In this document: positions 1 to 64,000 of the stretch, one piece after another
How the letters are laid out: every line of letters begins with the position of its first letter
Position numbering within the stretch: the first letter of the stretch is position 1
Assembly (NCBI GenBank): GCA_043810355.1
Contig: JBDROB010000075.1
Location: 16,565-80,564 of the forward strand
Source of the DNA: Candidatus Woesearchaeota archaeon
Lineage (GTDB): Archaea; Nanobdellota; Nanobdellia; Woesearchaeales; JAGVYU01
Length of the DNA stretch: 64,000 nucleotides
Reading direction: 5' to 3'
Translations under genes and position numbers: made by a program
The notes under the pieces: generated by a model
What the model was told of the DNA's origin: nothing
Seen by the model: the letters and a program-made list of their open reading frames with translations, nothing else
Databases searched by the model: none

Positions 1-464
1 GAATTGATACATTTAAAAGATATGACCAACACAAATTAATTTGGAAACTTTATATTCGGGGAAAAAGAAATATTTTAAGGTTTTACAAAGAAATCGGATT
101 CTTATTTGATTATAAGAATAAAAAGTTGGAGTATGTGGTGTATAATTATCAGAAAGACAGTTCATTAACAGATTTTGTCCCATTTATTTCTGATTATATT
201 AGGAATATATGTAATCATGAGTTTATACAAAAGCATAATTTTGATAGGTATACAAATATGAGGGATAATCATCAAAAGGTCACAAATATTGTCATGTCTA
301 AAACAGGATATGATCTTACTAGTATGTTTGAATATATTCTTCATTATAATTATCTTTTTGAGAAAGTAGTAAGTATTCAAGAAGCTGGTATAAAAAGAGT
401 TTTCTCAATTAAAGTTAAAAGTGACTGCCATTCATTTATCTCAAATGGGCTTATTAGCCACAAC
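1..464 (+). mobile_element. Intein inserted at the gyrA-a site (after the catalytic Tyr, before the TEARL Thr). Only the C-terminal ~154 aa are in the window: a homing-endonuclease-like region plus splicing blocks F and G.
   Basis: '...[22 protein letters not shown]|TEARL' has the block G terminal His-Asn (codons 459-464) followed by the +1 Thr at 465. This is the same site as the mycobacterial GyrA inteins. Confidence 0.7.
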
Positions 465-2819
465 ACAGAGGCACGCTTAAACAAATTAGCTGAAGAGATG
501 CTTGTTGACATTGATAAGAAAACAGTTAAGTTTGTTCCAAACTTTGATGAAAGTCTTGAAGAACCATCGGTTCTTCCTTCAAAAGTGCCTAATCTTCTTG
601 TAAATGGTTCATCTGGTATTGCAGTGGGTATGGCTACTAATATTCCTCCTCATAACATGTCTGAGATATGTGATGGAGTTATCCATGTTATTGATAATCC
701 TGAAGCTACATCAAAAGAATTAATGGAATTTGTCAAAGGACCAGATTTCCCTACAGGAGGGATAATCCAAGGTGTTATAGGTCTTAAATCAGCTTATAAG
801 ACTGGCAGGGGAAAGATTATAGTTAGGGCTAATCATAAGATTGAAGAGTTAAAAAAGGATAAGAATAGGATTATCATCAATGAGATTCCTTATCAGGTTA
901 ATAAGTCTATGTTGATTGAGGAGATTGCAAATCTTGTTAAGGATAAGAAAATAACAGGAATCTCTGATTTACGGGATGAATCTGACAGGGATGGCATGCG
1001 AATTGTCATCGAGCTTAAGACAGGAGCTAACCATGAAGTTGTTGTAAATCAATTGTTTAAGCATTCAAGATTGCAGATAACTTTTGGGATTATTCTTTTA
1101 TCTCTTGTTGATAACCAGCCAAGAGTGCTTAGTTTGCCTATTATGATCAAGGAATTCATTAATCATAGGCAGGTTGTTGTTAGAAAAAGGACTGAATTTG
1201 ATTTGACAAAAGCTGAGGATCGTGCTCACATTTTAGAAGGATTGATCATAGCCTTAAACAACATTGATGAGACTGTGGCTCTAGTTAAGAAATCAAAGAC
1301 AGTTGATGAGGCTAGAAATGCATTGATATCAAGGTTCTCTTTGACTGAAAAACAGGCTCAGGCAATTCTTGATATGCGATTGCAGCGCCTGACAAGCTTA
1401 GAGCAGGATAAGATAAAAGATGAGCATGATAAACTACTTGAGCTGATCAAGGAGTTGAAGGGGATTTTGGCTGACGAAAACAGGATTCTGTCAATAATCA
1501 AATCTGAACTAAGGGAGTTGAAAGAAAATTATGGTGATGAAAGGAAGACTGTCATCAGTGAAAAAGAGAAGGAAGTCATTGATGATGTAGATCTTATCCA
1601 GTCTGTGGATATGGCAATTACAATTAGCAATAATGGTTATATCAAGAGGACTCCTTTGAATATTTATAAGAGTCAAAAAAGGGGAGGTAAAGGTATTATT
1701 GCTGCTACAACAAGAGAAGAGGATTTTGTCTCTGACTTGTTTATTGCCAATACTCATGATTACATTTTATTCTTCACAGAAAAAGGTAATGTTCATTGGA
1801 AAAAGGTTTATGAGATCCCTCTTGGTGCAAGACAGGCTAAAGGGACTCCAATTGTAAATTTATTGAATGTTAAGGATGAAGGAAAGGTTACTGCATCAAT
1901 CCCTATCAAGGAATTCAGGGATGATGAATATCTTGTAATGGCAACTAAAAAAGGCATTGTAAAAAAGACAAGCCTTATACAATACTCAAGGCCTAGAAGA
2001 GGGGGTATTATTGCGATTGTTATTGATAATGATGATGAGCTAGTCGATGTTAGACTTACAGATGGTTCAAAAGATATACTTTTGGCTACAAAAAAAGGTC
2101 TGGCTATTCGTTTTAATGAAAAGGATTGCAGGCCTATTGGAAGGGTCTCAAGAGGTGTAAGAGGCATTTCCCTTAAAAAAGATGATGAGGTTGTTGACTT
2201 GATCACTTTGGAAGAAAATACTTCAATACTTACTGTGACTGAGAATGGATATGGTAAGAGGACTGATGTTGAGGAGTATAGGAGGATTGGTAGAGGAGGA
2301 GTTGGAGTAATAAATATTCAATGTGATGAAAGAAACGGCAATGTTGTTTCTGTTAAGAGTGTGCTTGATGTTGATGAGATCATGGTCATTAGCAGGAATG
2401 GGATAACCATCAGGATTAAGTCAGAGGATATATCAATCATAGGCAGGAACACAAAAGGAGTCCGTATCATGAGGCTTGGAGAGAATGATAAGGTTGTAAA
2501 AGCTGCCAAGATCATAAAGGATGATCATGATGATAATAACAATAATAACAACAATGACCACAATGACAATAATGCTAATGATAAGGATGATGAAGAAAAA
2601 GAAGTGGATGATAAAATTAATAACAAGGATAATATAGGAAAAGATATTGATGATAATATTGAAGATGACCAGCATGATAATGACCAACAAGATGATGAAA
2701 AAGATCAATACAATGAACCAAAAATACTAGAGTCTGACATAAACAAGACTGCTGTGGAGCAAATCAATGGGGATAGTCCAGAAAATGAAGATAATGAAGA
2801 ATTTAAAGAAAATGAATAA
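1..2819 (+). CDS. gyrA: DNA gyrase subunit A, 5'-partial. The frame is open from base 3 (no stop before the listed Met at 126). An intein C-terminal portion is followed by the GyrA C-extein from Thr at 465, and the protein ends in an Asn/Asp-rich low-complexity tail.
   Basis: C-extein '[13 protein letters not shown]...[24 protein letters not shown]...EIPYQVNK...[18 protein letters not shown]...[14 protein letters not shown]' matches GyrA at high identity. Translation from base 3 gives I D T F K R Y... with no stop codons. Confidence 0.85.
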
Positions 2820-2846
2820 AATGAATAAAATGAATAAAATGATAAT
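2811..2846. repeat. Tandem 9-nt repeat (aatgaataa) x3.5 overlapping the gyrA stop, giving iterated in-frame TAA stops.
   Basis: Direct reading: aatgaataa aatgaataa aatgaataa aatgataat. Confidence 0.6.
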
Positions 2847-2918
2847 AGTCTAAATAGTGATCAAAACAATGATCAAAACAATTAATTTTTTATAAAGGCA
2901 TATCTTTTTCTTTTTAAT

Positions 2919-4109
2919 ATGAAAAATATGAAAGCATTAGCAATAACATCGATTGGAATTGAGGATATATGTTCATTAGAGATAAAAGACTTGATCAATA
3001 CAGATTCAGAACCACATAAAGGATGTGTTGAGTTTAATATAAAAAAACATCAAGACCTGTTCAAACTTTGCTACCTTTCCCAATCCAGTTCTAGAATTCT
3101 TCTATTATTGTCAAATTTCATGGCAGGGTCATCAAAGTCAGGAAAGTCTGAAAAGTCAATAAAGTCAGTATTCTTGAATGAGCTTAAAAAAAATATTTCA
3201 AAAATTGATTTTAGTGAATGGCTTGATGATAATATTAGGTTTGCTGTAAAATGCCAGAGGATAGGAATCCATGATTTTAATTCAGTTGATATTGAGAAGA
3301 CAGCTGCTGACTCAATCAATGATTACAAGGCTAAAGTGGATCTTAAGAGTCCAGATATGATTATATACATATATTTGATTGACAATGAATGTTATATTGG
3401 AATTGACTTTTCTGGAAAAGACCTGAGCAAGCGTGATTACAAGATTTTTAGCAACATCCGCTCGCTTAAGTCAAATATTGCTTATTCATTGGTCAGAATT
3501 GCAGATTTTAGAAAAGACCAGATTTTGATTGATCCTTTCTGTGGTTCAGGAGAGATTCCGATTGAAGCCACTATTTATGCATCAAACTTTCCTCAAAATC
3601 ATTTTTCAAAAGACTCTTTTGCTTTCTTGAATTTTCCAATGTTCAAGGATTTTGATTTTGACGAGTTCTTTGATAATATTGATAAGAATATCAGGCAAGA
3701 TAAAACAAATATATATGCTTTTGATAACCAGTTAAAGAATATACTGGCTGTGAAGAAAAATGCAAAGATTGCCAGTATCCAGAAATATTTGTCAATATCA
3801 AGGGTGGATATTGATTGGCTTGAGACAAAGTTCAAGCAGAACTCTGTTGATATTATTATCACTCATATTCCAGATGTTCCTAAGCACAATGATCCAAAGC
3901 CAATCCTCAATGTTTTGGATGACTTTTTCTGGGAGGCAGAATTCATTCTAAAACCATCTGGTTCAATTGTCACAATCTCAAGAAGCATTGAATCATTAAA
4001 GCCACCTATTAAGAAATATAAATTCACAATCAAAGAGACCAGAGAGGTTTGGCAGGGAAAAGAGAGATTGATTGTCTTAAATATCCAGAAAAATAAGCAA
4101 CCTTTATAA
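2919..4109 (+). CDS. THUMP-domain class I SAM-dependent RNA methyltransferase (Trm14/RlmL-like, COG0116 family) with a degenerate motif IV.
   Basis: N-terminal 'ALAITSIGIEDICSLEIKDL' THUMP-like region. Motif I 'LIDPFCGSGEIPIEA'. The expected (D/N)PP(Y/F) is replaced by 'IITHIPDV'. Confidence 0.55.
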   Translation: MKNMKALAITSIGIEDICSLEIKDLINTDSEPHKGCVEFNIKKHQDLFKLCYLSQSSSRILLLLSNFMAGSSKSGKSEKSIKSVFLNELKKNISKIDFSEWLDDNIRFAVKCQRIGIHDFNSVDIEKTAADSINDYKAKVDLKSPDMIIYIYLIDNECYIGIDFSGKDLSKRDYKIFSNIRSLKSNIAYSLVRIADFRKDQILIDPFCGSGEIPIEATIYASNFPQNHFSKDSFAFLNFPMFKDFDFDEFFDNIDKNIRQDKTNIYAFDNQLKNILAVKKNAKIASIQKYLSISRVDIDWLETKFKQNSVDIIITHIPDVPKHNDPKPILNVLDDFFWEAEFILKPSGSIVTISRSIESLKPPIKKYKFTIKETREVWQGKERLIVLNIQKNKQPL

Positions 4110-4112
4110 ACC
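4101..4112 (+). promoter_or_regulatory. Archaeal TATA box (cctttataaacc) about 25-30 nt upstream of the predicted RNase P RNA 5' end.
   Basis: TTTATAAA at 4104-4111, with the P1 5' strand starting at about 4136. Confidence 0.45.
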
Positions 4113-4135
4113 AATTTTCATTCTTTTTTCACATA

Positions 4136-4483
4136 GGAAGGGAAATTAGCTTACGGTGGCTCTTTGGAGTCATTGAGGAAAGTCCGCCCACCATTCGCTC
4201 TGATTTATCATTGCGATTATAGCCACTCATGGGAATGAGTTGCAGTGATGTGAGGCAACCGCTCAGAAACGATACCGCCTTAAGGTATAGGATGAAATCC
4301 GTGAACCGCTTGGCAACAAGCGCAAGTTAACCGGAAGACGTTCTTAAGGAATGGATGAAACGGCGAGTCCAGGCTGGTGCAAGTAGATTATCTACGCTTA
4401 GTTAAATGCTAACCAGGCTATCAAATAAGGCGCTAAGTCTTTTTTATCAAGGGCCTGACAGAAGGCGGCTTATTCCTTTCCTA
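4136..4483 (+). ncRNA. rnpB: RNase P RNA (archaeal type), about 350 nt. Ends are approximate.
   Basis: CR-I 'GAGGAAAGUCCGCC' at ~4177-4190. CR-V 'ACAGAAGGCGGCUUAUUC' at ~4457-4474. The P4 strands CCGCC/GGCGG pair. P1 pairing 5' GGAAGGGA (4136-4143) with 3' UCCUUUCC (4474-4481). An oligo-T tract follows at 4486-4496. Confidence 0.72.
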
Positions 4484-4526
4484 TATTTTCTTTTTTAGCA
4501 ACCTACAAAAAAGTTAAAATCTTTTT

Positions 4527-4557
4527 TTAGGTTCGAAAACCAAGAGTTTTCGTAACC
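4527..4557 (+). other. Strong 11-bp stem-loop with one bulged U (GGUUCGAAAACC/GUUUUCGUAACC), followed by a U-tract, between the RNase P RNA and the sec61beta ORF.
   Basis: Manual complementarity check of aggttcgaaaaccaagagttttcgtaacct. Confidence 0.4.
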
Positions 4558-4591
4558 TTTTTATATCAAATAATATTCTTATATTAGTAAT

Positions 4592-4765
4592 ATGGCAAGA
4601 GACAAGATTTCAATGCCTTCTTCAATGGGAGGATTAGTAAGATATTTTGATGAGTACAAGTCAAAGATAGAGTTTAAGCCAGGCCATATTATTGTTCTTA
4701 TCATTATTGTTATCATAATTGAGTTGGTTCTGCATTTGTATGGTAAGGCTTGGTTAGGTGTATAA
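4592..4765 (+). CDS. secG: Preprotein translocase subunit Sec61beta/SecG (archaeal), 57 aa. Not in the supplied ORF track because it is under 60 aa.
   Basis: Translation MARDKISMPSSMGGLVRYFDEYKSKIEFKPGHIIVLIIIVIIIELVLHLYGKAWLGV. The conserved 'GLVRYF(D/E)E' motif is followed by a single C-terminal TM helix. Confidence 0.75.
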   Translation: MARDKISMPSSMGGLVRYFDEYKSKIEFKPGHIIVLIIIVIIIELVLHLYGKAWLGV

Positions 4766-4766
4766 T

Positions 4767-5108
4767 ATGTTTCCTGGCGTTAATCCAAAGATGATGAAGC
4801 AGGCTATGAAAAAGATGGGTATGCAGCAGGTAGATATTGATGCCACTCAAGTTATTATTAAAACACCTGAAAAAAACCTAATAATTGATAATCCTGAAGT
4901 AGCAAAAGTTACAGCAATGGGTCAGGAGACATTCCAGATTTCTGGTGAAGTGAGGGAAGAGGCAATATCATCTGAGCCTGACATAAGTGAAGATGATATC
5001 CAGACAGTGATGGACCAGACAAATTGCTCAGAACAAGAGGCAAAAGAAGCTATTGAAAAATCTGAAGGAGATCTTGCTCAAGCGATTCTTGAACTTAAAA
5101 AAGAATAA
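4767..5108 (+). CDS. nac: Nascent polypeptide-associated complex alpha subunit (NAC domain plus C-terminal UBA domain). The ATG at 4767 is preferred over the GTG at 4758 used by the ORF track.
   Basis: 'MFPGVNPKMMKQAMKKMGMQQVDIDATQVIIKT' NAC signature. C-terminal 'SEQEAKEAIEKSEGDLAQAILEL' is UBA-like. Confidence 0.8.
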   Translation: MFPGVNPKMMKQAMKKMGMQQVDIDATQVIIKTPEKNLIIDNPEVAKVTAMGQETFQISGEVREEAISSEPDISEDDIQTVMDQTNCSEQEAKEAIEKSEGDLAQAILELKKE

Positions 5109-5169
5109 TCTTATTCTATACTCCATATTGCCACAAAATTAATATACTTTCCTCTATATAATAGGTATA

Positions 5170-5670
5170 ATGGAGAAATTCCAGGAGCTTTATGAGCTAT
5201 CTTTGAGCAAGATCAAAATAGCTGACCATATAGCAAATTCTACCTATTCTTTTGTTCAGGATCCTAAGCTTTTGATGAGATCAATAGAGAACATATTCCT
5301 TGCTTTGACATATTCAATGGGTGCTCTCCTTCATTATGAAAGGATGTTCAAAAGGGTTCCTATGTTCAAGGATACTTTTGAGGAAAAGATGATTATTTTG
5401 CAGCACAAAGTCGCGCCAAGATATAATATTGATAGGGAATACATACTCTTGATGAGAAATTTGAAAGAGATCATATTAGAGCATCATAACAGCCCTGTAG
5501 AGTTTGTGAGAGGCAATGAATTGATGATATGTGATGATGATTACAAGATCAAAAAGATTGATCTTGATTTGATCAGAGGTTATATAAGCAAGTCAAAATC
5601 CTTTTTAGATGAGGTTGATTCTATCATGTCAAGAAACAAATCTGTTTTTAGCAGGAAATTACTCCTTTGA
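5170..5670 (+). CDS. Hypothetical protein. Its N-terminal helices are paralogous to the next small gene and possibly HEPN-like.
   Basis: 'IADHIANSTYSFVQDPKLLMRSIENIFLALTYSMGALLHYE' aligns with 'RADHLIFVSLKYTRTVDVIKSIIERLINCLDFSIIALLESYKE' of ORF 5713. Confidence 0.5.
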   Translation: MEKFQELYELSLSKIKIADHIANSTYSFVQDPKLLMRSIENIFLALTYSMGALLHYERMFKRVPMFKDTFEEKMIILQHKVAPRYNIDREYILLMRNLKEIILEHHNSPVEFVRGNELMICDDDYKIKKIDLDLIRGYISKSKSFLDEVDSIMSRNKSVFSRKLLL

Positions 5671-5712
5671 TTAAAGGAAACATTTAATAATAATTAAATC
5701 TTATGATATAAA

Positions 5713-5967
5713 ATGGCTGATATAATAGATAATGAGAATTTGCAGGAGGCCTTTTCTGAACTAAAGCGTGCTGATCATCTTATATTTGTTAGTTTGAAGT
5801 ATACAAGGACTGTTGATGTTATCAAGAGCATAATTGAAAGATTGATCAATTGTCTTGATTTTTCAATCATTGCTCTGCTGGAATCTTATAAGGAAAAAAA
5901 GAAGATCACAGATATTCCCTCTTCGCCTGTGGCAAGGGCAAAAAAAATTAAAAGGGATGATAGATGA
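5713..5967 (+). CDS. Hypothetical small protein (84 aa), HEPN-like N-terminal half.
   Basis: Helical pattern A..L....Y......S..E....ALL typical of HEPN N-terminal helices. Its stop overlaps the next start in ATGATAGATGA. Confidence 0.45.
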   Translation: MADIIDNENLQEAFSELKRADHLIFVSLKYTRTVDVIKSIIERLINCLDFSIIALLESYKEKKKITDIPSSPVARAKKIKRDDR

Positions 5968-6181
5968 TGAGTCAATATTGGAGATCCTTGATACTTATTT
6001 GTTGTGGAGGAAGATTACAAATGCTGAGTTCACAAGGGCAAGGGAGTTCAGAAGGCATGTTACAATGACTGCTATAGTGGATAATGGTGCCATTGAAGTG
6101 AATATTGATGTAATTTATGAATATTATGACAAGACAAAGGAATTTTTTAAGCATATAAAAGATATTATTGAATCATCATGA
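5957..6181 (+). CDS. Hypothetical small protein (74 aa) carrying an Rx4H motif ('REFRRH'). Possibly the C-terminal half of a split or frameshifted HEPN domain.
   Basis: Internal ATG of ORF 5855-6181. The upstream 34 codons of that ORF overlap ORF 5713 in another frame. Its stop overlaps the MinD start (ATGA). Confidence 0.4.
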   Translation: MIDDESILEILDTYLLWRKITNAEFTRAREFRRHVTMTAIVDNGAIEVNIDVIYEYYDKTKEFFKHIKDIIESS

Positions 6182-6951
6182 CAAAATTTATTGTTATTGC
6201 ATCTGGAAAAGGAGGTGTTGGAAAGACAACTGCCTCTTTGAATATTGGAAATGCTCTTACTGACTTTGGCAGGGATGTAATTGTAATAGACGCAAATGTC
6301 TCAAAACCAAATATTGGGCTTCATCTTGGTAGGAATAAATTGGGTTCCTCGCTTAATGATGTATTGAAAGGGAACAAGTCTATTAGGGAAGTAGTTTATA
6401 TGCATCCCTCTGGCTTAAAAGTTGTTCCTAACAGCATTAATATTGAGGATCTTAAGGATGTTGAGATAAAAAACCTTTCAAAATCATTAAAGGAATTGGA
6501 TGGTCTTACTGAAATTGTCATTATTGACGCTGCTCCTGGATTGCATGAAGAGGCTGTAGAGGCAATAAGGGCTGCTGATGAGATAATCATTGTGACAACA
6601 CCTGACTTGATTGCAGTGACTGATGCATTAAAGACAATTCAGATTGCTAAAAAGGTAGGAGTTAAAGTAATTGGAATTATTGTCAATAGGTTTGAAGGAC
6701 ATCCTTCAGATATGAAACCAAGAAATATTGAGCTGATGCTTGAAACTAAGATTATAGGCATTATCCCAGAGGATAAGAATATTAAGGAATCCCTCAGGCT
6801 TAAGCATCCTGTTACTTATTCTCATCCAGAAAGTCAATCTTCAATTAATTTCAAAAAGATTGCTGCATTTCTTATTGGAGAAAAATATGATTCACCTTTA
6901 AAAATAGATTCTCAGTTTGAGAAAATCCTGAAAAAGACTGGAATAAAATAG
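6178..6951 (+). CDS. minD: MinD/ParA-family P-loop ATPase (archaeal MinD-like).
   Basis: Deviant Walker A 'IASGKGGVGKTT'. Switch regions 'IDAAPG' and 'IIVTTPD'. Confidence 0.85.
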   Translation: MTKFIVIASGKGGVGKTTASLNIGNALTDFGRDVIVIDANVSKPNIGLHLGRNKLGSSLNDVLKGNKSIREVVYMHPSGLKVVPNSINIEDLKDVEIKNLSKSLKELDGLTEIVIIDAAPGLHEEAVEAIRAADEIIIVTTPDLIAVTDALKTIQIAKKVGVKVIGIIVNRFEGHPSDMKPRNIELMLETKIIGIIPEDKNIKESLRLKHPVTYSHPESQSSINFKKIAAFLIGEKYDSPLKIDSQFEKILKKTGIK

Positions 6952-6955
6952 CAAG

Positions 6956-7477
6956 ATGAAAAGATTAGAACATAGATTAAAATCAAAAGGATGGAATCAG
7001 AAGGATATTAAGAAATCTATCAGAATACTTAAGAATGGTAAGAAGAATAGGGAAAAGCACATCCAGGTTCTTGACAAGCTGATATACATTTTTATTTTTA
7101 TTGTTGCAGTCTTTGCAAACATTGTCATGTCAATATTTCTTATCCCTCTTCTAATTGTTATGGAATCTACATCATCTTTCTTCTTAATAATAATCTCATT
7201 GGCTCTAATAAGTGGTGTGATATTCACTTTTTTGATTTATGAGATTGAATCTCTTGAGAAGAAACATCATATCTTATTAGGGATAATTGTGCCATTGATA
7301 GCATTAGTCAATATAATCATCATTGTTTTCATTTCAAACAGGCTTCTTGACCAGTTAAACACTTTCAAAGTCCATCAAAACCCAATAATTGTTCCAGTCC
7401 TCTACATCATATTCTTTCTTCTGCCCTATATAATCAGCCTTCTAAAGAACAAGCAATATAAATTATCCAAAATATAA
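6956..7477 (+). CDS. Hypothetical polytopic membrane protein (basic N-terminus plus ~4 TM helices).
   Basis: Hydrophobic segments. Lies in an operon position after minD. Confidence 0.55.
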   Translation: MKRLEHRLKSKGWNQKDIKKSIRILKNGKKNREKHIQVLDKLIYIFIFIVAVFANIVMSIFLIPLLIVMESTSSFFLIIISLALISGVIFTFLIYEIESLEKKHHILLGIIVPLIALVNIIIIVFISNRLLDQLNTFKVHQNPIIVPVLYIIFFLLPYIISLLKNKQYKLSKI

Positions 7478-7484
7478 TAAGAAA

Positions 7485-7720
7485 GGGTGGCTGCCGGGAC
7501 TTTCATGGAATGAATTAACATTTCAATTTGAACCCGAACTCCAGGATAACTGCATGAATCCACAGTCCTATGTACTAGCCAGGTTATACTACAGCCACCA
7601 ATGATTCTTTGCTCAGTTCATGGCCAGGTCGTGGGATTCCGAGCAAAGCGAGGAAATCCCACTTAGCTACCTTGATCAAACTTAGAAAGTTTGGCCAAGT
7701 TATACTACAGCCACCATAAG
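7485..7720 (+). ncRNA. Candidate structured ncRNA, possibly signal recognition particle (7S/SRP) RNA. Ends are uncertain.
   Basis: 5' GGUGGCUG is complementary to the 3' CAGCCACC, which is present twice (7594-7601 and 7712-7719). Internal helices include gggacuuucaugg/caugaauccacaguccu. The 'CCAGGUC...AGCAAAGC' segment at ~7624-7650 resembles the SRP helix-8 consensus CCAGGUC...AGCAGC. TATA-like 'tataaatt' lies ~25 nt upstream. No ORF. Confidence 0.4.
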
Positions 7721-7881
7721 CAAAAGAAATAACCTTATTCTTTTAAAACTTTTCTTATTTTTCGCCAAAACCGCAACCTTTATAAATCAAATTGTATCCC
7801 CATTTATTAGCCCGAGTTCAAGAGAGCGCTTTTAGGGTTATTAGAAGTGCTTATTCTTGTTAAAAACAACTCGATATTATA

Positions 7882-8373
7882 ATGGAAAAAAATCAACAAA
7901 CTCAAGTGAATAAAGATTTCAGGCATATAGTCAGGATTGGAAACACTGATTTAGATGGTTCTAAACCTATTTATCATGCTCTGACCAAGATAAAAGGTAT
8001 TGGGGTAATGTTTGCAAATCTTGTATGCTTTAAGACTAAAACAGATAAATATGCTATCACTGGAAATATGACCAATGAGCAGATAAAAAAACTTGATGAT
8101 TTTGTTTTAAAACCTAAAGATATCCCTTCATGGATGAGTAACAGGAGAAGAGATTATGAAACTGGTTCTGACATGCATTTGATTAGTGGAGATATTGATT
8201 TTTATGTTGATAATGATCTTAAAAGGCTCAAGATGATCAAGTCTTACAGGGGTATTAGGCACATGTTCCATCTCCCTGTGAGAGGGCAGAGGACAAAATC
8301 AAATTTCAGGAAGAATAAAGGAAAAGTTACTGGTGTGAAAAAATCTAAATCAGGTAAAAAAGCAGGTAAGTAG
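7882..8373 (+). CDS. rps13: 30S ribosomal protein S13 (uS13) with a Lys-rich C-terminal tail.
   Basis: 'DFRHIVRIGNTDLDGSKPIYHALTKIKGIG'. Confidence 0.9.
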   Translation: MEKNQQTQVNKDFRHIVRIGNTDLDGSKPIYHALTKIKGIGVMFANLVCFKTKTDKYAITGNMTNEQIKKLDDFVLKPKDIPSWMSNRRRDYETGSDMHLISGDIDFYVDNDLKRLKMIKSYRGIRHMFHLPVRGQRTKSNFRKNKGKVTGVKKSKSGKKAGK

Positions 8374-8434
8374 ACAATATATGTGCAATAAAATTAAAGA
8401 TGATCTTTAAGACTCATTTTTTCAGGTAATAAAT

Positions 8435-9106
8435 ATGGGAGATCCAAAAAAATTAAGGAAAAAGTATTCAGGACCAAGTCATCCTTGGAAAAAGGATCGT
8501 ATTGAATCAGAGGCAGTTCTGGTCAAAGAATATGGTCTAAGGAATAAGAAGGAGATTTGGCGTTTAGAATCAAAAATCAAAAATTTCAAGGATCAGGTCA
8601 AGAACCTGAGCGCAAAAAAGACAAATCAGTCTGAGATAGAAAAGAGCAATCTATTAAATAAATTAAGAAGCATAAAAATTCTTTCAGAGACCTCAACTCT
8701 TGAGGATACTTTAAGTTTGACTGTTAAGGACTTGATGGAAAGGCGTCTTCAGACACTGGTTTTTAGAAAGGGTTTGGCCAATTCAGTTAACCAGGCAAGG
8801 CAGTTTATTGTTCACCGTCATGTTTCAATTGGTGACCAAAAGATTTCAGTCCCATCTTATATTGTTCATGTTGATGAGGAGCCTTTGATAAGATTCTCAG
8901 ACAATTCTGCATTAAAAGATGAAGATCATCCTGAAAGAAAAAAGCCTGAAGTTGAAAAAGTCCCTGGGTTGAAGAAAGAGAAACCTATGAGTGATATGAA
9001 AAATAGAAGGCAAGGGCAAAAAAAGGACTTTAAGCATGACAAATTTAAAAAATTGCATAAAAAACAATCTAATAAAGGAAGATCGAAAAAGGATAGTAAG
9101 GAGTAA
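8435..9106 (+). CDS. rps4: 30S ribosomal protein S4 (uS4) with a ~50-aa Lys-rich C-terminal extension.
   Basis: '[42 protein letters not shown]' S4 domain. Confidence 0.9.
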
Positions 9107-9108
9107 AA

Positions 9109-9510
9109 ATGCAAGATAGAAGAAATCTAAGATGGGGAATTGCACACATATATTCTTCATATAATAATACTATAATCCATATTACAGACATAACTGGAAC
9201 AGAAACACTTGCAAGAACTTCAGGAGGAATGGTTGTTAAATCTGACAGGATGGAGTCTTCTCCGACTGCAGCAATGATCGCCTCTAAAAAAGCTGCAGAG
9301 ATAGCAAAAGATAAGGGAATTGATGGTATCCATGTTAAGATAAAGGCTCCTGGAGGTCACAATGGCCCAAATAATCCAGGACCTGGAGCTCAAGCTGCAA
9401 TCAGGGCTTTGTCCAGGATGGGATTGAAGATTGGAATAATTGAGGATGTAACTCCTATACCTCATGATGGTTGCAGGAAAAAAGGCGGTAGGAGAGGGAG
9501 GCGTGTCTAA
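9109..9510 (+). CDS. rps11: 30S ribosomal protein S11 (uS11).
   Basis: '[35 protein letters not shown]...[23 protein letters not shown]'. Confidence 0.9.
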
Positions 9511-9511
9511 A

Positions 9512-10297
9512 ATGGAAATAAGTTTTTTGGGCAAGGATGAAAAACATAACAGGGTATCTTTTATCTTAAAAGGAGCAGATCCTACAATAGCTAACACCAT
9601 TAGAAAAAATATTATTGAAAGTGTTCCAACAATGGCGATTGATGATGTTGAATTTAGAAAAAACAGTTCTGCATTATATGATGAGATAATTGCACACAGG
9701 CTTGGTCTGATCCCTATTAAGACTGATCTGAAAAGTTATGATTTGAAACAAGGATGTAAATGCAAAGGTGAAGGCTGTGCTCGTTGCAGTGTGAAAATGA
9801 CTTTGTCTGAAAAAGGTCCTGGTATTGTTTATGCTTCAAGTATCAAGTCAAAGGATTCTCAGATAAAGCCAATCTTTCCAAAGACTCCTATTGTGAAATT
9901 GATCAAGAATCAGGAATTGGAGTTTGAGGCAACAGCTGTTTTAGGGATTGGAAAAGACCATACAAAATGGTCTCCTGGCCTTGCTTATTACAAATATCTT
10001 CCAATTATTGAGATAAAAGGCAACATTGGTGATCCTGAAAAGATTTGTGAGATATGTCCAGTTGATGTTTATGAAGTAAAGAACAGCAAACTTGTAGTGA
10101 ACAAGGATAAGATTAATGATTGTCATTTGTGCGGTGCTTGTGTTGATATCGAGCCTAATATCAGCATTAATGAGTCAGATAAGGATTTTGTTTTTTATGT
10201 CGAGTCTTGGGGACAGTTATCAAATAAGGATATTGTTGTTAAGGCTTTGGAATTAATGGATGAAAAACTTGATGAATTTGATAAGCTCCTCAAGTAG
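9512..10297 (+). CDS. rpoD: DNA-directed RNA polymerase subunit D (Rpo3) with a 4Fe-4S ferredoxin-like insert. The start is adjusted to the ATG just after the S11 stop.
   Basis: 'MEISFLGKDEKHNRVSFILKGADPTIANTIRKNIIESVPTMAIDDVEF'. Cys cluster 'CEICPVD...CHLCGACV'. Confidence 0.85.
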   Translation: MEISFLGKDEKHNRVSFILKGADPTIANTIRKNIIESVPTMAIDDVEFRKNSSALYDEIIAHRLGLIPIKTDLKSYDLKQGCKCKGEGCARCSVKMTLSEKGPGIVYASSIKSKDSQIKPIFPKTPIVKLIKNQELEFEATAVLGIGKDHTKWSPGLAYYKYLPIIEIKGNIGDPEKICEICPVDVYEVKNSKLVVNKDKINDCHLCGACVDIEPNISINESDKDFVFYVESWGQLSNKDIVVKALELMDEKLDEFDKLLK

Positions 10298-10310
10298 CAC
10301 TCTCATTTAT

Positions 10311-10436
10311 GCGAGGGTGTCAGAGTCTGGTCAAATGACTACGGTTGAGGGCCGTAGGCCTTAGTGGCTGCGCGGGTTCGAATATCCCAGAGGGAGACTA
10401 CAAATCCCTCAGGATTTGAAAGTCCCGTCCTTCGCA
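10311..10436 (+). tRNA. tRNA-Leu (anticodon GAG), type II with a long variable arm. It has a ~40-nt non-canonical intron in the T-arm region (between T-loop and 3' T-stem, ~10384-10423). No encoded CCA.
   Basis: Acceptor GCGAGGG / CCUUCGC (one G-U) plus discriminator A. D-stem UCA/UGA. Anticodon stem UACGG/CCGUA with loop UUGAGGG. Variable arm GGCCUUAGUGGCUG. T-stem GCGGG/CCCGU flanks the T-loop UUCGAAU. The intervening 40 nt form their own hairpin (GAGGGA/UCCCUC). Confidence 0.6.
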
Positions 10437-10530
10437 TATTAAATTCATATTTACATATTAAAATCAACTCAAAATGGCAAAACCACCAAAAATCAAAGAT
10501 ATTTTTGAGGTTCCATTTTAACAAGTTAAA

Positions 10531-10893
10531 ATGAAACGAACAGGACCAACAAATCCGAGGTTGAATTTCCTCATATCAGAGTTAAAGAAAGTTGGTAGTA
10601 TCAAGAAGATCAATCTGTTTAAGAGGCTTGCATTTGATCTTGAAAAATCTACAAGAAATAGAAGAATTGTTAATCTTTCAAGGATCAATAGGCATACTTC
10701 TGATAATGAAACAATTGTAATTCCAGGAAAAGTTCTTGGTGATGGTTCTTTGGATCACAAATTGACAATTTATGCTTTTGATTATTCAAATGGTGCAGTC
10801 TCAAGCATTGAGAATGCTTCTTCAAAAGCTTTGAAGATAGAGGAATTGCTGAATTCAGAGATAAAAGGTAAGAAAATCAGGATTATAGGTTGA
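10531..10893 (+). CDS. rpl18e: 50S ribosomal protein L18e.
   Basis: 'TGPTNPRLNFLISELKKVG...IVIPGKVLGDGSLDHKLTIYAFDYS'. Confidence 0.85.
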   Translation: MKRTGPTNPRLNFLISELKKVGSIKKINLFKRLAFDLEKSTRNRRIVNLSRINRHTSDNETIVIPGKVLGDGSLDHKLTIYAFDYSNGAVSSIENASSKALKIEELLNSEIKGKKIRIIG

Positions 10894-11318
10894 TTAAAAT
10901 GATAATAAACGGAGAAAATCTTATTGTTGGAAGGGTTGCTACAGTTGTGGCAAAGATGGCATTATTAGGTGATAAGATTGATATTGTCAATTGCGAGAAA
11001 ATGGTGATTACTGGCAAGAGGGACGAGATCCTTAGAAGGTATCAAACTGCTAGAAAAAGAGGAATTCATACAAAAGGTCCTTTCATCAAAAGACATCCTG
11101 ATAGGTTTGTCAGGAAAATAATTAGGGGTATGCTTCCTTACAAGCAACCTAAAGGAAGAGTTGCATTTAAGAACATTATGTGTTATATCAGTATTCCTGA
11201 TGTCTATAAGGACAAAGAAATTGTAACTATTGAGAATGCTAATGTGTCAAAGATGGATAATTTGAATTATATTCAGATTGGTAGATTAATGAAACTTTTA
11301 GGTGGAAATTATGAATAA
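10890..11318 (+). CDS. rpl13: 50S ribosomal protein L13 (uL13).
   Basis: 'IINGENLIVGRVATVVAKMALLGDKIDIVNCEKMVITGKRDEI'. Confidence 0.9.
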   Translation: MIKMIINGENLIVGRVATVVAKMALLGDKIDIVNCEKMVITGKRDEILRRYQTARKRGIHTKGPFIKRHPDRFVRKIIRGMLPYKQPKGRVAFKNIMCYISIPDVYKDKEIVTIENANVSKMDNLNYIQIGRLMKLLGGNYE

Positions 11319-11715
11319 GATATTTACAGTATCTGGAAAGAGAAAAAGAGCAATTGCAAAGGCTACTATTCGTCCTGGTAATGGTGTTGTCAAGATAAAC
11401 AATGTATTGATTGATCTGATCCAGCCAGGGATTTCAAGGGCAAAGATGCAGGAACCATTGATTATTGCTGGTTCTTTGTCTAATTCAATAGATATTGATA
11501 TAAAAGTTGAAGGTGGTGGTATGAATTCACAGGCTGATGCTATCAGATTGGCTATTGCTAAATCTATTCTTGCTTTTTCAAAAGATGGTAAACTTAAGAA
11601 AGAGTTTATGAATTATGATAGGCAGCTTTTGGTTGCTGATGTTAGAAGAAAAGAGCCTTCAAAACCTAACCGGCATTCTCAGGCTAGGGCTAAGAGGCAG
11701 AAATCTTACCGTTAA
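11302..11715 (+). CDS. rps9: 30S ribosomal protein S9 (uS9).
   Basis: C-terminal 'KPNRHSQARAKRQKSYR' S9 signature. Confidence 0.9.
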   Translation: MEIMNKIFTVSGKRKRAIAKATIRPGNGVVKINNVLIDLIQPGISRAKMQEPLIIAGSLSNSIDIDIKVEGGGMNSQADAIRLAIAKSILAFSKDGKLKKEFMNYDRQLLVADVRRKEPSKPNRHSQARAKRQKSYR

Positions 11716-11724
11716 AAAATAAAG

Positions 11725-11931
11725 GTGGAAAAAATGATTATACCTATAAAATGTTTAAGTTGTGGAAAACCAATTGCACACCTCTGGGAAGATTATAAGG
11801 AAAGTATTGAGAAAGGTGAAGATCCAAAAAAGACAATGGATGCTCTTGGATTAGAGAGGTATTGTTGCAGGGCAATGTTTTTAGGCCATGTTGACCTTAT
11901 TGATCAGGTTGCTAAGTTCAAGAAATTTTAA
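11725..11931 (+). CDS. rpoN: DNA-directed RNA polymerase subunit N (Rpo10).
   Basis: 'MIIPIKCLSCGKPIAHLWEDY...RYCCRAMFLGHVDLID' zinc-binding RpoN signature. Confidence 0.85.
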   Translation: MEKMIIPIKCLSCGKPIAHLWEDYKESIEKGEDPKKTMDALGLERYCCRAMFLGHVDLIDQVAKFKKF

Positions 11932-11973
11932 TAATTTTTTAATTTTTAATACAAATGGTAAAAGTGATAAAAA

Positions 11974-12180
11974 ATGAGTTTTAGAACACATCAAAAACCT
12001 ATCCTTTTGCATAGGGGTAGAAAGAGAAAAAGGCGTCAGAGAACATTTGACTCAGAAGAAAAAGCTAGAAATTATGCTGAGCTTCATAAGATATCTGATT
12101 ATACCTTAGTTAATCTAAAAAACACTGAGTCAAAGAGCAGCAAGTTCAGGATTGTTGTTGAACAGAATGAAAAACAATAA
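11974..12180 (+). CDS. Hypothetical small basic protein (68 aa). It occupies the operon position where rpoK (Rpo6) usually sits but lacks the RpoK motif.
   Basis: 'HRGRKRKRRQRT' basic patch. No 'RFE.ARIIGARALQ'. Confidence 0.4.
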   Translation: MSFRTHQKPILLHRGRKRKRRQRTFDSEEKARNYAELHKISDYTLVNLKNTESKSSKFRIVVEQNEKQ

Positions 12181-12213
12181 TTATTATATATTCTAATTTA
12201 TTTCTAAAATATA

Positions 12214-12663
12214 ATGAATCTGAATGATTTTCTTGTCAAAGCAAAACTGAATGGATATTGTAATCCAGATGTAAGGCCGCAAGAATTTGCTGATGGTAGG
12301 AGAGAATATTTATTTATAGAAGATAATATGGCCTATCATGATGCTTATCATGGTGAGAATCCTTTTCAAGGCCATGAATTGGTATGGGAAGATAATATAC
12401 CTATATGGGGTATGGTTTATAGAGGTAGAGTTATCAGTGATTCTGTCCCTCAGGATGAAATATTTGATTTTTTAAAAGTGTCCTTGAGGCATGTTGATAA
12501 GTTTTTCCCTGTTAGGGGTCCTATTAATTATTCAAGGGGAGAATTTCAGTATATCCTTGAGTCTTCAGGTGATATTGAAGAATTCAATGGTGTTGAAAGG
12601 ATCTTGCACGACAGAAAAGAAGTTTACATTCTTCGTTTTGAAGGTGGAACTATCAGATCTTAA
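12214..12663 (+). CDS. Hypothetical cytoplasmic protein (149 aa).
   Basis: ORF with non-repetitive composition. No family recognised. Confidence 0.5.
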   Translation: MNLNDFLVKAKLNGYCNPDVRPQEFADGRREYLFIEDNMAYHDAYHGENPFQGHELVWEDNIPIWGMVYRGRVISDSVPQDEIFDFLKVSLRHVDKFFPVRGPINYSRGEFQYILESSGDIEEFNGVERILHDRKEVYILRFEGGTIRS

Positions 12664-13574
12664 TGAGATTTCATGCTTAAAATGTACCCTATAATCCCAG
12701 GAATCACTGTAATCATCAAAAACCATAATATTGAGAATGAGAATCCGATTGAGGATGGCTCATTCATAATCTGGAATACAAGAACAGTGACCCATTCTCT
12801 TAATCCTAATCCTGATATTGTGATTGGTGCATTTCCCAACAATATTATTATAGGCAGGCTAAAGACTATCAGTGGATTGATATCATTCTTGAATGCAATC
12901 AGTATGAAAAATGCAGGTATAAAGCTGACAATATAATATAACAGTCCAAAAAAGAATGCTTTGAACAATGCGTTTTTGTTCTTTGCTAATCTCCTCATGT
13001 TTTCAATATAGTTTGTTTTGGATTCTTCTGAAAACTTCAGGAACCTTGCTATCAGGTTTACTATTCTTTTATTCATTATTAGGATTGTTCCAATTACCAA
13101 TATCAACCCAATTCCTAATGTAACAAAAAAGATTAGATAATTTTTGAATAAGACTAGGATAGCAATACTGCTGAGTATGATCAATGATCCAATATCAATT
13201 ATTTTCTCCCAAATGACTGTTGGAATCACTTTAGAAGCCCTTTCTTTCAGATAAAGTGCTCTGACCAATTCTCCTGATTTTCCAGGAGTCACCATTCCAT
13301 AAAAGATTCCAATTAGCAGCACTTTGATATTTTCCAATAGCTTGCATCTTATTCCAACACCTTCAAGCAATGCATTCCATTTTAATGCCCTCAATATGTA
13401 AACCATAAATATGAATGGGATTGCATAAATAACATAGATCAGATTTATCTGTGAAAAAACCTCAATTATCTTGTCAATCTTGATCTTAAACACAAGAAAC
13501 CCTAATAAGATTATAGTAATCAATGCTTTTATTATTGTGTTCCTCAGCTTTCCTTTTCTTTTTTTAAATTCCAT
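12660..13574 (-). CDS. Flippase-like membrane protein of the UPF0104 / lysyl-phosphatidylglycerol synthase TM-region family.
   Basis: 'LKWNALLEGVGI...LLIGIFYGMVTPGKSGELVRALYL' pattern. Eight hydrophobic segments. Confidence 0.55.
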   Translation of the reverse strand: MEFKKRKGKLRNTIIKALITIILLGFLVFKIKIDKIIEVFSQINLIYVIYAIPFIFMVYILRALKWNALLEGVGIRCKLLENIKVLLIGIFYGMVTPGKSGELVRALYLKERASKVIPTVIWEKIIDIGSLIILSSIAILVLFKNYLIFFVTLGIGLILVIGTILIMNKRIVNLIARFLKFSEESKTNYIENMRRLAKNKNALFKAFFFGLLYYIVSFIPAFFILIAFKNDINPLIVFSLPIIILLGNAPITISGLGLREWVTVLVFQIMNEPSSIGFSFSILWFLMITVIPGIIGYILSMKSH

Positions 13575-13610
13575 TGCTGTTATAATTTAATATTCATATA
13601 AAAACTTAAT

Positions 13611-14258
13611 CTATTTATCTGCATAAGCCCAGTTATTTAGAAACAGTTCAAAATATCCTAATCTAATTTTATCTTTTTCAAATCCAGCTAAAATTAGATA
13701 CTTTCTAATCTTCTTATGATTATAGCTTCCTTTGTGCTCTTCAATCTCCTCCTTGCTGATCAACCCTAGTCTTGCCATCACTCTTAACAATAAATCTGTC
13801 CAAGGGCAGGGAGTAGTTAGGATAAATCTTCCATTCTCTTTTAAAATCCTCTTGATCTCTTTCAAGACATTGACAATTATATCAGGCTCAATATGCTCAA
13901 ACACAGCCAGCATTGTTACAACATCAAAATGTTTTTCATGAAAAGGGATCTTAAACCCATTATCAATATTCTGTCCGATTATTTTTATATTATCCACTTT
14001 CTTTGCAGCACTGTCTATACCAATTTTCTCTTTAAATCTTGTATGTAATAAAAAATAGGGATAGCTTCCACATCCAATATCAAGTATCTTCCCTTCCCTA
14101 TGCCTTTTTGGAATGAGCTTGTTTGATATCTCTGCCCTCTTCTTAGATAGAAAATTTTCCAGTAATCCGAATCCTCTTGTGTGCTGGACCATTTTTTCAG
14201 AATAAATTTCATTCAGTGTTACTTCTTCAGCATATCTGCAAGCAATCCAAACAGCCAT
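13611..14258 (-). CDS. Class I SAM-dependent methyltransferase. The start may be the internal Met at ~14192, since 14258 overlaps the upstream GT2 by 40 nt.
   Basis: Motif I 'ILDIGCGSYPYF'. 'VVTMLAVFEHIEPD' post-I/II. Confidence 0.65.
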   Translation of the reverse strand: MAVWIACRYAEEVTLNEIYSEKMVQHTRGFGLLENFLSKKRAEISNKLIPKRHREGKILDIGCGSYPYFLLHTRFKEKIGIDSAAKKVDNIKIIGQNIDNGFKIPFHEKHFDVVTMLAVFEHIEPDIIVNVLKEIKRILKENGRFILTTPCPWTDLLLRVMARLGLISKEEIEEHKGSYNHKKIRKYLILAGFEKDKIRLGYFELFLNNWAYADK

Positions 14259-15115
14259 ATCTGAAGTCCTACTATTATGAATAATACCATTAATATTGAC
14301 ACATATGGATGCCCAACCTTTCCTGCTTCGATAAATTTGACAACAAGCCAGATTCCTAGCAATACCCCTACAAATATCATGAACATCCCGATTGTCCCAA
14401 ATATTTTCAATGGCTCATAATCCCTTATGATCCTTATTATATTCAGCCATGCTTTTGCCGCATACTCAAACGGATTGCTGATTAACCTGCTTTTTGTGCC
14501 TCCTCCTCTTTTTGCAAAATTTACAGGTATCTCTTTGATTGCAAACTTTTCTTTTGCACTTCGTATGATCTGTTCTTGAGTATATGTATGTGTTGAAGTT
14601 ATCTTGACCTTTTCAACAATATCTCTTGTAAATGCCCTAAATCCTGTCTGCCCATCTGTTATATTCAGTCTTGTTATGTTTGAGATTACTTTTGAAAATG
14701 CTTTATTACCTATTCTTTTGATAAGGGGCATGCTCTCTATTTTCCCCCTAAATCTGCTGCCAAGTACCAGGTCATACCCATTTTCAACCTCTTTGATTAA
14801 TCTTGGGATGTCTTCTGCATGATATTGTCCGTCTGCATCAGTGTGGATTATGACATCAAAATTCATTTTTAGGCATTCCTTCATCTCTGTCCTAAATGTT
14901 TCTGCTAGTCCATAATTTCTTTGATGAGATACAACAACAGCTCCTTTTTGTTCTGCAATGAATTTTGTATTATCATTGCTGCCATCATTGACAACTAATA
15001 TCTTGTATTGATAGTCAGTTTGGTCCATAACTTTCTTGATATTGTCAATGACCGGGCCTATTGTTTTCTCTTCATTATATGCAGGTATTGAGATAATAAC
15101 TCTAGTTACTTTCAT
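14219..15115 (-). CDS. GT2 glycosyltransferase, dolichyl-phosphate hexose synthase (Dpm1-like) with C-terminal TM helices.
   Basis: 'ISIPAYNEEKTIGPVIDNI...LVVNDGSNDNT...HTDADGQY' (DxD). Confidence 0.8.
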   Translation of the reverse strand: MKVTRVIISIPAYNEEKTIGPVIDNIKKVMDQTDYQYKILVVNDGSNDNTKFIAEQKGAVVVSHQRNYGLAETFRTEMKECLKMNFDVIIHTDADGQYHAEDIPRLIKEVENGYDLVLGSRFRGKIESMPLIKRIGNKAFSKVISNITRLNITDGQTGFRAFTRDIVEKVKITSTHTYTQEQIIRSAKEKFAIKEIPVNFAKRGGGTKSRLISNPFEYAAKAWLNIIRIIRDYEPLKIFGTIGMFMIFVGVLLGIWLVVKFIEAGKVGHPYVSILMVLFIIVGLQIWLFGLLADMLKK

Positions 15116-15222
15116 AATATTTAAGAATATTATTGGCTTTAAAAACCTTATTAAACTTAAGAATATAATGTCCTATTTATTATACATAAATATTTAAATA
15201 AAAGATTTCTTCTATTTCCATT

Positions 15223-17061
15223 ATGTCATTTGTAACAATCATATTATTCTTCATCTACATATATGGCTTAGGTTTCTCTATAACCTATTTTTTAAAGAAC
15301 TCTGAAAATTTCTGGGAAAGGAATATTATGAGATTAGGAATTGGATTAGGGGCATTCCCATTACTAGGTGTCCTGATCAACCTTCTCAGAATACCATTGG
15401 ATTGGAAAGTATTCCTTGGAATAAGTATTATACTTCCAATTGCTTTATACTTGTGGAAAAGGAAAAATCCTGATTTCAGCTCTGCTTTCAAGATTTCAAA
15501 ATCAAATATTTATATTCTTCTTGCTTTGATCATCTTCATAATCCATCTTGTTGTCTTTGTCCAAGGCTCATATGCTTATCCTTTTCATGAGGATGATGAC
15601 TCTTGGGAGCATGCAAGGTCAATAAAATATGTTGCTGAGACAAAGACTGCTTTTGAGCCAAAAGACAATAATATTTTTCATTATATTGATTCTTACCCTC
15701 CTGGATATGATATTCTGATGGGTATGTTTGTCCAGACTAGTGGTTCAGTCTATTGGACTATGAAATTTATGAATTCTTTGATTATTTCCTTAGGAATCCT
15801 TTTCTTCTATTTCTTTGCAAAAATATTCACTAAATCAAGAAAAAAAGCATTGTATGCCACAATTGTGTTAGCCCTTATTCCTTCATTCCTAACACATTTC
15901 ATTTGGGCTTATGGAATGGCTATTATCATGATTTTTCCATTATTTTATTGTCTTGAGATGATAAATTATGATAAAAAATGGATGTATCCATCTGCAATAG
16001 TTTTTGCAGGGATGTCTGTGACACAGCCTACCTCAACATTAAAGATTGGATTGATGTATATCATATATTGGATTATCAAGGTCTGGAGAAAGCATCCAAG
16101 TGCAAAAAAGATACTTGTTGCAGGAATTTTGGCTGTGATCCTTTCAACAGCATTTTGGTGGGGTCCTATGTTTATAAAACATGGTTGGCCTGATATTTTA
16201 CATTATGGACTTGATGTGAATCAGACTGGAAGAGATCCTTCAATCCTGAAGATTCAGGGTAGTGATGATCGTATCTTTCCGCCATCTGATTTCTTTTTTG
16301 CTAAAAAGACCAATATGATCAATGCTCCAAGGGGTTGGGGAATTGCTATATCATTGATTCTTATCTTGTCTTTGATATACATAGGATTTAGAAGAAGATC
16401 ATTGTTAAAAGAGGTAAATTTGTGGCTTCTGATAACAGTTGTCTGGTTTTTTTACATGCTTATCGGCTTGGAAAGCTATGCTCTTCCTGTCCAGATGATA
16501 GCCTTTAGATACTGGGCTTTGCTGGCAATCCCAGTTGCCTTGCTCACAGCTGAAGGGATTTTCCTTATTATCTCATTGCTGAAAGGATTTAAGATACCTC
16601 CTATTGCAACATTGATAGTCTTAATTTTGCTGATATTTGCAACTGCTGGCTATCATAAATATATTCATAATACTTCACCTAATTGGCCTGCAGGAACTGG
16701 TTGGTCTTCTCCTGATGAACTCCAAGGTTATCTCAATCTAAGAGACCTTCCTTCTGGAACAAAAATATTTACATTGACTCCTGCTGGAGATGCTTGGCTT
16801 ACTGGCTATGATATGTACACTTGCGGTTGGTGCAAGGATGAGTTGGATTTCAAATCCTCTGCAGTCAACAAGTCTCCTGAAGAAATCTACAATTTCATAA
16901 AGCCAAAGGGCTATGAGTATTTTATCCTAGACACAATTACAGCTGGTTATTATGGTGCTGACCAGACTAAAATTTTGATAGAAAAAACCCTGAACTCAAC
17001 TAATTTCATACCTCAGCAAAAATTCTCCACAAATGGCATGATTTTGTTTAAATTGTCTTAA
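15223..17061 (+). CDS. GT-C fold integral-membrane glycosyltransferase (ArnT/PMT_2-like, GT39/GT83-type).
   Basis: First-loop acidic motif 'HEDDDSWEHARS'. '...YPPGYDIL...SLGILFFYFFAKIFTKSRKKALYATIVLALIPSF'. At least 11 TM segments. Confidence 0.6.
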   Translation: MSFVTIILFFIYIYGLGFSITYFLKNSENFWERNIMRLGIGLGAFPLLGVLINLLRIPLDWKVFLGISIILPIALYLWKRKNPDFSSAFKISKSNIYILLALIIFIIHLVVFVQGSYAYPFHEDDDSWEHARSIKYVAETKTAFEPKDNNIFHYIDSYPPGYDILMGMFVQTSGSVYWTMKFMNSLIISLGILFFYFFAKIFTKSRKKALYATIVLALIPSFLTHFIWAYGMAIIMIFPLFYCLEMINYDKKWMYPSAIVFAGMSVTQPTSTLKIGLMYIIYWIIKVWRKHPSAKKILVAGILAVILSTAFWWGPMFIKHGWPDILHYGLDVNQTGRDPSILKIQGSDDRIFPPSDFFFAKKTNMINAPRGWGIAISLILILSLIYIGFRRRSLLKEVNLWLLITVVWFFYMLIGLESYALPVQMIAFRYWALLAIPVALLTAEGIFLIISLLKGFKIPPIATLIVLILLIFATAGYHKYIHNTSPNWPAGTGWSSPDELQGYLNLRDLPSGTKIFTLTPAGDAWLTGYDMYTCGWCKDELDFKSSAVNKSPEEIYNFIKPKGYEYFILDTITAGYYGADQTKILIEKTLNSTNFIPQQKFSTNGMILFKLS

Positions 17062-17747
17062 TCAACAAACCTATACTTGATCAGATAAAAGAATGCCTTT
17101 ATCCCGTCTCTCCATGTTATCTTCTTTCCTTCCTTGAAATCCCTGCAGTGATAGCTTATCGGAACTTCAACAATCTTGATCCTTTTCTTCAGGACTTTTG
17201 CAGTCACTTCTGGCTCAAAATCAAAGCGCTTTGCCCTTAGCCGTATATTTTTTATCACTTCAGCCTTAAAAACCTTGTAGCATGTCTCCATATCAGTGAT
17301 CCTTCCTCCAAAAAGCAGATTTGTAATTGCAGTCAATCCTAGATTGCCGATATAATGTATCCTGTATTTTGGCACTTTCTTGAGGTTGATAAACCTTGAT
17401 CCATATACAACAGATGCTTTTCCGCTTAATATTGGTTCTAATAATTGTGGATATTCATTGATGTCATATTCTAGGTCAGCATCCTGTATCATTATGATTT
17501 CTCCAGTTGCATTTTTTATCCCAGTCCTGATTGCAGCTCCTTTCCCTTTGTTCTTCTCATGGAATATTATTTTTATCTGTTTGTCATTGATAAGATGAAG
17601 TATCTTCCTTGTTCCATCTCTGCTTCCGTCATCAACTATTATTATCTCTTTGGATATATTGCCTATTTTCACATTTTTGACTCTCTTGATTACCTCAACT
17701 AAAGTCTTCTCTTCATTATAGGTTGGAATTATTATGCTTAATTTCAT
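17058..17747 (-). CDS. GT2 glycosyltransferase (Dpm1-like, soluble form).
   Basis: 'LSIIIPTYNEEKTLVEVIKRV...IIVDDGSRDGT...QDADLEYD'. Confidence 0.8.
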   Translation of the reverse strand: MKLSIIIPTYNEEKTLVEVIKRVKNVKIGNISKEIIIVDDGSRDGTRKILHLINDKQIKIIFHEKNKGKGAAIRTGIKNATGEIIMIQDADLEYDINEYPQLLEPILSGKASVVYGSRFINLKKVPKYRIHYIGNLGLTAITNLLFGGRITDMETCYKVFKAEVIKNIRLRAKRFDFEPEVTAKVLKKRIKIVEVPISYHCRDFKEGKKITWRDGIKAFFYLIKYRFVD

Positions 17748-17760
17748 TTTTCTCTCAAGA

Positions 17761-19275
17761 TTATGTTACACACACTGCTTTTTCTTCTTCTCCCTCAAAC
17801 ACTCTGTCTGCTTCTTGCTTGTTACCTGGCTTGAAGAATGAGAACAATGCATTCACTCCACTTAATAATATTTTTATGTCATCTACTGACCTTATTTTAG
17901 CAATCTTTCTTATCACATAGCCAGGCCTAAAATAAAATTTCTTGTACATTAGTTTATAGAGATCTTTGATATCATCTGCACTTAAAGTCTCTAATCTCAT
18001 CACAGGCTTTGCTAGTGTATAGTCATCCCAGTCATATGTCAATATCAGGTCTTTATTCTTTGCCCATTCAAACATTGCTGTGCCTGGAAATGGTGTTGTT
18101 ATGTTCACAATGAGTAAATCTGGATTCAGTTTATTCACAAACTTCACATTCTTCATGATTATCTCTTTATTGTCTCCTGGATTTCCTACCATGAACGCTA
18201 GCCTTGATTCAATCCCTGCTTTTTTTGTCCATTTGTTTGCATTCAAGACCTGTTCAACATTTGTTTTTTTGTTGATGTTCCTCAGCACATTCTCATCAAT
18301 ATTCTCAACACCATACATTATCTGGTGGCATCCTGCTTTTTTCATCTTCTGCAGCATCTCAAAATCAACATAATCCACTCTGGCAAAACATGTCCATGAG
18401 ATATCAACTTTATTCTCAAGCAACATATCGCATAGTTTTATGACATTCTGCCTGTTTACAGTGAATGTGTCATCATAGAATTGTATTTGTTTTACTCCAT
18501 AATTCTTTATCAGGTATTGTATCTCTTCAAAAATCTTTTCAGCAGACTTGAAAAACATCAATGTTCCTAATGTTTTTGAGCAGAATGTGCATCTTCCTGG
18601 GCATCCTCTTGATGTCATCATGCTCATTGCAGGCAATTTCTTATAGCTTCCTTTTGCAGGCTGATATTTTAAGACTGGAAGCAGGTCATATGCAGGCATT
18701 GGCATTTCATCCAGGTTCATGATTCTTTTTCTTGGTTTTGTTCTGACAGAAAATATTTTTCCATCTTTTTTTCTCTTAAACATGATTCCATTTATCTCTT
18801 CAAGTTTTTTATTTTTTAAAATCTCAGAAAGTGTTATCTCTCCTTCTCCTATGACTGCTATATCTATATTTTTGTTCTTAATGACCTCATCTGTTAAGAA
18901 TGTTGCATGCACTCCTCCTACAACAACTTTTGCCTTTGGAAAGAATTCCTTGCATATTTCAGCCAGTTTATACACTTTTTTTATATTGCAGGTAAGTGTA
19001 GTTAAACCAATAACCCTAATATCTGAAAATCTGCTAACAAATTCTTTGATAAAAAGAGGTCTAAAGCTTTCAACAGAAGGTGCATATATGTCACAGTCTA
19101 ATATCTGGATTGAGAATCCTTGTGATCTGATAAACCCAGCAAGATCTGCTAATCCAAGTGGTGGAAAGTTTGAATTGACCTCTTTCCATATGTTTTCCTC
19201 TTCCTTGTACCAGCTTGGAGGAGCTATCAGAAGGCAATCCAGTTTCTCCTTGCTTTTTTCTTCCTTTTCCATCAT
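17761..19275 (-). CDS. B12-binding radical SAM protein (class B). Possibly a sugar or lipid C-methyltransferase or another radical tailoring enzyme.
   Basis: CxxxCxxC 'CPGRCTFCS'. N-terminal Rossmann-like B12-binding region 'LLIAPPSW...VIGLTTLT...VVVGGVHATF'. Confidence 0.8.
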   Translation of the reverse strand: MMEKEEKSKEKLDCLLIAPPSWYKEEENIWKEVNSNFPPLGLADLAGFIRSQGFSIQILDCDIYAPSVESFRPLFIKEFVSRFSDIRVIGLTTLTCNIKKVYKLAEICKEFFPKAKVVVGGVHATFLTDEVIKNKNIDIAVIGEGEITLSEILKNKKLEEINGIMFKRKKDGKIFSVRTKPRKRIMNLDEMPMPAYDLLPVLKYQPAKGSYKKLPAMSMMTSRGCPGRCTFCSKTLGTLMFFKSAEKIFEEIQYLIKNYGVKQIQFYDDTFTVNRQNVIKLCDMLLENKVDISWTCFARVDYVDFEMLQKMKKAGCHQIMYGVENIDENVLRNINKKTNVEQVLNANKWTKKAGIESRLAFMVGNPGDNKEIIMKNVKFVNKLNPDLLIVNITTPFPGTAMFEWAKNKDLILTYDWDDYTLAKPVMRLETLSADDIKDLYKLMYKKFYFRPGYVIRKIAKIRSVDDIKILLSGVNALFSFFKPGNKQEADRVFEGEEEKAVCVT

Positions 19276-19285
19276 TTTTAGAAAA

Positions 19286-20806
19286 TCAGACTATTTTATA
19301 AATCTTTGTTGCTGTTCTAGTATTCTCATACACTATTTCATACTCTGAACTGATATCTTCAGGAAAATCATTTGCTAATAATGATCTCCCAACAATATTT
19401 TCTTCATCCTGTACCCATATATATCCTTTTCTCTGCTCTACTTTATCTATTGACCAAGTAGAATATCTGTCTAAATTATAAGTCAAGCATTGTCTTTGAA
19501 AAAAGAATATTGAATCTTTTTCAGTGTTCTCTTTTACCCATTGAAAATCATCATCATAATTATTCCATGCTCTAGCTACCATCCCTGCTTTCAAAACCTC
19601 TCCTGAAACAAATCCTATTATTAGCAGCATAAGAATTCCAGTCACAATATATTTGAATTTAATCTTTCTATAGATCCATACTATCCCAATTGCCCACAAT
19701 ATGCCTAATGCTGGAATCATCGGCAGGATATGCCTTGAATCAAACTGTCCTATTCTCAATACATAAGCTGCTCCAAGAACAGCGAATGATATTATCCATG
19801 CACCGATTATCTGCCATCTTTTATCTTTCAGCTTAGATTGCAACAATCCAATAATGATTGGTAAAAAGAAAATTATTGTTCCAATCACCCAGATACCAAT
19901 CAACACCTTAATATAAGGTATATCAAAGAAAAAGAATGAATTGATATCTCCTAATGGAACTCCAAAAAGTGAAAAATACATTTTCATATAAGGATCTACA
20001 CTTAGAAAATTTGTCACATCTGCTGTATATCCCATTGCAGGTGCAGTTCCTCTTAAAACACTTTCAAGAAAAGGAAATACAGGATTTTTGAAAAATATCC
20101 AATTCCTTACAAACCAGATCCCCCCTATCCCAAGAGAGATAATCCCAGAAACAACAGCATTTCTCACAAAAACAATCTTATCTTTGTTATTAATACATAG
20201 TATTGCTAAAAGAACTGGCACTACAAAAAGCCCATTATATTTAGTTAAAATTGCTATTCCTGCAAAAATGCTTGATGCAACTACTTTATTCTTCAGCATC
20301 AAATAAATGCTTAATAATACAAAAAATGTCAGTGTAGCTTCTGTATGTGCCAAAGCGCTGTAATACATATGGATTGGAATGAATGATAAAAACACTAAGG
20401 AAAAGAATGCAATTTTCTCATCAAACAGTCTCTTAGCAATCAAATAGATAAGTATCAAGGAAAGAGAGCCAAATAATGCTGAAACAAGATTCATCCCCAA
20501 TTCCCCAGCATTAAAGACATCAAACACTTTGTAGAATCCTGCTGCAGTGATATGGAATACTGGAGGTGCCCAGAATGGCTGCTTCAGATGTTCTGGATAA
20601 TAATCCCTTCCAATCTCTTCATTTAATGGAAATTCATTTTCTAATGCAATAAACCTAGCTGCACTCAGATGCCAGCATCCATCTCCTGCATTATGAGTCA
20701 TTAAAGCTAAGCCTACTCTTAGAATAATAGTTATAATCAGTATAATCTTCGCATAATTCCAATATTTTCCCTTATCCATTTTATCCCCTTTATCCAACTT
20801 ATCCAT
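19286..20806 (-). CDS. GT-C fold membrane glycosyltransferase, PMT_2/ArnT family.
   Basis: 'DYYPEHLKQPFWAPPVFHITAAGFYKVF...LFGSLSLILIYLIAKRLFDEKIAFFSLVFLSFIPIHMYYS' matches the PMT_2 signature. Confidence 0.7.
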   Translation of the reverse strand: MDKLDKGDKMDKGKYWNYAKIILIITIILRVGLALMTHNAGDGCWHLSAARFIALENEFPLNEEIGRDYYPEHLKQPFWAPPVFHITAAGFYKVFDVFNAGELGMNLVSALFGSLSLILIYLIAKRLFDEKIAFFSLVFLSFIPIHMYYSALAHTEATLTFFVLLSIYLMLKNKVVASSIFAGIAILTKYNGLFVVPVLLAILCINNKDKIVFVRNAVVSGIISLGIGGIWFVRNWIFFKNPVFPFLESVLRGTAPAMGYTADVTNFLSVDPYMKMYFSLFGVPLGDINSFFFFDIPYIKVLIGIWVIGTIIFFLPIIIGLLQSKLKDKRWQIIGAWIISFAVLGAAYVLRIGQFDSRHILPMIPALGILWAIGIVWIYRKIKFKYIVTGILMLLIIGFVSGEVLKAGMVARAWNNYDDDFQWVKENTEKDSIFFFQRQCLTYNLDRYSTWSIDKVEQRKGYIWVQDEENIVGRSLLANDFPEDISSEYEIVYENTRTATKIYKIV

Positions 20807-20931
20807 ATCATTTGGAAATATTTACCTATTTAAAAAAGCTTTGAGTATTCACTCTCTTGTTTTTCCATTTAAAATCCTTTTTTACATACCAAAAGAATAT
20901 ATTTATAAAAAAATCTCTTTTGTTTCTTTTT

Positions 20932-22269
20932 ATGAAAAAGAATCGTGTAGATGAGTTCATAACAAATCCTAAAAAGGCCTTGCTAATCTTAGCTACACCT
21001 ATTCTGATAGGCATGCTTGTTCAGACTCTTTATAATGTTGTTGACACTGCTTTTGTAGGAAGATTAGGTGCAGAATCAATTGCTGCTTTGACCTTTTCTT
21101 TCCCATTATTTTTCATATTGATATCATTGACAGTTGGTGTTGGAGCTGGTATCAACTCTTTGATTGCAAGAAAGCTTGGTGAAAAGAACAAGATTGATGC
21201 TGAAAATGCTGCTATGCATGGTTTATTGATCTCAATATTATTATCATTAATAGTGTTCTTATTGGGTTATTTCGCCCTTAACCCTATTTTCAGGCTCTTC
21301 GGAGCAGAGGAAAATGTGATAGGATTGGCAGTATCATACATGTCAATCATTTTATTTGGTTTTTTCTTTATGTTCCCTGCTTTTACTTTGAATGGCATAT
21401 TTGTTGCCCAAGGAAATTCAAAGACAGCTATGCAGGTTCAGATATCTGGTTTGATCCTTAACATTATTCTTGATCCTATCTTTATTTACACATTTAAACT
21501 TGGTGTTAGGGGGGCTGCATTTGCAACCATTATCTCATTTTTCTTTTCCTTGATCCTTTATTTGTATTTGTTGTCTAGCAGGTCATATCTGAAGATCCAT
21601 CCTTCTTCTTTCAGATTTTCATCAGATATCATCATCCAGATTTTGAAGGTTGGGGCTCCTTCAACTATTATGATGTTATTAATGTCTGTATATTCAATTT
21701 TTATTAACAGATTTATGGCTCATTTTGGCACTGATTATGTTGCTGCTTTAGGTATCTCTTCAAGGCTGGAGTCAGTTGTTGTTATGCCTTTTGTTGCATT
21801 CTCTTTGGCATTGTTGACTATTGTTGGCATGTTTTATGGTGCAAAAAGGCTTGATCTTGTAAAAGTTGTTCTGTATTATAGTTTAAAGATAGGCATTATC
21901 TGGACATTGGTATCAGGTGCAATAATTTTTTCTTTTCCAAAATTATTCCTGTTGATTTTCACAAATGATCAATTTTTGATAAATATAGGATCTGCTTACC
22001 TAAGGATTAATGTTTTCTTGTTTCCTTTCCTTGTTTTCTCTTTGATGATAAGCAGGGCATTGCAGGGGATGGGTTATGGTCTGCCTGGTTTGCTGATCAA
22101 TCTTGTCAGGGTAGTCTTCATATCAATCCCAGCAGGTTTTATCTTTGTCTTTATATTGGATTATAGTTATCTGTCTATTGCTTTGGCTACTGTTTTAGGA
22201 GCAATTATATCAGCAATATTTGCATTGATTATGCTAAATATTGAGTTGAGAAAGAGCACTGCCAGATAA
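20932..22269 (+). CDS. MATE-family transporter (MOP superfamily). In this context it is a possible glycan or lipid-linked oligosaccharide flippase. The start is at the internal ATG; a TATA-like 'atttataaaa' lies ~25 nt upstream.
   Basis: 'ILATPILIGMLVQTLYNVVDTAFVGRLGAESIAALT' MATE N-lobe signature. 12 TM segments. Confidence 0.7.
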   Translation: MKKNRVDEFITNPKKALLILATPILIGMLVQTLYNVVDTAFVGRLGAESIAALTFSFPLFFILISLTVGVGAGINSLIARKLGEKNKIDAENAAMHGLLISILLSLIVFLLGYFALNPIFRLFGAEENVIGLAVSYMSIILFGFFFMFPAFTLNGIFVAQGNSKTAMQVQISGLILNIILDPIFIYTFKLGVRGAAFATIISFFFSLILYLYLLSSRSYLKIHPSSFRFSSDIIIQILKVGAPSTIMMLLMSVYSIFINRFMAHFGTDYVAALGISSRLESVVVMPFVAFSLALLTIVGMFYGAKRLDLVKVVLYYSLKIGIIWTLVSGAIIFSFPKLFLLIFTNDQFLINIGSAYLRINVFLFPFLVFSLMISRALQGMGYGLPGLLINLVRVVFISIPAGFIFVFILDYSYLSIALATVLGAIISAIFALIMLNIELRKSTAR

Positions 22270-22346
22270 TATTGAATAATGGGTTAAATTTAAATACTAA
22301 CTTTTATTCCTAGACTCTATACAGCTTTATAAAGGGGTTTTTTAAA

Positions 22347-22940
22347 ATGATTCATGAATCAGCAGATGTATCTACAGATGCAAAGATTGGGAATAATACA
22401 AAAGTCTGGCACAATGCTCAGATTAGGGAGAATGTTGTTATTGGTGACAATTGTATTGTTGGTAAAGGGTCTTATGTTGATTTAGATGTCAAGATAGGTT
22501 CAAATGTCAAGATCCAGAATTATGCATCTGTTTTCCATGGTTCTGTAATAGAAGATGGTGTCTTTATAGGCCCTTATGTTTGCATCACAAATGATAAGAA
22601 TCCAAGAGCCATAAATAAGGATGGTTCTTTGAAGACAGCTTGTGACTGGAATGTCAAAGGTGTTTTAGTCAAAAAAGGCGCTTCATTAGGGGCTTGCTCA
22701 GTTATTTTGCCAGGTATCACAATTGGTGAATTTGTTATGGTTGGTGCTGGCTCTGTTGTCACAAGGGATGTTCCTGATTTTGCTCTGGTTGTAGGAAATC
22801 CTGCAAGGATTATTGGTTTTGTTTGCATGTCTGGTCATAAGGTAAAATTTGATTCAAAAAATAATGACAAAGTGAATATGAAATGCCCTGTCTGTCAGGA
22901 AACAGTTCAAATAGAAAGAAAGTATTTCATAGAGGAATAG
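22347..22940 (+). CDS. Hexapeptide-repeat (LbH) N-acetyltransferase, WbpD/PglD-like, with a C-terminal zinc ribbon.
   Basis: Hexapeptide repeats '[31 protein letters not shown]...'. 'CPVCQ' ribbon. Confidence 0.75.
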
Positions 22941-22941
22941 G

Positions 22942-24027
22942 ATGTTATACACAGCAAAGCCAATTATTGAGGATGAGGAAAAGGATGCAGTGCTTGAAGT
23001 GCTTGACTCAGGCATGATTGCCCAGGGAAAAAAAGTGGAATTATTAGAGAATCAGTTTTCTAATTTTATAGGGACTAATTTCACTGTTGCAACTTCAAAT
23101 GGTACTACTGCTCTCCATTTAGCATTATTAGCTTCAGGAATAGGTGAAGGAGATGAAGTGATCACAACCCCATTCTCATTTATTTCAACAGTATCTTCAA
23201 TAATTCATGCAGGTGCCACCCCTGTTTTGGTTGATATTGATGAGAATTCTTTCAATATTGATCCTGACCTCATTGAATCTGCTATCACAGAAAAGACTAA
23301 GGCAATTCTTGCAGTCCATTTGTATGGTAATCCATGCAATATGGATAGGATCACTGAGATAGCAAAGCTGCATAATCTAATAATAATTGAAGATGCTTGC
23401 CAGGCTCATGGTGCAATGTATAAAAATAGGAAGATTGGAAGTTTTGGCACTGCCTGTTTCTCTTTATATGCAACTAAAAACATGACCTCAGGCGAAGGAG
23501 GTCTTATAACAACCAAAGACTCTCTTATTAATTATTCATTAAGACTCCTGAGAAATCATGGCCAGGAAGAGCGTTATAAGCATAAGATTATTGGATTTAA
23601 TTATAGAATGACTGATTTACAGGCAGCTATTGCAATAGCACAATTAAATAAAATAGAGGATTTTAATGAATCTAGGATTGAAAATGCAAAGTTTCTCAGT
23701 GATAACATATCACACAAAGGAATAGTCACTCCAAAGGTTGAGCCTAATATCAAGCATGTTTTCCATCAGTACACAATCAGGGTTACTGATGAGTATCCCT
23801 TATCAAGGGCTGATCTAATAAAATTGTTTGAAAAAAATGGGATTCAGACATCAATATTTTATCCGATTCCTTTATATGAGCAGGATGCTTTAAAAGAGAT
23901 ATTTGGCAATATGTCCCTTCCAGTTGTTGAAAAAGTATGTCAAGAAGTGTTGTCATTGCCAATTCATCCTTCTGTTTCAGAAAATGATCTTAAAAATATG
24001 GTTAATATCTTGAATAATCCAGAGTAA
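22942..24027 (+). CDS. DegT/DnrJ/EryC1/StrS-family PLP-dependent sugar aminotransferase (WbpE/PglE-like).
   Basis: 'DAVLEVLDSGMIAQGKKVELLENQF...ATSNGTTALHLAL'. PLP Lys region 'SLYATKNMTSGEGG'. Confidence 0.85.
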   Translation: MLYTAKPIIEDEEKDAVLEVLDSGMIAQGKKVELLENQFSNFIGTNFTVATSNGTTALHLALLASGIGEGDEVITTPFSFISTVSSIIHAGATPVLVDIDENSFNIDPDLIESAITEKTKAILAVHLYGNPCNMDRITEIAKLHNLIIIEDACQAHGAMYKNRKIGSFGTACFSLYATKNMTSGEGGLITTKDSLINYSLRLLRNHGQEERYKHKIIGFNYRMTDLQAAIAIAQLNKIEDFNESRIENAKFLSDNISHKGIVTPKVEPNIKHVFHQYTIRVTDEYPLSRADLIKLFEKNGIQTSIFYPIPLYEQDALKEIFGNMSLPVVEKVCQEVLSLPIHPSVSENDLKNMVNILNNPE

Positions 24028-24029
24028 AG

Positions 24030-25025
24030 ATGGAAAAACTAAATTTTGCTGTGATAGGAACTGGTAACATGGGAAAAAACCATGTAAGATTATTGAATGA
24101 GATTGATAATGTTAATCTTGTTGCAATCTCAGATGCTAACTCAGAGCAATTGAATAAGATCTCTTCTATTTACAAGGTCAAGCAATATATTGATTATAAA
24201 AATATGTTGGATTCAGAAAAATTAGATGCTGTAATCATTGCTGTTCCTACTTCAATGCATAAAAAGGTAGCTTTTGATGTGATTGAAAAAGGCATAAATA
24301 TCCTTATTGAAAAGCCAATTGCTTCAACTGTTGAAGATGCTCAGGATATTATCAGCAAGGCTAGGGAGAAGAATGTAAAATTGATGGTTGGTCATGTTGA
24401 GAGGTTTAATCCAGCTGTCACAGAGCTGAAAAAGAGGATTGATAATAAGGAGCTTGGTAAGATTTATAAATTTTCTGTTGCAAGGTCATCACCTTTTCCT
24501 GCGAGAATATTGGATGTTGGTGTTGTTATAGACTTGGCAGTGCACGATCTTGACATTATTTCCAATATTAACAATTCTAGAATCACTCATATTTATGCGC
24601 AGACTGAAAAAAGGATTCATTCTTCAAATGAGGATATGCTTTGCTCACAGCTTTCTTTTGAGAATGGTGTCATAGGCTTGTTAAATATTGATTGGCTCAC
24701 TCCTGTTGTCATAAGGGAATTGTCAATTACAGGTGAAAAAGGAATGTTCAAGCTCAATTATCTTACTCAAGAGCTTTATTTTTATAAGAATAGTGCCAGT
24801 GAAGATTATGATTATTCCAGTTCAATTTTGTCAGTCACAGCAGGAGATATGATGAAGCTCAACATCCAGAAGCAAGAGCCTTTGAGACTTGAGCTTGAGT
24901 CTTTTATTGATTGTATTAAGGAAAATAAGGATCCAAAAGTGACTGGTGACCAGGGTTTATTAGCCCTTGAACTTGCCCTAAAGATATTGGAATCATCAAG
25001 GACAAAAAGTGTTATCAAATTATAA
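24030..25025 (+). CDS. Gfo/Idh/MocA-family NAD-dependent oxidoreductase (WbpB-like UDP-GlcNAc(A) 3-dehydrogenase).
   Basis: 'LNFAVIGTGNMGKNHVRLL' Rossmann N-terminus. 'EKPIAST...MVGHVERFNPA'. Confidence 0.8.
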   Translation: MEKLNFAVIGTGNMGKNHVRLLNEIDNVNLVAISDANSEQLNKISSIYKVKQYIDYKNMLDSEKLDAVIIAVPTSMHKKVAFDVIEKGINILIEKPIASTVEDAQDIISKAREKNVKLMVGHVERFNPAVTELKKRIDNKELGKIYKFSVARSSPFPARILDVGVVIDLAVHDLDIISNINNSRITHIYAQTEKRIHSSNEDMLCSQLSFENGVIGLLNIDWLTPVVIRELSITGEKGMFKLNYLTQELYFYKNSASEDYDYSSSILSVTAGDMMKLNIQKQEPLRLELESFIDCIKENKDPKVTGDQGLLALELALKILESSRTKSVIKL

Positions 25026-25026
25026 A

Positions 25027-25070
25027 TAAGAAAAAATAAAAATAAAAATAAAAAAATAAAAAAATAAAAA
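25027..25070. repeat. A-rich degenerate tandem repeat (aaaaataa)n in an intergenic spacer.
   Basis: Direct reading. Confidence 0.5.
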
Positions 25071-25071
25071 A

Positions 25072-25848
25072 ATGAAAAATGTGATTATTATCGGAACAGG
25101 GGAGATTGGATCTGCTCTGATTGAACTTTTGGATGAATCAGGTAAATACAAGGTTTTTAAGAAAGATATTGAACCAGTACACATAGATGAGCCAATTGAT
25201 ATAATGCATATTTGTATTCCTTTTTTTGATAATTTCAATGATATTGTGATAAATTATATCAATGAATATAAGCCAAAGCTTGTAATAATTAACTCAACTG
25301 TCAGGCCTGGCACTACAAGATCAATTTTTAAAAAGACTAATATTCATCTGGTCCACAGTCCAGTAAGGGGAAGGCATCCAAAACTTCTTGAAGGATTGAA
25401 GAAATTTGTTAAATTCATAGGTCCTGTGACTCCTGAGGCAGGAGAGATGGCTAAAGAGCATTTTGAGTCACTTGGCCTTAAGACTGAGGTTTTTGGCTCA
25501 TCTGTTGACTCTGAGCTTGGAAAATTGTTTGAGACAACCTATTATGCGATTAACATTGCATTCCATCAGGAGATGGATAGGATTTGCCAGGAATTTGGTG
25601 CTGATTTCAAGTATGCTGTTACTAGATTTTCTGCTACACAGACAATGGACATTGAGCATAAGGTGCCTAGGCCATTGATGTTCCCTGGGATAATTGGAGG
25701 CCATTGCCTCTTGCCAAATATTGAGATCCTGAAAAAGGACATCAGCTCAGATTTTCTAAATGCAATAATTAGTTCAAATGAGTTGACTAAAAAAAGGGTT
25801 GAGCAAGGCAAGGTTAAATATAAGGATATTAAGGATTTGATTGGATAA
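25072..25848 (+). CDS. Short (258 aa) nucleotide-sugar dehydrogenase-family protein (UDP-glucose/GDP-mannose dehydrogenase-like). It retains the catalytic-Cys motif.
   Basis: 'VIIIGTGEIGSAL' Rossmann. 'YYAINIAFHQEMDRICQEFGAD' central-domain motif. 'GGHCLLPN' resembles the GGSCFPKD catalytic-Cys motif. Confidence 0.5.
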   Translation: MKNVIIIGTGEIGSALIELLDESGKYKVFKKDIEPVHIDEPIDIMHICIPFFDNFNDIVINYINEYKPKLVIINSTVRPGTTRSIFKKTNIHLVHSPVRGRHPKLLEGLKKFVKFIGPVTPEAGEMAKEHFESLGLKTEVFGSSVDSELGKLFETTYYAINIAFHQEMDRICQEFGADFKYAVTRFSATQTMDIEHKVPRPLMFPGIIGGHCLLPNIEILKKDISSDFLNAIISSNELTKKRVEQGKVKYKDIKDLIG

Positions 25849-25930
25849 TATTGAATACTCAGCCAATAAATTTTATAAGGGTAATATTTGGATAATTTAC
25901 TGAATAATATCTGGATAATCAGGATATAAA

Positions 25931-26899
25931 ATGATAGAAAACAAGAATATTTTCATTACAGGTGGGGCAGGATTCATAGCTTCCCATATTATTGAGAAAC
26001 TAATAGATAATAATAAGATTACAATCTTTGATAATTGTGAAAGAAATGCATTAAAACTTTGTTCTTTCAAAGATCATGAAAACCTTAATTTTATCATGGG
26101 TAATGTCCTAAACACAAAGGAATTAAAAGATGCAGTTGACAGTTCTTCTGCAACAGTCTTCTTGCATATGGCAGCTATTGCAGGTGTCAAGAATGTTGTT
26201 GACCACCCTGCTAAGACATTTTCTGTAAATTTGTTCGGAACATACAATCTTCTTGAAGCTGTCAAAGATAAGGATATTGATATCCTAATAGATTTCTCTA
26301 CAAGTGAAGTTTATGGTCCTGATGCAGAGAATGTTGATGAAAATTCTAATACAGTCCAGGGGCCTATTACAGAGCCTAGGTGGAGTTATGCAATCTCAAA
26401 GCTTTCATCTGAGCTTTTAAGTTTTTCATACCATAAGGAATTCAACATTCCAGTCTGTTCAGTTAGACCTTTCAATGTTTATGGCCCCAGGCAGGTTGGT
26501 GGAGGAGCTATCAGAAATTTCTTAATAAATTCTGTTAAAGGAGATGACTTAACTATCCATGGTGATGGCTCTGCAATTAGAGCTTGGTGTTATGTATCAG
26601 ATTTTATTGAAGGGATTTTTGCCATGATTGAAAGAAAAGAGGCTATTGGCCATATTTTTAATATTGGAAATCCATCTGCTTCAGTTTCAACAAAAGAGCT
26701 TGCAGAAAAGATTATTAATCATTCAAATTCAAGTTCAAAAATTGTATTTAAAGAGATTGATTATCCTGATGTAAAAAATAGGATTCCTGTTGTTGATAAA
26801 GCAAATAAAATTCTGGGTTATACTCCAAAAATTGATATTGATGAGGGTATAAAACTCTCGCTTGAATGGTTTAAGGAGAATGCTGATAAATTAGATTGA
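25931..26899 (+). CDS. NAD-dependent nucleotide-sugar epimerase/dehydratase (extended SDR).
   Basis: 'IFITGGAGFIASHIIEKL'. 'YAISKLSSELL' catalytic YxxxK. Confidence 0.8.
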   Translation: MIENKNIFITGGAGFIASHIIEKLIDNNKITIFDNCERNALKLCSFKDHENLNFIMGNVLNTKELKDAVDSSSATVFLHMAAIAGVKNVVDHPAKTFSVNLFGTYNLLEAVKDKDIDILIDFSTSEVYGPDAENVDENSNTVQGPITEPRWSYAISKLSSELLSFSYHKEFNIPVCSVRPFNVYGPRQVGGGAIRNFLINSVKGDDLTIHGDGSAIRAWCYVSDFIEGIFAMIERKEAIGHIFNIGNPSASVSTKELAEKIINHSNSSSKIVFKEIDYPDVKNRIPVVDKANKILGYTPKIDIDEGIKLSLEWFKENADKLD

Positions 26900-27118
26900 T
26901 TATTAGGTGAATGAGATGAAAGTTATAAAAATCAAGATTTTTAAATGTCAGAATTCCACTATTTTCAAAAAAGGTGGTTTACTACATAAACCACAAATTA
27001 ATAAGTGGAATTCTGATCATGCTCAAAAACCAATTAATAATAATGTGGCATGTGAAACATGCCATTATGATTTAGCATGGTGGTTTTTGACACCTCCATT
27101 TTTTCCTAGGAGGAAAAA

Positions 27119-28045
27119 ATGAAAGTTTTAATTACAGGCGCCTCCGGTTTTATTGGAAAAAACTTCCTACTTAAGGCTCCAAAAGATTGGAAAATATTTG
27201 CATTTTACAATTCTTCTTCAGATTTTCCTGATTTCATCAAAGAAAATTCTCTGAGCAACACAACTCCGGTAAAGTGTGACCTTTTAGAAAAAGAACAGAT
27301 CAAGACATTCTTCTCTTCAAACAATGATTTTGATGTCTGCTTGTATCTGGCTGCAAATGCTAATCCAACAATCTCTGTGCAGGATCCAAAACTTGATTTT
27401 GACCTTAATGTCACAGCTTTAATTAACTTCCTCACTTATTTCAAAGGGAAAAAACTCATATTCTTCTCATCTGGAGCAGTTTATGATGGCATCAAGGGTC
27501 CTGCAAAAGGAAAACCTTTGGATCCGAAACTGCCTTATGCAATCTCAAAACTGGCAGCTGAACAATATATTAATTTTTTTCATAAAGAGAGGCATGATTT
27601 CTCAAATTATGTGATTTTAAGGTTTTTCGGAGCTTATGGCCCTCATGAGCCTGAGAGAAAGATATATTCTCAATTGGTAAGATCATTTGGAATTGAAAAA
27701 AATCATGAATTCACTATAAGGGGGGATGGCACTAACCTTATTGATGCAATGTTTATTGATGATGCTATTGAAGGCATATTGAAAATAATTGAAAGTGAAA
27801 GAACCAGTAACAAAGTGATTGATTTTTGCATTGGAAATCCTTTGACAATAAAAGAACTCATTCTTGAGGCAGCAAAAACTTTTGGAATAAATAATCCAGA
27901 TATAATCACTCAAGGAACAACAGCTGAGCCAATCTCATTCATTGGCTCTTCAAAAGAGATGAAAGAGATCTGCAATTTCACTCCAAAAACTTCTTTGAGT
28001 GATGGATTAAAAATCCTTAAGGACTTTTGTGAAAAAACTGCTTAA
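27119..28045 (+). CDS. NAD(P)-dependent nucleotide-sugar epimerase/reductase (extended SDR).
   Basis: 'VLITGASGFIGKNF'. 'YAISKLAAEQY'. Confidence 0.75.
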   Translation: MKVLITGASGFIGKNFLLKAPKDWKIFAFYNSSSDFPDFIKENSLSNTTPVKCDLLEKEQIKTFFSSNNDFDVCLYLAANANPTISVQDPKLDFDLNVTALINFLTYFKGKKLIFFSSGAVYDGIKGPAKGKPLDPKLPYAISKLAAEQYINFFHKERHDFSNYVILRFFGAYGPHEPERKIYSQLVRSFGIEKNHEFTIRGDGTNLIDAMFIDDAIEGILKIIESERTSNKVIDFCIGNPLTIKELILEAAKTFGINNPDIITQGTTAEPISFIGSSKEMKEICNFTPKTSLSDGLKILKDFCEKTA

Positions 28046-29447
28046 CAACATCAAATTCTTCTTTCCCAATTGATTTTGTTATTAACAAAATAATGAAATA
28101 TACTGCTCCAGCAATAGGTATAATAATCAGTATGTGTAAATTGATTATATAATAAATCAATACTGCCATTATTATTCCTGCAATTATCATCTTATAGCTC
28201 ATTTTAAACAAATTTAGTTTAAATCCATGTTTTGATGCAAAATAATAGAGCATGAAGAAATTGATCAATTGGGTTATCACTGTTGCTATTGCTGCCCCAT
28301 ATAGACTGAGTGTAGGAATAAGCAAGAAATTAAGCATTATATTTATTACTACAGCTATTCCTGAAACAATTGCAAATAATTTTTGTTTATTGATGGAATT
28401 CAACAGGTATCCTATTACATAATTTAAGAATACAAATAATTCTGCCCAGATCAATATCTGCAATGCAAGGCTTGATTGTGCAAACTCAATTTTATACACG
28501 AATTCAATAAGCCTTGCTGCCAAGAATGTTGTTCCAATAGATATTGGTATTGCTAGCATCATCATATACTTGAATGTCCTTTCAAAAGTGATTTTCAGGT
28601 ATTCCTTGTTTTCCTTGAAGAATTTTGACATTGCTGGATATACTGCCAATAATCCGACTATTGGTATAAATGAAAGCCCATCAATAAGTTTGTATGCTGC
28701 ATTATACCAGCCTACAACTGCATAATCTGTGATAAATCCAAGCATTACAGTGTCTATTCTGAAATAGATGACTAGAAATATGTTTGTTGCAAGAAATGGA
28801 AAAGATTTCTTTAGCAGATATATCCAGAATTCCTTTTCATATTGGAATTTGATCAGTCCAAGCTTGATTGATGTGATAATAAATGAAAAAATTACTGAGA
28901 TAAAACTTCCTGCCATTATTCCAAAAAACAGACCTAAGATTCCATAACCACTAAACAATACCCATATCACAATTAAGAATACTGCTATCCTTTCAACTAA
29001 TTTAAACAATGCATCAAATGCAGTCTTTTGAAGAGAAATAAAAGCAACACAAAACACATACAATATCTGTATCAGGAATAAGGAAATACTTCCTAAAAAA
29101 ATCAGGAAGACCATTTGGTTTGAAAGATTTGACAGCTTTGCTATGATTGTAGCAGCTAGTACAACAATAACTCCTGCAAAAAGTCTTATTGTTAAGATAT
29201 TGTTTGTATATTTTCTTACTTTGCTTTCATCCCTTGCAACCTCTCTTATCATGAATGTCTCTAAGCCAAGGTCAATGAAAACTATAAACAGGCTTACAAA
29301 GGCAAAAGCAAAGCTGTATTGGCCTAAACCTTCATCCCCAAGATACCTGGCAATCAATACAACAAGAACAAATGATAATATATGCCTCATTATGTTTGAT
29401 GTGAACAATATCACTGCATTTCCAGCAATCCTTTTTGAATGTGACAT
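28017..29447 (-). CDS. Wzx/AglR-like oligosaccharide flippase (MOP superfamily polysaccharide biosynthesis protein).
   Basis: 14 predicted TM segments. Wzx-like N-terminal 'GNAVILFTSNIMRHILSFVLVVLIARYLGDEGLGQY'. Confidence 0.7.
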   Translation of the reverse strand: MSHSKRIAGNAVILFTSNIMRHILSFVLVVLIARYLGDEGLGQYSFAFAFVSLFIVFIDLGLETFMIREVARDESKVRKYTNNILTIRLFAGVIVVLAATIIAKLSNLSNQMVFLIFLGSISLFLIQILYVFCVAFISLQKTAFDALFKLVERIAVFLIVIWVLFSGYGILGLFFGIMAGSFISVIFSFIITSIKLGLIKFQYEKEFWIYLLKKSFPFLATNIFLVIYFRIDTVMLGFITDYAVVGWYNAAYKLIDGLSFIPIVGLLAVYPAMSKFFKENKEYLKITFERTFKYMMMLAIPISIGTTFLAARLIEFVYKIEFAQSSLALQILIWAELFVFLNYVIGYLLNSINKQKLFAIVSGIAVVINIMLNFLLIPTLSLYGAAIATVITQLINFFMLYYFASKHGFKLNLFKMSYKMIIAGIIMAVLIYYIINLHILIIIPIAGAVYFIILLITKSIGKEEFDVVKQFFHKSP

Positions 29448-29452
29448 TTTAA

Positions 29453-30553
29453 TTACTTCCCAAGAATCCTCTCAGCCTCACCAATTACATCTTCAACATT
29501 TATCTCTTGTATACAGGAACAGTCCTTATTGTACCTGCCATACATGTCATAGCAAAGCCTTTTTTTCTGCCCTGCTGCGACCACCTTTGCCTTTTCTGGC
29601 GAAAACCTTTTTGGAGGAGTCGGCCCGAATATGGCTATCTGAGGGATTTTCATAGCAGCAGCAATATGCATCAATCCTGTATCATGGGATATGAACAGAT
29701 CACATTTTCCAATGACTGCTGCGCTAACTTTCAGGCTTAATTTTCCGCTTAAGTCTGTTGGTTTTTTCTTCATAAGCTTCATGATATCATTTATTATATC
29801 AGAGTCTTCTTTTGATCCAAAAAATATTATATTGTTTTTCTCAATCAATTTATTGCAGATCTTGGCATATTTTGGTTTTGGCAGCCTTTTTGAGTCCATC
29901 TCTTGCCCTGGATTCTTTGCCCCCCCTGGAGCAATCCCAATTAATGTTCTCTTTGTTTTTGCTTTTCTTACAATTTCATCTGCTTCATTATTTTCTTCAG
30001 GAGAGATAGATATCTCCATCTGTTTGCTTATATTTCCAATCTTAAGCAATCCTAATAATGAATTGTTATAATCAAGCTCATACTCCTCTCCTTTGAATTT
30101 TACACTAAGATTATGTGCAAATCCCTCTCCTTTTCTGTCAAAGCCAATCCTGTATTTCACCCTGCAGAAGTAAGCAAATAATCCCCATAACCATGATTTG
30201 TCAAAAACAATGCATAAATCATATTTTTTCCCCCTCAGCTCTTTGATCAGTTTTATGATCCCACCAATTTTTGGTTTTCTGATGATTTCCTCATCAAATC
30301 CAATGATTTCATCAATATGATTATTTCCTTCTAACACTTTTCTTGAATAATTCCCAACTAGATAATCAATTTTAGATTTTGGATATTTCTCAGCTAATGC
30401 TTTGATTGCAGGAGTTGTCATCATCACATCTCCAATGCTTGCAGACCTGATCAGCAGTATTTTCTCAGGATCAAAACCTTCCTTAATCTTTCTTTTCTTG
30501 AAAATAAACATCATATTTCCAATTATTCCTACTGTTCTATTTAGCAGACTCAT
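29453..30553 (-). CDS. GT9-family glycosyltransferase (ADP-heptose:acceptor heptosyltransferase-like).
   Basis: 'ILLIRSASIGDVMMTTPAIKALAEKYPKSKIDYLV' GT9 N-domain. C-terminal 'SHDTGLMHIAAAM'. Confidence 0.75.
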   Translation of the reverse strand: MSLLNRTVGIIGNMMFIFKKRKIKEGFDPEKILLIRSASIGDVMMTTPAIKALAEKYPKSKIDYLVGNYSRKVLEGNNHIDEIIGFDEEIIRKPKIGGIIKLIKELRGKKYDLCIVFDKSWLWGLFAYFCRVKYRIGFDRKGEGFAHNLSVKFKGEEYELDYNNSLLGLLKIGNISKQMEISISPEENNEADEIVRKAKTKRTLIGIAPGGAKNPGQEMDSKRLPKPKYAKICNKLIEKNNIIFFGSKEDSDIINDIMKLMKKKPTDLSGKLSLKVSAAVIGKCDLFISHDTGLMHIAAAMKIPQIAIFGPTPPKRFSPEKAKVVAAGQKKRLCYDMYGRYNKDCSCIQEINVEDVIGEAERILGK

Positions 30554-31145
30554 CTTCCATATCCTTCATCTTCTCAAGGCCTAAAAATATTGCTCCAGGA
30601 ACAATACCTGAATTGAGAGTTGAATTCTTCAGGTTTTCAAGAACCTCTTCTTTTGTCATTTCCATGACTGTAATATCTTCAGTCTGATCAAGCTTTTGTT
30701 CACTGACTTTCTCAGCTCCAGTTGCAAAAAATATATGGCACACACTTCTTGTTGCAGTTGGGTCAAGAAATATTGTGCCAATCTTTTCAATCTTTTCATA
30801 TTTATATCCTGTTTCTTCAAGCACTTCTCTCTTTGCTGCTTCTTCAGGAGTCTCTCCATCATCGATCATGCCTGCTGGAATCTCGTGTATCTCTTCTTGC
30901 GCTCCATGCTTGTATTGTTTTAATATCAATATCTTGTTTTGTTTGGTCAAGCAAAAAACAATCACAGAATCTGGTCTTTCAATTATATAATAATCTTCAA
31001 TTATTTTGTTATTGGGTAATCTAATCTTCTCTCTTTTCACATTCACCCATTTGTTCTGGACTAAATATTCAGATTCAAGCACTTTCCATTTTCCATTATC
31101 TTCTTTATCTGCCATATTCATATCCTTCCTATGATTCTCCACCAT
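30537..31145 (-). CDS. NUDIX hydrolase (ADP-ribose / ADP-sugar pyrophosphatase-like). The start is probably the internal Met at ~31115.
   Basis: Nudix box 'GMIDDGETPEEAAKREVLEETG'. Confidence 0.75.
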   Translation of the reverse strand: MVENHRKDMNMADKEDNGKWKVLESEYLVQNKWVNVKREKIRLPNNKIIEDYYIIERPDSVIVFCLTKQNKILILKQYKHGAQEEIHEIPAGMIDDGETPEEAAKREVLEETGYKYEKIEKIGTIFLDPTATRSVCHIFFATGAEKVSEQKLDQTEDITVMEMTKEEVLENLKNSTLNSGIVPGAIFLGLEKMKDMEDESAK

Positions 31146-31837
31146 TTGAGCTTTAATACCATTATATATCCTTTGTATAATTGTTTGAACCCTAGTTTTG
31201 ATTTTCCTAGTTCCCTTTCTACAAAATGTATAGGGACTTCACAGATCTTAAATCCTTTAAGATGTGTCTTGTAAAGCATCTCTTGCACAATTGATGGCCC
31301 CTGAGAAACCATTTTGTCCAATTCAATTGATTCAAGCACTTCTCTTTTGAAAAACCTATAGCCTGAGTTGCAATCTCTTGCTTTTATCCCTAGTATTATC
31401 TGTATATAAAGATTTGCTAATATTGTAATAATCCTTCTCAATAATGGCCTTCCGATATCCTTACCTCCCTTTACTAGTCTAGACCCTAATACGATATCGC
31501 ATTCTTTTATCTTTTCAAGCAGGTCTGGGATATATTTTGGATTATGTGAATAGTCAGCATCCATCTCACCCACAACATCAGCTCCCTTTGATAAAGCATA
31601 TTTGAATCCAGCTATTCCTGCAGTCCCTCTTCCTCTTTCTGTTGTCCTTGTGATCAGATGTATCTTTTTGCTTTTCTTCTGCATCTTTTGAACAAGACCA
31701 GACGTGCCATCAGGGCTATTATCATCAACTACAACAATCTCTATGTCTAGTTGAATCAATTCATTAAGAAGATTCTGAATATTCTCTGATTCATTGTATG
31801 TTGGTACTATTACAAATGCTTTCATTTCTTCCCCCAA
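31118..31837 (-). CDS. GT2 glycosyltransferase (Dpm1-like polyprenyl-phosphate hexose synthase).
   Basis: 'FVIVPTYNESENI...VVVDDNSPDGT...GEMDADYSH'. Confidence 0.8.
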   Translation of the reverse strand: MGEEMKAFVIVPTYNESENIQNLLNELIQLDIEIVVVDDNSPDGTSGLVQKMQKKSKKIHLITRTTERGRGTAGIAGFKYALSKGADVVGEMDADYSHNPKYIPDLLEKIKECDIVLGSRLVKGGKDIGRPLLRRIITILANLYIQIILGIKARDCNSGYRFFKREVLESIELDKMVSQGPSIVQEMLYKTHLKGFKICEVPIHFVERELGKSKLGFKQLYKGYIMVLKLKWWRIIGRI

Positions 31838-31882
31838 ATAAAAAATTGAAGATTAAACATATTAATTTTTATAAATTTCATA

Positions 31883-32935
31883 CTATCTCTCCAATATCTT
31901 TTTCACAGCATCAAACAATATATCAACTGTTATCAATTCCATGCATTTAATTTTTTCATCACAATCCATCAGATAGCAAACCAAGCAGTCTTTATTCGGA
32001 ATAATTTTTATCCCATTTCCATACATCTCAATCTCAGCAGCAGGAGTCGGCCCAAAAAAGCTCACAACTTTCTTATCCTGAGCAATTCCTAAATGCATTC
32101 CAAGTGTATCGCTGGCCACAACAGCATCACATAAGTTAATGAGTGCAGCAAACTCAAGCAGTAAATTTTCACATCCTGCATCAATTATTTTCTCATTGAC
32201 CAAATCCATTATCATGCTGTTCCTTTCAACCTCATCAGGCCCTCCAAATAATATCACTTTAGCACCTAATTCTGAAATCAATCTATCAGCAAGCTCAGCT
32301 GTCTTCTCTTCACTTATCCTTTTATATTTCCATCTTCCTCCTGCACCAGTATTCAGTCCAATTATCAGATTATCTTCATTAATTCCATTTTTCTCTGAAA
32401 AACTCTTTGCAAACTCTCTCTCACTGTCTGAATACTTCACTAAAGGTTTATTCAATCCAATATCAAGTATTTCTGCAATATGCTTCTGATATGATTTTTT
32501 GTTCTCTGCTTTGAGTTGGTCTGCTTTCTCTTTTCCACCTTTCTCATCAGGTCTTAACAATCCCATCCCAAACCATTGTTCAGAATCATCTGTATATTTC
32601 CTTTCACCATCAGGATCAAGGTATGCTCCAGTTATTTTCTTGCTTTTTACAGAACTTGCCAATTCACACATTGCTTTTTCATCATCTAAAGAAACAACCA
32701 TATCATACTCATTTGTTAGCTTGTATTTAGTATCCCTATTAAATGCGATTTTCTCATCAATAAGATCAATATTTTTTATCAAGTCAAGATTAAATTTTGA
32801 AGTCACCCATGTAATCTCACAATCCTTATATTTTTCCTTTAGTCCAGGAAGTATAAATGTAGTCCTGACTACATCACCTGATGCTCCACATTTTATTATT
32901 AAAATTCTAAAATCCCCCATAGGTATAAAGAACAA
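31883..32935 (-). CDS. GT9-family glycosyltransferase (heptosyltransferase-like), second copy.
   Basis: 'ILIIKCGASGDVVRTTFILPGLKEKY'. C-terminal 'ASDTLGMHLGIA'. Confidence 0.7.
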   Translation of the reverse strand: MFFIPMGDFRILIIKCGASGDVVRTTFILPGLKEKYKDCEITWVTSKFNLDLIKNIDLIDEKIAFNRDTKYKLTNEYDMVVSLDDEKAMCELASSVKSKKITGAYLDPDGERKYTDDSEQWFGMGLLRPDEKGGKEKADQLKAENKKSYQKHIAEILDIGLNKPLVKYSDSEREFAKSFSEKNGINEDNLIIGLNTGAGGRWKYKRISEEKTAELADRLISELGAKVILFGGPDEVERNSMIMDLVNEKIIDAGCENLLLEFAALINLCDAVVASDTLGMHLGIAQDKKVVSFFGPTPAAEIEMYGNGIKIIPNKDCLVCYLMDCDEKIKCMELITVDILFDAVKKILER

Positions 32936-32989
32936 TATATTAATTATAAATGTTTCTAATAATCAAAAGTTAGATTTCAACAAAAAATA

Positions 32990-33460
32990 TTAGAACATCA
33001 CTTTCTTATACCTGAAATAATCAATTATTATCAATAATAAATAAATATTCCCTAAAAGCAGTATATAGAATAAATATTCTGCAATATAAAAACTGCCGAA
33101 TGAGACAACAGTCCAGCTGAATGGCAGTAATATCATTGCATGGTTGAATGAAGCTACATTTAGTATGTCTATGATGACATGCCCTATCCATCCTATTGTA
33201 ATCAATGAAAATGATTTAAAATAATTGTATTTGAAAAAGAATGGGATTAACAATGATATTATGATTAGTGAAAATGGCTGATGGAATCCTACTAATAACC
33301 ATTCTGTGTTCTCTGGAATTTTAAAAAATAGGCTTAGATGATATATCTGGAAAATAATATCTGGAAGGATCGCTCCTAACAAGACCAGGCTTTTCTTCTT
33401 TACTCTGAATAATTTTGCAATTATCAATCCTAGCAATAGATGTGATATCCAGTCAGGCAT
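32990..33460 (-). CDS. Membrane-bound metal-dependent hydrolase-like protein (YdjM/DUF457-like).
   Basis: 'MPDWISHLLLGLIIAKLF...LLGAILPD'. 4-5 TM segments. Confidence 0.4.
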   Translation of the reverse strand: MPDWISHLLLGLIIAKLFRVKKKSLVLLGAILPDIIFQIYHLSLFFKIPENTEWLLVGFHQPFSLIIISLLIPFFFKYNYFKSFSLITIGWIGHVIIDILNVASFNHAMILLPFSWTVVSFGSFYIAEYLFYILLLGNIYLLLIIIDYFRYKKVMF

Positions 33461-33929
33461 TTTTCCCCTTGTTAAAAAATATTGGAATCTTAAATCTTTT
33501 TAGTTTAACTTTCCACTCATAAAAGAATATGATCAAGAATCCAATCAATCCGATTATAGATAGTCCATACATTAGGCTGTCCTTCTCAAACATTAGGAAC
33601 TCTTCTTCAATCACTGCTCCATTCTCAACAGTTCCTCTTATCATCACCTGTCTTACAGAATCATCATTCTTTCTCTGATTTCCAAATATTTTTATTTTTT
33701 CAGAATTATATGAGACATAATATTCTGTTTCATTTATCTCTTCTAAATACCCCCATATCTCTACTTTCATATTCTCATATTTTGACGGATTTTTATTAAT
33801 GTCAGAAATTGAGGGAAAATATTTGTCATGCTCTAAAAATATATAATATGAACTGGCTAATAGGATTCCTATTCCCAATATCACAAAAATACCTATATAT
33901 TTACTTACCATCATATATTTACTTACCAT
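33453..33929 (-). CDS. Hypothetical membrane-anchored protein (two N-terminal TM segments plus a soluble domain).
   Basis: ORF and hydropathy. Confidence 0.45.
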   Translation of the reverse strand: MVSKYMMVSKYIGIFVILGIGILLASSYYIFLEHDKYFPSISDINKNPSKYENMKVEIWGYLEEINETEYYVSYNSEKIKIFGNQRKNDDSVRQVMIRGTVENGAVIEEEFLMFEKDSLMYGLSIIGLIGFLIIFFYEWKVKLKRFKIPIFFNKGKNA

Positions 33930-33981
33930 ATTACTAGTTTTTTAGTCATATTTAAATAATTTAACCTTTTTACTCATTATA

Positions 33982-35547
33982 ATGAAATCCAAACATATCC
34001 ATATCTTATTAATAACAATCCTTTATCTTTTCACTATATTCACCTGGACCCAGCCTATAAGAACAAATGAAATCCCTTTTGGCCAGGTTGATGCATCATC
34101 TCATTTTACAGTTGCAGATTACACTTCATCTTATGATCAGCCAATAACAGATCTGCCAAAATACATCTATTACAGATATGGATTAGACAATACTTACAAA
34201 GAGAACACTCTTTGGTATCATCCTCCATACCACCTAAACCTTGCCCTCATTCAGATATTCACAAACAGTCGTTTTCTTTCATTCTACATATTTATAGCAA
34301 TCCTCTGCTCATTGGTAGTATTGATCAATTATTTCATAATAAACAGATGGTATGGGTTCTGGCATGCATTCCTATCTTCTGTTTTAGTTGCATTTGCAGG
34401 TAGAAATGTTCTTGTCTACCTTTTCGGCCAATGGCCAGAAAGAATTTCTTATTTCTTCACTCCAATCATTATTTACCTATTCTATATGTATTTCATAAAT
34501 TACAAAAAAAAGGAAGAAAAGACCATTTACATGTATCTTCTAGCAATCCTGCTTGCCATAAACCTCTTGCTCCATCCAATGGGATTTTTCCATTCAATTG
34601 CAGCATTGGCAATAATCTATCTTTTATTGGCATTAAAAGAAAAAAAGATTTTCATTATCAACTTAAAAACATTGATTCTGCCAATAATAACTTTCTTAAT
34701 CATAATTGCAATATTCCCTTATCAGACTGGTAATGTCATAAAGAGCTTCCAAGGATCTCCAAGTATAGAAGGGACTAGTGGTGATATAAGCAGGTTATTC
34801 TCATGGTTTAAAAAACCAGATAATCTTGGAGGTGTTCCAGAGATTTATTTCTCATTTGCTGATATGAATGGCATTTGGATCATACCTTTGATATTGATAG
34901 GAATTATCTTCCTTGTATTAAGAAGAAAAACCCAAGATATTTTCATGCTTGGCTGGCTCATCTCATTATACATAGTGATTCATGCAGATGTTATTGGCAA
35001 AGGCCCTTTTGTACATCGTTCTTTGGCAGCTTCTAACATGGTTTTTGCACCGCTAGCAGCAATAGGGATTTTAGCAATAATCTCATTTATTCCATTAGCA
35101 AAACAAAAAAGACAAATTGTAAAATATGGTCTAATCACAGCCTTCATCATTCTTGCTATAATCTATAATATAATCCCTTCAATAAGCATGCTTAACACTT
35201 TTTATGAATCACCTCTATCAAGACTTAATCCATTTCAATTTGAAGTTTCTCAATGGTTGACAGCCAACACAGATAAAGATGATGTAATCCTTGATCTTGG
35301 CACATCTTCATTGGCAAAGCAGCGCTGGATGCAGTACATATCTCAGAGACATTTTAATGGAATCAATATTGAGGAATTAGAGCAAGGGATTCCAAATACT
35401 CATGTTATATATGATTACAGTGATCTTGTTCTTATGGGTGATCGGAACACATTTGATCAATTAGTCTCAAATGAACAACAGAACTTCAATAATTCACAGC
35501 CAATCTACAATAAAGAAAACATCAGGGTGTATAGAATTGAAAATTGA
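33982..35547 (+). CDS. GT-C-like polytopic membrane protein (putative glycosyltransferase).
   Basis: First-loop acidic residues 'QVDASSHFTVADY'. '...WYHPPYHLNL...SLVVLINYFIINRWYGFWHAFLSSVLVA' arrangement like ArnT/PMT_2. Confidence 0.45.
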   Translation: MKSKHIHILLITILYLFTIFTWTQPIRTNEIPFGQVDASSHFTVADYTSSYDQPITDLPKYIYYRYGLDNTYKENTLWYHPPYHLNLALIQIFTNSRFLSFYIFIAILCSLVVLINYFIINRWYGFWHAFLSSVLVAFAGRNVLVYLFGQWPERISYFFTPIIIYLFYMYFINYKKKEEKTIYMYLLAILLAINLLLHPMGFFHSIAALAIIYLLLALKEKKIFIINLKTLILPIITFLIIIAIFPYQTGNVIKSFQGSPSIEGTSGDISRLFSWFKKPDNLGGVPEIYFSFADMNGIWIIPLILIGIIFLVLRRKTQDIFMLGWLISLYIVIHADVIGKGPFVHRSLAASNMVFAPLAAIGILAIISFIPLAKQKRQIVKYGLITAFIILAIIYNIIPSISMLNTFYESPLSRLNPFQFEVSQWLTANTDKDDVILDLGTSSLAKQRWMQYISQRHFNGINIEELEQGIPNTHVIYDYSDLVLMGDRNTFDQLVSNEQQNFNNSQPIYNKENIRVYRIEN

Positions 35548-35869
35548 CAACACGACATTTAACATAGGATTAGCACTAATTATTGCAGTATTTTCATTAG
35601 TCACATTTGGATTAACAGGATTGCTCACAATAATCATCATCTTCCTTTTCTTCATCCTCCCATTCTATATCATCCTAAAAAACACAGACCTAGAAAAAGA
35701 CGAAAAGCTTTTCCTGCCTTTCTTCATAGGAATAGGATTGTTCTCAACAATAACATATTATTTGGCATTCCCTTTGAACTCAATAAAAGTGGCTGCCGTG
35801 CTTACTTTTATCTTGCTAATTTTATCTGGATTTGTAGCCAATAAATTACTACTTAAAAAGTCAGATTAA
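35535..35869 (+). CDS. Hypothetical small membrane protein. It has no in-frame ATG downstream of the overlap, so a TTG start is assumed.
   Basis: Strongly hydrophobic ORF 35471-35869 overlapping the preceding gene. Confidence 0.3.
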
Positions 35870-35936
35870 ATAGGTGTGATATTCAATAAATTTGGAGTTC
35901 TAAAAATTTAAAAATTGATAAATAATAATAAAATTA

Positions 35937-36329
35937 TTACTGATTCATTAAAAGCGTTCTAAATTTTTCCAAACCTGCGTTGGAATAAGCATGATATCCA
36001 TAATCAGGGTTATATCTTTTATCATTTGGACTTTCCATAGCTCCCTTACGAAGTTCAATTGTTGCAACGCTATCACCTTCTCCAATTGGGAAATCTCTTG
36101 CCACAATCTCTGCTAATTTATCAAATTTAGCATCATCTTCAAAATACTGATGCCAATGAGATTGACGTCTTTCCCCTATAACTCTTCCATCTCTCTTTAT
36201 TTCACAATATACTGTTGCTCCATAATCATCAGGATCAAAGAGATCAAAACCATTTTTCCAATAAATAATATATTCTTTTGTCATCTTATTTTCATGTTCT
36301 GTCATTTTTACCATCTTACCGTTTATCAT
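35937..36329 (-). CDS. Hypothetical cytoplasmic protein (130 aa).
   Basis: ORF, second gene of a two-gene minus-strand unit divergent from the TrmB regulator. Confidence 0.5.
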   Translation of the reverse strand: MINGKMVKMTEHENKMTKEYIIYWKNGFDLFDPDDYGATVYCEIKRDGRVIGERRQSHWHQYFEDDAKFDKLAEIVARDFPIGEGDSVATIELRKGAMESPNDKRYNPDYGYHAYSNAGLEKFRTLLMNQ

Positions 36330-36358
36330 TCATAAATCATCTAACTTCAACCTTACTT

Positions 36359-36736
36359 TTAAAATCTATTATATCGAATCAAGACTCTACCTTCATTTAA
36401 CTCAACTCTAATAGGGATTCCATCTTTCAATCTTCCTTCAAGTACTTGGTCAACTTCTTTGATTTCTTCCATAATCTCTTTAGGAAAAATTGGTCCTTCA
36501 TATTCAGGTCTTTTCATAATTTCTGATATAAAATTTGATAGGTAATTAAATACAGTTCCACATTGTTCATTAGGAACTCCTTTTAATCTATCATCTATAA
36601 AGAATCCATTTACGTCATGATAGAAAAAGGAACCAATTAATTGAACCGGATCAGGGTCAATAACCATCCTTATACCAGAATTTCTTAACATATCTATCTC
36701 ATTTAATGCTCTTATCAAGTCATCCATTCTCTCCAC
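36359..36736 (-). CDS. Hypothetical cytoplasmic protein (125 aa).
   Basis: ORF, first gene of the same unit. Confidence 0.5.
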   Translation of the reverse strand: MERMDDLIRALNEIDMLRNSGIRMVIDPDPVQLIGSFFYHDVNGFFIDDRLKGVPNEQCGTVFNYLSNFISEIMKRPEYEGPIFPKEIMEEIKEVDQVLEGRLKDGIPIRVELNEGRVLIRYNRF

Positions 36737-36871
36737 CTCTGCAAACCAACTCTTTGGTTGGTTTTGTCGTTGCTTACTAATTAGTGATGACCAACAAGAA
36801 CTTAAATAAGAGTGTCCTCCTACAGGACTACTTTAGTAAGATTTATATATAAAATCATAAAGAAAGCTAAT

Positions 36872-37630
36872 ATGCAGTTCCAAAATCTTAGAAGGATTGG
36901 CCTTACTGAAGGTGAAATCAAGGTATATGAAGCACTTCTTGAATTAGGTGAATGCACAAAGACTCTGCTTGCAAAGACTTCAGGTATCTCTCCATCAAAC
37001 ATCTATGATGTTACAAATAGATTGATAGAAAAAGGGATTATCTCAAAAGTTGAGAAAAATGGCATTTCACATTTTAGCCCTGCAAACCCAAACCATATCC
37101 TTAATTTCCTGAATGAGAAAGAAAATGAAATTGAAAAAGAAAAAGAATTCATTAATCAATTACTTCCTTCATTACTTTTAAAATTCAATGAATCCAAAGA
37201 AAAGATTAATGTTGAAGTTTTCCAAGGTTGGAATGGTATGAAGACTATCTTTCAGGATCTTATAGATGAATGCAATAAAGGGGACATTTGCAATGTATTT
37301 GGTGCCAGCAAAGGAGAAAGCGACAAGCAGGCTGATATGTTCTTTGTCAAATACTCAAGATTGAGAGAGAAAAAAGGAATAATAACCAACATTATTTTCA
37401 ACAAAGAATTAAAACAAAGAAAAGAGCGAATTGAATTTTTCCAAAAATCAAAATTTTACAATATCAGATTCCTTCAGCAATCAACTCCTGCAGAGATCAT
37501 GACTTACAAAAACAGATCCTGTATAATCATCCTGACAAAAGACCCTTTAATCATAAGGATTACTGGAAAAGAAGTGACTGATTCATTCAGTCAATACTTT
37601 GATGTTATGTGGGATACTGCTGCAAACTAA
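36872..37630 (+). CDS. TrmB-family transcriptional regulator (wHTH plus C-terminal sensing domain).
   Basis: 'LTEGEIKVYEALLELGECTKTLLAKTSGISPSNIYDVTNRLIEKGIISKV'. Confidence 0.75.
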   Translation: MQFQNLRRIGLTEGEIKVYEALLELGECTKTLLAKTSGISPSNIYDVTNRLIEKGIISKVEKNGISHFSPANPNHILNFLNEKENEIEKEKEFINQLLPSLLLKFNESKEKINVEVFQGWNGMKTIFQDLIDECNKGDICNVFGASKGESDKQADMFFVKYSRLREKKGIITNIIFNKELKQRKERIEFFQKSKFYNIRFLQQSTPAEIMTYKNRSCIIILTKDPLIIRITGKEVTDSFSQYFDVMWDTAAN

Positions 37631-37992
37631 TTCTTCCCAACAAATCTCAAAACCCACCAACTTCCCAACAAAACCAAAATAGGATAAACCAAAACATGCC
37701 ATTTAATATGCAATCCCATTATAGAAATATTATAACTAAATATTATAAATAATCCTAAACTTAATGCAGTCCCAACAACAAATCGTTCAAAAAAACCTAA
37801 CTTATCATGCCAATAATACATCATTGCTATTCCAGGAATAATAAAAAGCCAATATAATGAAACAACTGTTCTTAATATGACAAAAATGCTTTCCTTAAAG
37901 AACACAATCTTAAACAATACCAGACTAATTACTAACAGGATCAGAACATAAATTCCTTCATTCCTTATCTTATTCATCAGTTTCTCATCCAT
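37627..37992 (-). CDS. Hypothetical small membrane protein (4 TM).
   Basis: ORF and hydropathy. Confidence 0.45.
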   Translation of the reverse strand: MDEKLMNKIRNEGIYVLILLVISLVLFKIVFFKESIFVILRTVVSLYWLFIIPGIAMMYYWHDKLGFFERFVVGTALSLGLFIIFSYNISIMGLHIKWHVLVYPILVLLGSWWVLRFVGKN

Positions 37993-38001
37993 TTATATTA
38001 C

Positions 38002-39831
38002 CTATGTATTTTCCTCTCCCTCACCTATAATTGTTCCTTCACCTTCAGTTGCTGTGACCTCTCCACCTTCAGCTGCCACTTGCTGTGCTTGAATCATTTC
38101 CATAAATTTTGCCATATTCGAGCAATCATCAATCTTATTATTTTTTACAATACTGACTACTTGGTTGTTAAACACTTCACTCATCCCATTTGTCAAGAAC
38201 ACAGCTCTTACAAGATTATTATATTGTATAAATGCAGGAGTCCTGCTTGCATCTGGATGGATGTCAAAAACATAATAATCAAAACTGCAGATATCCATTG
38301 AAGAGAACTTAAGTGACATGTCACCAAATTCTTCATTATATTCCCATTCATGCCTGCCGAACTCAAACAATCCTTTCCTGTAAGGATATCCTGGAAGACT
38401 ATCCCCTGGCCTCTCAGTGTTATAATAGGGAAGGACTGTTCCATTCTGTACTGCTCTTTGATATTCTTGATCCTGCCAATTGATAAAGAAGTGGAATCTG
38501 TGGCTGTTCCTCAATATTGCATCCTGGTCATAGATATCTCCATAAAAAAAGTAAACTTTAGAATCAATTGGAGTATTGTCTGATATCCATGTTATTGCTT
38601 CCCAATGATATGGGTCAATTGCGCTGAACTGGCTAGGTTTGTCATAATAGGCATATATGATGCTAAGCAACAGCACTAAACTTATAATCACACTATACAT
38701 TGTTTTCCATTTGATTTTTGCAAGGCTCTTGACCAATATAATAAGATAATAAACAGCAATCCCAAAAAACACTGCTAAAAATATTGGAAAAAAGAATCTT
38801 GATTGGAATGCTTTCCTGAATCCTATGAAATTAAAACTTCCCATCATAAATCCGAAGAATCCAAATAATAATGCATAATCAATTCCTTTCTTGTCAATCA
38901 GCTTCTTCACCAATATAATTCCAGAGACCACCATCCCAATTATCACAATTATTGAGATCAATTTAAACTGCTGAAAGATTGTGGAATATGTGACATTATT
39001 GTATATTGGATTTCCAACTCCCACAAACCTTAGGAATCCATTTGGAAAAAACCCTGTCCCTCCATTTGATCCTTGTTGAATATCACCAACTACATAAAGA
39101 AGAACAAATATTATTGAATAATAGATTGGCAAGACTACACCAACTGCTCCTCCAATAATTATATTTTTTATATCCTTTAGTTTCAGTCTGTGATAGATGA
39201 ACTTAATGGCAACAAATGCGCCGACTATCCCAACAATATAGAAATATTCTATTCCATGTGCAATCATTGTGACTCCCCAGAAAATTCCAAAAAATATCCA
39301 GCTCTTTTTCAGTTCTATTCTTGAGAAAAACCATAATACTCCTATGACAAAAAGGTTTGTTATGAAAAATGGCCTTGACCCAAACCTTATTCCAATAAAG
39401 AATGGATCAATGAACACTAACAGCATCAATGGAAGGGAGAGCAGGGCCACATTCGTGTTATATTCCCTAATGATCACATAAATGAACAGGCAGCTGATAA
39501 TAGTGATTATGATTGTTACAAAGAATATCACATCATACACTTCTAATCCTGAAGCAATTGAAAATGCAGCACTTATATAATATAGTCCTGGAGGATAGAA
39601 ACCTACTACATCATGATATCCAGTTGAGCCATAGAATGGATTGAACTTATAGCTTCCCTCTTCTTTGACCCAGTCTGTCTTTGGCAGATGTTGGAATGCG
39701 TCTGATGCAAAGTCTCCATGAGGATAGTCATGCCTGAGGCTATTGTCATAGAGTGCAAACCCTACCCACATCATCACTAGAACAAATACTACAAGATAGA
39801 TTTTCTCAATATTAATCTTAAATTCTTCCAT
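38002..39831 (-). CDS. GT-C-like membrane protein with a C-terminal soluble domain (putative glycosyltransferase).
   Basis: 'DYPHGDFASDAFQHL...FYPPGLYYISAAFSIASGLEVYDVIFFVTIIITIISCLFIYVIIREY' ArnT-like. Confidence 0.5.
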   Translation of the reverse strand: MEEFKINIEKIYLVVFVLVMMWVGFALYDNSLRHDYPHGDFASDAFQHLPKTDWVKEEGSYKFNPFYGSTGYHDVVGFYPPGLYYISAAFSIASGLEVYDVIFFVTIIITIISCLFIYVIIREYNTNVALLSLPLMLLVFIDPFFIGIRFGSRPFFITNLFVIGVLWFFSRIELKKSWIFFGIFWGVTMIAHGIEYFYIVGIVGAFVAIKFIYHRLKLKDIKNIIIGGAVGVVLPIYYSIIFVLLYVVGDIQQGSNGGTGFFPNGFLRFVGVGNPIYNNVTYSTIFQQFKLISIIVIIGMVVSGIILVKKLIDKKGIDYALLFGFFGFMMGSFNFIGFRKAFQSRFFFPIFLAVFFGIAVYYLIILVKSLAKIKWKTMYSVIISLVLLLSIIYAYYDKPSQFSAIDPYHWEAITWISDNTPIDSKVYFFYGDIYDQDAILRNSHRFHFFINWQDQEYQRAVQNGTVLPYYNTERPGDSLPGYPYRKGLFEFGRHEWEYNEEFGDMSLKFSSMDICSFDYYVFDIHPDASRTPAFIQYNNLVRAVFLTNGMSEVFNNQVVSIVKNNKIDDCSNMAKFMEMIQAQQVAAEGGEVTATEGEGTIIGEGEENT

Positions 39832-39863
39832 TTTTTATTTTTTTTAACTTTTTTTCTTTTTTA

Positions 39864-39960
39864 ATATTCATTTTTTGGTTTCAAATGAATGTTATCTAAT
39901 CCCGAATTCACTCAATCTTAGAATCAATTGAATTCGTTACTCTTTAATATTTTTTTTACT
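39864..39960. other. Poly-T/A-rich spacer containing an 8-bp inverted repeat (cgaattca N17 tgaattcg).
   Basis: Direct reading. Lies between two minus-strand genes. Confidence 0.35.
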
Positions 39961-39977
39961 TTTATGTCTTTTCTTTT

Positions 39978-42311
39978 TTATTCTTTTTTCTCTTTTTTAA
40001 CAAATAATAGGTAAACTAAAACTCCAATTATTAAAATTATTGTAATTATAGTGATCAATCTCCCTGTTTTATATGATTGAGGCATATAACTGAATATTGC
40101 ATCTCCAGGTTCATCAATGAAAATAGCAGTTATCATGCTGTCTGCATTCAATAGCTCTTTCTCTTTGCCATTTACTGTTGCCTTCCACCCAGGAAATATT
40201 GAATATTTCTCACTCAAAACCAAAAACTTCCCTTCACCATCATTTAATCTGATCTCTTTATGATCAAAGTCATGAGTTATCACATCGCTATCTTCAATAG
40301 CAACAGGATCTAGATCTGTCTCAAATATTTTCTTTATGCCTTCATTTGTTATCTGGTTTTCATCATTGAATATATCAGGTACAACTATTCCTCCTTTGTC
40401 ATGAAACTCTCTCAATATATTGATCTCACTTTCCTCAAGAGTGCTCTTTGCAATTATCATACCAGATATTTTTTTCAGATCATTCTCAATTAATTTTTTA
40501 TTATCACTCTCTTTAGTGATTAATACTGTTTTTCTTGGATTAAACTCTTCTCCAACCAATAATCTTGGCATGATTTTATCAATATTTTCTTTATCACCAA
40601 ATAAAAGGATTGCATGCTCTGTCAAAAAAGCCCTTGGAACCACTTCCTTGTTCTCATAAACATAAGGTCCCCATCCTTTATTGATATTAGGTTCATCACT
40701 TTTACATTCATCACAATCAGAAGCCTTTTTCACCAATTCAAACCCACTTATATTCAGTTCTGTCATTGATGTAATATACTTTAAATTCAGGATCCCCCAT
40801 AATTTAGAAGGATTTTCATTTGCATATCCTAGATAATAGTTAAAATAAGGAATATACCATGCTGTCTCATATCCATAGATTCCCTCAATCCCTAATGGGA
40901 CAGTATAGAACTGGGTGTCCCAGTCTATTCCCGTTGTCTCCCAGAAATTCATCCTATAGATTCCTTCTTTTGAAGCAATCTCATTGATAGCATCATTGCT
41001 TTCAATTGCATCATAGACATCAAGGTTGATTTTGTTGAATGGTGAATAACCAAATACAGCTAGATCAAGGAATATCAGCATAAAAACAAATATATACAAT
41101 CCAACTTTCTTATTTCTATTGACTTTTTTCAATATTCTCTCAAATAATACAAATGCACCTATCCCTGCAAGTGCAGAGGCACCAAATGCAAACATCGACA
41201 ATATCCTTTCCAAATACCTGAAACTGTCAAATGGAGGGATATACTTCCATAATAAATAGAACAGGAATGATCCAGATGCCAATAATAATGACATGATTAA
41301 AACTATCAGAAAAAAGATTGTAATCTTGTTCCTGAACTTAAACACAATTGCCAGCAGCGCAAGCAGTGCTGCAAATATTCCTATATGTTCAGAAGTCTTG
41401 AATTCATGTACTTTAGGCACTCTTACAGGCTCAATCAATCTTGAAAAAAACTCAGAGACAGGAACCTTCCTTCCAGATGATTCCTCATATTTCAGATCTA
41501 CTCTTGAGCTCATCTCAAGATACTCCTTCTCAGGTAAGATCTTTTGTGCAGACAACCCACCTATTATCAATCCCACTATAATAACATTAATTGTGATCAT
41601 TTTCCATTTGTTCTTGAGATTCAAAGTAAGAATCATCGCATTATATATTAAAAATATCAAGAATGTGAAAAGAAAGACCTTTAGGTCAGGCCCTACTCTT
41701 ATTTGGATTGCAAAAATCAAGCCAGTAATAATTGACAATAGCAGCCATTTCCTTGATTTCAATGTCATTACAGCAAACAGCATTGCAAGTGGAACAAATG
41801 CATAAGCATTGAGTGTCATCAGATTAGTATTGTAAAAATATTTTATTGCATATCCGTTGAACATATAGACAAATGCAGAGATGAATGCATACTCTGGTTT
41901 TAGTTTGATAGAAATCATGAAAAGATACATGAATAGTCCTGCCAATATTATGTCAATCACAAAATTCAGCTTTAATGCTGTGACAGTATTAAAAAAAATC
42001 AGCAGATATCCGATAGGCTGGTCAAATCCAAAAGAGATTGCCTGTGCATAATATGGAGTTCCGCTCATGAAATATGGGTTCCATAATGGATTATAATCAT
42101 TATATTCCTCAAAAGAATGCCTGAGCACCTCTGATCTTGCAAAACCATATGTCAGCATGTCCCTGACAGGAATATTGTCACTTAATAAGAAATTTAAATA
42201 AAAGATTGATGGGATAAGGATTACTAAAATCCCAAAAAATATCACCTTTTTATTTTTTGCATCCATTTTAAATAAATTGTCAGGAATTTTCCACAAGCAT
42301 CTGGAATTCAA
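39978..42311 (-). CDS. Large polytopic membrane protein (YfhO-like / GT-C-like) with a large extracytoplasmic C-terminal domain.
   Basis: At least 12 TM segments in the N-terminal 430 aa. A soluble 330-aa domain follows. Confidence 0.45.
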   Translation of the reverse strand: MNSRCLWKIPDNLFKMDAKNKKVIFFGILVILIPSIFYLNFLLSDNIPVRDMLTYGFARSEVLRHSFEEYNDYNPLWNPYFMSGTPYYAQAISFGFDQPIGYLLIFFNTVTALKLNFVIDIILAGLFMYLFMISIKLKPEYAFISAFVYMFNGYAIKYFYNTNLMTLNAYAFVPLAMLFAVMTLKSRKWLLLSIITGLIFAIQIRVGPDLKVFLFTFLIFLIYNAMILTLNLKNKWKMITINVIIVGLIIGGLSAQKILPEKEYLEMSSRVDLKYEESSGRKVPVSEFFSRLIEPVRVPKVHEFKTSEHIGIFAALLALLAIVFKFRNKITIFFLIVLIMSLLLASGSFLFYLLWKYIPPFDSFRYLERILSMFAFGASALAGIGAFVLFERILKKVNRNKKVGLYIFVFMLIFLDLAVFGYSPFNKINLDVYDAIESNDAINEIASKEGIYRMNFWETTGIDWDTQFYTVPLGIEGIYGYETAWYIPYFNYYLGYANENPSKLWGILNLKYITSMTELNISGFELVKKASDCDECKSDEPNINKGWGPYVYENKEVVPRAFLTEHAILLFGDKENIDKIMPRLLVGEEFNPRKTVLITKESDNKKLIENDLKKISGMIIAKSTLEESEINILREFHDKGGIVVPDIFNDENQITNEGIKKIFETDLDPVAIEDSDVITHDFDHKEIRLNDGEGKFLVLSEKYSIFPGWKATVNGKEKELLNADSMITAIFIDEPGDAIFSYMPQSYKTGRLITIITIILIIGVLVYLLFVKKEKKE

Positions 42312-43066
42312 TCCTGCTTTTTCTCAGCAACACATAAGATACTTAATCCAAATCCAAAATTAATATTATTTTCAACATTTTTAAACCAGATATTCAGCAT
42401 ATTATTCAAAAAACTTGTTTTATCACTTCGAAATCCTGCTTTCAATGACCTCTTCATTATCTTCTCACTGATCAGATAAGGGAAAAATCCCATCATATTC
42501 CAATATCTCATTCTTTTTATATTAAAACCATTTTTCAATAATATTTTCCTAAGCATCTTGGATGTATATCTTCTTTTGTGCCCAGCCAAAATATCTCTTT
42601 TGCCGTATAAGAACCTGAAGCATGGAACAACTATGATCAATTGGCCTTTCTCATTGATTATATTTCCCAAATCTGAAACAACCTTATAATCATCTTCAAT
42701 ATGTTCTAGTACATCAATCATTACAGCAGAATCAACATTTTCTTTCAATAACTTACCTATATTCTCAGCTGATTCATTATATATTTCTGAATCAGGATTG
42801 ATTGCTCTGGCATGATCTGCAGAATCTTTGTCAATTTCCAGTCCAAATGTTTTCATCCCCCTTTTATTCAATAGCCTTATCAGGTATCCTCCTCCACAAC
42901 CAATATCCAGCACACTTTTCCCTTTTATGTTTTTCATAATAAGATTAAACAGGTTATAATCCCTGAAATCATTTTTAATATATTCATCTTTAAAATTATC
43001 ATAGGAAAAACTGCATCTCTTGCAAAACTTGCCTTGCATTGGTTGCCCGCATACAGCACATTTCAT
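42308..43066 (-). CDS. Class I SAM-dependent methyltransferase with an N-terminal zinc ribbon.
   Basis: 'CAVCGQPMQGKFCKRCSF'. Motif I 'VLDIGCGGGYLIRLL'. Confidence 0.7.
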   Translation of the reverse strand: MKCAVCGQPMQGKFCKRCSFSYDNFKDEYIKNDFRDYNLFNLIMKNIKGKSVLDIGCGGGYLIRLLNKRGMKTFGLEIDKDSADHARAINPDSEIYNESAENIGKLLKENVDSAVMIDVLEHIEDDYKVVSDLGNIINEKGQLIIVVPCFRFLYGKRDILAGHKRRYTSKMLRKILLKNGFNIKRMRYWNMMGFFPYLISEKIMKRSLKAGFRSDKTSFLNNMLNIWFKNVENNINFGFGLSILCVAEKKQD

Positions 43067-43153
43067 TTTATAACCCTCAAATATTTCCCCCCATTGTAAT
43101 CAGTTATTTCAACTTATTTAAATATTACCCTAGAGGAATACTCTATTATACCA

Positions 43154-44164
43154 TTATCTGATCTTCCTTAAGATAGGGATTGCAAAAACACAGAGTATTA
43201 GCACAAATATATACATGATTATATGTACAGAAAATCCAGATATTATTGCTTGTTCTTTTCCAATTCCAAGGGCAATCATCGCTATTGCCCAAGCACCTTC
43301 AGATGTCCCAAATCCGCCAAAAGAGTGGATCGGCAGGATGCTTGCCCACATAAGGAATATGAATGCTATCATTATTATCCATATATTTATTTGTATATTA
43401 AGGCTCAATATCATAAAATAAAATGAAGTCAAGAAACTGGCCCATATCAATATAGAATAGATGATGACCTGCACTATCTTTTTCCTTGATTTGATATTTT
43501 TTATTTCTTCAATAACCTCTTTTATTTTTATCAAAAAAAACCCTATTATCCTGTAATGTCCTATTTTCAGCAGTTCACAAAGCCTTAAAACAATCTTGTA
43601 TATATTGTATCTTGTAAATATCAAAATAAATAATATCATAATCATTAACAGCAGAAATATTGACATTATTTTCAGAATACTGGACATTATGCTTGGTATT
43701 TCTCCAATATTCAATAGTGCTATTGAAAAAATTATCAATGACACAGTAAAATCCATCACCCTGCCTATGATGAGTGCTGAGATTGATTGAGCACTTTTGA
43801 CATTGCCTATTCTTTTTGTAAAATACACAAAACTGAGCTCACCAAGCCTTGCTGGTATCAGATTATTCAATAGTGCATGCATTGACACAATCTTGAATAG
43901 TTTGTTCGCATTAATTCTGTCATTCAGCAATGCCTTAAACCTTAATGTTCTGAAAAGATAGGTTATTGCATATAGCACAAATCCTACAAAAAGCAGTTGT
44001 ATGTCAGCATTTTTCAATGTTTCAAACAGGCTCTTAAACGTTATCTGTGACAGCAATAACCAGATCAAACCTAATGCAATCACCCCAAAAATAACATTTT
44101 TAATAATTTTTTTTTTGTTCATATTGGAAAATATAATGTTTTTGACATAAACAGGAGAGGGCAT
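43154..44164 (-). CDS. Flippase-like UPF0104-family membrane protein (second copy).
   Basis: 'FKSLFETLKNADIQLLFVGFVLYAITYLFRTLRFKALL' as in ORF 12660. Confidence 0.55.
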   Translation of the reverse strand: MPSPVYVKNIIFSNMNKKKIIKNVIFGVIALGLIWLLLSQITFKSLFETLKNADIQLLFVGFVLYAITYLFRTLRFKALLNDRINANKLFKIVSMHALLNNLIPARLGELSFVYFTKRIGNVKSAQSISALIIGRVMDFTVSLIIFSIALLNIGEIPSIMSSILKIMSIFLLLMIMILFILIFTRYNIYKIVLRLCELLKIGHYRIIGFFLIKIKEVIEEIKNIKSRKKIVQVIIYSILIWASFLTSFYFMILSLNIQINIWIIMIAFIFLMWASILPIHSFGGFGTSEGAWAIAMIALGIGKEQAIISGFSVHIIMYIFVLILCVFAIPILRKIR

Positions 44165-44199
44165 AAATATTTAAATACTTATGTTTTCTTTATGGTAAG

Positions 44200-45186
44200 A
44201 TGAAAATACTGGTTACTGGGGGAGCTGGCCTTATTGGCCATAATGTTTGCAGAAAACTTCTTGAAAAAGACCATATTGTTGTATGTATTGATAACCTAAG
44301 TGATAATTATGGTCAGGATCTGAAGCAGTCAAATATCAACAGCCTCAAAACATCATTCCAAGATTCTTTTATCTTTTATAATGCAGATATCACAGATATA
44401 GATGAGATAAAAAAGATATTTTCTCTTGAAAATATTGAGAAGATTATCCATTTGGCTGCAATGGCAGGTGTCAGGCCTTCAATAGAAAAGCCAATATTAT
44501 ATACAAATGTTAATATCATTGGGCTTCAGAACTTGCTCGAGATTGCCAGAAAATATAATATCAAGAAATTTGTGTCAGCATCATCCTCTTCTGTTTATGG
44601 GGATAGGGAAGAGACCCCGTTTAAGGAGTCAGATAACACAGACTATCCAATATCTCCTTATGCAGCTACAAAGAAAGCAGGTGAAGTCCTCTGCTACACA
44701 TATCATAATCTCTTTGATATAAACATGGTATGTCTTAGGTTTTTCACAGTCTATGGGCCTGGAGGCAGGCCTGATATGGCTATATTCAAGTTCACAAGGC
44801 TTATAGATGAGCAGAGGCCTATTACAGTTTTTGGAGATGGATCTTCAAAACGTGATTATACTTTTGTCAATGATGTGACAGATGGCATTATCTCAGCATT
44901 AGATGCTGACCTTAAGTTTGAGATTATCAATTTAGGGGACAATAATCCTGTCCAGCTTAATTATCTGATTGCATTGATTGAGAAGAATATTGGGAAAAAG
45001 GCTATAATCAATAGGATGGCAATGAATCCAGGTGATGTGACAATAACCTGCGCAGATATAAGTAAGGCAAAAAAATTGTTGAATTATAGTCCTAAGATAA
45101 ATATTGATGATGGTATAAGGATTTTTGTTGAGTGGTACAAGAATTACACAACCTCAAAAAATAATGATAAACCTTTTCAAAATTGA
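44200..45186 (+). CDS. NAD-dependent nucleotide-sugar epimerase (UDP-glucuronate/UDP-GlcNAc 4-epimerase-like).
   Basis: 'ILVTGGAGLIGHNVCRKL'. 'YAATKKAGEVL'. 'FFTVYGPGGRPDMA'. Confidence 0.8.
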   Translation: MKILVTGGAGLIGHNVCRKLLEKDHIVVCIDNLSDNYGQDLKQSNINSLKTSFQDSFIFYNADITDIDEIKKIFSLENIEKIIHLAAMAGVRPSIEKPILYTNVNIIGLQNLLEIARKYNIKKFVSASSSSVYGDREETPFKESDNTDYPISPYAATKKAGEVLCYTYHNLFDINMVCLRFFTVYGPGGRPDMAIFKFTRLIDEQRPITVFGDGSSKRDYTFVNDVTDGIISALDADLKFEIINLGDNNPVQLNYLIALIEKNIGKKAIINRMAMNPGDVTITCADISKAKKLLNYSPKINIDDGIRIFVEWYKNYTTSKNNDKPFQN

Positions 45187-45197
45187 GAATAACATTC

Positions 45198-46127
45198 CTA
45201 CAACACTTTTTCAATATAATAACTCTTCCTATTTCCGCCATAATATGTTTTGATCAGAATATCTGCCAATAATCCTAATATTATCAGCTGGAATCCAAGT
45301 ATCATGAACAATACCCCTAACAGCAGCAATGGCCTGTTTGTGAGTGATTCATTGAAAAAGAATTTTCTGAAAGTTAGATACAGATTGACCAGAAACCCAA
45401 ATAAGAATGATAATATGCCTAATCCCCCAAAAAGGTGCATTGGCCTTGTTGAATACTGCATCCAGAATTTGATGACCAAAAGATCAAGAAATCCTTTCAA
45501 GACCCTTACAAAATTGTATTTTGTCTTGCCATATTTTCTACCCCTATGATTCACTTTTACCTCTCCAATCTTATATCCCTTCCACATCAATAAAAGGGGT
45601 ATAAATCTGTGCATCTCTCCGAAAAGGTTGATATCAACAAGGCATTCTTTTTTATATGCTTTTAATGAGCATCCAGAATCATGGATCTTCTCACCCGTGA
45701 TAGCTTTTCTGAATACATTAGCAATCTTAGATATGATTTTTTTTAAAAAACTGTCTATTCTATTATGCCTCCATCCGCTTACAACATCATATCCCTGTCC
45801 CATTTTCTCAAGCAGGTTTGGGATATCATGTGGATCATTCTGGAGATCTCCGTCCATCTCAATTATCACTTTTCCTTGAGCAAGACTAAACCCTGCATCC
45901 AATGCAGATGTCTGTCCAAAATTCTTCCTGAACTTGATGATCCTTAAATGCTTGTTCTTCTCCATGATTTTGGTCATAAAAAAGAAAGATCTGTCTTTGC
46001 TCCCATCATCAATAAGGATTATCTCAAATTTGTCAGTTATCCCTTTAAGGACATCTGTGATTTCATCTACTAGAAACTTGATATTCTTTTCTTCATTAAA
46101 TATTGGTATTACAACACTTATGTCCAT
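45198..46127 (-). CDS. GT2 glycosyltransferase (Dpm1-like) with C-terminal TM helices.
   Basis: 'ISVVIPIFNEEKNIKFLVDEI...ILIDDGSKDRS...EMDGDLQND'. Confidence 0.8.
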   Translation of the reverse strand: MDISVVIPIFNEEKNIKFLVDEITDVLKGITDKFEIILIDDGSKDRSFFFMTKIMEKNKHLRIIKFRKNFGQTSALDAGFSLAQGKVIIEMDGDLQNDPHDIPNLLEKMGQGYDVVSGWRHNRIDSFLKKIISKIANVFRKAITGEKIHDSGCSLKAYKKECLVDINLFGEMHRFIPLLLMWKGYKIGEVKVNHRGRKYGKTKYNFVRVLKGFLDLLVIKFWMQYSTRPMHLFGGLGILSFLFGFLVNLYLTFRKFFFNESLTNRPLLLLGVLFMILGFQLIILGLLADILIKTYYGGNRKSYYIEKVL

Positions 46128-46236
46128 TTTATTAGTTTGTCAAGAATGAAATTGTATTTAAAAATATGTGGGTCGATATGTTATATATTTAAGAAATTTA
46201 TATAAAATAAATGTTTATATCTCTTAAAATATATTA

Positions 46237-46761
46237 TTATCTCTTCTCACTCTCATCATTATAAATATCTAGAATCTTGTCAATAAACTTTGTTGTGGAA
46301 AACCCTTCTATAAATTTGGCAATATGGATCCTTCCGCCATTTTTTTTCACAATTGGTGCTTCAACACAGTCTTCTCCATAATCACTGCCATTTACATGGA
46401 TATGTGGTTTTAGATTGTCAAGGAATGGCATGCACTCTGGCTCATCATATATCTCAATATAATCAACACTGTCAAGTGCTGCAAGCATCTCTGCTCTTGC
46501 CCAGGCAGGATTTATCGGTCTTTTATGCCAGTTTGGATTATTTACAAATTTCTTCCATTCTCTTACAGACTCATCGCTGTTCAGGCCTAGAATCAGGACG
46601 TCCCCTTGTTTTCTGGCCTCTTGGAGCATTTTGATATGCCCAATATGGAGTATATCATAACTTCCATTGATAGAAACTATTGTCTTGCCCTGGTTTCTTA
46701 ATTCATCAGCAATCTGCCTGATATCTTCTCTTGTTTTTACTTTTGGACTTGTAATTTTCAT
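46237..46761 (-). CDS. D-glycero-beta-D-manno-heptose 1-phosphate adenylyltransferase (HldE/RfaE domain II-like cytidylyltransferase-fold enzyme), encoded as a stand-alone protein.
   Basis: 'VSINGSYDILHIGHIKMLQEARKQGDVLILGLNSDESV' has the (T/H)xGH nucleotidyltransferase motif and strong similarity to RfaE domain II. Confidence 0.7.
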   Translation of the reverse strand: MKITSPKVKTREDIRQIADELRNQGKTIVSINGSYDILHIGHIKMLQEARKQGDVLILGLNSDESVREWKKFVNNPNWHKRPINPAWARAEMLAALDSVDYIEIYDEPECMPFLDNLKPHIHVNGSDYGEDCVEAPIVKKNGGRIHIAKFIEGFSTTKFIDKILDIYNDESEKR

Positions 46762-47657
46762 TAGATCGCCTTCATTATCATTTTGTATAGGCTAGGGATT
46801 GTCTTTTCATGCCTTTCAATAATAACAAATCCCTTTCCTCCTAAAGCGCTTACAGGTCTTTCCACAACATTTAATCTTGGCCTGTAATGGTCAATCATAT
46901 CTAAATTTGCAGTTGTGATATCACCTATATCATATCCTAGATTTCTTACAATTGTGATTGCTTTTAAAAATGTTTCTGGTAATATTACTGCACTTCCAAT
47001 ATTGACTATCACTCCTTTGTCAGCTTTGCTAAGGGTATCTGCAAATTTCTTAAAGTCAATATATGTTGCTTTTCCAAGGCTGCTTCCATCACATTTTGGA
47101 TTCATATGGATTGTGTCATTCCCTATTGCAACATGGACTGTTGCAGGTATCCCAAGCTTATAGGCCTGATACAGCACACTCTTCTCCTTATTCTTTCCAT
47201 TTAATTCATCAATTTTCTTGCCAATTGCATGTCCATACCCGTTTCCTGAGCCTGCACCTTCTTTGATTGCGCTATTCATCATCTCTCCTGTCTCTTTGAC
47301 CATTCCAAATGTGCCATTCTTGATTCCAGCTTCAACATCCTCGCTTGTCTCTCCATATGTTGCAATCTCAAAATCATGTATGCTTGTTGCTCCATTCATC
47401 ACAATATGGTTTATCACTCCTTTTTTCATCAGATCTACAATATAGGCGCTCATTCCTGTCTTGACAACATGACCGCCTATCATGAATATTATCTGTTTGT
47501 TTTTATTGTATGCCTCGATTATTCTTTCTGCAAGCTCTCTTAGATCCTCATTCTCAATTATCTTGAATGGGTCATCTGGGTTTGGAAACCTAGTTAATGC
47601 CTCTTTATGTTCCCTGTCTGCAATGCTTATTGTCTTGATTTTTGAAAAGTCTATCAT
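46761..47657 (-). CDS. Deoxyhypusine synthase-family protein.
   Basis: Collinear with the DHS blocks: 'GGHVVKTGMSAYIVDLMKKGVINHIVMNGATSIHDFE', 'IATYGETS...NGTFG', 'IPATVHVAIGNDTIHMNP', 'GVIVNIGSAVILPE', 'ERPVSALGGKGF'. Confidence 0.55.
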   Translation of the reverse strand: MIDFSKIKTISIADREHKEALTRFPNPDDPFKIIENEDLRELAERIIEAYNKNKQIIFMIGGHVVKTGMSAYIVDLMKKGVINHIVMNGATSIHDFEIATYGETSEDVEAGIKNGTFGMVKETGEMMNSAIKEGAGSGNGYGHAIGKKIDELNGKNKEKSVLYQAYKLGIPATVHVAIGNDTIHMNPKCDGSSLGKATYIDFKKFADTLSKADKGVIVNIGSAVILPETFLKAITIVRNLGYDIGDITTANLDMIDHYRPRLNVVERPVSALGGKGFVIIERHEKTIPSLYKMIMKAI

Positions 47658-47666
47658 TTTAACAAC

Positions 47667-48248
47667 TCAATTGTTTAGTAGTATCCAATCTGCTGCCTTG
47701 TCAAGGTTTTTTGCAATAAATGTTGGTTTTACTTCATAATGGCCATCTTTCCCTTTTTCCCCTGATTCAGTCAATAAAAGTATTGTCCTGCATCCTATAC
47801 TCTCGCCTGTCTTGATATCAGCTGTCTTATCTCCTACAAAATAACTCTTTTCAATATCAATCTTAATCCCTTTATCAACCATATCTTTTATAGCGTTTTG
47901 TATCATACCATTCTTTGGTTTTCTGCAGTCACAATCAACCCTGTATATATCTTTGCCTTCAGGATGATGAGGGCAGTGATAAACTCCATCTAATAGAATA
48001 TTATTTTTTTTAAGTTCTTCTAGCATCAATCCAGTAAATTTATTATAATCTTCTTCAGTATAATACCCTTTTCCTATTCCAGATTGGTTTGTTATAACAA
48101 TTAATAGATAATTTTTTGATTGTAGTTTCTGGAGACCTTTAATCACTCCTTCTTCAAATCGGAATTTCATGAGCTCATATGTGAATCCATAATCTATATT
48201 GATTGTTCCATCCCTGTCTAAAAAAACAGCTTTTTTGATTATTGCCAT
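47667..48248 (-). CDS. gmhB: D,D-heptose 1,7-bisphosphate phosphatase (GmhB, HAD superfamily).
   Basis: 'AVFLDRDGTIN' motif I. 'ITNQSGIGKGYY'. Zn-binding 'CPHHP...CDCRKP'. Confidence 0.75.
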   Translation of the reverse strand: MAIIKKAVFLDRDGTINIDYGFTYELMKFRFEEGVIKGLQKLQSKNYLLIVITNQSGIGKGYYTEEDYNKFTGLMLEELKKNNILLDGVYHCPHHPEGKDIYRVDCDCRKPKNGMIQNAIKDMVDKGIKIDIEKSYFVGDKTADIKTGESIGCRTILLLTESGEKGKDGHYEVKPTFIAKNLDKAADWILLNN

Positions 48249-48310
48249 TATTGTAATTTATGGTTATTTATAATTATTTAAACATTTCTTATATCCAACA
48301 CTATTGTTGA

Positions 48311-49309
48311 TCATGATAAGCTTTTTATTAATTCATCTCTTGTAATAGTGGCTGTTCCAACTTTTTCAATAGCAATACCTGCTCCATGATTCGCTAGATA
48401 TGCAGATGCATGGATATCTAGTTCAATATTGGCTAATGCCAATAATGAGATAACTGTATCGCCTGCTCCTGAAACATCAATAACAGATTTTGCCTTTGTA
48501 GGTTCTAATGAGTGATTATGATGATTATCATAGCTGAACATTCCTCTTTCACTTAGTGTGATGACTAAATATTCTGGAGATAATCTCTGCATCATTTCTC
48601 TTCCAATATCTATAATATTGTCAGCTCTGCCATTTAGTCTGAGTCCAGTGAATTGTTCAGCTTCGCTGAGATTGCAGCATACTAGTGTTGAGTTTTGATA
48701 GAATATAGCATTTGTTGGTTTCACTTCAGAATATACTTTGACACCTTTTTTTGTTGCATATTCTATTAATTCTCTGACAACAGGTTCTATTAATAGCCCT
48801 TTGTTATAATCAGATAATATTACTGCATCACTTTCATCAATACAAGGTTTTACACTGTCCAATAGCATTTGACCTGTCTTTTCAGATATTGGGCTTGTAT
48901 CTTCTTCATCAAATCTGGCAATTTGTTGTTGATGGGCCAATAGTCTCTGTTTTACTATAGTGCTCCTGTTATTTCCATTATATATAGGTATAAATGATAT
49001 TCCATATTGTCTGCATAATTCCTCTACCTTTCCACCATAAAAATCATTTCCTATCAATCCACATAAAGTAACTTGAGCATTTAATGCTGCTAGATTTTGT
49101 GCAACATTACCTCCTGCTCCAAGATTATAACTATGTCCATTAACTCTTACTAAAGGAGCAGCTGGTTGTTCTGGATTGATCCTTTCAACTTCTCCAATTA
49201 GGTAATGGTCTAGGGCAATATCTCCTAATACCAGAATCCTTCTTTTATCAAAATTGCTGATTGCTTTTCTCAGATCATAATCATTTGCCATTCTATTATT
49301 TCTCTCCAT
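48311..49309 (-). CDS. D-beta-D-heptose 7-phosphate kinase (HldE/RfaE domain I-like, PfkB ribokinase family), stand-alone.
   Basis: 'RRILVLGDIALDHYLIGEVERINPEQPAAPLV' matches the RfaE-I N-terminus. 'DVSGAGDTV' PfkB signature. Confidence 0.75.
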   Translation of the reverse strand: MERNNRMANDYDLRKAISNFDKRRILVLGDIALDHYLIGEVERINPEQPAAPLVRVNGHSYNLGAGGNVAQNLAALNAQVTLCGLIGNDFYGGKVEELCRQYGISFIPIYNGNNRSTIVKQRLLAHQQQIARFDEEDTSPISEKTGQMLLDSVKPCIDESDAVILSDYNKGLLIEPVVRELIEYATKKGVKVYSEVKPTNAIFYQNSTLVCCNLSEAEQFTGLRLNGRADNIIDIGREMMQRLSPEYLVITLSERGMFSYDNHHNHSLEPTKAKSVIDVSGAGDTVISLLALANIELDIHASAYLANHGAGIAIEKVGTATITRDELIKSLS

Positions 49310-49388
49310 TATTTAATACCTGTTCTATTGTATCCCCTTTGTTCAGACTCGGAAGTATGTCAATACCTTATTTAAGAACAAGACTTAA

Positions 49389-49877
49389 TTAATGCCTTTT
49401 TCTTTCATTGATTCTGTCCAATGAATATCTAGCTATTGAATCAGCAATATCACTCCCAACTACTCCATTTGGGATAAAATCAATATATGGCCTTAAGCTT
49501 AAAAGCCCAGGATCTTTAGAATATGCTAAAAAGATTGGATCTGACTGTCTTTGCCCTGTTGATTGAATCTTAAGAATCCTTTTTACATCTTCTGGAAGTC
49601 CAGAATCAATTTGAGGGTCATCGATTACAACAAATCCATTCCATAAAGGGTATGATAATTGCTGTAAAAGCACTTTTCTTATATCATCAGGTCTATGGCC
49701 ATACTCTTTACCACCTATGGCAATAAATGCTCTTGATTCTGGCTTAACTCTTTCTGCTACTTTTTCAAATAATCCATATTTGCTGCTTGATTTTCCAAGC
49801 AATAATACATCTGATTTATTCAGGAATGCTGTTTCTGATCCTTCTACCATTTTTTTACCTTTCTTATTTAATAACAT
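49389..49877 (-). CDS. Hypothetical protein (162 aa). There is no convincing SIS/GmhA signature.
   Basis: ORF only. Confidence 0.4.
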   Translation of the reverse strand: MLLNKKGKKMVEGSETAFLNKSDVLLLGKSSSKYGLFEKVAERVKPESRAFIAIGGKEYGHRPDDIRKVLLQQLSYPLWNGFVVIDDPQIDSGLPEDVKRILKIQSTGQRQSDPIFLAYSKDPGLLSLRPYIDFIPNGVVGSDIADSIARYSLDRINERKRH

Positions 49878-50054
49878 TAAAGTATGAACTATTCATACTA
49901 TTCTTTTACCTTATTTAAATACATTATTGTTCTATAACATATATTCTAGAAAATATAAATTATTAAAAAGGTATTACTATATCATACTGTTAGGGGGGGC
50001 ATAATAATAGACTGAACTAAATAAGAACATCTAATATTATGAATAATAATTAAG

Positions 50055-50810
50055 ATGAAGAAAGAAAAGATTGCTATTTCTGTGGATAAGCCATTGTTAG
50101 ACATATTAGACTCTAAAGTTGACGGTTCAATCATCCGCTCGAGATCACAGGCTTTTGAGATTTACCTTAAAAAAGGTCTTGGTTCTCAGCAGATTAGCAC
50201 AGCTGTGATCCTTCTAAAGTCAGATCATCATAAAGTGGCATTAAAGAATCTTAAGTCAAGGACCTTGATCAAGAATCAGCTTGATTTCTTCAATAGTTTT
50301 GGTATCAAAAAGATTCTTATTGTGACCCAATCCTCAAACCATCTGGATAAGATCAATCATGAATGCCTTCACACAACCCAGGATGTCAAGATAATCGAGG
50401 ATGATTCTAAAGGTAATGCAAATGCATTGTTCAGGGTTAAGAAGATGTTGGATGACTCAAACTTTATTGTGACCAGCGGTGATGTCTATAATGATTTTGA
50501 CCTTAACAAGATGATCTCAAAGCATATACACAATGATAAGCTTGCAACAATGGGCCTTATGACAAGAGAAAAACCATCTCAATATGGGAACGCAGTTCTT
50601 GATGGGGATCAGATTATTGATTTTCAGGAAAAGCCAAGGCAGACAACCTCATTCATTGTTAATGCTGGGATATACATATTTAAGCCAGAGATCTTTGAGC
50701 TTTTTGAAAACACTTCTTCTTTGGAAAAAGATGTCTTTCCAAGGTTAGCCAGAATAAAGCAGCTGAATGGCTTTTTCACTTACGGCGAATATCATCATAT
50801 GGAAGAATGA
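50055..50810 (+). CDS. Sugar-phosphate nucleotidyltransferase (GT-A-like NTP_transferase; heptose-1-P or hexose-1-P nucleotidyltransferase) with an N-terminal ribbon-helix-helix-like segment.
   Basis: 'IVTSGDVYNDFDLNKMI...GLMTREKPSQYGNAVLDGDQIIDFQEKP...VNAGIYIFKPEIF'. Confidence 0.6.
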   Translation: MKKEKIAISVDKPLLDILDSKVDGSIIRSRSQAFEIYLKKGLGSQQISTAVILLKSDHHKVALKNLKSRTLIKNQLDFFNSFGIKKILIVTQSSNHLDKINHECLHTTQDVKIIEDDSKGNANALFRVKKMLDDSNFIVTSGDVYNDFDLNKMISKHIHNDKLATMGLMTREKPSQYGNAVLDGDQIIDFQEKPRQTTSFIVNAGIYIFKPEIFELFENTSSLEKDVFPRLARIKQLNGFFTYGEYHHMEE

Positions 50811-50836
50811 TGGAAGAATAGAAATCAGGTATTCTA

Positions 50837-51976
50837 TCAGCTTTTCAAATTCTCAGTATGTTTCATAATATCATCAACCTTAATGTTTTTCATGCAGATA
50901 TTATTATGCCCTGATTGAAGGCATTCAGGCACTTGCCCCAGATGAACATTTATGCAAGGGCTAAACTCACAAATCTCACCTTTATACAGTCCAACACTAT
51001 CTTTCTGAAAAGGTCTCCATCTGACTGGAAGATTTGGGCCAAACAAGCCGATTGTTTTTGTTCCCATTGCAGCTCCAATATGCATTGGTCCTGAATCATT
51101 GCTAATAATTAGATCACATCTTTCTTCAAGATAAAAAAGCTGTTGCAAACTTGTTTTCCCAGCAAGATTAACAATCTTACCTTTATTCTTGACCAATCTG
51201 ATTATTTCATCATTTAACTTGATATCATCTGAGCTTCCTAACAACACAATTTTTGTATTCTTCTCATCAATAAGCCTGTCACCAAGCTCAGCAAACCTTT
51301 CCTTCATCCACATCCTTGATTTTGCTGACTCTGCAGCTCCTGCAAACAAGCCAACTAAAAAATCATTTTTAGACACTTTATTATCATTCAAAAGGCTTTC
51401 AATGTATTTTTTATCCTTGTCACCATACATCAATCTCTCCAGATTCAAAACTGTCCCTTCATATCCAATTAGTCTTATCAGGTCAAGATGAGTCTCAACT
51501 ACATGCTGTTTGTCATTATAAGAAACAGATTTTGACAGAGTCATACCTCTGATCCTGTTATCATAACCTATCCTAAACTTCCCTACAAAAAATGATATTA
51601 TTGAGGAAATATTCAGATACTCTTCAAAATCAACAACAAGCGAATATTTCCTGTAATTTTTTGATACAAAACCCAAAATAGAAAGAAAGTTAGTCTCAAT
51701 CACAATCAAATTATCAAAAAAACCTTGGCCTTCAAAAACATCCTTTGCTCTCCTTGTAGTCAATATATCAACTTCAGAATCATTATACTGCTCTCTTAAT
51801 GCCTTGATTGCAGGCAGAGTCAATATTGTCTCTCCAATCCCCCATAGTTGAATTACTAATATCCTATTAACACCCTTTAACTTTTTCCTAAAGAATATTT
51901 TGTTCAAGATTCCAAGCTTTAGGCAAACCAGTGTCCCAATATATTTGTCTAAAATCTTAATGCTTTTTACACTCAT
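50837..51976 (-). CDS. GT9-family glycosyltransferase (heptosyltransferase-like), third copy.
   Basis: 'RILVIQLWGIGETILTLPAIKALREQYNDSEVDILT'. C-terminal 'SNDSGPMHIGAAMG'. Confidence 0.7.
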   Translation of the reverse strand: MSVKSIKILDKYIGTLVCLKLGILNKIFFRKKLKGVNRILVIQLWGIGETILTLPAIKALREQYNDSEVDILTTRRAKDVFEGQGFFDNLIVIETNFLSILGFVSKNYRKYSLVVDFEEYLNISSIISFFVGKFRIGYDNRIRGMTLSKSVSYNDKQHVVETHLDLIRLIGYEGTVLNLERLMYGDKDKKYIESLLNDNKVSKNDFLVGLFAGAAESAKSRMWMKERFAELGDRLIDEKNTKIVLLGSSDDIKLNDEIIRLVKNKGKIVNLAGKTSLQQLFYLEERCDLIISNDSGPMHIGAAMGTKTIGLFGPNLPVRWRPFQKDSVGLYKGEICEFSPCINVHLGQVPECLQSGHNNICMKNIKVDDIMKHTENLKS

Positions 51977-52026
51977 AATTGATATGCAATTGAATCTAAG
52001 TTTATAAAATTATTCTAAGAAATATA

Positions 52027-52368
52027 TCATTTTTTCCCATTCTCTTCTTTGCTGATTGCAATCCTCGATACTAGATCATCTGTCTTTTTTTGCAATCTTC
52101 TGACTAATGAATATGTGTGGAAAAGTGTTCCTATTATGATGATGAATCCTAATATTATATAGAAATCAAGAGGCCTCTGCATTGTCAGCACATCTTTTAC
52201 AAAATAGTTCAATTGTGTTGGAAATAATGTGATAAAAATGAATCCTAGCCATAATATTGCCCAGACCAGACCTTCTTTTACAGTGAACTCTTTTCTTTTA
52301 TTGTGCAAGAATGTGATATAAAGCATAAACAATCCGAACAGCACTCCGATTATTTGAATTCCTAGCAT
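52027..52368 (-). CDS. Small membrane protein (DUF2304-like) paired with the adjacent GT2.
   Basis: 3 TM segments. Lies directly downstream of, and 1 nt apart from, the GT2. Confidence 0.5.
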   Translation of the reverse strand: MLGIQIIGVLFGLFMLYITFLHNKRKEFTVKEGLVWAILWLGFIFITLFPTQLNYFVKDVLTMQRPLDFYIILGFIIIIGTLFHTYSLVRRLQKKTDDLVSRIAISKEENGKK

Positions 52369-52369
52369 A

Positions 52370-53035
52370 TTACCTCCTCAATTTCCATAATATCATGTTA
52401 ATCACAATCTTGATTCCATCTATTGCAGTTGTTCCTTTGTAGATGTCTGAATAGATTGTTTGTATTGGGATTTGAGTATATCTCAGCCTTGTCTTTCCTA
52501 AATTTGCAATCATCTCTGATTCCATTGAATAGTCATTTGCATCCCATCTGATCTTTCTGTATGCATCTGCATTATATGCCCTATATCCGCTTTGTGAGTC
52601 AAATAAGTCAATATTATATAAAAACCTTGTAGCAGTATTTATAATGTTGTTTCCGATCTTCATCATCAATGGCATGTCTTTATTAAATTTTCTGAATCCA
52701 AACACAATGTCATTATTCTTTAAGGATTCTAGAAAATTTGGGATCTCTTTTGGATCATGCTGGCCGTCTGCATCAATAAGTATCATTATCTCTCCACCTT
52801 TATTTAGGACAAAGTCACATCCTGTCTTGATTGCAGCTCCTTTCCCTATGTTTATTGGGTGTCTTAGCACAATAGCCTTGTTTTCTTTGGCTATATTATT
52901 GGTTTCATCCCTGCTTCCATCATCAACAACTATAACATTGTCCAGATGTTTTTTAATATTTTTTATTACACTCCCTATATATTTCTCCTCATTATATGCT
53001 GCAATAACTGCATAAACCTTGGATTTGTCTTCCAT
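52370..53035 (-). CDS. GT2 glycosyltransferase (Dpm1-like).
   Basis: 'VYAVIAAYNEEKYIGSVIKNI...IVVDDGSRDET...IDADGQHD'. Confidence 0.8.
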   Translation of the reverse strand: MEDKSKVYAVIAAYNEEKYIGSVIKNIKKHLDNVIVVDDGSRDETNNIAKENKAIVLRHPINIGKGAAIKTGCDFVLNKGGEIMILIDADGQHDPKEIPNFLESLKNNDIVFGFRKFNKDMPLMMKIGNNIINTATRFLYNIDLFDSQSGYRAYNADAYRKIRWDANDYSMESEMIANLGKTRLRYTQIPIQTIYSDIYKGTTAIDGIKIVINMILWKLRR

Positions 53036-53176
53036 AAGAGAATAAAGAATATGTTATTATTTAAAAATTTGATTGTAAAACCTGTTTCTTAAAAAAAAAG
53101 AATATTTAATCAAATCGAATTTTCTAGATCTAAAAATTGACATCATATAGGGTCAATTTTGGTTATTTTTTAATTA

Positions 53177-56100
53177 TTATGCTTCCGTTGTATTAAATTC
53201 TCCACCAATCATATCACTTTCATTTATCATGACATCTTCACTACTATTGATTATTTCAATCTCAATATTTTCAACATTATCAATCCTAGTTGCATTATAT
53301 TCCTCCTCACTGATTTCCTCAATTGTCACTGTTTGCTGGAAAAAAGGATAGACATTCTCCTGTTTTCCTTCCCAGTCAACTTTCCAGACAACTATCCTCT
53401 GTCCCAAGACACTGTTCTCTTCACTGAATTTTTCAAAATGTTTTGTTCCATGCCCATCTAAGAAATATAATTGAGTGAATATGCTGTCAGTCTGCTCGAC
53501 ATTTGTTATGAGCCTTGAATAACCATCCTCAGTCGGTATCATCAGGACACCAAAATCCCCTCCATTCTCATAGTCCTTGGTGATTATTCCAGTCTCATTC
53601 AGTATGACTAATCTCTTAGGTTTCTCTATGCCTTGAGCTGAACTGAATACCAATTCCATTGATGTGGAGTTAAACAGTCCGGCGCCCCCTCCAAACAATG
53701 AGCAGATATACATCCCATCTTCTCCTGGTGTGCATGGATCAATTCCAGATGCATAGCTTGGCCAAGGTGCTGTCCAGTCATTTGCATCCCTTCCAGTTCC
53801 CAATGATTGAATTTCCAAATAAATTGCTTGGGCTTCATCATCTGTCATGTTGAATTCATCTTTTAGGTATTTGACACCTTTGTCCATATCAAGATTATTA
53901 TCTTTTATTGTATTGTACATTGTTGATCTCCTGAAATTCCAGATTCCAAAATGTCCCCAAACTCCGCTTTTTCCTATCATGTCAGATGAGGTTATAAAAT
54001 ATGCTTCCGGAGGCTCACAGTGTGTATATTCCAGTACATTTTCTGCCTGTTCTTCATTAAGCCCATACCCTTTCAATATTCTTCTTGCATCTTCTTTCTC
54101 TAAAACAATTATTTCATAGATTATATCTACACTCTTGTATGTCTCATTTATTATTTTGTCAAGCTCGTCAAATGCATTGTTGCTGCCGCAGTCAAGCATT
54201 CTTAATAATCCTACACTGACATCTTCATCAGATGTAAGGAGTGAATTGCCTACCCAATGGGCCATTGGCGAGTCTTGTGATGTTCCATCAAATGTTACAG
54301 GTCTGTCAGCAATATATTTGAACCAATGCCCGAAATCCCACCATGATGTTATGATTGCATTATTCTCACTCTCAAGCCTTATCTTTTCTAATGAGCTCCA
54401 CCATGCATCTGTCATGCTTGGTATTTCTTGATATGCTGTTGATTGTCCAGCCTGCAGAGGTTTGATAAGGATTATGGATAACAGTACAATGATGACTATT
54501 TGTGTGATTAGTTTGTTGATCTTTAATTCCTTTGATATTATTTTGACAACATACTGGTATATTATTCCCAAGGCAAGTCCTACTGCAATTGAAAATGCAG
54601 GGACAAATAACAATATGAATCTTATTCCTTTTATTCCAGAATATACTGTTGCAGCAAACCAAAGAACTAGCAGGATGCTGTATTTGATATAAGTCAATCC
54701 ACCATCCTTTTCTTTGATCAAAGCGATTACTCCTTTTATAAAAACAAGCACTATTCCTAAAACACTCAGGTAAAATAAGAATGCACCTCCTATATTCCCG
54801 ATCACTTCAGGAAATGATGATTCATTCTGCTCAGCAACTGTTGTGAATACATTTGGCCAGACAGATGTTGCCCCAATTTGCTTTAATGTGACAAATCCCA
54901 TAGGTTTTTCAACTACTGTATAGAACTCATTGAATCCTAGAAACATAGTGATAAAAATGCCTGAGAATAGTATGAACATAATTATGATGATAATATTATT
55001 TTTAACAAATTTTAATTTAAATATCTGGTTGATTTTTATCCCTTTTTTATAATTTAACATTAAGTAAACTGCTAGATAGCCAACAATATATATTATTGTA
55101 GATATTATCACAAGATAGAATATATACCACCATCCTCCTGCCCATGCAAAACCAAGAAGGCCGACTAAAAAGCCTGATAAGGCAGAATATATTATTTTCT
55201 TTTTTAGATCTTTCTCTTCAAACGCAATTAAAAAGAACCATGCTATATATAATGGCAATGTCACATTGTAAGCATCTGTATCTGAAAACCCGCCCATTGT
55301 CCTGTTGATAAATGCGCTGTGGATTGCAATTAAAAATCCAGCTACAAATCCTCCATAATTCCCTGCAAGCCTTCTTGTGATAAAAAATCCAGGGATCACT
55401 GCTAAAGCACTGATAAGAATTGGTATAAGGAAAATAAAACTCATTAGATCTAGGTCTCTGTTGAAAAACTGGAATGCTTTAAATAAATAAGCAGAAAGAT
55501 AAGCATGGAACATGTCAGGTACAATAAATCTTCCTAATGGTGCAAACATGTGATTATCAAATGGCTTTCCATCCCTTAGCTCGTCTCCTGGATGCCCATT
55601 GTTAATTATATTTCTTGCATGTCTTGTCCAATAATAAGGGTCAATTGCCAATAGGTAAGTGAATTCTCCGATAACCTCTCCTTTGCTGTTTGTGATATCT
55701 CGCCTTAATCTTGATTTAAACTGGTTTGATGAAGCTGATATTGCATTATCAACTTCCTTTTTGTTTTCACTCAGGATTTTTTCAAACTCTTTCTCAATTA
55801 TTTTTGCTTTATTCTCATCAGGAAGATTTGGATATTCATTATTGACTTTATTCTCAACCTGGGCTCTTATCCCATTATATATATTGTCTCTTGCCCAAAC
55901 ATCTGTTATCGGCAATATTGCTGACTGATATCTAAGATTAGCGCTGAAATAGACACAGAACAGTAGTGAAAATATGATAAGGATTGTTGGAATGATCCAA
56001 GGTTTATTTTTTATATACCCATAACCTTTTTTTATTGATTTTGTCACATCAGAAAATTCTTCATCCTTTTCTTCATCTTTGCTTTCTTCCTTTTTGTTCC

Positions 56101-56476
56101 CCTTTTTGAAAATATTTTTTATACCGGAAAAATCAATGTTGAAATCCTCATCTTTCTCTGCCTTTTCATTATCTTCAACAAAATCTTTCTTTTCCTTGAT
56201 AATTTGCATTTTCTTCTCAGCTTCTTCAGTCTGCCTTTTCTCCTTATTGTAGCCAGGTTCTTCAGCTTTCTCACTAATATTTTCAGCCTCTAATCTCCTT
56301 AGCTCTTCTTTTTTCCTCTCTATCTCTTCATGGATATCTTTTTTATCTTTTTTCTTCTCATCCAGAGATTTATCATCATCGCTAAATGATTTACCTACTT
56401 TCTTGAAGAATCCTTTTACTTTTTTTATATCAAATGAAATCTCTTCATCATCAAAATCATCATCCAAAGACATCAC
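53177..56476 (-). CDS. aglB: Oligosaccharyltransferase AglB (STT3 family) with an unusual ~165-aa Lys/Glu/Asp-rich N-terminal cytoplasmic extension. GTG at 56476 and ATG at 56473 are both candidate starts.
   Basis: 'ITSWWDFGHWFKY' (WWDYG motif). First-loop 'LLAIDPYYWTRHARN'. 13 TM segments plus a large C-terminal domain. Confidence 0.85.
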   Translation of the reverse strand: MMSLDDDFDDEEISFDIKKVKGFFKKVGKSFSDDDKSLDEKKKDKKDIHEEIERKKEELRRLEAENISEKAEEPGYNKEKRQTEEAEKKMQIIKEKKDFVEDNEKAEKDEDFNIDFSGIKNIFKKGNKKEESKDEEKDEEFSDVTKSIKKGYGYIKNKPWIIPTILIIFSLLFCVYFSANLRYQSAILPITDVWARDNIYNGIRAQVENKVNNEYPNLPDENKAKIIEKEFEKILSENKKEVDNAISASSNQFKSRLRRDITNSKGEVIGEFTYLLAIDPYYWTRHARNIINNGHPGDELRDGKPFDNHMFAPLGRFIVPDMFHAYLSAYLFKAFQFFNRDLDLMSFIFLIPILISALAVIPGFFITRRLAGNYGGFVAGFLIAIHSAFINRTMGGFSDTDAYNVTLPLYIAWFFLIAFEEKDLKKKIIYSALSGFLVGLLGFAWAGGWWYIFYLVIISTIIYIVGYLAVYLMLNYKKGIKINQIFKLKFVKNNIIIIIMFILFSGIFITMFLGFNEFYTVVEKPMGFVTLKQIGATSVWPNVFTTVAEQNESSFPEVIGNIGGAFLFYLSVLGIVLVFIKGVIALIKEKDGGLTYIKYSILLVLWFAATVYSGIKGIRFILLFVPAFSIAVGLALGIIYQYVVKIISKELKINKLITQIVIIVLLSIILIKPLQAGQSTAYQEIPSMTDAWWSSLEKIRLESENNAIITSWWDFGHWFKYIADRPVTFDGTSQDSPMAHWVGNSLLTSDEDVSVGLLRMLDCGSNNAFDELDKIINETYKSVDIIYEIIVLEKEDARRILKGYGLNEEQAENVLEYTHCEPPEAYFITSSDMIGKSGVWGHFGIWNFRRSTMYNTIKDNNLDMDKGVKYLKDEFNMTDDEAQAIYLEIQSLGTGRDANDWTAPWPSYASGIDPCTPGEDGMYICSLFGGGAGLFNSTSMELVFSSAQGIEKPKRLVILNETGIITKDYENGGDFGVLMIPTEDGYSRLITNVEQTDSIFTQLYFLDGHGTKHFEKFSEENSVLGQRIVVWKVDWEGKQENVYPFFQQTVTIEEISEEEYNATRIDNVENIEIEIINSSEDVMINESDMIGGEFNTTEA

Positions 56477-56516
56477 CTTGTCAATAACTAATTAAATTGT
56501 TTTATCAATTGTCTGA

Positions 56517-56552
56517 TTAATGGTTTAATTAATGGTTTAATTAATGGTTTAA
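56517..56552. repeat. Three perfect tandem copies of the 12-mer ttaatggtttaa, 40-76 nt upstream of the aglB start (minus-strand promoter region).
   Basis: Direct reading. Confidence 0.7.
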
Positions 56553-56628
56553 TTGTTTCCCCTCAGTATATATAATAGGATAGGGAATTATTCTGCTTTT
56601 ATAAAAGTTTGTTTTAGATTAGTATTTG

Positions 56629-57729
56629 TCAAATAATGAATTTAACAAAAGAAATCAGCCTGGGCTCTTTCAGCAATAGTTTAAATACCATTTTGCTTGG
56701 CTCATCCCTGTCGATTGTCTCCAATATTCTCTTCATTTTTGGCTTGTCAAAATATCCAATCAGCTTGTTCCAGTCATCTTCATCAAATTTATCCATTATT
56801 TTCCTCATATACTTATGTAGGGATAGGTCAAAAAACAATCTCTTTCTCAATTCTCTTGAGAATTTCTTTTCTGTTCCAATGCATTCAGCCAATATCTCAG
56901 CTGATCTCATGCCCTGTATTATGCCTCCTGCTGTTGTCGCTTTGACCATTCCAGCTGCATCACCTATAATATATGTGTTGTCATCAGATACCTTCAGTTT
57001 TTTGTCAAACTTGGGGATCAGACCCCCTTGTGTCTCGATTATCTTGCTCCTAAAATCTTTTCCAATCTTTCTCTCTAAAAAATCATCCAATATTTTCCTT
57101 ATACCCAATGATCCAATTATGCCTACGCGAGCAATTTCCTTATTCTCAGGGACAATCCATGCAAATGTTCCTAAATATGGATAGAATTCAATCTTATTTT
57201 CATTTTTATGTTCAATCCTGTATTGAAGGCTTGTCCAGTATTCTCTTTTTTTGTTTCCAAGAGATTTTGCTATAATGCTTTGCGGCCCGTCTGCCCCGAT
57301 TATATTATCACTTTTTCTTTCAATCTTTTCCTCAATAATCTCATTTCTGTCTAATTTTCTTATCGACAATATATCATCTTTAAAATCTTCGATTTTATGG
57401 TCAAGAAATATTTTTACTCCCTCTTTTTCAGCTTTTTTTGACAGAAACTTGTCAAATCTCTCCCTGTCAAGGATCAGATTTGCTTCTCTAAATCTTATTT
57501 TCAGAGATTTTCCATTTGGAGCAAATATCTCAACATCATTGATTCTATTGGCAACACACTCATCAGGGACATCAATTAATTTTGATATTGTATTTGTCAC
57601 AATCCCAGTGCATTGTACCGGTTTTCCAATCTCCTTGTTTTTCTCAAATATCTCAACCTTATACCCCTTTTTTGCAAGCAGATATCCTGCAAAATTTCCA
57701 ACAGGTCCAGCTCCAACAATTGATATCAT
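56629..57729 (-). CDS. Geranylgeranyl reductase family FAD-dependent oxidoreductase (digeranylgeranylglycerophospholipid reductase-like).
   Basis: 'MISIVGAGPVGNFAGYLLAKKGYKVEIFEK' FAD-binding N-terminus. 'GDAAGMVKATTAGGI'. Confidence 0.85.
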   Translation of the reverse strand: MISIVGAGPVGNFAGYLLAKKGYKVEIFEKNKEIGKPVQCTGIVTNTISKLIDVPDECVANRINDVEIFAPNGKSLKIRFREANLILDRERFDKFLSKKAEKEGVKIFLDHKIEDFKDDILSIRKLDRNEIIEEKIERKSDNIIGADGPQSIIAKSLGNKKREYWTSLQYRIEHKNENKIEFYPYLGTFAWIVPENKEIARVGIIGSLGIRKILDDFLERKIGKDFRSKIIETQGGLIPKFDKKLKVSDDNTYIIGDAAGMVKATTAGGIIQGMRSAEILAECIGTEKKFSRELRKRLFFDLSLHKYMRKIMDKFDEDDWNKLIGYFDKPKMKRILETIDRDEPSKMVFKLLLKEPRLISFVKFII

Positions 57730-57945
57730 GAAACAGAGAGAATGACTAATAATATTTAATTCTAATTAATTTAATAATCAAAAACCTCTTATTAAAAAAA
57801 ACCAGAAAGTATCTATTATAAAATAGTTATATCATATTAGTACTTTATAATAGTATCAATACAAAAGATTTAAATATGTAATAGATATTTCTACCATACA
57901 ATTAGATAATAATTTTTGAAAAACAACTTTTAGAAGGGGATATAT

Positions 57946-60390
57946 ATGACTAATAAAATTAAAGAAATCAAACAAGATTATGTTTCTAGAGCAACATACA
58001 AGGATTTGGATGCAACTCAAGCAGATGCAATTTATAATGCATTTCAGGCAACAACACATAACAGTGAAGGGAAAAAACTTACTCTTCAAGAAAGAAGAAA
58101 ATCAGTTGCTGACGAATTTGGTGTCAAGTATGGTACTGTCGGAACAGTTGCAAGATACCAAGGAAGAGATTCCTCACAATTAGATAGGTCTGTTTCTCAA
58201 TTATCAGAAACAGATATTGAAAAAGCTCGTCAGAGATATAAACATTCTGATGATTCTGTTGATACAATTTTAGGAGACCTAAATCTTACTGCAAAGGCTT
58301 TTTATTCAGGAGTACTTGAAGGTTTTGATTATAGGAGAAGTGATGATAAGCCTCGTCTGGCAAGGATGGCAAAAGCTCGGCAAAAAGCTAATGGATATAC
58401 CACTTCTCCAGCTGACATAGCTGAAGTTGTTGATGCACCAGAAGATCAGCCTGCTTTCAGATATCTTGCTGAACCTCAAGAAAGTTCTGCTAAACCAGGA
58501 AATCAAACAAAAAGTATAGAATCAAAATCAATTGTTGACTTTAGTTATGATAATCCAGATCAATCTGTTGTTGACACTAGATTAATAGGTCATTTTTTAG
58601 TTTCAAAAGCTGCTTCAGCAGAAAGGCATGGGGATCATGGACCAGAAAGTGGACCAGTAACTCAAGCAAAGCCTTTAGAAGCTGTTGTTGGAGAAGCTAA
58701 TCCAGTTTATGCAGGGGGAAGAGTTCCTGATGATTCATCAAGGTCCAAATATGTTTCTGATGTTAGAACTCCTGAAGTTACAATGCATGCACCAGATGGT
58801 CCAAGAGCTGAGGGAAGAGGTCCTTCTGATGATTCTCATGCTCGAGGTGATGCTAGTGGCCATGATGACAGAGTTATTTTAGGAGAAGATCATAGTTCTA
58901 GACCTGTTGAAGAACCAAGGTATTCAGGCAGTGGCTCAGGAGATGGTTCAGGTGGAGACAGTTCATTACCTCCAGAAAGTACAGAAAGACCAGCCAGAAT
59001 TTGGTATCAAACTTGGAAAGGTAAATTAGTATCAGGTTTGACTGCTGCTGCAATGCTTGCAGTTTCATTTGGTGGCGGATGGTTTGCTCGAGGAATGTAT
59101 AATCCAAGTCAAGCTGCTGCTGGATCTCTAGATCCTGCTCCTATAGCTGCTGAAGCGCCTGAAGTACCTACACATCCATTAGGAGGAGTCATTCCAGGTT
59201 TCCCAGATCCTAATTCAATTGAAGATCATGTAAAAAGCCAATATAATGGAGAAGGTGGATTTGATTTAAGAAAGCACTTATGGGAGACTCTTGTTCCAGG
59301 TTCAGAAGATTCTGGAAGAAAGCCTTATACAGGAAGTTCAGAACAGAATGAGGCATTCTTAATGTTTTTGAGGACTTTGAATCCTGATATGGTTAAGGCT
59401 GCAGTTGCTTCTTACGATGCACCAGAAGAACCTGCTGCTCCAGTTGTCCAACCGGCACCAATACCTGCAGAGAACCCAACTGTAGCACCTGTTGCACAGT
59501 CAGCACCAGCAGCTCCATTGGCAGGTTTCCCAGATCCTAATTCAATTGTTGACTGGCTGACAAGTAATTATAATGATGCTGATCAAGGATTAAGAGCATA
59601 TTTATGGGAAGCTTTTGCTCCTGAACCAATCCAAAGAAGTTTAGGGGATGAATATCAAGGAAGATCATTGACACCTGAACAAAGGCAATTACAAAATAAT
59701 TGGTTACTTGGATTCTTAAAAATGAGAAATGATCAAAGACCTCAAGATATTACTGAAGCGATTGCTGATTATAGTCTTGGAATAGAAAGTGGAGCGCCTT
59801 TAGAGGCTTATGAAGGATCAGGTTCAGAAGAGCAACCAACTCTGGCACCTTTAGAGGAGATTACAGTAGGTGGACCTGCCGAAGTTATTGTTCCTCCAGC
59901 AGTTTTAACTGCAATCCAGATTCAAAATATTGGAGACATGTTTGAGATCCCTTTCAGAGGAACTTCAATTTATAATTTGAGTCAGATTGATTCAAGTGAT
60001 AATAGGCTACCAAGCAATCCAACACCTGTTTCAGCTTTAGTGGGTAACTATGATAGTAATGCTGACGGAAATATTGACAGTGTTGCTGAGTTGAGCACAT
60101 TCATTTTAGGATTGACAACAAGAGGTGGGCTTGATTCCCCTGTTCCAGGTGAGTCAGATGAATCTTTTGTTAGGCTTGTAGCTAATGCTGGTTTTGGACC
60201 AGATGTCGCTTCTCAATTAAGGTCTGCATTAAATACAGAGGAAGTCTCAAATGAAGAATTGAATAGGGCTTCAGAAGTTGCTTTAAGATTAGGGGCTGCT
60301 ATTCAGACAGAGACTCCATTATATGATAATGGCACAGATTTAGTGATTGCAGAACCAGAAATCGCAATTAAATATTTTAATGGATTTTAG
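57946..60390 (+). CDS. Membrane-anchored protein. It has an N-terminal cytoplasmic region with an HTH-like segment, one TM helix, and an extracellular domain with two ~90-aa 'GFPDPNSI' repeats and a dockerin/EF-hand-like Ca-binding loop. GC is higher than the surroundings.
   Basis: 'LTLQERRKSVADEFGVKYGTVGTVARY' HTH-like. TM 'LVSGLTAAAMLAVSFGGGWFA'. Repeats 'GVIPGFPDPNSIEDHV...' and 'APLAGFPDPNSIVDWL...'. 'YDSNADGNIDSVAELSTFILGL'. Confidence 0.55.
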   Translation: MTNKIKEIKQDYVSRATYKDLDATQADAIYNAFQATTHNSEGKKLTLQERRKSVADEFGVKYGTVGTVARYQGRDSSQLDRSVSQLSETDIEKARQRYKHSDDSVDTILGDLNLTAKAFYSGVLEGFDYRRSDDKPRLARMAKARQKANGYTTSPADIAEVVDAPEDQPAFRYLAEPQESSAKPGNQTKSIESKSIVDFSYDNPDQSVVDTRLIGHFLVSKAASAERHGDHGPESGPVTQAKPLEAVVGEANPVYAGGRVPDDSSRSKYVSDVRTPEVTMHAPDGPRAEGRGPSDDSHARGDASGHDDRVILGEDHSSRPVEEPRYSGSGSGDGSGGDSSLPPESTERPARIWYQTWKGKLVSGLTAAAMLAVSFGGGWFARGMYNPSQAAAGSLDPAPIAAEAPEVPTHPLGGVIPGFPDPNSIEDHVKSQYNGEGGFDLRKHLWETLVPGSEDSGRKPYTGSSEQNEAFLMFLRTLNPDMVKAAVASYDAPEEPAAPVVQPAPIPAENPTVAPVAQSAPAAPLAGFPDPNSIVDWLTSNYNDADQGLRAYLWEAFAPEPIQRSLGDEYQGRSLTPEQRQLQNNWLLGFLKMRNDQRPQDITEAIADYSLGIESGAPLEAYEGSGSEEQPTLAPLEEITVGGPAEVIVPPAVLTAIQIQNIGDMFEIPFRGTSIYNLSQIDSSDNRLPSNPTPVSALVGNYDSNADGNIDSVAELSTFILGLTTRGGLDSPVPGESDESFVRLVANAGFGPDVASQLRSALNTEEVSNEELNRASEVALRLGAAIQTETPLYDNGTDLVIAEPEIAIKYFNGF

Positions 60391-60402
60391 CCAGGTGATC
60401 AA

Positions 60403-61779
60403 ATGAAAGGATATGATATGACCAGAAGGGGATTTTTAGCAGCAGCAGCAACTGCATTAGCAGGATGTGCAACAACATATGATCAATCTCAACTATCAGG
60501 ACGACATCCAGTTCCTGGACAGAGAGAACCTACTCCTATAGGAGATCAAGCTTTGTCTTTAGAGGCAAAGATTCCAGAAGGGGATGTTGCAGTTCTTTAT
60601 GATTATGTCAAGGATCACCTTCCAGGTGGAGACAGATATTTTGTTCCGTTCATTGAGCAAGGAATTGCACAAGCCTTTGCAGGTTATGTTCCAGCGCCGG
60701 CAAAAGCTGGAGTAAGAAATATTAATTTTGGAGACAATGAAAGGACTGGTTTTCTTTCAAAACCTGAATCTGCAGCACTTTACACTTATTTGTTTGAGAG
60801 ATTTATGGAAGATGTCCAGCAGGTTGCTCATCTTTCAATTAATCCAGAGAGGACAAATGGTGTTACAGACGTTTTTGTTTATCATAATGGGCCAAGGATG
60901 CCGAGCATTAATTACACTTCAAGAGAAGTGAAAGGTTGGAATAAGAAGACAACTGAGAAAGATACTGTTTACAATTCAATTGATCTTTGTTTTACAAATG
61001 CTGTTGAAGTCAGGCATAAGGTAAGGAATTATAGGGGTCCTGTTGAGTTTTTTATCAATGCAGCTTTGCAGGGATATAATACAACAGCTTCTCTTGGTGA
61101 GCCAATTATTGGTGTCGCTGGTTATACTGCAGGTGCAGCTACAAGAGGGGCATTGACATGGCTTTTCCACAAAAAGGATGAGCAAGATGCATTCTATGAT
61201 GCTAATGTTGATCTTGGTTGGGGTTCCCAGAATCTTGGACCAGCTCAGAAGATGTGGGAGACATTGAGCAATCATAATATGGAAAGCCCAGTTGTCTATC
61301 TGGCGCCTATTGAGTCAAAACCAGGAAGTGTAGATACAATGTTGATGGTTCTTGCAAATAATCCTAATTTTGCAGTACAACCTTTTCCAACACCAAATTA
61401 TGATCCAGAGACTGGAAGAGTCATGGGTATGAATATTGTTTCACCTCCACAGTATGGTGATAATTTTGCAAAGAATCTTGTTATAAGTATGTTGGGAGAA
61501 ATGGCAGATGCATATGTTAGGGGCTTGTTGATTGAAGATTTGATCCTTGATAAGCTTGAGGATGACAAGCAATTGCTGCCTTTTGGAGTTCCGATTCCAA
61601 TTACAAGGATTTTACCTTTGATAATGCCTTTGCCGATTCCATTCTGTCCTAGACCAAGTCCAATGATAGGTGGAGGTTGGTTTGGAGGCGGTGCTTTTGG
61701 AGGAGCAGGTTTAGGTGGAGCTGGACTTTTAGGAGGAGGATTTACTGGTGGAGGAGCGTTAATTCCAGGTCCATTATAA
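60403..61779 (+). CDS. Secreted Tat lipoprotein with a bacterial-type lipobox and a Gly-rich C-terminal tail. Function unknown.
   Basis: 'MTRRGFLAAAATALAGCATT' has the twin-arginine and the L-A-G-C lipobox. C-terminal 'GGGWFGGGAFGGAGLGGAGLLGGGFTGGGA'. Confidence 0.6.
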   Translation: MKGYDMTRRGFLAAAATALAGCATTYDQSQLSGRHPVPGQREPTPIGDQALSLEAKIPEGDVAVLYDYVKDHLPGGDRYFVPFIEQGIAQAFAGYVPAPAKAGVRNINFGDNERTGFLSKPESAALYTYLFERFMEDVQQVAHLSINPERTNGVTDVFVYHNGPRMPSINYTSREVKGWNKKTTEKDTVYNSIDLCFTNAVEVRHKVRNYRGPVEFFINAALQGYNTTASLGEPIIGVAGYTAGAATRGALTWLFHKKDEQDAFYDANVDLGWGSQNLGPAQKMWETLSNHNMESPVVYLAPIESKPGSVDTMLMVLANNPNFAVQPFPTPNYDPETGRVMGMNIVSPPQYGDNFAKNLVISMLGEMADAYVRGLLIEDLILDKLEDDKQLLPFGVPIPITRILPLIMPLPIPFCPRPSPMIGGGWFGGGAFGGAGLGGAGLLGGGFTGGGALIPGPL

Positions 61780-61848
61780 TTTCATTTTTTATTTTCATTT
61801 AATCAAAATAAACAAAATCATAAACAAGACAATAGGGGGGATTTATTT

Positions 61849-64000
61849 ATGAAAAAAATACTATTTATTATGCCATTTTTAGCTGTTCTTTTAGCAGCAA
61901 ATGTTTTTGCAGTAGCGGACATAACATTTAATTTTAATGTCAACAATGTTGAATCAAAGTTCTATACTTGTCTCGACATTAACTGTGATACTGTCAGCTC
62001 AAGTCCATTCTCATATTCTGGATCAACCTCTAATGGGCATATGCTGATCTCATTCCCTTCATGTCTATTGTCCCCATTTGGTTATGCAGGTTATTTCATT
62101 GTCCCAGCTACAAATCCAGCTGATACTGGTTATATACCTATTGAAGGTATTGCTACATTCCACACTTTTTGCAATCCTGGACATGCTTCAGGAAGTGTTG
62201 ATATTGATTTTGACAGAGTTGCAAATTGCGCCTCTACAATTGATGAATTCACAATCACAAATGATCTTTATGCTAATGAGCCTTTGCAGGTTAATGTTTC
62301 TGCTTCATTAGATGCAGCAACTCATTCAGCTTTCCAAGACGCTCATAATAATGTAGGATATATCCCTCTAGCATATAGGGATATCTATTATTCTGCAGAT
62401 ACTACTGTATCTTTGACAATCAAGAAAGATGGTCAGGTTGTTAATCAGCAGATGACTTATTTTGACGCTGCTCATGGTAACCCAATCTTTATGGATGAAG
62501 TTAAAGATGTTGAATATTCATGGGTCCCTGCTGAAGACGGACAATATGAGGCAACTGTAAGGACTGTTGTTACAGACAATCAATGTTCCTCAAATATCCC
62601 TTTGTCATCAAGTAAATTCTTTGGTGTGCTTCCAGGAAGGCCTACAAATGAATGTTACACAATCATTAATGGTTTGAGGACAACTGACCCTTATCCAGTT
62701 GCAGGAGACACTGTAACAGTTGAGTATAACAAGATAAGCAATTATGCTAATCCACAACATGCTTTGACATCAGTTCCTACTGATATTGATTATGAAGTGA
62801 GAAATTCAGCTTATCAGATTATTTTATCTGGTTCAGCTTCACTTCCAGCAAATCCTAATGAAGTTGATCCAACAACACATTCATTCCAATGGGTTGCTCC
62901 TTATGAGGATGTTTTTACAATGGAAGTGGCAGGAACTGCTGACTCACCTCTTTGTGACGGAAAGCCTAATCCAACTGAGACTGCTCAGGAAGAGATTTAT
63001 GTTGCTCCAGCTCCAGTCTATGAGGTTACTTTCATAATCTCAGATGATATGACTGCAGCAAGAATCCAAGGTGCAACTGTTTCATCTAATGGTCAGACAG
63101 CTGTAACTGATTCAAATGGTGTTGCTGTTATCGGTGGATACGTTAATGGTCACTATACATATGATGTTACTCATCCACAATACCTACCAATTGAAGGAGA
63201 ATTTGACATAACAAATGCAGATGCCACTGTTTCAAGAGCTATGCACAAGGCAAATACACCTCCAATTATAACTAATATTCCAGATGTTTCATTCCCTGAA
63301 GACACAGTGCATAATTCTCTGGATCTTGACCTTTATGTTCAGGATGAAGAGGATCTTGATGCTGATCTATCATGGACATCTAATCAATTGCCTAATGTTG
63401 GTGTATCAATCAATCCAACAACTCATATTGTTACATTTACACCTAGTCCAGGATTTAATGGACCAGCAGGAACAGTAACATTCACAGTTCAAGATACAGG
63501 TGGATTAACAGATTCAGATGCAATTTCAGTGACTGTCACTCCTGTTAATGATGCTCCAACAATCAGTGGATTGCCTGATAAGACATTGCAGGAAGATGCA
63601 TCTTTAAATAATGCTTTTAACTTGAATGATTTTGCATCTGATCCAGATCATTCTGATTCTTTATTGACTTACTCTTTGACAACTATAACTAATGGAAATA
63701 AATGTGGAGTTACAATTGATGGGAATGATAATATTGACATAAATCCTGATTTTAATTTTAACGGAATATGTGATGTTACTGTTAGAGTTGAGGATCCTTT
63801 AGGAGCTTCTGACACAGATACTTTTAGAGTTACTGTCACTCCAGTTAATGACGCTCCTGTTATTGGTTCATTACCTGATCAGACTCTTGCAGAAGACACA
63901 ACAAAGCCAAATGCGTTTAATCTTAATAATTTTGCTAGTGATCCTGATAATACTGATGCGCAATTGACTTATACTTTAACATCAGTTTCAAATACTAATC
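61849..64000 (+). CDS. Large secreted surface (adhesin-like) protein, 3'-partial because it runs off the window. It has a signal peptide and tandem Ig/cadherin-like 'VTVTPVNDAP' repeat domains. Not in the ORF track because there is no stop in the window.
   Basis: Manual translation from the ATG at 61849 stays open to base 64000. 'MKKILFIMPFLAVLLAANVFAVAD' signal. Repeats 'VTVTPVNDAPTISGLPDKTLQEDAS...' and 'VTVTPVNDAPVIGSLPDQTLAEDTT...'. Confidence 0.65.
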   Translation, partial: MKKILFIMPFLAVLLAANVFAVADITFNFNVNNVESKFYTCLDINCDTVSSSPFSYSGSTSNGHMLISFPSCLLSPFGYAGYFIVPATNPADTGYIPIEGIATFHTFCNPGHASGSVDIDFDRVANCASTIDEFTITNDLYANEPLQVNVSASLDAATHSAFQDAHNNVGYIPLAYRDIYYSADTTVSLTIKKDGQVVNQQMTYFDAAHGNPIFMDEVKDVEYSWVPAEDGQYEATVRTVVTDNQCSSNIPLSSSKFFGVLPGRPTNECYTIINGLRTTDPYPVAGDTVTVEYNKISNYANPQHALTSVPTDIDYEVRNSAYQIILSGSASLPANPNEVDPTTHSFQWVAPYEDVFTMEVAGTADSPLCDGKPNPTETAQEEIYVAPAPVYEVTFIISDDMTAARIQGATVSSNGQTAVTDSNGVAVIGGYVNGHYTYDVTHPQYLPIEGEFDITNADATVSRAMHKANTPPIITNIPDVSFPEDTVHNSLDLDLYVQDEEDLDADLSWTSNQLPNVGVSINPTTHIVTFTPSPGFNGPAGTVTFTVQDTGGLTDSDAISVTVTPVNDAPTISGLPDKTLQEDASLNNAFNLNDFASDPDHSDSLLTYSLTTITNGNKCGVTIDGNDNIDINPDFNFNGICDVTVRVEDPLGASDTDTFRVTVTPVNDAPVIGSLPDQTLAEDTTKPNAFNLNNFASDPDNTDAQLTYTLTSVSNTN

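Follow-up and report, generated by a model that had tools for sequence, protein, structure and literature searches.

Why would an archaeon carry genes for ADP-heptose synthesis and three putative heptosyltransferases beside its N-glycosylation machinery, and onto what would the sugar be placed? Here, we address this question for a 64-kb stretch of DNA (the window) from a tiny, uncultured Candidatus Woesearchaeota archaeon. The best explanation as a whole, which we hold with moderate confidence, is that this Woesearchaeote, a DPANN archaeon, carries a surface-glycosylation island of ~45 kb, of which the region is the heptose arm.

Is the DNA archaeal at all? An archaeal-type RNase P RNA at 4136-4481 (118 bits) and the closest relatives identify the host as a Woesearchaeota (DPANN) MAG, bearing out the archaeal host claimed by the original prediction. 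RNA polymerase subunit D (Rpb3-type) and TrmB are encoded on the same 64-kb stretch as AglB, and the G+C content is uniform at ~0.33 throughout. Bacterial DNA brought into an archaeal MAG by mis-assembly or mis-binning could be suspected, since these families are a hallmark of the Gram-negative LPS inner core and the kinase described below has bacterial relatives at 37-41% identity. Against these archaeal markers, and with the AglB-adjacent arrangement present in ~30 independent archaeal MAGs, we regard this explanation as effectively refuted.

The putative heptose genes and the open reading frame next to them are arranged as follows:

46237-46761, minus strand: stand-alone heptose-1-P adenylyltransferase (HldC / RfaE domain II-like; TIGR02199)
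46761-47657, minus strand: GSU2086-family protein, 298 aa, with a deoxyhypusine-synthase-like fold (NF052581)
47667-48248, minus strand: GmhB heptose-1,7-bisphosphate 7-phosphatase (HAD-IIIA; TIGR00213, 175 bits, above the cut-off of 149.6)
48311-49309, minus strand: stand-alone PfkB heptose-7-P kinase (HldA / RfaE domain I-like) of a divergent clade (TIGR02198)
49389-49877, minus strand: orphan ORF, 162 aa (or 153 aa if translated from the second Met), at the position of the isomerase in related clusters; no family match

The original prediction described a minus-strand operon at 46237-49309 encoding an RfaE-I-like kinase, GmhB and an RfaE-II-like adenylyltransferase. All three are present, but the operon has four genes, the GSU2086-family member having been overlooked. 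It is compact: the GSU2086 and adenylyltransferase genes overlap, and gaps of 9 bp and 62 bp separate GmhB from GSU2086 and the kinase from GmhB, respectively. The kinase matches the RfaE domain I model (TIGR02198 rfaE_dom_I) best, with 288 bits (equivalog cut-off 345) versus 64 for ribokinase, and every named homologue carries a heptose-7-P kinase annotation. Likewise, the adenylyltransferase matches rfaE_dom_II (TIGR02199) best, with 141.9 bits (cut-off 181.5) versus 33.7 for glycerol-3-P cytidylyltransferase. Its FIEGFSTT motif matches (F/L)xxGxSTT (PMC11573728, PMC11461863) and does not contain the Arg that marks NTP promiscuity, a residue linked to use of CTP/UTP (PMC11573728). Both enzymes thus group with RfaE and not with ribokinase or glycerol-3-P cytidylyltransferase, and the GT9 matches given below are above threshold, so that the predicted family assignments survive their own preset test.

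In canonical Woesearchaeal clusters the corresponding proteins exceed their NCBIfam equivalog cut-offs (kinase 367-382 versus 345, adenylyltransferase 186 versus 181.5, GmhA 219 versus 209), and the gene order in the window is rearranged relative to these clusters. The window is a derived variant, with kinase and adenylyltransferase below cut-off and an orphan ORF where the isomerase gene would be. Since these two enzymes score below their equivalog cut-offs and the isomerase is not identifiable, we consider the ADP-heptose pathway here plausible, yet incomplete on paper.

Could the module have abandoned ADP-heptose altogether? GmhA may have been lost and the kinase and adenylyltransferase swapped for divergent paralogues, so that the operon now activates another sugar phosphate or salvages heptose phosphates from a host. 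Metabolic dependence on hosts is common among DPANN archaea. The sub-threshold scores where canonical relatives pass, the rearranged order and the orphan ORF would all fit, and the closest relatives of the kinase beyond the sister MAG, at 41-48% identity, are encoded by stand-alone PfkB genes on DPANN contigs without heptose context, so the kinase substrate could differ. However, the RfaE-type models still match far better than any other (for the kinase, 4.5 times the ribokinase score), GmhB is above its cut-off, GSU2086, the GT9 copy nearest AglB and the NTP-transferase are still orthologous and strongly conserved, and three GT9 genes have been kept. Loss of ADP-heptose synthesis is therefore improbable in our view, and a heptose pathway is the preferred reading.

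Which protein would catalyze the first step? That no GmhA is found nearby, as originally noted, holds for the whole 64-kb window: E. coli GmhA as the tblastn query gave a best E of 0.048, and none of the scanned ORFs matched a SIS domain. The orphan ORF gave no match in Pfam and NCBIfam scans, aligned to GmhA by hhalign with a probability of 1%, has just two homologues among 5.8 billion proteins and is modeled by AF2 with a pLDDT of 46. We sampled 38 archaeal loci with a GSU2086 homologue; in these, the isomerase slot is occupied by GmhA in 21 and by a cupin in 8. The two are mutually exclusive, which looks like non-orthologous gene displacement.

The later epimerization step was also considered. 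HldD, the ADP-heptose 6-epimerase, was looked for among the three SDRs of the window, one of which is the following:

44200-45186, plus strand: SDR nucleotide-sugar epimerase/dehydratase, not HldD (GalE 176.6 and dTDP-glucose dehydratase 174.5 bits, above heptose_epim at 117; cut-off 274.6)

All three score 48-117 bits on the HldD model TIGR02197 (cut-off 274.6), and GalE or dTDP-glucose dehydratase fits each of them better. Across 80 related loci, an HldD-like gene of at least 120 bits was found in none.

The ADP-heptose pathway has been considered complete since 2002. The additional gene in the operon matches NF052581 with 377.1 bits (cut-off 250) over residues 2-292; at least 583 species carry the family, whose members fall into 426 clusters at 50% identity. 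Lineage by lineage, family members are fused to SIS, PfkB, HAD or CTP_transf_like domains, homologues of GmhA, HldA, GmhB and HldC, respectively. Moreover, an hldE-GSU2086-gmhA triad is present on a Solidesulfovibrio plasmid and in Geobacter, where the three genes have a similar Tn-seq defect (PMC5585712). Because of these fusions to homologues of each ADP-heptose enzyme and these triads, the GSU2086-family protein is probably a pathway member, and we propose it as a candidate fifth component. Its sequence is 97.7% identical to that of the sister MAG, with neighboring genes at 76-96%. An identity as deoxyhypusine synthase was rejected (TIGR00321 19.7 bits, cut-off 304; deoxyhypusine synthase models 17-25 bits, cut-offs 300-450). 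The Pfam DS match of 34.9 bits falls mostly within ~58 residues, and the likeness is one of fold only; folds of this type bind NAD or ADP moieties.

Where would the activated heptose go? The window contains three GT9 genes:

29453-30553, minus strand: GT9a, WaaF-like heptosyltransferase (PF01075 133.1 bits; TIGR02195 145.8, above the cut-off of 134.6)
31883-32935, minus strand: GT9b, heptosyltransferase, the most divergent of the three (PF01075 57.5 bits; TIGR02195 62.8, below cut-off)
50837-51976, minus strand: GT9c, the conserved Woesearchaeal heptosyltransferase, flanked by AglB and the heptose genes (PF01075 118 bits)

All three exceed the Pfam gathering score of 22 for PF01075 (Glyco_transf_9), so the GT9 genes originally predicted at these positions are real. 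In alignments with E. coli WaaC and WaaF, the equivalents of D261 and H266 are invariant in all three, the D13 equivalent is Asp in GT9a and GT9b and Glu in GT9c, and a Lys is found in the K192 region of each; in WaaC these four residues serve catalysis and ADP-heptose binding. Even GT9b retains the GD and DT..H motifs. A few GT9 family members have another activity, which counts against the heptose reading. GT9a, GT9b and GT9c are putative heptosyltransferases, with ADP-heptose as the predicted donor.

Bacterial ADP-heptose-dependent protein O-heptosyltransferases exist (PMC11461863), and the GT9-like enzymes might, like the autotransporter heptosyltransferases of bacteria, attach heptose straight to proteins within the cytoplasm and not to a lipid-linked glycan. 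However, in profile searches they match the LPS heptosyltransferases II and III best, their genes sit among lipid-carrier enzymes and flippases, and an adhesin that could serve as substrate was not seen, making direct protein heptosylation very improbable. A lipid-linked acceptor is more in keeping with the neighboring genes:

28017-29447, minus strand: Wzx/MOP-type flippase (Polysacc_synt, PF01943 115.9 bits; best NCBIfam match Wzx_EPS, below cut-off)
30537-31145, minus strand: NUDIX hydrolase, ADP-sugar pyrophosphatase-like type (PF00293 70 bits; NudE 62 and YffH/AdpP family 53, both below cut-off)
31118-31837, minus strand: Dpm1/AglJ-like GT2, polyprenyl-phosphate sugar synthase type (PF00535 110.6 bits; PpgS and AglJ best, below cut-offs)
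33982-35547, plus strand: polytopic membrane protein, DUF6541/PTPS_related, GT-C-like (PF20176 39.4 bits, PF10131 30 bits)
38002-42311, minus strand: two large membrane proteins, YfhO-like at 39978-42311 (PF09586 31.1 bits) and DUF6541-like at 38002-39831 (PF20176 19.3 bits, weak)
45198-46127, minus strand: ArnC-like GT2, polyprenyl-phosphate sugar synthase type (PF00535 106.6 bits; NF007986 207 bits, below cut-off)
50055-50810, plus strand: sugar-1-phosphate nucleotidyltransferase (NTP-transferase), divergent from the operon (PF00483 84.9 bits; best NCBIfam match the N-terminal half of archaeal GlmU)
52027-53035, minus strand: PpgS-like GT2 at 52370-53035 (NF058614 129.6 bits, below cut-off) and its small DUF2304 membrane partner at 52027-52368 (PF10066 72.4 bits)
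53177-56476, minus strand: AglB oligosaccharyltransferase, STT3 (PF02516 151.6 bits, PF21436 23.9 bits; WWDFG, fitting the catalytic motif WWDXG, at residues 718-722)

The profile matches substantiate the predicted NUDIX hydrolase and NTP-transferase, and AglB lies ~1 kb outside the range 29453-51976 to which the prediction referred. The proteins at 38002-42311 are probably GT-C glycosyltransferases acting at the external side of the membrane; for the YfhO-like one, AglB was considered as an identity and rejected.

The family memberships, the operon layout and the retained synteny with AglB are direct observations. The layout AglB–GT2–DUF2304–GT9–NTP-transferase–isomerase–GSU2086–kinase–GmhB–adenylyltransferase recurs in ~30 Woesearchaeal genomes and is therefore a lineage trait; the co-localization with AglB and Dpm1-like GT2s that was first noticed in this single window is thus real and conserved. 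Across the archaeal loci the order from AglB through GT9, NTP-transferase, isomerase, GSU2086, kinase and GmhB to adenylyltransferase is fixed. Among the 38 loci, the kinase is present in 32, GmhB in 30, the adenylyltransferase in 28, a nearby GT9 in 25, an NTP-transferase orthologue in 24 (98.8% identical between window and sister MAG) and STT3 in 17, a count limited by contig ends. GT9c orthologues (~400 bits) occupy the equivalent position in most relatives.

Synteny with AglB is nonetheless no proof of heptose on an N-glycan, as the GT-C enzymes and flippases of the island could build other glycoconjugates. Heptose may be made and transferred, but to a glycolipid or lipoglycan, a Wzx/Wzy-type surface polysaccharide, or O-glycans assembled by GT-C enzymes. 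The island indeed encodes two MOP/MatE flippases, flippase-like LPG_synthase_TM proteins and YfhO-, DUF6541- and PMT_2-type GT-C enzymes, and GT9a and GT9b adjoin the Wzx flippase, 21-24 kb away from AglB. On the other hand, the conserved GT9c lies ~1 kb from AglB in 17/17 loci whose contig extends to AglB, and a search of the window for a Wzy polymerase or chain-length regulator found none. We consider a product other than an N-glycan unlikely; the best reading of the gene neighborhood is a heptosylated lipid-linked glycan that would be delivered by AglB.

How might these proteins work together? The pathway is inferred from homology and the use of the sugar from synteny; substrates, acceptor and the role of GSU2086 are predictions. 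The conversion of sedoheptulose-7-P to heptose-7-P has no recognizable enzyme in the window and would be carried out by GmhA in most relatives, by the cupin in some and possibly by the orphan protein here. The PfkB kinase would then phosphorylate O1 of heptose-7-P, GmhB would take off the 7-phosphate, and the cytidylyltransferase-fold enzyme would add AMP. The co-translated GSU2086-family protein may provide a further step, the likeliest being a redox-neutral, NAD-assisted epimerization or isomerization of a heptose intermediate. The three cytoplasmic GT9 enzymes could next place heptose onto a dolichol-phosphate-linked oligosaccharide, which a Wzx-type flippase would flip and AglB transfer to surface proteins. 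Outside the cell, GT-C enzymes supplied by Dpm1-like GT2 synthases may decorate it further. Joining these steps gives a wider proposal that we put forward only tentatively: GSU2086 would be a widespread, overlooked fifth ADP-heptose enzyme that epimerizes or isomerizes a heptose intermediate, possibly replacing HldD; the extended pathway would feed GT9 heptosylation of the dolichol-linked AglB N-glycan precursor; and the first step would be performed interchangeably by GmhA, a D-lyxose-isomerase-like cupin or, in the window, the orphan protein.

The ability of archaea to make ADP-heptose was shown by Tang et al. in 2024, but why they do so "remains elusive" (PMC11573728), and the conserved GT9-AglB synteny across a DPANN lineage suggests a testable answer: heptosylated surface glycans. 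If our proposal is true, GSU2086 would be a new enzyme in a pathway at which antibiotic adjuvants are aimed and from which the ALPK1 agonist ADP-heptose arises, and its role would concern bacteria such as Geobacter and Desulfovibrionales and archaea alike.

Finally, how does the cluster compare with known systems? With deoxyhypusine synthase, the LOR/SDH family and the ArgZ/AgrE C-terminal domain, the GSU2086-family protein has the DHS-like NAD-binding fold in common at an identity of just 13-18%, and its context is sugar-phosphate metabolism, whereas deoxyhypusine synthase belongs to polyamine and eIF5A metabolism. Like the bacterial ADP-heptose/LPS system, the window encodes a PfkB-type kinase, a HAD-IIIA GmhB, a cytidylyltransferase-fold adenylyltransferase and GT-B GT9 enzymes with the WaaC catalytic residues, and as in HldA/HldC organisms kinase and adenylyltransferase are separate proteins. 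In contrast to that system, its archaeal host has no lipid A/Kdo acceptor, HldD and GmhA were not found in the window, the operon has the extra GSU2086-family gene, and the neighbors of the cluster are AglB and Dpm1-like GT2 genes, not waa/lpx genes.

The original description of such chemistry as essentially undescribed for archaeal glycans was overstated, because archaeal heptose enzymes, ADP-heptose clusters and a heptose-containing N-glycan had already been reported. Archaeal NDP-heptose enzymes active in vitro were reported by Tang et al. (Science 2024; commentaries PMC11573728, PMC11461863), and ADP-heptose clusters were noted in Methanococcus maripaludis glycan islands in 2025 (PMC12667266). 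These systems share with the window homologous enzymes, a location in glycan biosynthesis regions and the (F/L)xxGxSTT adenylyltransferase; those reports leave the use of heptose elusive, whereas here GT9 and AglB are syntenic across a DPANN lineage. Neither the GSU2086-family gene nor a cupin or orphan protein in place of GmhA is mentioned in the accessible portions of these archaeal ADP-heptose reports. The N-glycan of Thermoplasma acidophilum contains D-glycero-D-galacto-heptose (PMC11407970, PMC12448462), for which these two papers give no genetic pathway. Thermoplasma belongs to another phylum, its heptose is another isomer, and it is known from chemistry where the window is known from genes alone; it nevertheless demonstrates that heptose can belong to an archaeal AglB-type N-glycan.

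Profile searches recover the heptose operon, the three GT9 transferases and the AglB neighbourhood of the original prediction, together with a gene that it had missed.

28017-29447, Wzx-type flippase
29453-30553 (-), GT9 transferase, here GT9a
30537-31145, NUDIX hydrolase; its best match, NudE (of the ADP-compound hydrolase type), is sub-threshold
31883-32935 (-), GT9 transferase, here GT9b
46237-46761 (-), putative heptose adenylyltransferase of the cytidylyltransferase fold
46761-47657 (-), GSU2086-family protein, 298 aa, between GmhB and the adenylyltransferase
47667-48248 (-), GmhB phosphatase
48311-49309 (-), PfkB kinase
49389-49877 (-), orf162, orphan ORF of 162 aa
50055-50810, NTP_transferase (profile match)
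50837-51976 (-), GT9 transferase, here GT9c
53177-56476, AglB, a 1099-aa STT3 protein with a WWDFG motif

All three GT9 genes lie where they had been placed and exceed the Pfam Glyco_transf_9 gathering score of 22 bits (GT9a, 133.1; GT9b, 57.5; GT9c, 118), and GT9a in addition scores above the equivalog cut-off of the NCBIfam model for heptosyltransferase II (145.8 versus 134.6). Alignment with E. coli WaaC and WaaF shows that D13, a Lys near K192, D261 and H266, which we take to be catalytic or donor-binding residues of WaaC, are kept in all three, save that the Asp at position 13 is Glu in GT9c. The NUDIX and NTP_transferase genes expected between them were both found. The operon at 46237-49309 (-) does encode a kinase, GmhB and an adenylyltransferase, but comprises four genes rather than three, 46761-47657 having been overlooked. 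The kinase is best matched by RfaE domain I (288 bits versus 64 for ribokinase), the adenylyltransferase by RfaE domain II (142 versus 34 for glycerol-3-P cytidylyltransferase), and GmhB scores 175 bits with TIGR00213 (cut-off 149.6). Thus, neither sub-threshold GT9 hits nor a grouping with ribokinase or glycerol-3-P cytidylyltransferase, either of which had been named as contradicting the heptose assignment, was observed. The adenylyltransferase motif, FIEGFSTT, lacks the Arg that, as a commentary relates from Tang et al., is associated with CTP/UTP promiscuity (PMC11573728), and ADP-heptose is therefore favoured as the product.

The overlooked gene lies 9 bp downstream of GmhB, its stop overlaps the adenylyltransferase start, and its product scores 377 bits with NCBIfam NF052581, 'GSU2086 family protein' (cut-off 250). 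When a single genome was scanned for each species, at least 583 species had the family, which forms 426 clusters at E ≤ 1e-30 among 1.84 billion cluster representatives; a search of phage genomes found no homologue. Its archaeal neighbours are the heptose kinase (32 of 38 loci), GmhB (30 of 38), the adenylyltransferase (28 of 38) and GmhA (21 of 38), while PfkB and HAD are the most common families among the four closest genes in bacteria, with GT9 and SIS recurrent. GSU2086 domains are also fused, in various lineages and with varying order, to SIS, to PfkB, to PfkB plus cytidylyltransferase, to HAD, to cytidylyltransferase alone (on either side), to cytidylyltransferase plus HAD, and to an ARMT1-type phosphatase plus cytidylyltransferase (examples are L058:9962-11653, L005:963-2942 and L039:8431-9984, and proteins P0244, P0250, P0252, P0274, P0297 and P0324). 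A PfkB-SIS fusion also adjoins a GSU2086 gene. In Geobacter sulfurreducens the order is hldE-GSU2086-gmhA, and transposon insertions in each of the three cause similar fitness defects (PMC5585712). The same order recurs on Solidesulfovibrio carbinolicus plasmid pDCAR1 (L088, 82932-86013) as a PfkB (509 aa)-GSU2086-SIS triad; the triad is part of a glycan cluster of the nonulosonic-acid type, which also includes a split transketolase and three genes for radical SAM enzymes. Between the window and a sister MAG (GCA_043805595.1), GSU2086 is among the most conserved cluster proteins (97.7% identity). Because of these neighbours, fusions, triads and conservation, we conclude that the GSU2086 protein, although uncharacterised, is probably a genuine component of nucleotide-heptose biosynthesis.

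What might it catalyse? Its matches to deoxyhypusine synthase and to the C-terminal domain of ArgZ are short and weak, and no sequence relatives were found among solved structures. A true deoxyhypusine or homospermidine synthase is ruled out by scores of 17-34 bits with the equivalog models, and a literature search linking deoxyhypusine synthase with heptose returned nothing relevant. The closest structural relatives of GSU2086 use NAD catalytically via transient oxidation, a logic that sugar epimerases share, and profile searches detected no HldD in the window or in any of 80 related loci. Our leading guess is therefore a redox-neutral epimerase or isomerase, HldD-like or of another kind, which we consider possible rather than probable.

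The association with AglB extends well beyond this genome. About 30 Woesearchaeota and Nanoarchaeota MAG contigs, including some labelled 'uncultured Methanosarcinales', share a fixed order of AglB, GT2, DUF2304, GT9, NTP-transferase (on the opposite strand), isomerase, GSU2086, kinase, GmhB and adenylyltransferase. AglB is present in 17 loci, including 15 of the 20 in which the sequence upstream of the match extends for the full 10 kb, and the heptose layout beside AglB is a lineage trait. These canonical copies exceed the NCBI equivalog cut-offs (kinase 367-382 bits against 345, adenylyltransferase 186 against 181.5, GmhA 219 against 209), whereas the window kinase and adenylyltransferase fall below theirs. 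Likewise, the window kinase, GmhB and adenylyltransferase reach only 120-190 bits against the canonical copies; GSU2086 is 60% identical to its canonical counterpart. The window gene order (orphan ORF, kinase, GmhB, GSU2086, adenylyltransferase) is unlike that of the relatives, and the window cluster is a derived variant of the lineage layout. Apart from the sister MAG, the closest relatives of the window kinase share 41-48% identity with it and are encoded by PfkB genes that stand alone on DPANN contigs without heptose context. Two of them (L084:4241-5209 and L086:8001-8978) score 291-303 bits with rfaE_dom_I, below its cut-off, and have ftsZ, aIF5A or RNA polymerase genes as neighbours but no heptose genes within 8 kb.

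The isomerase slot is the variable part of the layout. It holds GmhA in 21 loci and a 136-aa metal-binding cupin in 8 (L018 at 9589-9999, +; L024-L029; L031), directly upstream of the GSU2086 homologue, and never both. The motif G(X)5HXH(X)4E(X)6G is present in the cupin, which scores 36 bits with Cupin_2 and 27 bits with D-lyxose isomerase (gathering score 20.8). D-lyxose and D-mannose isomerases interconvert a ketose and an aldose of manno configuration in an analogous way, and we regard the cupin as a candidate non-orthologous sedoheptulose-7-P isomerase; a literature search for a cupin-type enzyme of this activity found none. In agreement with what had been noticed from the sequence, GmhA was undetectable across the whole 64-kb window, where the slot is occupied by orf162. 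This ORF has no family match among Pfam and NCBIfam profiles, and a search of 5.8 billion proteins gave just two homologues. Its C-terminal two-thirds are almost identical in the window genome and the sister MAG, so that a real protein is probable. By eye, its 'DVLLLGKSSS...AIGGKE' looks like the GmhA 'DVLLGISTSGNS...LTGKDGG' stretch. As a degenerate GmhA it was rejected, with an hhalign probability of 1%, a BLASTP E of 0.17 and too little upstream space for the missing N-terminal half; its AF2 model (pLDDT 46.5) is too poor for use. The isomerase of the window lineage may be orf162, may be encoded elsewhere in the genome, or may have been lost entirely.

Could these bacterial-type genes be contamination? 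An archaeal RNase P RNA at 4136-4481 (+) (RF00373, 118 bits) served as domain marker, and the window also encodes a TrmB regulator and an RNA polymerase subunit of the Rpb3 type. Throughout the glycosylation island G+C is uniform, close to 0.33, and the closest relatives of the window proteins belong to 'Candidatus Woesearchaeota archaeon' MAGs. The sister MAG contig (JAZDHV010000006.1) has an identical gene order and proteins 76-99% identical, and P0001, a 98% relative of the window GSU2086 protein, maps to it; no entry with exactly the sequence of the window protein turned up. Bacterial DNA contamination is therefore not credible and is ruled out. Two large ORFs at 57946-61779 (+), of 814 and 458 aa and without Pfam match, lie in a stretch with a G+C of 0.39-0.41 against 0.33 elsewhere.

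From the observed family assignments and synteny, we infer substrates and an acceptor as follows. Sedoheptulose-7-P would be isomerised by an enzyme without an assigned gene in the window, phosphorylated at O1 by the PfkB kinase, relieved of its 7-phosphate by GmhB and adenylylated by the HldC-like enzyme, with GSU2086 as a candidate for a tailoring or isomerisation step. The three cytoplasmic GT9 enzymes would then transfer heptose to a dolichol-phosphate-linked oligosaccharide, which would cross the membrane via the Wzx-type flippase and be transferred to protein by AglB. Extracytoplasmic GT-C enzymes (YfhO-like, DUF6541-like and PMT_2) would add sugars from dolichol-phosphate donors made by several Dpm1/ArnC/PpgS-like GT2 enzymes. 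Directly downstream of AglB, a PpgS-like GT2 and a small DUF2304 membrane protein (52027-53035, -) form a pair kept in the sister MAG. The pair is reminiscent of the polyprenyl-phospho-GalNAc synthase of mycobacteria, which likewise has a small partner.

Similar sets at 12660-15115 (-) and 42308-46127 (-) each contain a GT2, an LPG_synthase_TM 'flippase-like' membrane protein and a SAM methyltransferase, and this repetition points to duplication of a module that would make a methylated lipid-linked sugar. Within the glycosylation island, a radical SAM enzyme that binds B12 (17761-19275, -), flanked by a GT2 and a PMT_2 GT-C enzyme, may C-methylate or otherwise alter a sugar. The run at 22347-26899 (+), with a hexapeptide acetyltransferase, a DegT aminotransferase, a GFO/IDH oxidoreductase, a UDP-sugar dehydrogenase fragment and an SDR, is typical of 2,3-diacetamido or amino-sugar synthesis. 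A 612-aa ORF without Pfam match (15223-17061, +) lies at the island edge.

Finally, the observation behind the original prediction holds and its interpretation is partly supported, while its view of archaeal heptose as essentially undescribed was overstated, because functional archaeal heptose biosynthetic enzymes were reported by Tang et al. (Science 2024), as related in commentaries (PMC11573728, PMC11461863), ADP-heptose clusters were found in glycan regions of Methanococcus maripaludis in a 2025 genome comparison (PMC12667266), and the Thermoplasma acidophilum N-glycan contains D-glycero-D-galacto-heptose (PMC11407970, PMC12448462). Literature searches found nothing on Woesearchaeota or DPANN with heptose, heptosyltransferase or GT9, and for the GSU2086 family they yielded no more than a single Tn-seq table. 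The same commentaries state that the purpose of archaeal heptose 'remains elusive' (PMC11573728, PMC11461863); the cluster suggests a testable reason for heptose production by archaea, and GSU2086 hints that a pathway studied in depth has a fifth gene still to be assigned. In comparison with known ADP-heptose/GT9 systems, a bacterial-type module is here wired to an archaeal N-glycosylation locus across a DPANN lineage, the cluster has an extra conserved gene, GSU2086, for a candidate enzyme, and the first pathway step is variable among Woesearchaeal clusters.

Follow-up and report, generated by a model that had tools for sequence, protein, structure and literature searches.

The closest described counterparts of the locus analyzed here are the co-component regulators ToxR/ToxS, VtrA/VtrC and TcpP/TcpH, in which a single-pass, N-in protein consists of a helical cytoplasmic N-domain, a transmembrane (TM) helix and an extracytoplasmic domain (PMC9214523). 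The extracytoplasmic domains of such cassettes evolve past sequence recognition (PMC9214523). Transmembrane transcription regulators are also present in 367 of 404 archaeal species, where they are mostly single-pass and most commonly use a helix-turn-helix (HTH) as the DNA-binding domain (PMC10269533); the remark in a sequence-only reading of this DNA that such a protein would be unusual in archaea therefore does not stand. In Sulfolobus, the membrane-anchored ArnR and ArnR1 have a helical N-terminal cytoplasmic domain (an HTH in ArnR) and are tied to the regulation of a cell-surface structure (PMC6396743). Besides its HTH, ArnR carries a HAMP-like and sensing domain; two TM helices are at its C terminus, and it has no large ectodomain (PMC6396743).

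The gene in question (57946-60390, plus strand) is located in a 64-kb window, by which we mean the whole stretch of DNA that was analyzed. The predicted ORF is present: it has an ATG start, is preceded by a Shine-Dalgarno-like AGGGGA (57935-57940, +) and codes for 814 aa, and all motifs quoted in the sequence-only reading occur in its product. An identical database entry, P0001, is the NCBI hypothetical protein ABII01_07110 of a Candidatus Woesearchaeota MAG, a predicted bitopic membrane protein. Judged from its sequence, the ORF is a real gene under purifying selection. Exhaustive searches returned a family of only three members, all in genomes of Woesearchaeota (DPANN archaea), and exhaustive hmmsearch recovered the homologues through the N-domain alone. 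GTDB genomes held no family member beyond the already known contig of the homologue P0002, and 0 further members came from IMG/VR, from JGI metagenomes searched with the N-domain profile and the ectodomain, or from tblastn against phages. The full protein had 0 matches in Pfam, NCBIfam, PHROGs and PDB sequences. When the ectodomain alone was the query, a word-indexed search also returned 0 matches, a result of little weight since its own positive control, the parent protein, was missed.

The genomic partners, which the sequence-only reading had proposed to look for, follow a single shared order in all three loci: FAD reductase, the target gene, a lipobox lipoprotein and a giant Big_9/cadherin-like adhesin. 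The cluster adjoins an AglB N-glycosylation and surface-glycan locus. Gene 2 (60403-61779, +) starts 12 nt past the target stop codon and codes for a predicted lipoprotein of 458 aa with a Tat-like TRRGFL, a lipobox LAGC and a C-terminal tail that is Pro-rich and then Gly-rich. The lipobox residue Cys22 is invariant in 3/3 loci, the Tat signal model TIGR01409 scored 15.2 bits, slightly below its 16.7-bit cutoff, and no Pfam match was found for this protein. Its family is confined to genomes that carry the target family, and the partners (458-498 aa) are homologous in the three loci. The 12-nt gap, together with a shared composition, suggests that the target and gene 2 are co-transcribed. Gene 3 (61849-64000, +, continuing past the window end) codes for a giant surface protein with a signal peptide and with Big_9/cadherin-like/tandem-95-repeat domains matched in both Pfam and NCBIfam; its amino-acid identity is 93% to the locus of the near relative (L001), with a dN/dS of 0.10, and 56% to that of the distant one (L002).

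The target protein fits a predicted single-pass membrane protein with N-in/C-out orientation. It has no N-terminal signal peptide, and the one TM helix that had been proposed corresponds to its single hydrophobic segment, LVSGLTAAAMLAVSFGGGWF (aa 361-380, 59026-59085, +). The hydrophobicity of this segment is moderate (Kyte-Doolittle 19-residue mean of 1.42, on this simple hydropathy scale alone). The N-side flank (RPARIWYQTWKGK) has a charge of +4 and the C-side flank one of about 0, and the equivalent segment is kept in both homologues, P0002 (KD 1.95) and P0003 (KD 1.35). The helix is preceded by an acidic S/G/D/P-rich linker of ~190 aa (58441-59010, +; net charge -13), which is probably disordered, judging from its composition and from indels between homologues. 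Comparison with L001 places an indel zone at 58390-58660, next to an island (58660-58749) of 84% nucleotide identity within the otherwise diverged linker. A conserved linker motif, PLEAVVGEAnPVYAGGRVPD...VRTPEVTM..P.GPRAE (aa 243-289, 58672-58812, +), was seen in the alignment and borders the variable cassette described below on its 5' side.

The arrangement resembles that of the co-component systems in that an exported partner is encoded downstream and co-transcribed (here as a prediction) and in that the pair is close to surface or virulence-type genes. It differs from them in that the target has no detectable Trans_reg_C domain, its host is an archaeon, the edges of divergence are sharp and recombination-like, and DNA binding is putative. 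The acidic ~190-aa linker is also much longer than in co-component regulators; those of ToxR and CadC are shorter. Similarly, the partner is a lipobox protein of 458-498 aa, whereas co-component systems have a small lipocalin-like partner; ToxS and VtrC are much smaller. The target departs from ArnR in its single, central TM helix, its 430-aa ectodomain and its partner lipoprotein, and no sequence similarity between the target and ArnR or ArnR1 was detected.

The N-domain (aa 1-165, 57946-58440, +), predicted to be cytoplasmic and all-helical in an AF2 model, is the best-conserved part of the protein (74% identity to P0002 and 33% to P0003). Its dN/dS is 0.37 at a dS of 0.38, compared with 0.01-0.17 for flanking genes at similar dS. 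The AF2 model of aa 1-170, built on a 3-sequence alignment, has a pLDDT of 68 (75-85 in the core) and contains two units of three helices each, H23-35/H47-58/H62-70 and H88-100/H105-112/H116-123, after which comes a basic helix (H135-148); an internal duplication of the two units was not detectable. Two consecutive three-helix units within ~130 aa, as modeled by AF2, are reminiscent of tri-helical HTHs (paired/Psq/CENP-B/pogo, resolvase), and the N-domain pattern A-x-x-F-G-V-x-x-x-T-V-x-x-V, read off the sequence, fits classic helix-turn-helix spacing. However, every score for such a relationship was sub-significant and the target itself had 0 matches. The distant homologue P0003 gave a sub-threshold match to HTH_psq (E=0.002-0.009), one family member matched HTH_7 at E=0.1, and hhalign aligned RRKSVADEFGVKYGTVGTVAR in register with the HTHs of both CENP-B and Hin (P=0.03-0.04). 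Foldseek comparison of the N-domain model with PDB and BFVD had a best E of 0.37, which is non-significant, and many of the non-significant BFVD matches were HTH or DNA-binding proteins.

Searches of the target for an HTH in Pfam, NCBIfam, PHROGs and PDB sequences found no match; the N-domain had no Pfam match at E<=10 and the whole protein none at E<=1, and the N-domain alignment, used as a profile against PDB, yielded nothing relevant. The domain is nearly neutral (net charge +2); many DNA-binding domains are basic. The N-terminal HTH of the sequence-only reading thus keeps its two three-helix units and some faint similarities, but no significant sequence or fold match, and on this model an HTH is only weakly hinted. 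With regard to the proposed ToxR/CadC type, the topology fits, but family membership fails because no OmpR-type winged helix was detected: Pfam gave no match to the OmpR/PhoB-type winged helix (Trans_reg_C), and the AF2 model has no beta-wing.

A drop in nucleotide identity to L001 defines a hypervariable cassette of ~2.9 kb (~58840-61735, +), which contains the pre-TM linker, the TM helix, the entire ectodomain and gene 2 as far as its Gly-rich tail. Identity is 0.31-0.58 (random level) inside the cassette versus 0.78-0.97 on both sides, and the edges are sharp; the flanks match this sister genome at 84-92% identity. The cassette resembles its counterpart in the distant L002 more closely than the one in the near relative and is incongruent with its flanks: gene 2 scored 189 bits to L002 versus 83 bits to L001, whereas GGR and gene 3 are 84-93% identical to L001 versus 52-56% to L002. 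This comparison shows, at the level of sequence, that the lipoprotein gene was exchanged between genomes as one unit with the TM helix and the ectodomain, leaving the N-domain and the adhesin conserved; the adhesin is not variable across the cassette divergence. An exposed pair has thus been substituted as a whole between genomes sharing ~90% identity elsewhere, around a constant cytoplasmic domain and adhesin. As in co-component systems, the extracytoplasmic pair loses sequence similarity and the cytoplasmic domain remains recognizable. We rejected a diversity-generating retroelement, since no direct repeat of the TR/VR kind within the 64-kb window overlaps the gene and the variable block spans 2.9 kb, not a variable region of ~100 nt.

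We tentatively view the locus as a variable surface pair placed on a conserved cytoplasmic domain and possibly working like a ToxR/ToxS-type co-component regulator; by analogy, the operon-level likeness to ToxR/ToxS remains the best functional model for the target. The ectodomain and the lipoprotein would most likely bind each other at the cell surface and form a variable receptor pair. We infer this binding because both always change together (in three genomes only), and the argument is one of co-variation because the AF2 model of the ectodomain (pLDDT 42) is unusable. The conserved cytoplasmic domain might provide a constant output or an anchor. As a membrane-tethered and possibly DNA-binding domain, it might have its activity or stability set by the ectodomain and the co-transcribed partner, and the likely targets of such a regulator would be the operon it belongs to and the neighboring adhesin gene. 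The more specific idea of an archaeal (DPANN) co-component counterpart, which would join a novel DNA-binding fold to a cassette-swapped sensor controlling the giant adhesin, appears doubtful to us and rather improbable.

Woesearchaeota and other DPANN archaea probably rely on cell-cell contact, and to our knowledge almost nothing is known about their partner recognition and surface regulation. Were the pair to be a receptor linked to a tethered regulator, the fast-evolving co-component design would extend from enteric bacteria to archaea and a new DNA-binding family would be defined. If the DPANN co-component idea holds, the cassette would serve an episymbiotic archaeon as an exchangeable switch for recognizing hosts or partners.

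It is also conceivable, if somewhat unlikely, that the pair forms a surface complex that is wholly structural and plays no part in transcription, and which would anchor or organize the adhesin or an episymbiotic attachment apparatus. The N-domain would then have a cytoplasmic or cytoskeletal partner, not DNA, and the cassette would vary through exposure to host or virus (receptor or antigenic variation). Replacement of a cassette with sharp edges is typical of loci exposed at the surface, and the acidic ectodomain with its Ala/Pro-rich spacers is similar to many wall- or surface-spanning proteins. The cluster is also kept with this Big_9/cadherin-like adhesin beside the AglB/glycan locus. The adhesin itself, however, is not variable (93% identity, dN/dS 0.10), and the variable pair is therefore not simply tracking it. 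The N-domain can be argued both ways: it carries no significant DNA-binding signature and is near neutral, but this best-conserved part is cytoplasmic and its weak similarities point to HTH domains. Should the complex be purely structural, it would mark a surface locus that is strongly driven to diversify, for example a virus receptor or a host-specificity determinant.

Regulated proteolysis of the RseA/RseB, MucA/MucB or RsgI-like kind would assign other roles to the same parts. The lipoprotein would shield the ectodomain, a signal would lead to cutting of the ectodomain and then of the TM helix, the linker motif would be a degron or cleavage site, and cleavage would free the N-domain. The layout of an N-in bitopic protein with a downstream secreted partner matches, as does a short conserved motif in the variable linker near the membrane. 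Nevertheless, no protease gene was seen in the cluster, and the ECF sigma/anti-sigma complexes among the weak, non-significant Foldseek matches have E>5 and are not accompanied by any anti-sigma domain in Pfam. Sigma factors are not known in archaea, and anti-sigma factors of the RseA, RsgI or zf-HC2 type were rejected on this ground together with the lack of a Pfam match and the weakness of the Foldseek matches. Overall, we consider this mechanism very unlikely.

The joint replacement of a C-terminal part and a downstream gene behind a conserved junction motif also recalls CdiA-CT/CdiI and Rhs, and a polymorphic-toxin-like or self/non-self recognition cassette would account for the conserved N-part, the junction motif (aa 243-289), the variable C-part and the variable downstream gene. 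But the two kinds of system differ in topology, in that the target lacks secretion and toxin domains and in that its partner is large and homologous. The N-part has no signal peptide or delivery domain and is on the cytoplasmic side of the TM helix, toxin and immunity families gave 0 matches in Pfam or PHROGs, the partner is homologous in 3/3 loci and not a small unrelated immunity protein, and no orphan or silent cassette copies occur nearby within the window. Membership among polymorphic toxin/immunity cassettes was rejected on the signal peptide, the toxin/immunity searches and the 458-498-aa partner, and we regard such a function as highly improbable.

The ectodomain (~430 aa, acidic, with Ala/Pro-rich spacers) contains the two repeats that had been noticed earlier, each of ~95 aa: repeat 1 (GFPDPNSI...LWE, aa 408-500, 59167-59445, +) and repeat 2 (aa 521-619, 59506-59802, +). 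These repeats are real, with a local score of 118 compared with 27.9+/-5.0 in shuffles (z=17.9), and at the DNA level (repeat D4) the opening 27 nt are identical between both copies. A C-terminal module of ~125 aa (aa 659-783, 59920-60294, +), found by BLASTP and tblastn, is shared with P0003 (24% over 127 aa, pairwise E=4e-8) and absent from P0002. It includes a lone DxNxDGxID-like loop, DSNADGNIDSVAEL (aa 703-716, 60052-60093, +), whose loose 9-residue core appears in 1.3% of shuffles. One such stretch followed by a predicted helix is similar to a type I dockerin or EF-hand. In contrast to these, it is a lone loop without the acidic ligand at position 12; this position is Ala, and for that reason the PROSITE patterns PS00018 (EF-hand) and PS00448 (dockerin) fail. 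Pfam also gave no dockerin or EF-hand match for the single loop, and its YDSNADG half is a gap in P0003, the only homologue with the C-terminal module. The proposed Ca-binding loop was therefore not borne out. A type I dockerin was rejected because it would have two duplicated loop-helix segments of ~22 residues where one loop is present, and because Dockerin_1 and PS00448 were not matched.

The GC content of the target gene is 0.399, compared with 0.338 in positions 1-57729 of the window (z=5.3) and with a maximum of 0.365 over equally long upstream stretches. GC is thus raised as had been claimed (0.40 versus 0.34), but the figures of 45% against 25-30% in the flanks were wrong: the upstream intergenic region (0.185) is the sole flank as low as that, and 60-nt stretches inside the gene range from 0.25 to 0.55. 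Nor is the rise limited to this gene. Gene 2 has 0.41 and gene 3 has 0.37 up to the window end, so that the signature spans at least three genes, and the homologous syntenic locus of another genome carries the same composition signature, or unusual amino-acid bias. The whole rise is in codon positions 1 and 2 (0.56 and 0.47 versus 0.41 and 0.30 in the host). GC3 is 0.16, versus a host mean of 0.316+/-0.044 and versus 0.282 expected by host per-amino-acid codon preferences (z=-8.2), and the preferred codons are those of the host, e.g., AGA/AGG, GCA/GCT and CCA/CCT.

The protein is rich in Ala, Pro, Gly, Ser and Asp and poor in Lys, Ile and Asn, and the raised GC is best read as a by-product of this composition, not of foreign origin. 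A higher-GC donor is not supported, since GC3 (0.16) is below the level expected by host codon preferences (0.28) and these preferences are host-like. The proposed codon-usage check thus found that amino-acid bias explains the composition, an outcome that the sequence-only reading had itself listed as a refutation. The amino-acid bias of the target is itself unusual. In an AT-rich genome a local rise in GC can come wholly from amino-acid composition, and a GC3 check is therefore needed before invoking horizontal transfer. Other low-GC3 genes in the window code for a PfkB kinase and a 162-aa protein of no assigned function; the idea that low GC3 marks high expression was rejected because these are not classic highly expressed genes. 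The 64-kb window contains no tRNA genes. A surface anchor or scaffold with a Ca-binding dockerin/EF-hand module, its gene derived from a higher-GC donor, is hardly credible: the DxNxDGxID core occurs once (1.3% of shuffles) and overall GC is raised, but patterns and Pfam fail, P0003 does not keep the lone loop, a partner of cohesin type was not detected, GC3 is below that of the host and codon preferences are host-like.

Upstream of the target gene, an imperfect palindrome of 20 nt, CTATTATAAAATAGTTATAT / ATATTAGTACTTTATAATAG (57813-57853, +; 85% complementary), is located just 5' of the promoter, and L001 has a shorter form of it. It is a weak operator candidate and merely a lead, because palindromes are frequent in AT-rich DNA. 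The promoter-like element AAAAGA-TTTAAATA (57863-57876, +), ~70 nt 5' of the ATG, is presumably of BRE/TATA type by the archaeal consensus TTTAWATA; it is kept in 3/3 loci, with the form AAAG-TTTAAATA-GTAATA in the distant L002. The region downstream of it had no match in an Rfam search for riboswitch or ncRNA families of the leader. Intergenic conservation between the window and L001 is at the genomic baseline (~90%) and was rejected as special; solely the conservation with L002 is meaningful: there the identity is 0.60, versus 0.46+/-0.05 in shuffles (z=3). Within the presumed 5' leader, a conserved block, ATTAGATAATA (57901-57911, +), is identical at 10 of 11 positions in all three loci.

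A previous sequence-only reading of this DNA placed an ORF at 57946–60390 (plus strand), and it is there. It has an ATG start, is preceded by a ribosome-binding-like AGGGGA at 57935–57940 and encodes 814 amino acids; a hypothetical protein with exactly this sequence has been deposited for a Candidatus Woesearchaeota MAG (ABII01_07110). We detected no signal peptide at the N-terminus. The protein begins with a hydrophilic N-domain of near-neutral charge (residues 1–165), which is followed by an acidic linker rich in Ser, Gly, Asp and Pro (residues 166–355) and a predicted TM helix (residues 361–380, LVSGLTAAAMLAVSFGGGWF). No other TM-like segment precedes the ectodomain. The N-side flank of the helix is positively charged, and both known homologues have an equivalent segment, consistent with the single membrane pass proposed previously. 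A second hydrophobic stretch (residues 639–657), with its three prolines, probably does not span the membrane. The ectodomain (net charge about -40) consists of Ala/Pro-rich spacers, two tandem repeats (residues 408–500 and 521–619) and, after these, a C-terminal module (residues 659–783). The repeats, also recognized in the sequence-only reading, are real: they align at a score of 118 (shuffles 27.9+/-5.0, z=17.9) and share their first 27 nt (59195–59221 and 59522–59548). Apart from these 27 nt, they are only about 30% identical as protein, which may point to gene conversion in the recent past or to a GFPDPNSI motif that is strongly constrained.

A word-indexed search of 5.8 billion clusters found two proteins, this one and P0002 (716 residues, from another Woesearchaeota MAG). 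When 1.84 billion representatives were searched exhaustively by hmmsearch with an N-terminal profile, only P0003 was added (820 residues; N-domain match at E=2e-14). At the DNA level, GTDB genomes, IMG/VR, JGI metagenomes and phage records yielded no more members; one ectodomain search missed its positive control. The family analyzed here thus has three members, all from metagenome-derived genomes. P0002 is located in L001, the homologous locus of a close sister genome, and P0003 in L002, that of a much more distant genome. Gene order is common to all three: an FAD reductase (minus strand), the bitopic protein, a lipobox protein (gene 2) and a giant Big_9/cadherin-like protein (gene 3). Gene 2 (60403–61779 in the window, 12153–13649 in L001 and 3753–5219 in L002; 458–498 residues) starts 12 nt after the stop codon of the bitopic protein and is equally lineage-restricted. 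Its lipobox Cys is invariant, and a Tat-like RR motif occurs in two of the three homologues (in the window, TRRGFL followed by LAGC). The C-terminus is unusual, with a Pro-rich stretch and then a Gly-rich tail ending GGGFTGGGALIPGP that does not look like a PGF-CTERM signal. Gene 3 (61849–64000, running off the window end; 13732–17985 in L001, where the product has 1417 residues) encodes a signal peptide and CarboxypepD_reg-like, Big_9, cadherin-like and tandem-95 repeats. The 814-residue protein, predicted to be bitopic, is restricted to this lineage; its cytoplasmic domain stays constant, and it is encoded in a conserved surface-protein cluster.

The feature of real interest is a sharply bounded cassette formed by the ectodomain and the lipoprotein. 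Between the window and L001, flanking genes and spacers are 84–92% identical at the DNA level (dS 0.37–0.64, dN/dS 0.01–0.17) and the N-domain is 83% identical (dN/dS 0.37); the gene is real and under purifying selection. The N-domain is followed by an indel zone (58390–58660) and then by an island of 84% identity (58660–58749), which spans the start of a motif (PLEAVVGEAnPVYAGGRVPD...VRTPEVTM..P.GPRAE, 58672–58812) conserved within an otherwise fast-changing and probably disordered linker. The 60-codon block around this motif has a dN/dS near 1.4, non-significant at that size, and ELPAVVGGNVGGY, found directly after the N-domain of P0003, is possibly related to it. From ~58840 to 61735 identity is 0.31–0.58, the same level as unrelated sequence, and it is back at 0.97 by 61813 and near 0.9 throughout gene 3. 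The diverged block comprises the pre-TM linker, the TM helix, the entire ectodomain and gene 2 as far as its Gly-rich tail; the tail, with a conserved DNA sequence, forms the 3' edge. As proteins, the two ectodomains show no relationship and the lipoproteins match at only 24% identity, whereas the reductases are 84% and the gene 3 adhesins 93% identical; gene 3 is therefore not hypervariable between these close genomes, unlike the two genes upstream. The extracytoplasmic half of the protein co-varies as one unit with the adjoining lipoprotein gene.

Although flank identity is 84–93% between the window and L001 and 52–56% between the window and L002, the window cassette is nearer to that of the far more distant L002: gene 2 matches its L002 homologue at 30% identity and 189 bits (83 bits for L001), and P0003 is the only homologue that also has the C-terminal ectodomain module. 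These sharp edges and the incongruence of cassette and flanks argue that the cassette was probably replaced by recombination, or represents ancient allelic types, rather than having drifted steadily and fast. Neither DGR-type repeats nor silent cassette copies were found in the window.

The gene had been described as GC-rich (45% against 25–30% in the flanks). Its GC is indeed raised (0.399 versus 0.338 in the rest of the window, z=5.3; maximum of equally long stretches in the first 57.7 kb, 0.365), but the contrast was overstated: only the 216-nt upstream spacer is so low (0.185), and the rise is not limited to 57946–60390, extending across the two following genes up to the window end. Codon positions 1 and 2 account for all of it (0.56 and 0.47; host means 0.41 and 0.30), whereas GC3 is 0.16 (host mean 0.316+/-0.044), below the 0.282 expected from host codon preferences per amino acid (z=-8.2), and the preferred codons are those of the host. 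A higher-GC donor is thus rejected; the rise results from a protein rich in Ala, Pro, Gly, Ser and Asp and poor in Lys, Ile and Asn (GARP 0.32 versus 0.18, FYINK 0.18 versus 0.36). The signature is present across all segments of the protein and recurs in syntenic genes of a second genome.

A dockerin-like loop was also rejected. With Ala instead of Asp or Glu at position 12, the segment DSNADGNIDSVAEL fails both the EF-hand (PS00018) and the dockerin (PS00448) pattern of PROSITE; it fits only a loose 9-residue core, as do 1.3% of shuffles. Such a loop occurs only once in the protein, and no Pfam Dockerin or EF-hand was detected at E<=1. In P0003, the sole homologue sharing the C-terminal module, the YDSNADG half lies in an alignment gap and conservation is limited to NIDSxxxL.

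For the proposed HTH, no match was significant. Searches of Pfam, NCBIfam, PHROGs and PDB sequences with the protein gave no matches; HTH_psq was sub-threshold in P0003 (E=0.0023–0.0085, residues 97–126), and HTH_7 appeared in one family member at E=0.098. An AF2 model of residues 1–170 from the three-sequence alignment (mean pLDDT 68, core blocks 75–85; like the second AF2 model, that of the ectodomain, it was built from a very shallow alignment) has two successive three-helix units and then a basic helix, which is compatible with tandem tri-helical HTH domains. No internal duplication was detectable in the N-domain. Foldseek of this model gave no significant match (best E 1.7 in PDB and 0.37 in BFVD), the BFVD list being rich in HTH/DNA-binding proteins, including ~50-residue matches at 2.6–3.7 A. 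In hhalign, RRKSVADEFGVKYGTVGTVAR was set in register with the HTHs of CENP-B (sequence verified as 1HLV) and Hin, at P=0.03–0.04 only. An HTH-like fold is plausible, its chances being about even.

The ectodomain and the lipoprotein may pair with each other on the exposed cell surface, with the cytoplasmic domain as the invariable part that gives the output or serves as an anchor. In functional design, the nearest systems are the co-component transmembrane regulators ToxR/ToxS, VtrA/VtrC and TcpP/TcpH, in which extracytoplasmic domains and co-transcribed partners likewise evolve past sequence recognition (PMC9214523). However, family membership fails, as the protein has no winged helix; the sequence-only reading had likened its topology to that of ToxR/CadC-type regulators. 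Nor would the class be unusual in archaea, where transmembrane regulators are common (PMC10269533) and membrane-bound ArnR/ArnR1 regulate surface structures of Sulfolobus (PMC6396743); if the protein is a regulator, the unusual elements would be its unrecognised N-domain and exchangeable cassette. DNA binding by the N-domain is putative. The chief alternative is that the protein serves only in structure or attachment, with the cassette varying as receptors do. Variants based on regulated proteolysis or on polymorphic-toxin-like logic are less likely. Overall, the earlier observation is partly confirmed and its interpretation partly supported, with the dockerin and high-GC origin discarded and the HTH no more than a candidate.

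The spacer upstream of the gene contains a BRE/TATA-like AAAAGA-TTTAAATA (57863–57876) and a leader block, ATTAGATAATA (57901–57911), both conserved in all three loci, even L002, to which overall spacer identity is 0.60 (shuffles 0.46+/-0.05, z=3). A 20-nt imperfect palindrome (57813–57853) is located immediately upstream of the BRE/TATA-like element, and no Rfam family matched the region. Together these are a candidate operator and promoter of the cluster, as leads and nothing more.

Further upstream, on the minus strand, are genes for a geranylgeranyl-reductase-like FAD protein and a 1099-residue AglB/STT3 oligosaccharyltransferase (53177–56476), with glycosyltransferases and sugar-nucleotide enzymes beyond; the gene therefore sits at a surface-glycan locus, in a DPANN archaeon of low GC. 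The AglB/STT3 protein has a Lys/Glu/Asp-rich N-terminal extension, the STT3 match starting only at residue 273, and is similar in length in L001 (1106 residues). In L001, the AglB and FAD reductase genes are separated by two inserted paralogous genes (6921–7793 and 7837–8601; 31% identical) that have no Pfam match and carry the same high-GC1/2, low-GC3 signature. The window lacks both, its gap at this place (56477–56628) being only about 150 nt. Only two other genes in the window have markedly low GC3 (0.18–0.19; z=-3.4 to -4.9), both on the minus strand: a PfkB-family sugar kinase (48311–49309) and a 162-residue ORF of unknown function (49389–49877). Their setting resembles a heptose or sugar-nucleotide pathway (HAD phosphatase, cytidylyltransferase-like protein, GT9 heptosyltransferase), of a make-up that is, in our view, commoner in bacteria than in archaea.

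Follow-up and report, generated by a model that had tools for sequence, protein, structure and literature searches.

Gene organization of the locus

The gene under study lies in the window, by which the whole 64-kb stretch of analysed DNA is meant, and sequence analysis confirmed it as a real gene whose product is predicted to be a twin-arginine, lipobox-type lipoprotein with a glycine-rich tail. The genes stand in the order AglB and a geranylgeranyl-reductase-like gene, then a bitopic membrane protein, the lipoprotein, a giant Ig-repeat adhesin and a CARDB-like anchored protein. This operon order was identical at the related loci L001/L002, L003, L004 and L005 and on the P0004 contig, and also in a more distant groundwater Woesearchaeota MAG (L008). 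Coordinates of the features are collected in Table 1.

Table 1 Features of the operon and its surroundings, numbered from the first nucleotide of the window
Feature	Position	Strand	Description
Archaeal RNase P RNA	4136-4481		
TATA-box-like element TTTAAATA	57870..57877	+	About 70 nt 5' of the operon's first gene; putative promoter
Upstream partner gene	57946..60390	+	814-aa bitopic membrane protein
Upstream N-terminal cytoplasmic domain, residues 1-164	57946..58437	+	Conserved; left arm of the cassette
Hypervariable/replaced cassette	58438..61690	+	About 3.25-3.3 kb; blastn and sliding identity against L003
Shine-Dalgarno-like AGGTGAT	60393..60399	+	Read from sequence, ahead of the lipoprotein start
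Lipoprotein gene	60403..61779	+	458 aa; RR-type (class A) member of a small family restricted to Woesearchaeota
Predicted signal peptide	60403..60468	+	Tat motif T7-R8-R9-G10-F11-L12, lipobox L19-A20-G21-C22
Mature globular part, residues 23-390	60469..61572	+	About 30-aa linker, alpha/beta core, long C-terminal helix 355-385
Pro-rich hydrophobic segment LLPFGVPIPITRILPLIMPLPIPFCPRPSP, residues 391-420	61573..61662	+	In every family member
Gly-rich tail MIGGGWFGGGAFGGAGLGGAGLLGGGFTGGGALIPGPL, residues 421-458	61663..61776	+	38 aa, about 40% Gly
Giant adhesin-like protein, operon gene 3	61849..64000	+	Runs off the window; Sec signal

The TATA-like element sits in an AT-rich divergent intergenic region between the reductase-like gene (- strand) and the operon (+ strand), and this stretch is 90% identical to that of L003, the sister MAG used as comparison genome for the cassette. 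No terminator was found between the operon genes. Only 12 nt separate the lipoprotein gene from the stop codon of the gene before it; with the constant gene order in related loci and the joint variation of the two genes, this short gap upholds the proposal of the sequence-only reading that the lipoprotein and its preceding gene form a unit.

From its N-terminus, the upstream protein consists of a cytoplasmic domain, a disordered linker, one TM helix (residues 361-381; 59026-59088) and an ectodomain with two GFPDPNSI repeats, at 59197 and 59524. It belongs to no family in Pfam, NCBIfam or PHROGs, and positional homologues of 638-865 aa occur at all related loci. Its N-terminal domain shares 75% amino acid identity with that of L003 over 158 residues (80-90% at the nucleotide level) and gave weak matches to HTH_7 (E=0.038, two of four members) and HTH_psq (E=0.0023, one of four), while no winged-helix model in Pfam was matched. 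An AF2 single-sequence model of the domain reached pLDDT 53, and the Foldseek matches to this model all had E>1, with many HTH and homeodomain proteins among them. The domain is possibly HTH-like, and a sensor role of the protein is weakly suggested by its bitopic topology and this HTH-like N-terminus.

The giant protein carries tandem-95, Big_9 and cadherin-like repeats. In L003 the full-length orthologue, of 1417 aa, has Big_9, Cadherin_5 and He_PIG domains and lacks a TM helix at the C-terminus.

Signal peptide and route of export

The translated protein begins with MKGYDMTRRGFLAAAATALAGC, and its signal region up to the lipobox cysteine reads MKGYDMTRRGFLAAAATALAG followed by C, with R8-R9 encoded at 60424-60429 and the lipobox at 60457-60468. 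A Tat-type RR motif with a canonical lipobox had been claimed from the sequence alone, and both are present, as T-R-R-G-F-L and as L-A-G-C at Cys22. The motif agrees with the Tat consensus (S/T)-R-R-x-F-L-K at five of its six defined positions, and L19-A20-G21-C22, closing the h-region, conforms to the lipobox pattern [L/V/I][A/S/T/V/I][G/A/S]C. This h-region spans 12 residues, is Ala-rich and has a mean Kyte-Doolittle hydropathy of 1.64; the uncharged run from G10 to Y26 counts 17 residues, where the Tat criterion sets at least 13 after the RR pair. Cys22 is the predicted site of cleavage and lipidation.

Across the alignment of the six-member family, neither Cys22 nor Arg9 varies, and the lipobox cysteine is also kept in L006 and in the positional equivalent of L008. 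A lipobox filter applied to ORFs of at least 80 aa in the 64-kb window returned no second ORF with signal and lipobox, and a TatFind-like filter run on both strands of about 180 kb (window and related loci) selected only the lipoprotein and its positional equivalents. Because these filters are selective and the two residues are invariant, the signal pattern is not a product of chance. The backing of curated models for the Tat signal is borderline: the lipoprotein scored 15.2 bits with NCBIfam TAT_signal_seq (TIGR01409), below the cut-off of 16.7, and Pfam TAT_signal (PF10518) matched two of the six family members at E=0.001 and gave no match for the lipoprotein of the window.

The family falls into two classes, one with RR (Tat) and one without; since two members are without RR, the family does not depend on this route of export. 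Within it, P0003, P0004 and L006 carry the full SRRGFLK. The L008 positional equivalent is non-homologous, yet it reads TRRDAL...LLGGC and ends in a Gly-rich stretch.

Export of a lipobox lipoprotein through Sec, with RR as an ordinary positive n-region in a genome without a Tat system, has to be weighed here. Archaea other than Halobacteria are reported to send their lipoproteins primarily through Sec (PMC12462473), the class B members lack RR, the TIGR01409 score is below cut-off, and phmmer with E. coli TatA and TatC as queries found neither protein in the 64-kb window and about 100 kb of related loci. The agreement with the Tat consensus argues the other way, as do the full SRRGFLK of three relatives, the recurrence of the RR motif in the unrelated L008 equivalent, h-regions that are short, Ala-rich and weakly hydrophobic in the family (KD 1.4-1.6), and the finding of no other such N-terminus by the strict filter in about 180 kb. 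Taken together, a Sec route with an incidental RR pair is judged quite unlikely.

The remark of the sequence-only reading that Tat-routed lipoproteins are mainly haloarchaeal agrees with the literature, in which they are a minority outside Halobacteria (PMC12462473). The described haloarchaeal cases include HVO_B0139 and HVO_1705 of Haloferax volcanii and AliA/AliB-dependent lipobox proteins (PMC12462473, PMC2945643). The present protein resembles them in S/T-R-R-x-F-L, a short Ala-rich h-region, L-A-G-C with a conserved cysteine, and an archaeal host. It differs in its non-halophilic, AT-rich DPANN host, for which Sec is the usual reported route, in a mature domain that is unrelated to the described substrates, and in a family that is partly non-RR; lipidation and Tat export are moreover predictions in the present case. 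Should Tat export be confirmed, DPANN would gain in this family a documented example of lipoproteins routed through Tat.

Mature domain and glycine-rich tail

The AF2 model built from the six-sequence alignment had a mean pLDDT of 51 and a pTM of 0.54, with core blocks at 65-88. Foldseek with this model returned nothing below E=0.08 against PDB and BFVD, neither the sequence nor the family profile matched PDB, and no family for the lipoprotein was found in Pfam, NCBIfam or PHROGs. The poor model (pLDDT 51) and the lack of a fold match give no support to any biochemical function.

Of the 30 residues in segment 391-420, 10 are prolines; the segment probably forms an extended spacer rather than a TM helix. 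The Gly-rich C-terminus described earlier from the sequence was borne out, with glycine making up 42% of the final 45 residues. Its suggested role as a sorting tail found no such backing, as no known sorting signal in Pfam or NCBIfam was matched. The terminus, ...GGGALIPGPL, is without basic residues, unlike archaeosortase and exosortase signals, which consist of a motif, a TM helix and a basic cluster.

Two identities of the tail, PGF-CTERM and a glycine zipper, were considered and rejected. Against PGF-CTERM, not one NCBIfam '-CTERM' model gave a match at E<=1. A glycine zipper (Rick_17kDa_Anti / Gly-zipper, SlyB-like) had no Pfam match in the whole protein, and the C-terminal ~100 residues of five members gave no match to Pfam at E<=10, glycine-zipper models included.

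Family distribution and origin

The AT-rich archaeal host that had been supposed from the sequence is confirmed by a window GC of about 0.33, the archaeal RNase P RNA, the AglB/STT3 gene as an archaeal marker, and the name of the identical protein in NCBI, 'MAG: hypothetical protein ABII01_07115 [Candidatus Woesearchaeota archaeon]'.

When 1.84 billion representatives were scanned exhaustively with HMMER, only five relatives came up, giving six members with the lipoprotein itself, and L006 was added as an extra member by a metagenome scan with the family profile. Two members are named Woesearchaeota, and the placeable relatives lie in Woesearchaeota MAGs or in metagenome contigs with identical gene order. 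A word-indexed search of 5.8 billion clusters returned only the lipoprotein itself, and with the upstream N-terminal domain it returned nothing; the profile version of this search retrieved just two of the six known members. The profile scan of viral contigs yielded no family member, and neither did the family-profile search of genome contigs, from which it follows that the MAG is not a GTDB representative.

The designation as bacterial-style and horizontally acquired, which had accompanied the signal in the sequence-only reading, is not supported. The search for bacterial homologues which that reading had advised found none among the 1.84 billion representatives. The gene arrangement is of Woesearchaeota type. 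At 0.25, the GC3 of the lipoprotein gene is low: the operon genes lie at 0.16-0.25 and 43 other ORFs of the window at 0.318±0.042. As this is below the host mean, the local rise in GC is attributable to an Ala/Gly/Pro/Asp-rich composition, acting at codon positions 1 and 2. Lipobox proteins and the lipidation enzyme AliA are reported to be prevalent in DPANN, where AliA is present 'with some gaps' (PMC12462473), and for this reason a lipobox is not a bacterial mark. As far as can be told from sequence comparison, the gene is native to Woesearchaeota and not taken from bacteria. The correction has a wider bearing: bacterial transfer cannot be concluded from RR plus lipobox in an archaeon that is not halophilic.

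The competing explanation, in which a bacterial-type Tat lipoprotein module of sensor and lipoprotein arrived by recent horizontal transfer from bacteria or haloarchaea, would account for the resemblance of the RR-plus-lipobox signal to those of bacterial and haloarchaeal Tat lipoproteins, for a local GC of 0.39-0.41 against about 0.33 elsewhere, and for an amino-acid composition unlike that of neighbouring genes. We regard it as very improbable. No homologue was encountered outside the Woesearchaeota-type operon in any of the representatives, clusters or viral contigs, synteny is kept across divergent Woesearchaeota with L008 included, the GC rise is composition-driven, and a high prevalence of lipoproteins in DPANN was already known (PMC12462473). 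A provirus or mobile-element origin was likewise rejected; there were no PHROG or viral matches, and the boundaries of the variable segment lie inside coding sequence.

A hypervariable, possibly exchanged cassette between closely related genomes

The new result of the analysis is a segment that is replaced between closely related genomes. Between the window and L003, DNA identity is 80-95% in the flanks and 34-59%, close to random, in the cassette. Along the sequence it passes from 80-90% to 34-59% across 58400-61799 and then returns to 91-95%. From the upstream protein the cassette includes the linker, the TM helix and the ectodomain, and from the lipoprotein everything up to residue ~430; it encloses one small conserved island (58672-58812). 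Both of its boundaries fall within coding sequence and the drop is step-like, with the right conserved arm starting at about 61690, inside the Gly tail. On the protein level, AglB is 88% identical between the two genomes, the reductase-like protein 84% and the giant protein 93% over 717 residues, whereas the lipoprotein and its L003 counterpart share only 24% of their amino acids. The pattern is observed, and from it we infer the process behind it.

The window and L003 lipoproteins both finish in GGGFTGGGAL[I/N]PGP, and DNA similarity returns inside this tail. A second pair of loci, L001 and L004, shows the same cassette pattern; there too similarity returns within the tail, and GGGVGGGMGTGGG[V/I] is common to both. 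What has been gained is a bounded locus, a 3.3-kb cassette with conserved arms within a conserved adhesin operon by AglB.

Trees of the flanks grouped the window with L003 and L001 with L004 in 200/200 bootstraps, while the lipoprotein tree grouped L001 with L003, also in 200/200 bootstraps. Shared insertions and the absent RR of the non-RR class agree with the lipoprotein tree. This contradiction between the lipoprotein and its flanks indicates cassette exchange or ancient dimorphism. The family has two deep allele classes, in which the export signal itself differs (Tat versus non-RR). The sampled allele nearest to the lipoprotein of the window is only 30-33% identical, so that no donor can be named for a recent exchange.

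It could be argued that no exchange took place, and that the lipoprotein and ectodomain are fast-evolving under diversifying selection or are old tandem paralogues that were differentially lost. Even within a class the lipoproteins are only about 30% identical, against 56-59% for the neighbouring giant protein, which points to an intrinsically fast-evolving gene. Elevated non-synonymous variation has also been reported in hypothetical surface proteins of Nanoarchaeota (PMC6142677), and no sampled donor allele is close to that of the window. However, the class tree conflicts with both flanks in 200/200 bootstraps, the classes share indels, and DNA identity falls in a step from ~85% to near-random inside coding sequence at both ends. 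Loss of paralogues would still require in-frame recombination at the same arms, and two copies were seen at no locus. Divergence of this kind is judged rather unlikely, and exchange of the cassette or its retention as ancient alleles is preferred.

With regard to the mechanism of variation, a search of the window, L001 and L003 for silent spare copies came up empty, and a silent-cassette system of the pilE/vlsE type is rejected for this reason. On the argument that the divergence spans whole proteins and not a C-terminal variable repeat, mutagenesis of the DGR type was discarded as well.

Proposed function and comparison with known systems

Overall, we hold with moderate confidence that the gene encodes a native Woesearchaeota surface lipoprotein, the second gene of a conserved four-gene surface operon beside the N-glycosylation (AglB) cluster, within a two-gene variable cassette. 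The RR signal would export the precursor, probably through Tat to judge from the motif, and an archaeal pathway of the AliA/AliB type, whose enzymes belong to arCOG02177 and arCOG02178 and which would attach the lipid as a thioether, would lipidate and cleave it at Cys22, as the lipobox and the literature suggest. The product would be an alpha/beta domain of ~400 aa tethered to the membrane, followed by the Pro-rich extended spacer and the Gly-rich tail. A single cassette of ~3.3 kb would be made up of the lipoprotein body and, from the upstream protein, the TM helix with the ectodomain. It would be swapped whole between close genomes by homologous recombination or retained as ancient alleles, the recombination arms being the 5' portion of the upstream gene and the stretch that codes for the Gly tail.

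Because both proteins vary together, the lipoprotein and the upstream ectodomain most likely bind each other extracellularly as an allele-specific pair. The Gly tail may be an interface to the invariant apparatus, given that it tracks the conserved giant adhesin and not the lipoprotein body; its conservation could also be a by-product of where the recombination breakpoints lie. Contact of the lipoprotein with either partner, the upstream ectodomain or the giant protein, is in any event inferred only from linkage and co-variation. Speculatively, the pair may serve as a variable surface for recognition or evasion, in contact with host cells or in escape from viruses, and the cytoplasmic, possibly DNA-binding domain of the upstream protein may relay a signal. 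An extended version, in which the locus is a dimorphic or polymorphic DPANN recognition locus for docking to a host or partner or for self/non-self discrimination, with an allele-specific pair on a conserved giant-adhesin scaffold, balancing selection, shuffling by recombination and an HTH-like transcriptional relay, is a doubtful conjecture at present. Knowledge of how DPANN archaea recognise hosts, and of the roles of their abundant predicted lipoproteins, is very sparse, which gives the locus its importance.

The lipoprotein could instead be a structural tether, a strut that spaces giant adhesin or S-layer-like proteins from the membrane and whose variability is a side effect of weak constraint. 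The architecture is kept in every member, even in the non-homologous protein of L008, variation in the tail goes along with that of the giant protein encoded downstream, which itself lacks a membrane anchor (as seen in the L003 orthologue), and the operon adjoins AglB and a large glycosylation cluster. A pure strut would, however, hardly be replaced jointly with the neighbouring ectodomain when the proteins that it supposedly holds stay 93% identical, and the binding itself would be a conjecture from sequence. We consider the tether unlikely, and retain the variable-cassette lipoprotein as the working account.

ToxR/ToxS-type pairs consist of a membrane-tethered one-component regulator and a co-transcribed extracytoplasmic partner. 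The pair in the window shares with them a bitopic protein with a cytoplasmic, possibly DNA-binding N-terminal domain, one TM helix and an outer domain, followed directly by the gene of an exported partner attached to the membrane. Unlike them, it has no homology to the ToxR winged helix or to ToxS, DNA binding by the upstream protein is only hinted at, and the partner protein is a lipoprotein of 45 kDa. Hypervariability and a place in an adhesin operon also set the pair apart.

VARTIG modules of Thermococcales are hypervariable gene modules with Ig proteins, for which roles in self/non-self discrimination or conflict have been proposed and for which the authors found no counterpart outside Thermococcales (PMC8416519). 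Common to both systems are an archaeal surface module, a giant Ig-repeat protein and a segment that is hypervariable apparently by inter-lineage recombination. VARTIG modules vary in the downstream genes and, within the large protein, in its C-terminal Ig domain (PMC8416519), whereas here the first 717 residues of the giant protein are 93% conserved, and the upstream bitopic protein and the lipoprotein vary. There is no sequence relationship between the two. Membership in VARTIG was rejected, as the Ig-repeat protein is conserved, the upstream pair is replaced and, as a comparison of L001 with L003 shows, the CARDB-like gene downstream is conserved too.

The ospC gene of Borrelia is a polymorphic surface-lipoprotein locus with deep allele classes that are moved by recombination. 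The present locus is comparable in being a single-copy lipoprotein gene with very divergent allele classes, discord between its tree and the genome tree, and conserved flanks. It is distinguished from ospC by an archaeal DPANN host, a two-gene cassette, classes that differ in export signal, and a far deeper divergence (24-30% aa), as judged here from a comparison of loci. The small orphan family is well suited to structure prediction of cognate versus non-cognate pairs and to metagenomic population tests.

The lipoprotein and its origin

The lipoprotein is a native Woesearchaeota orphan that lies within a sharply bounded two-gene surface cassette. Its gene is separated by only 12 nt from the stop codon of the upstream ORF (position 60390), and its product begins with MKGYDMTRRGFLAAAATALAG followed by the lipobox Cys: T-R-R-G-F-L, then an Ala-rich h-region, then L-A-G-C with Cys22. 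The motif of a Tat substrate is present and the profile score is borderline (NCBIfam TAT model, 15.2 bits; cut-off 16.7). No second N-terminus with signal and lipobox was found by a lipobox filter elsewhere in the 64-kb window, and a TatFind-like filter over ~180 kb (window and related loci) picked solely the lipoprotein gene and its positional equivalents. Since the ORF is exact, the Tat motif and lipobox both occur and the filters are specific, the signal pattern noticed in the sequence-only reading is confirmed and is not due to chance.

That reading was also right in placing the gene in an AT-rich archaeon: the window is archaeal with a GC of ~0.33, it contains an archaeal RNase P RNA (table below) along with AglB/STT3 and a geranylgeranyl-reductase-like flavoprotein, and the identical protein, encoded on an 81-kb contig, is on record as 'MAG: hypothetical protein ABII01_07115 [Candidatus Woesearchaeota archaeon]'. 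A search of the 64 kb gave no tRNA genes. The further proposal of a bacterial-style, horizontally acquired gene is unsupported, because neither the search of 1.84 billion representatives nor a viral scan returned a bacterial or viral relative, and because both proteins with a lipobox and AliA, which lipidates them, are reported to be prevalent in DPANN, predominant Tat use being confined to Halobacteria (PMC12462473). A Tat-type lipoprotein in an archaeon other than a haloarchaeon is still a fair and mildly uncommon finding. The conserved Woesearchaeota operon and its low GC3 likewise speak against acquisition; GC3 of the three operon genes in the window (57946-64000) is 0.16, 0.25 and 0.19 vs 0.318±0.042 in 43 other ORFs, which might reflect expression-linked codon choice. 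GC1 and GC2 of these genes are high because the proteins are Ala/Gly/Pro/Asp-rich, therefore the local GC bump at the operon reflects amino-acid composition. The gene is native to Woesearchaeota, and the proposed origin is wrong.

Family, fold and C-terminal region

Five relatives (P0002-P0006; E 2e-43 to 9e-12, 25-33% identity) were recovered by an exhaustive HMMER scan of the 1.84 billion representatives with residues 23-420 as query, one of them also annotated as Woesearchaeota, and a metagenome scan added a seventh family member, L006. All members follow a common plan: a signal peptide with invariant lipobox Cys, a ~380-aa domain, a hydrophobic stretch rich in Pro and, at the end, a tail rich in Gly. 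The RR motif occurs in five members, three of these with the full SRRGFLK consensus, and is lacking in P0005 and P0006; Pfam TAT_signal matches two members (E=0.001). The mature domain is an orphan, with zero sequence matches in Pfam, NCBIfam, PHROG and PDB, and its weak AF2 model (pLDDT 51; core blocks 65-88) had no significant structural neighbour in PDB or BFVD. Because the invariant positions are mainly Gly, Pro and hydrophobic, with only S119, E215, N354 and two Thr as polar ones, we infer a binding or structural protein and not an enzyme.

Towards the C-terminus a long predicted helix (residues 355-385) is followed by a hydrophobic, Pro-rich segment (391-420, LLPFGVPIPITRILPLIMPLPIPFCPRPSP) and by the Gly-rich end that had been noticed from the sequence, a 38-aa tail at residues 421-458. 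A PGF-CTERM-type signal (no NCBIfam/Pfam match) and a glycine-zipper domain (no Pfam match) were rejected as its identity. An extra conserved extension past the Gly-rich region (...PTRREILFYGQRRNA or similar) was seen in three members of class A, defined below (P0003, P0004 and L006), and is absent from the window protein.

A conserved surface operon

The same gene order was found at every locus with sufficient flanking DNA.

Positions of the operon genes and associated features in the window and at related loci (L-numbers: MAG or metagenome contigs)
Feature	Locus	Position	Strand	Remarks
GyrA gene	Window	126-2819
Archaeal RNase P RNA	Window	4136-4481		118 bits
Envelope/glycosylation gene run	Window	17761-56476		Ahead of operon
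AglB			-	Operon neighbour 1; divergent flank
Geranylgeranyl-reductase-like gene			-	After AglB
Upstream protein (first operon gene)	Window	57946-60390	+	716-865 aa across loci; no Pfam domain
Ectodomain repeat GFPDPNSI[E/V]D...L[R]..LWE	Window	59197-59232; 59524-59559		Residues 418 and 527 of upstream protein
Shine-Dalgarno-like AGGTGAT	Window	60393-60399	+	Read ahead of lipoprotein start
Lipoprotein (second operon gene)	Window	60403-61779	+	458 aa
Giant protein (third operon gene)	Window	From 61849	+	1417-2777 aa across loci; Sec signal; Big_9, He_PIG, cadherin-like repeats
Fourth operon gene	L003; L001; L008	16066-17379; 20159-21457; 11885-13132	+	~415-437 aa; Sec signal; FixG_C, NPCBM_assoc, CARDB/DUF11-type Ig-like domains; C-terminal TM anchor
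Position-2 gene	L008 (JACQNC010000009.1)	8552-9991		479 aa
Extra C-terminal extension	L005; L006	~4010-4067; ~1400-1457
Variable content between AglB and reductase-like gene	L003; L001	4769-6449; 5033-6100

The gene run ahead of the operon comprises a B12-binding radical SAM, a PMT_2 mannosyltransferase-like protein, two MatE/Polysacc_synt flippases, DUF6541, YfhO-like membrane proteins and AglB. The stretch that separates AglB from the reductase-like gene varies slightly in gene content, with two additional genes of no Pfam family in L003, absent from the window, and a polyprenyl synthase in L001.

The upstream protein has an N-terminal cytoplasmic domain that gives weak HTH-like signals; a TM helix (residues 361-381) leads to the ectodomain, whose two GFPDPNSI repeats had no match in Pfam; S[IV]VD.L...G motifs resembling the repeat are seen in the L004 and L005 orthologues. 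Because this topology recalls ToxR/ToxS-type pairs, the earlier notion of a sensor with a lipoprotein partner is possible, if unproven. The fourth-gene protein is a candidate anchor for the giant protein, which has none itself; the cytoplasmic end of the fourth-gene protein shows striking conservation (...FNKLKGDE..., terminal TYY), distant L008 included.

When the conserved N-terminus of the giant protein was used as the anchor of a scan, the same operon turned up in L008, a groundwater Woesearchaeota MAG that is more distant and higher in GC. Its position-2 protein starts with MTRRDALRVGLYGFGAALLGGC, has an RR motif and the lipobox LLGGC, and closes with a hydrophobic helix in the C-terminal part and a Gly-rich end; past the signal it has no detectable homology to the family (hhalign probability 1%). 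The architecture is kept and the sequence is replaced.

A replaced cassette between close genomes

The window and L003 (Woesearchaeota MAG GCA_043805595.1) are collinear at 85-91% nucleotide identity over 52002-58437 and 61692-64000; between 58437 and 61692 nothing aligned bar a 141-bp island (58672-58812). Identity in 200-bp bins is 80-90% to 58399, 34-59% for 58400-61799 and 91-95% beyond. Protein identity is 88% for AglB, 84% for the reductase-like protein and 93% for the giant protein; over its first 160 residues the upstream protein has 75%, and the lipoprotein has 24%. The left edge falls within the upstream protein's cytoplasmic linker and the right edge inside the Gly tail, both lipoproteins ending in GGGFTGGGAL[I/N]PGP. 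A second close pair, L001 and L004, has the same pattern (reductase-like 62%, giant protein 83%, lipoprotein 21%), DNA similarity returning within tail-coding DNA with GGGVGGGMGTGGG common to both. The lipoprotein thus co-varies with the upstream ectodomain, and its tail is conserved together with the downstream flank.

Two allele classes were distinguished: class A with RR (window, L004, L005, P0004, L006) and class B without RR and with insertions in common (L001, L003). In neighbour-joining bootstraps the lipoprotein tree joins L001 with L003 (200/200), and both flanking-gene trees join the window with L003 and L001 with L004 (200/200); given this conflict, each close genome pair holds one allele per class. 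The main alternative explains the lipoprotein pattern by fast divergence alone or by ancient tandem paralogues of which different copies were lost. The lipoprotein is indeed fast-evolving regardless, at ~30% identity inside a class vs 56-59% for the neighbouring gene; spare or silent copies were not found nearby. The edges are sharp, and the two-gene cassette is probably recombining or dimorphic. On the simplest reading of these alignments and trees, the upstream protein's TM helix and ectodomain, together with the lipoprotein body, would form one unit, either swapped by homologous recombination in the conserved arms or kept as an old polymorphism.

Proposed working and comparison with known systems

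Class-A lipoproteins would be exported through Tat and probably lipidated at Cys22 by an AliA/AliB-type pathway. Outside the cell, the lipoprotein and the upstream-protein ectodomain may form an allele-specific complex, which the Pro-rich spacer and Gly tail could attach to the conserved adhesin apparatus, the lipoprotein serving as its putative variable recognition or evasion face.

Haloarchaeal Tat lipoproteins have a like signal, but the orphan mature domain sets the Woesearchaeota lipoprotein apart from them. Among published hypervariable surface modules of archaea, the nearest analogue is VARTIG of Thermococcales, in which, unlike in the present cassette, the Ig protein's own C-terminus varies; its authors saw no equivalent elsewhere in the archaea (PMC8416519). 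Raised non-synonymous variation is also known for surface proteins of Nanoarchaeota (PMC6142677).
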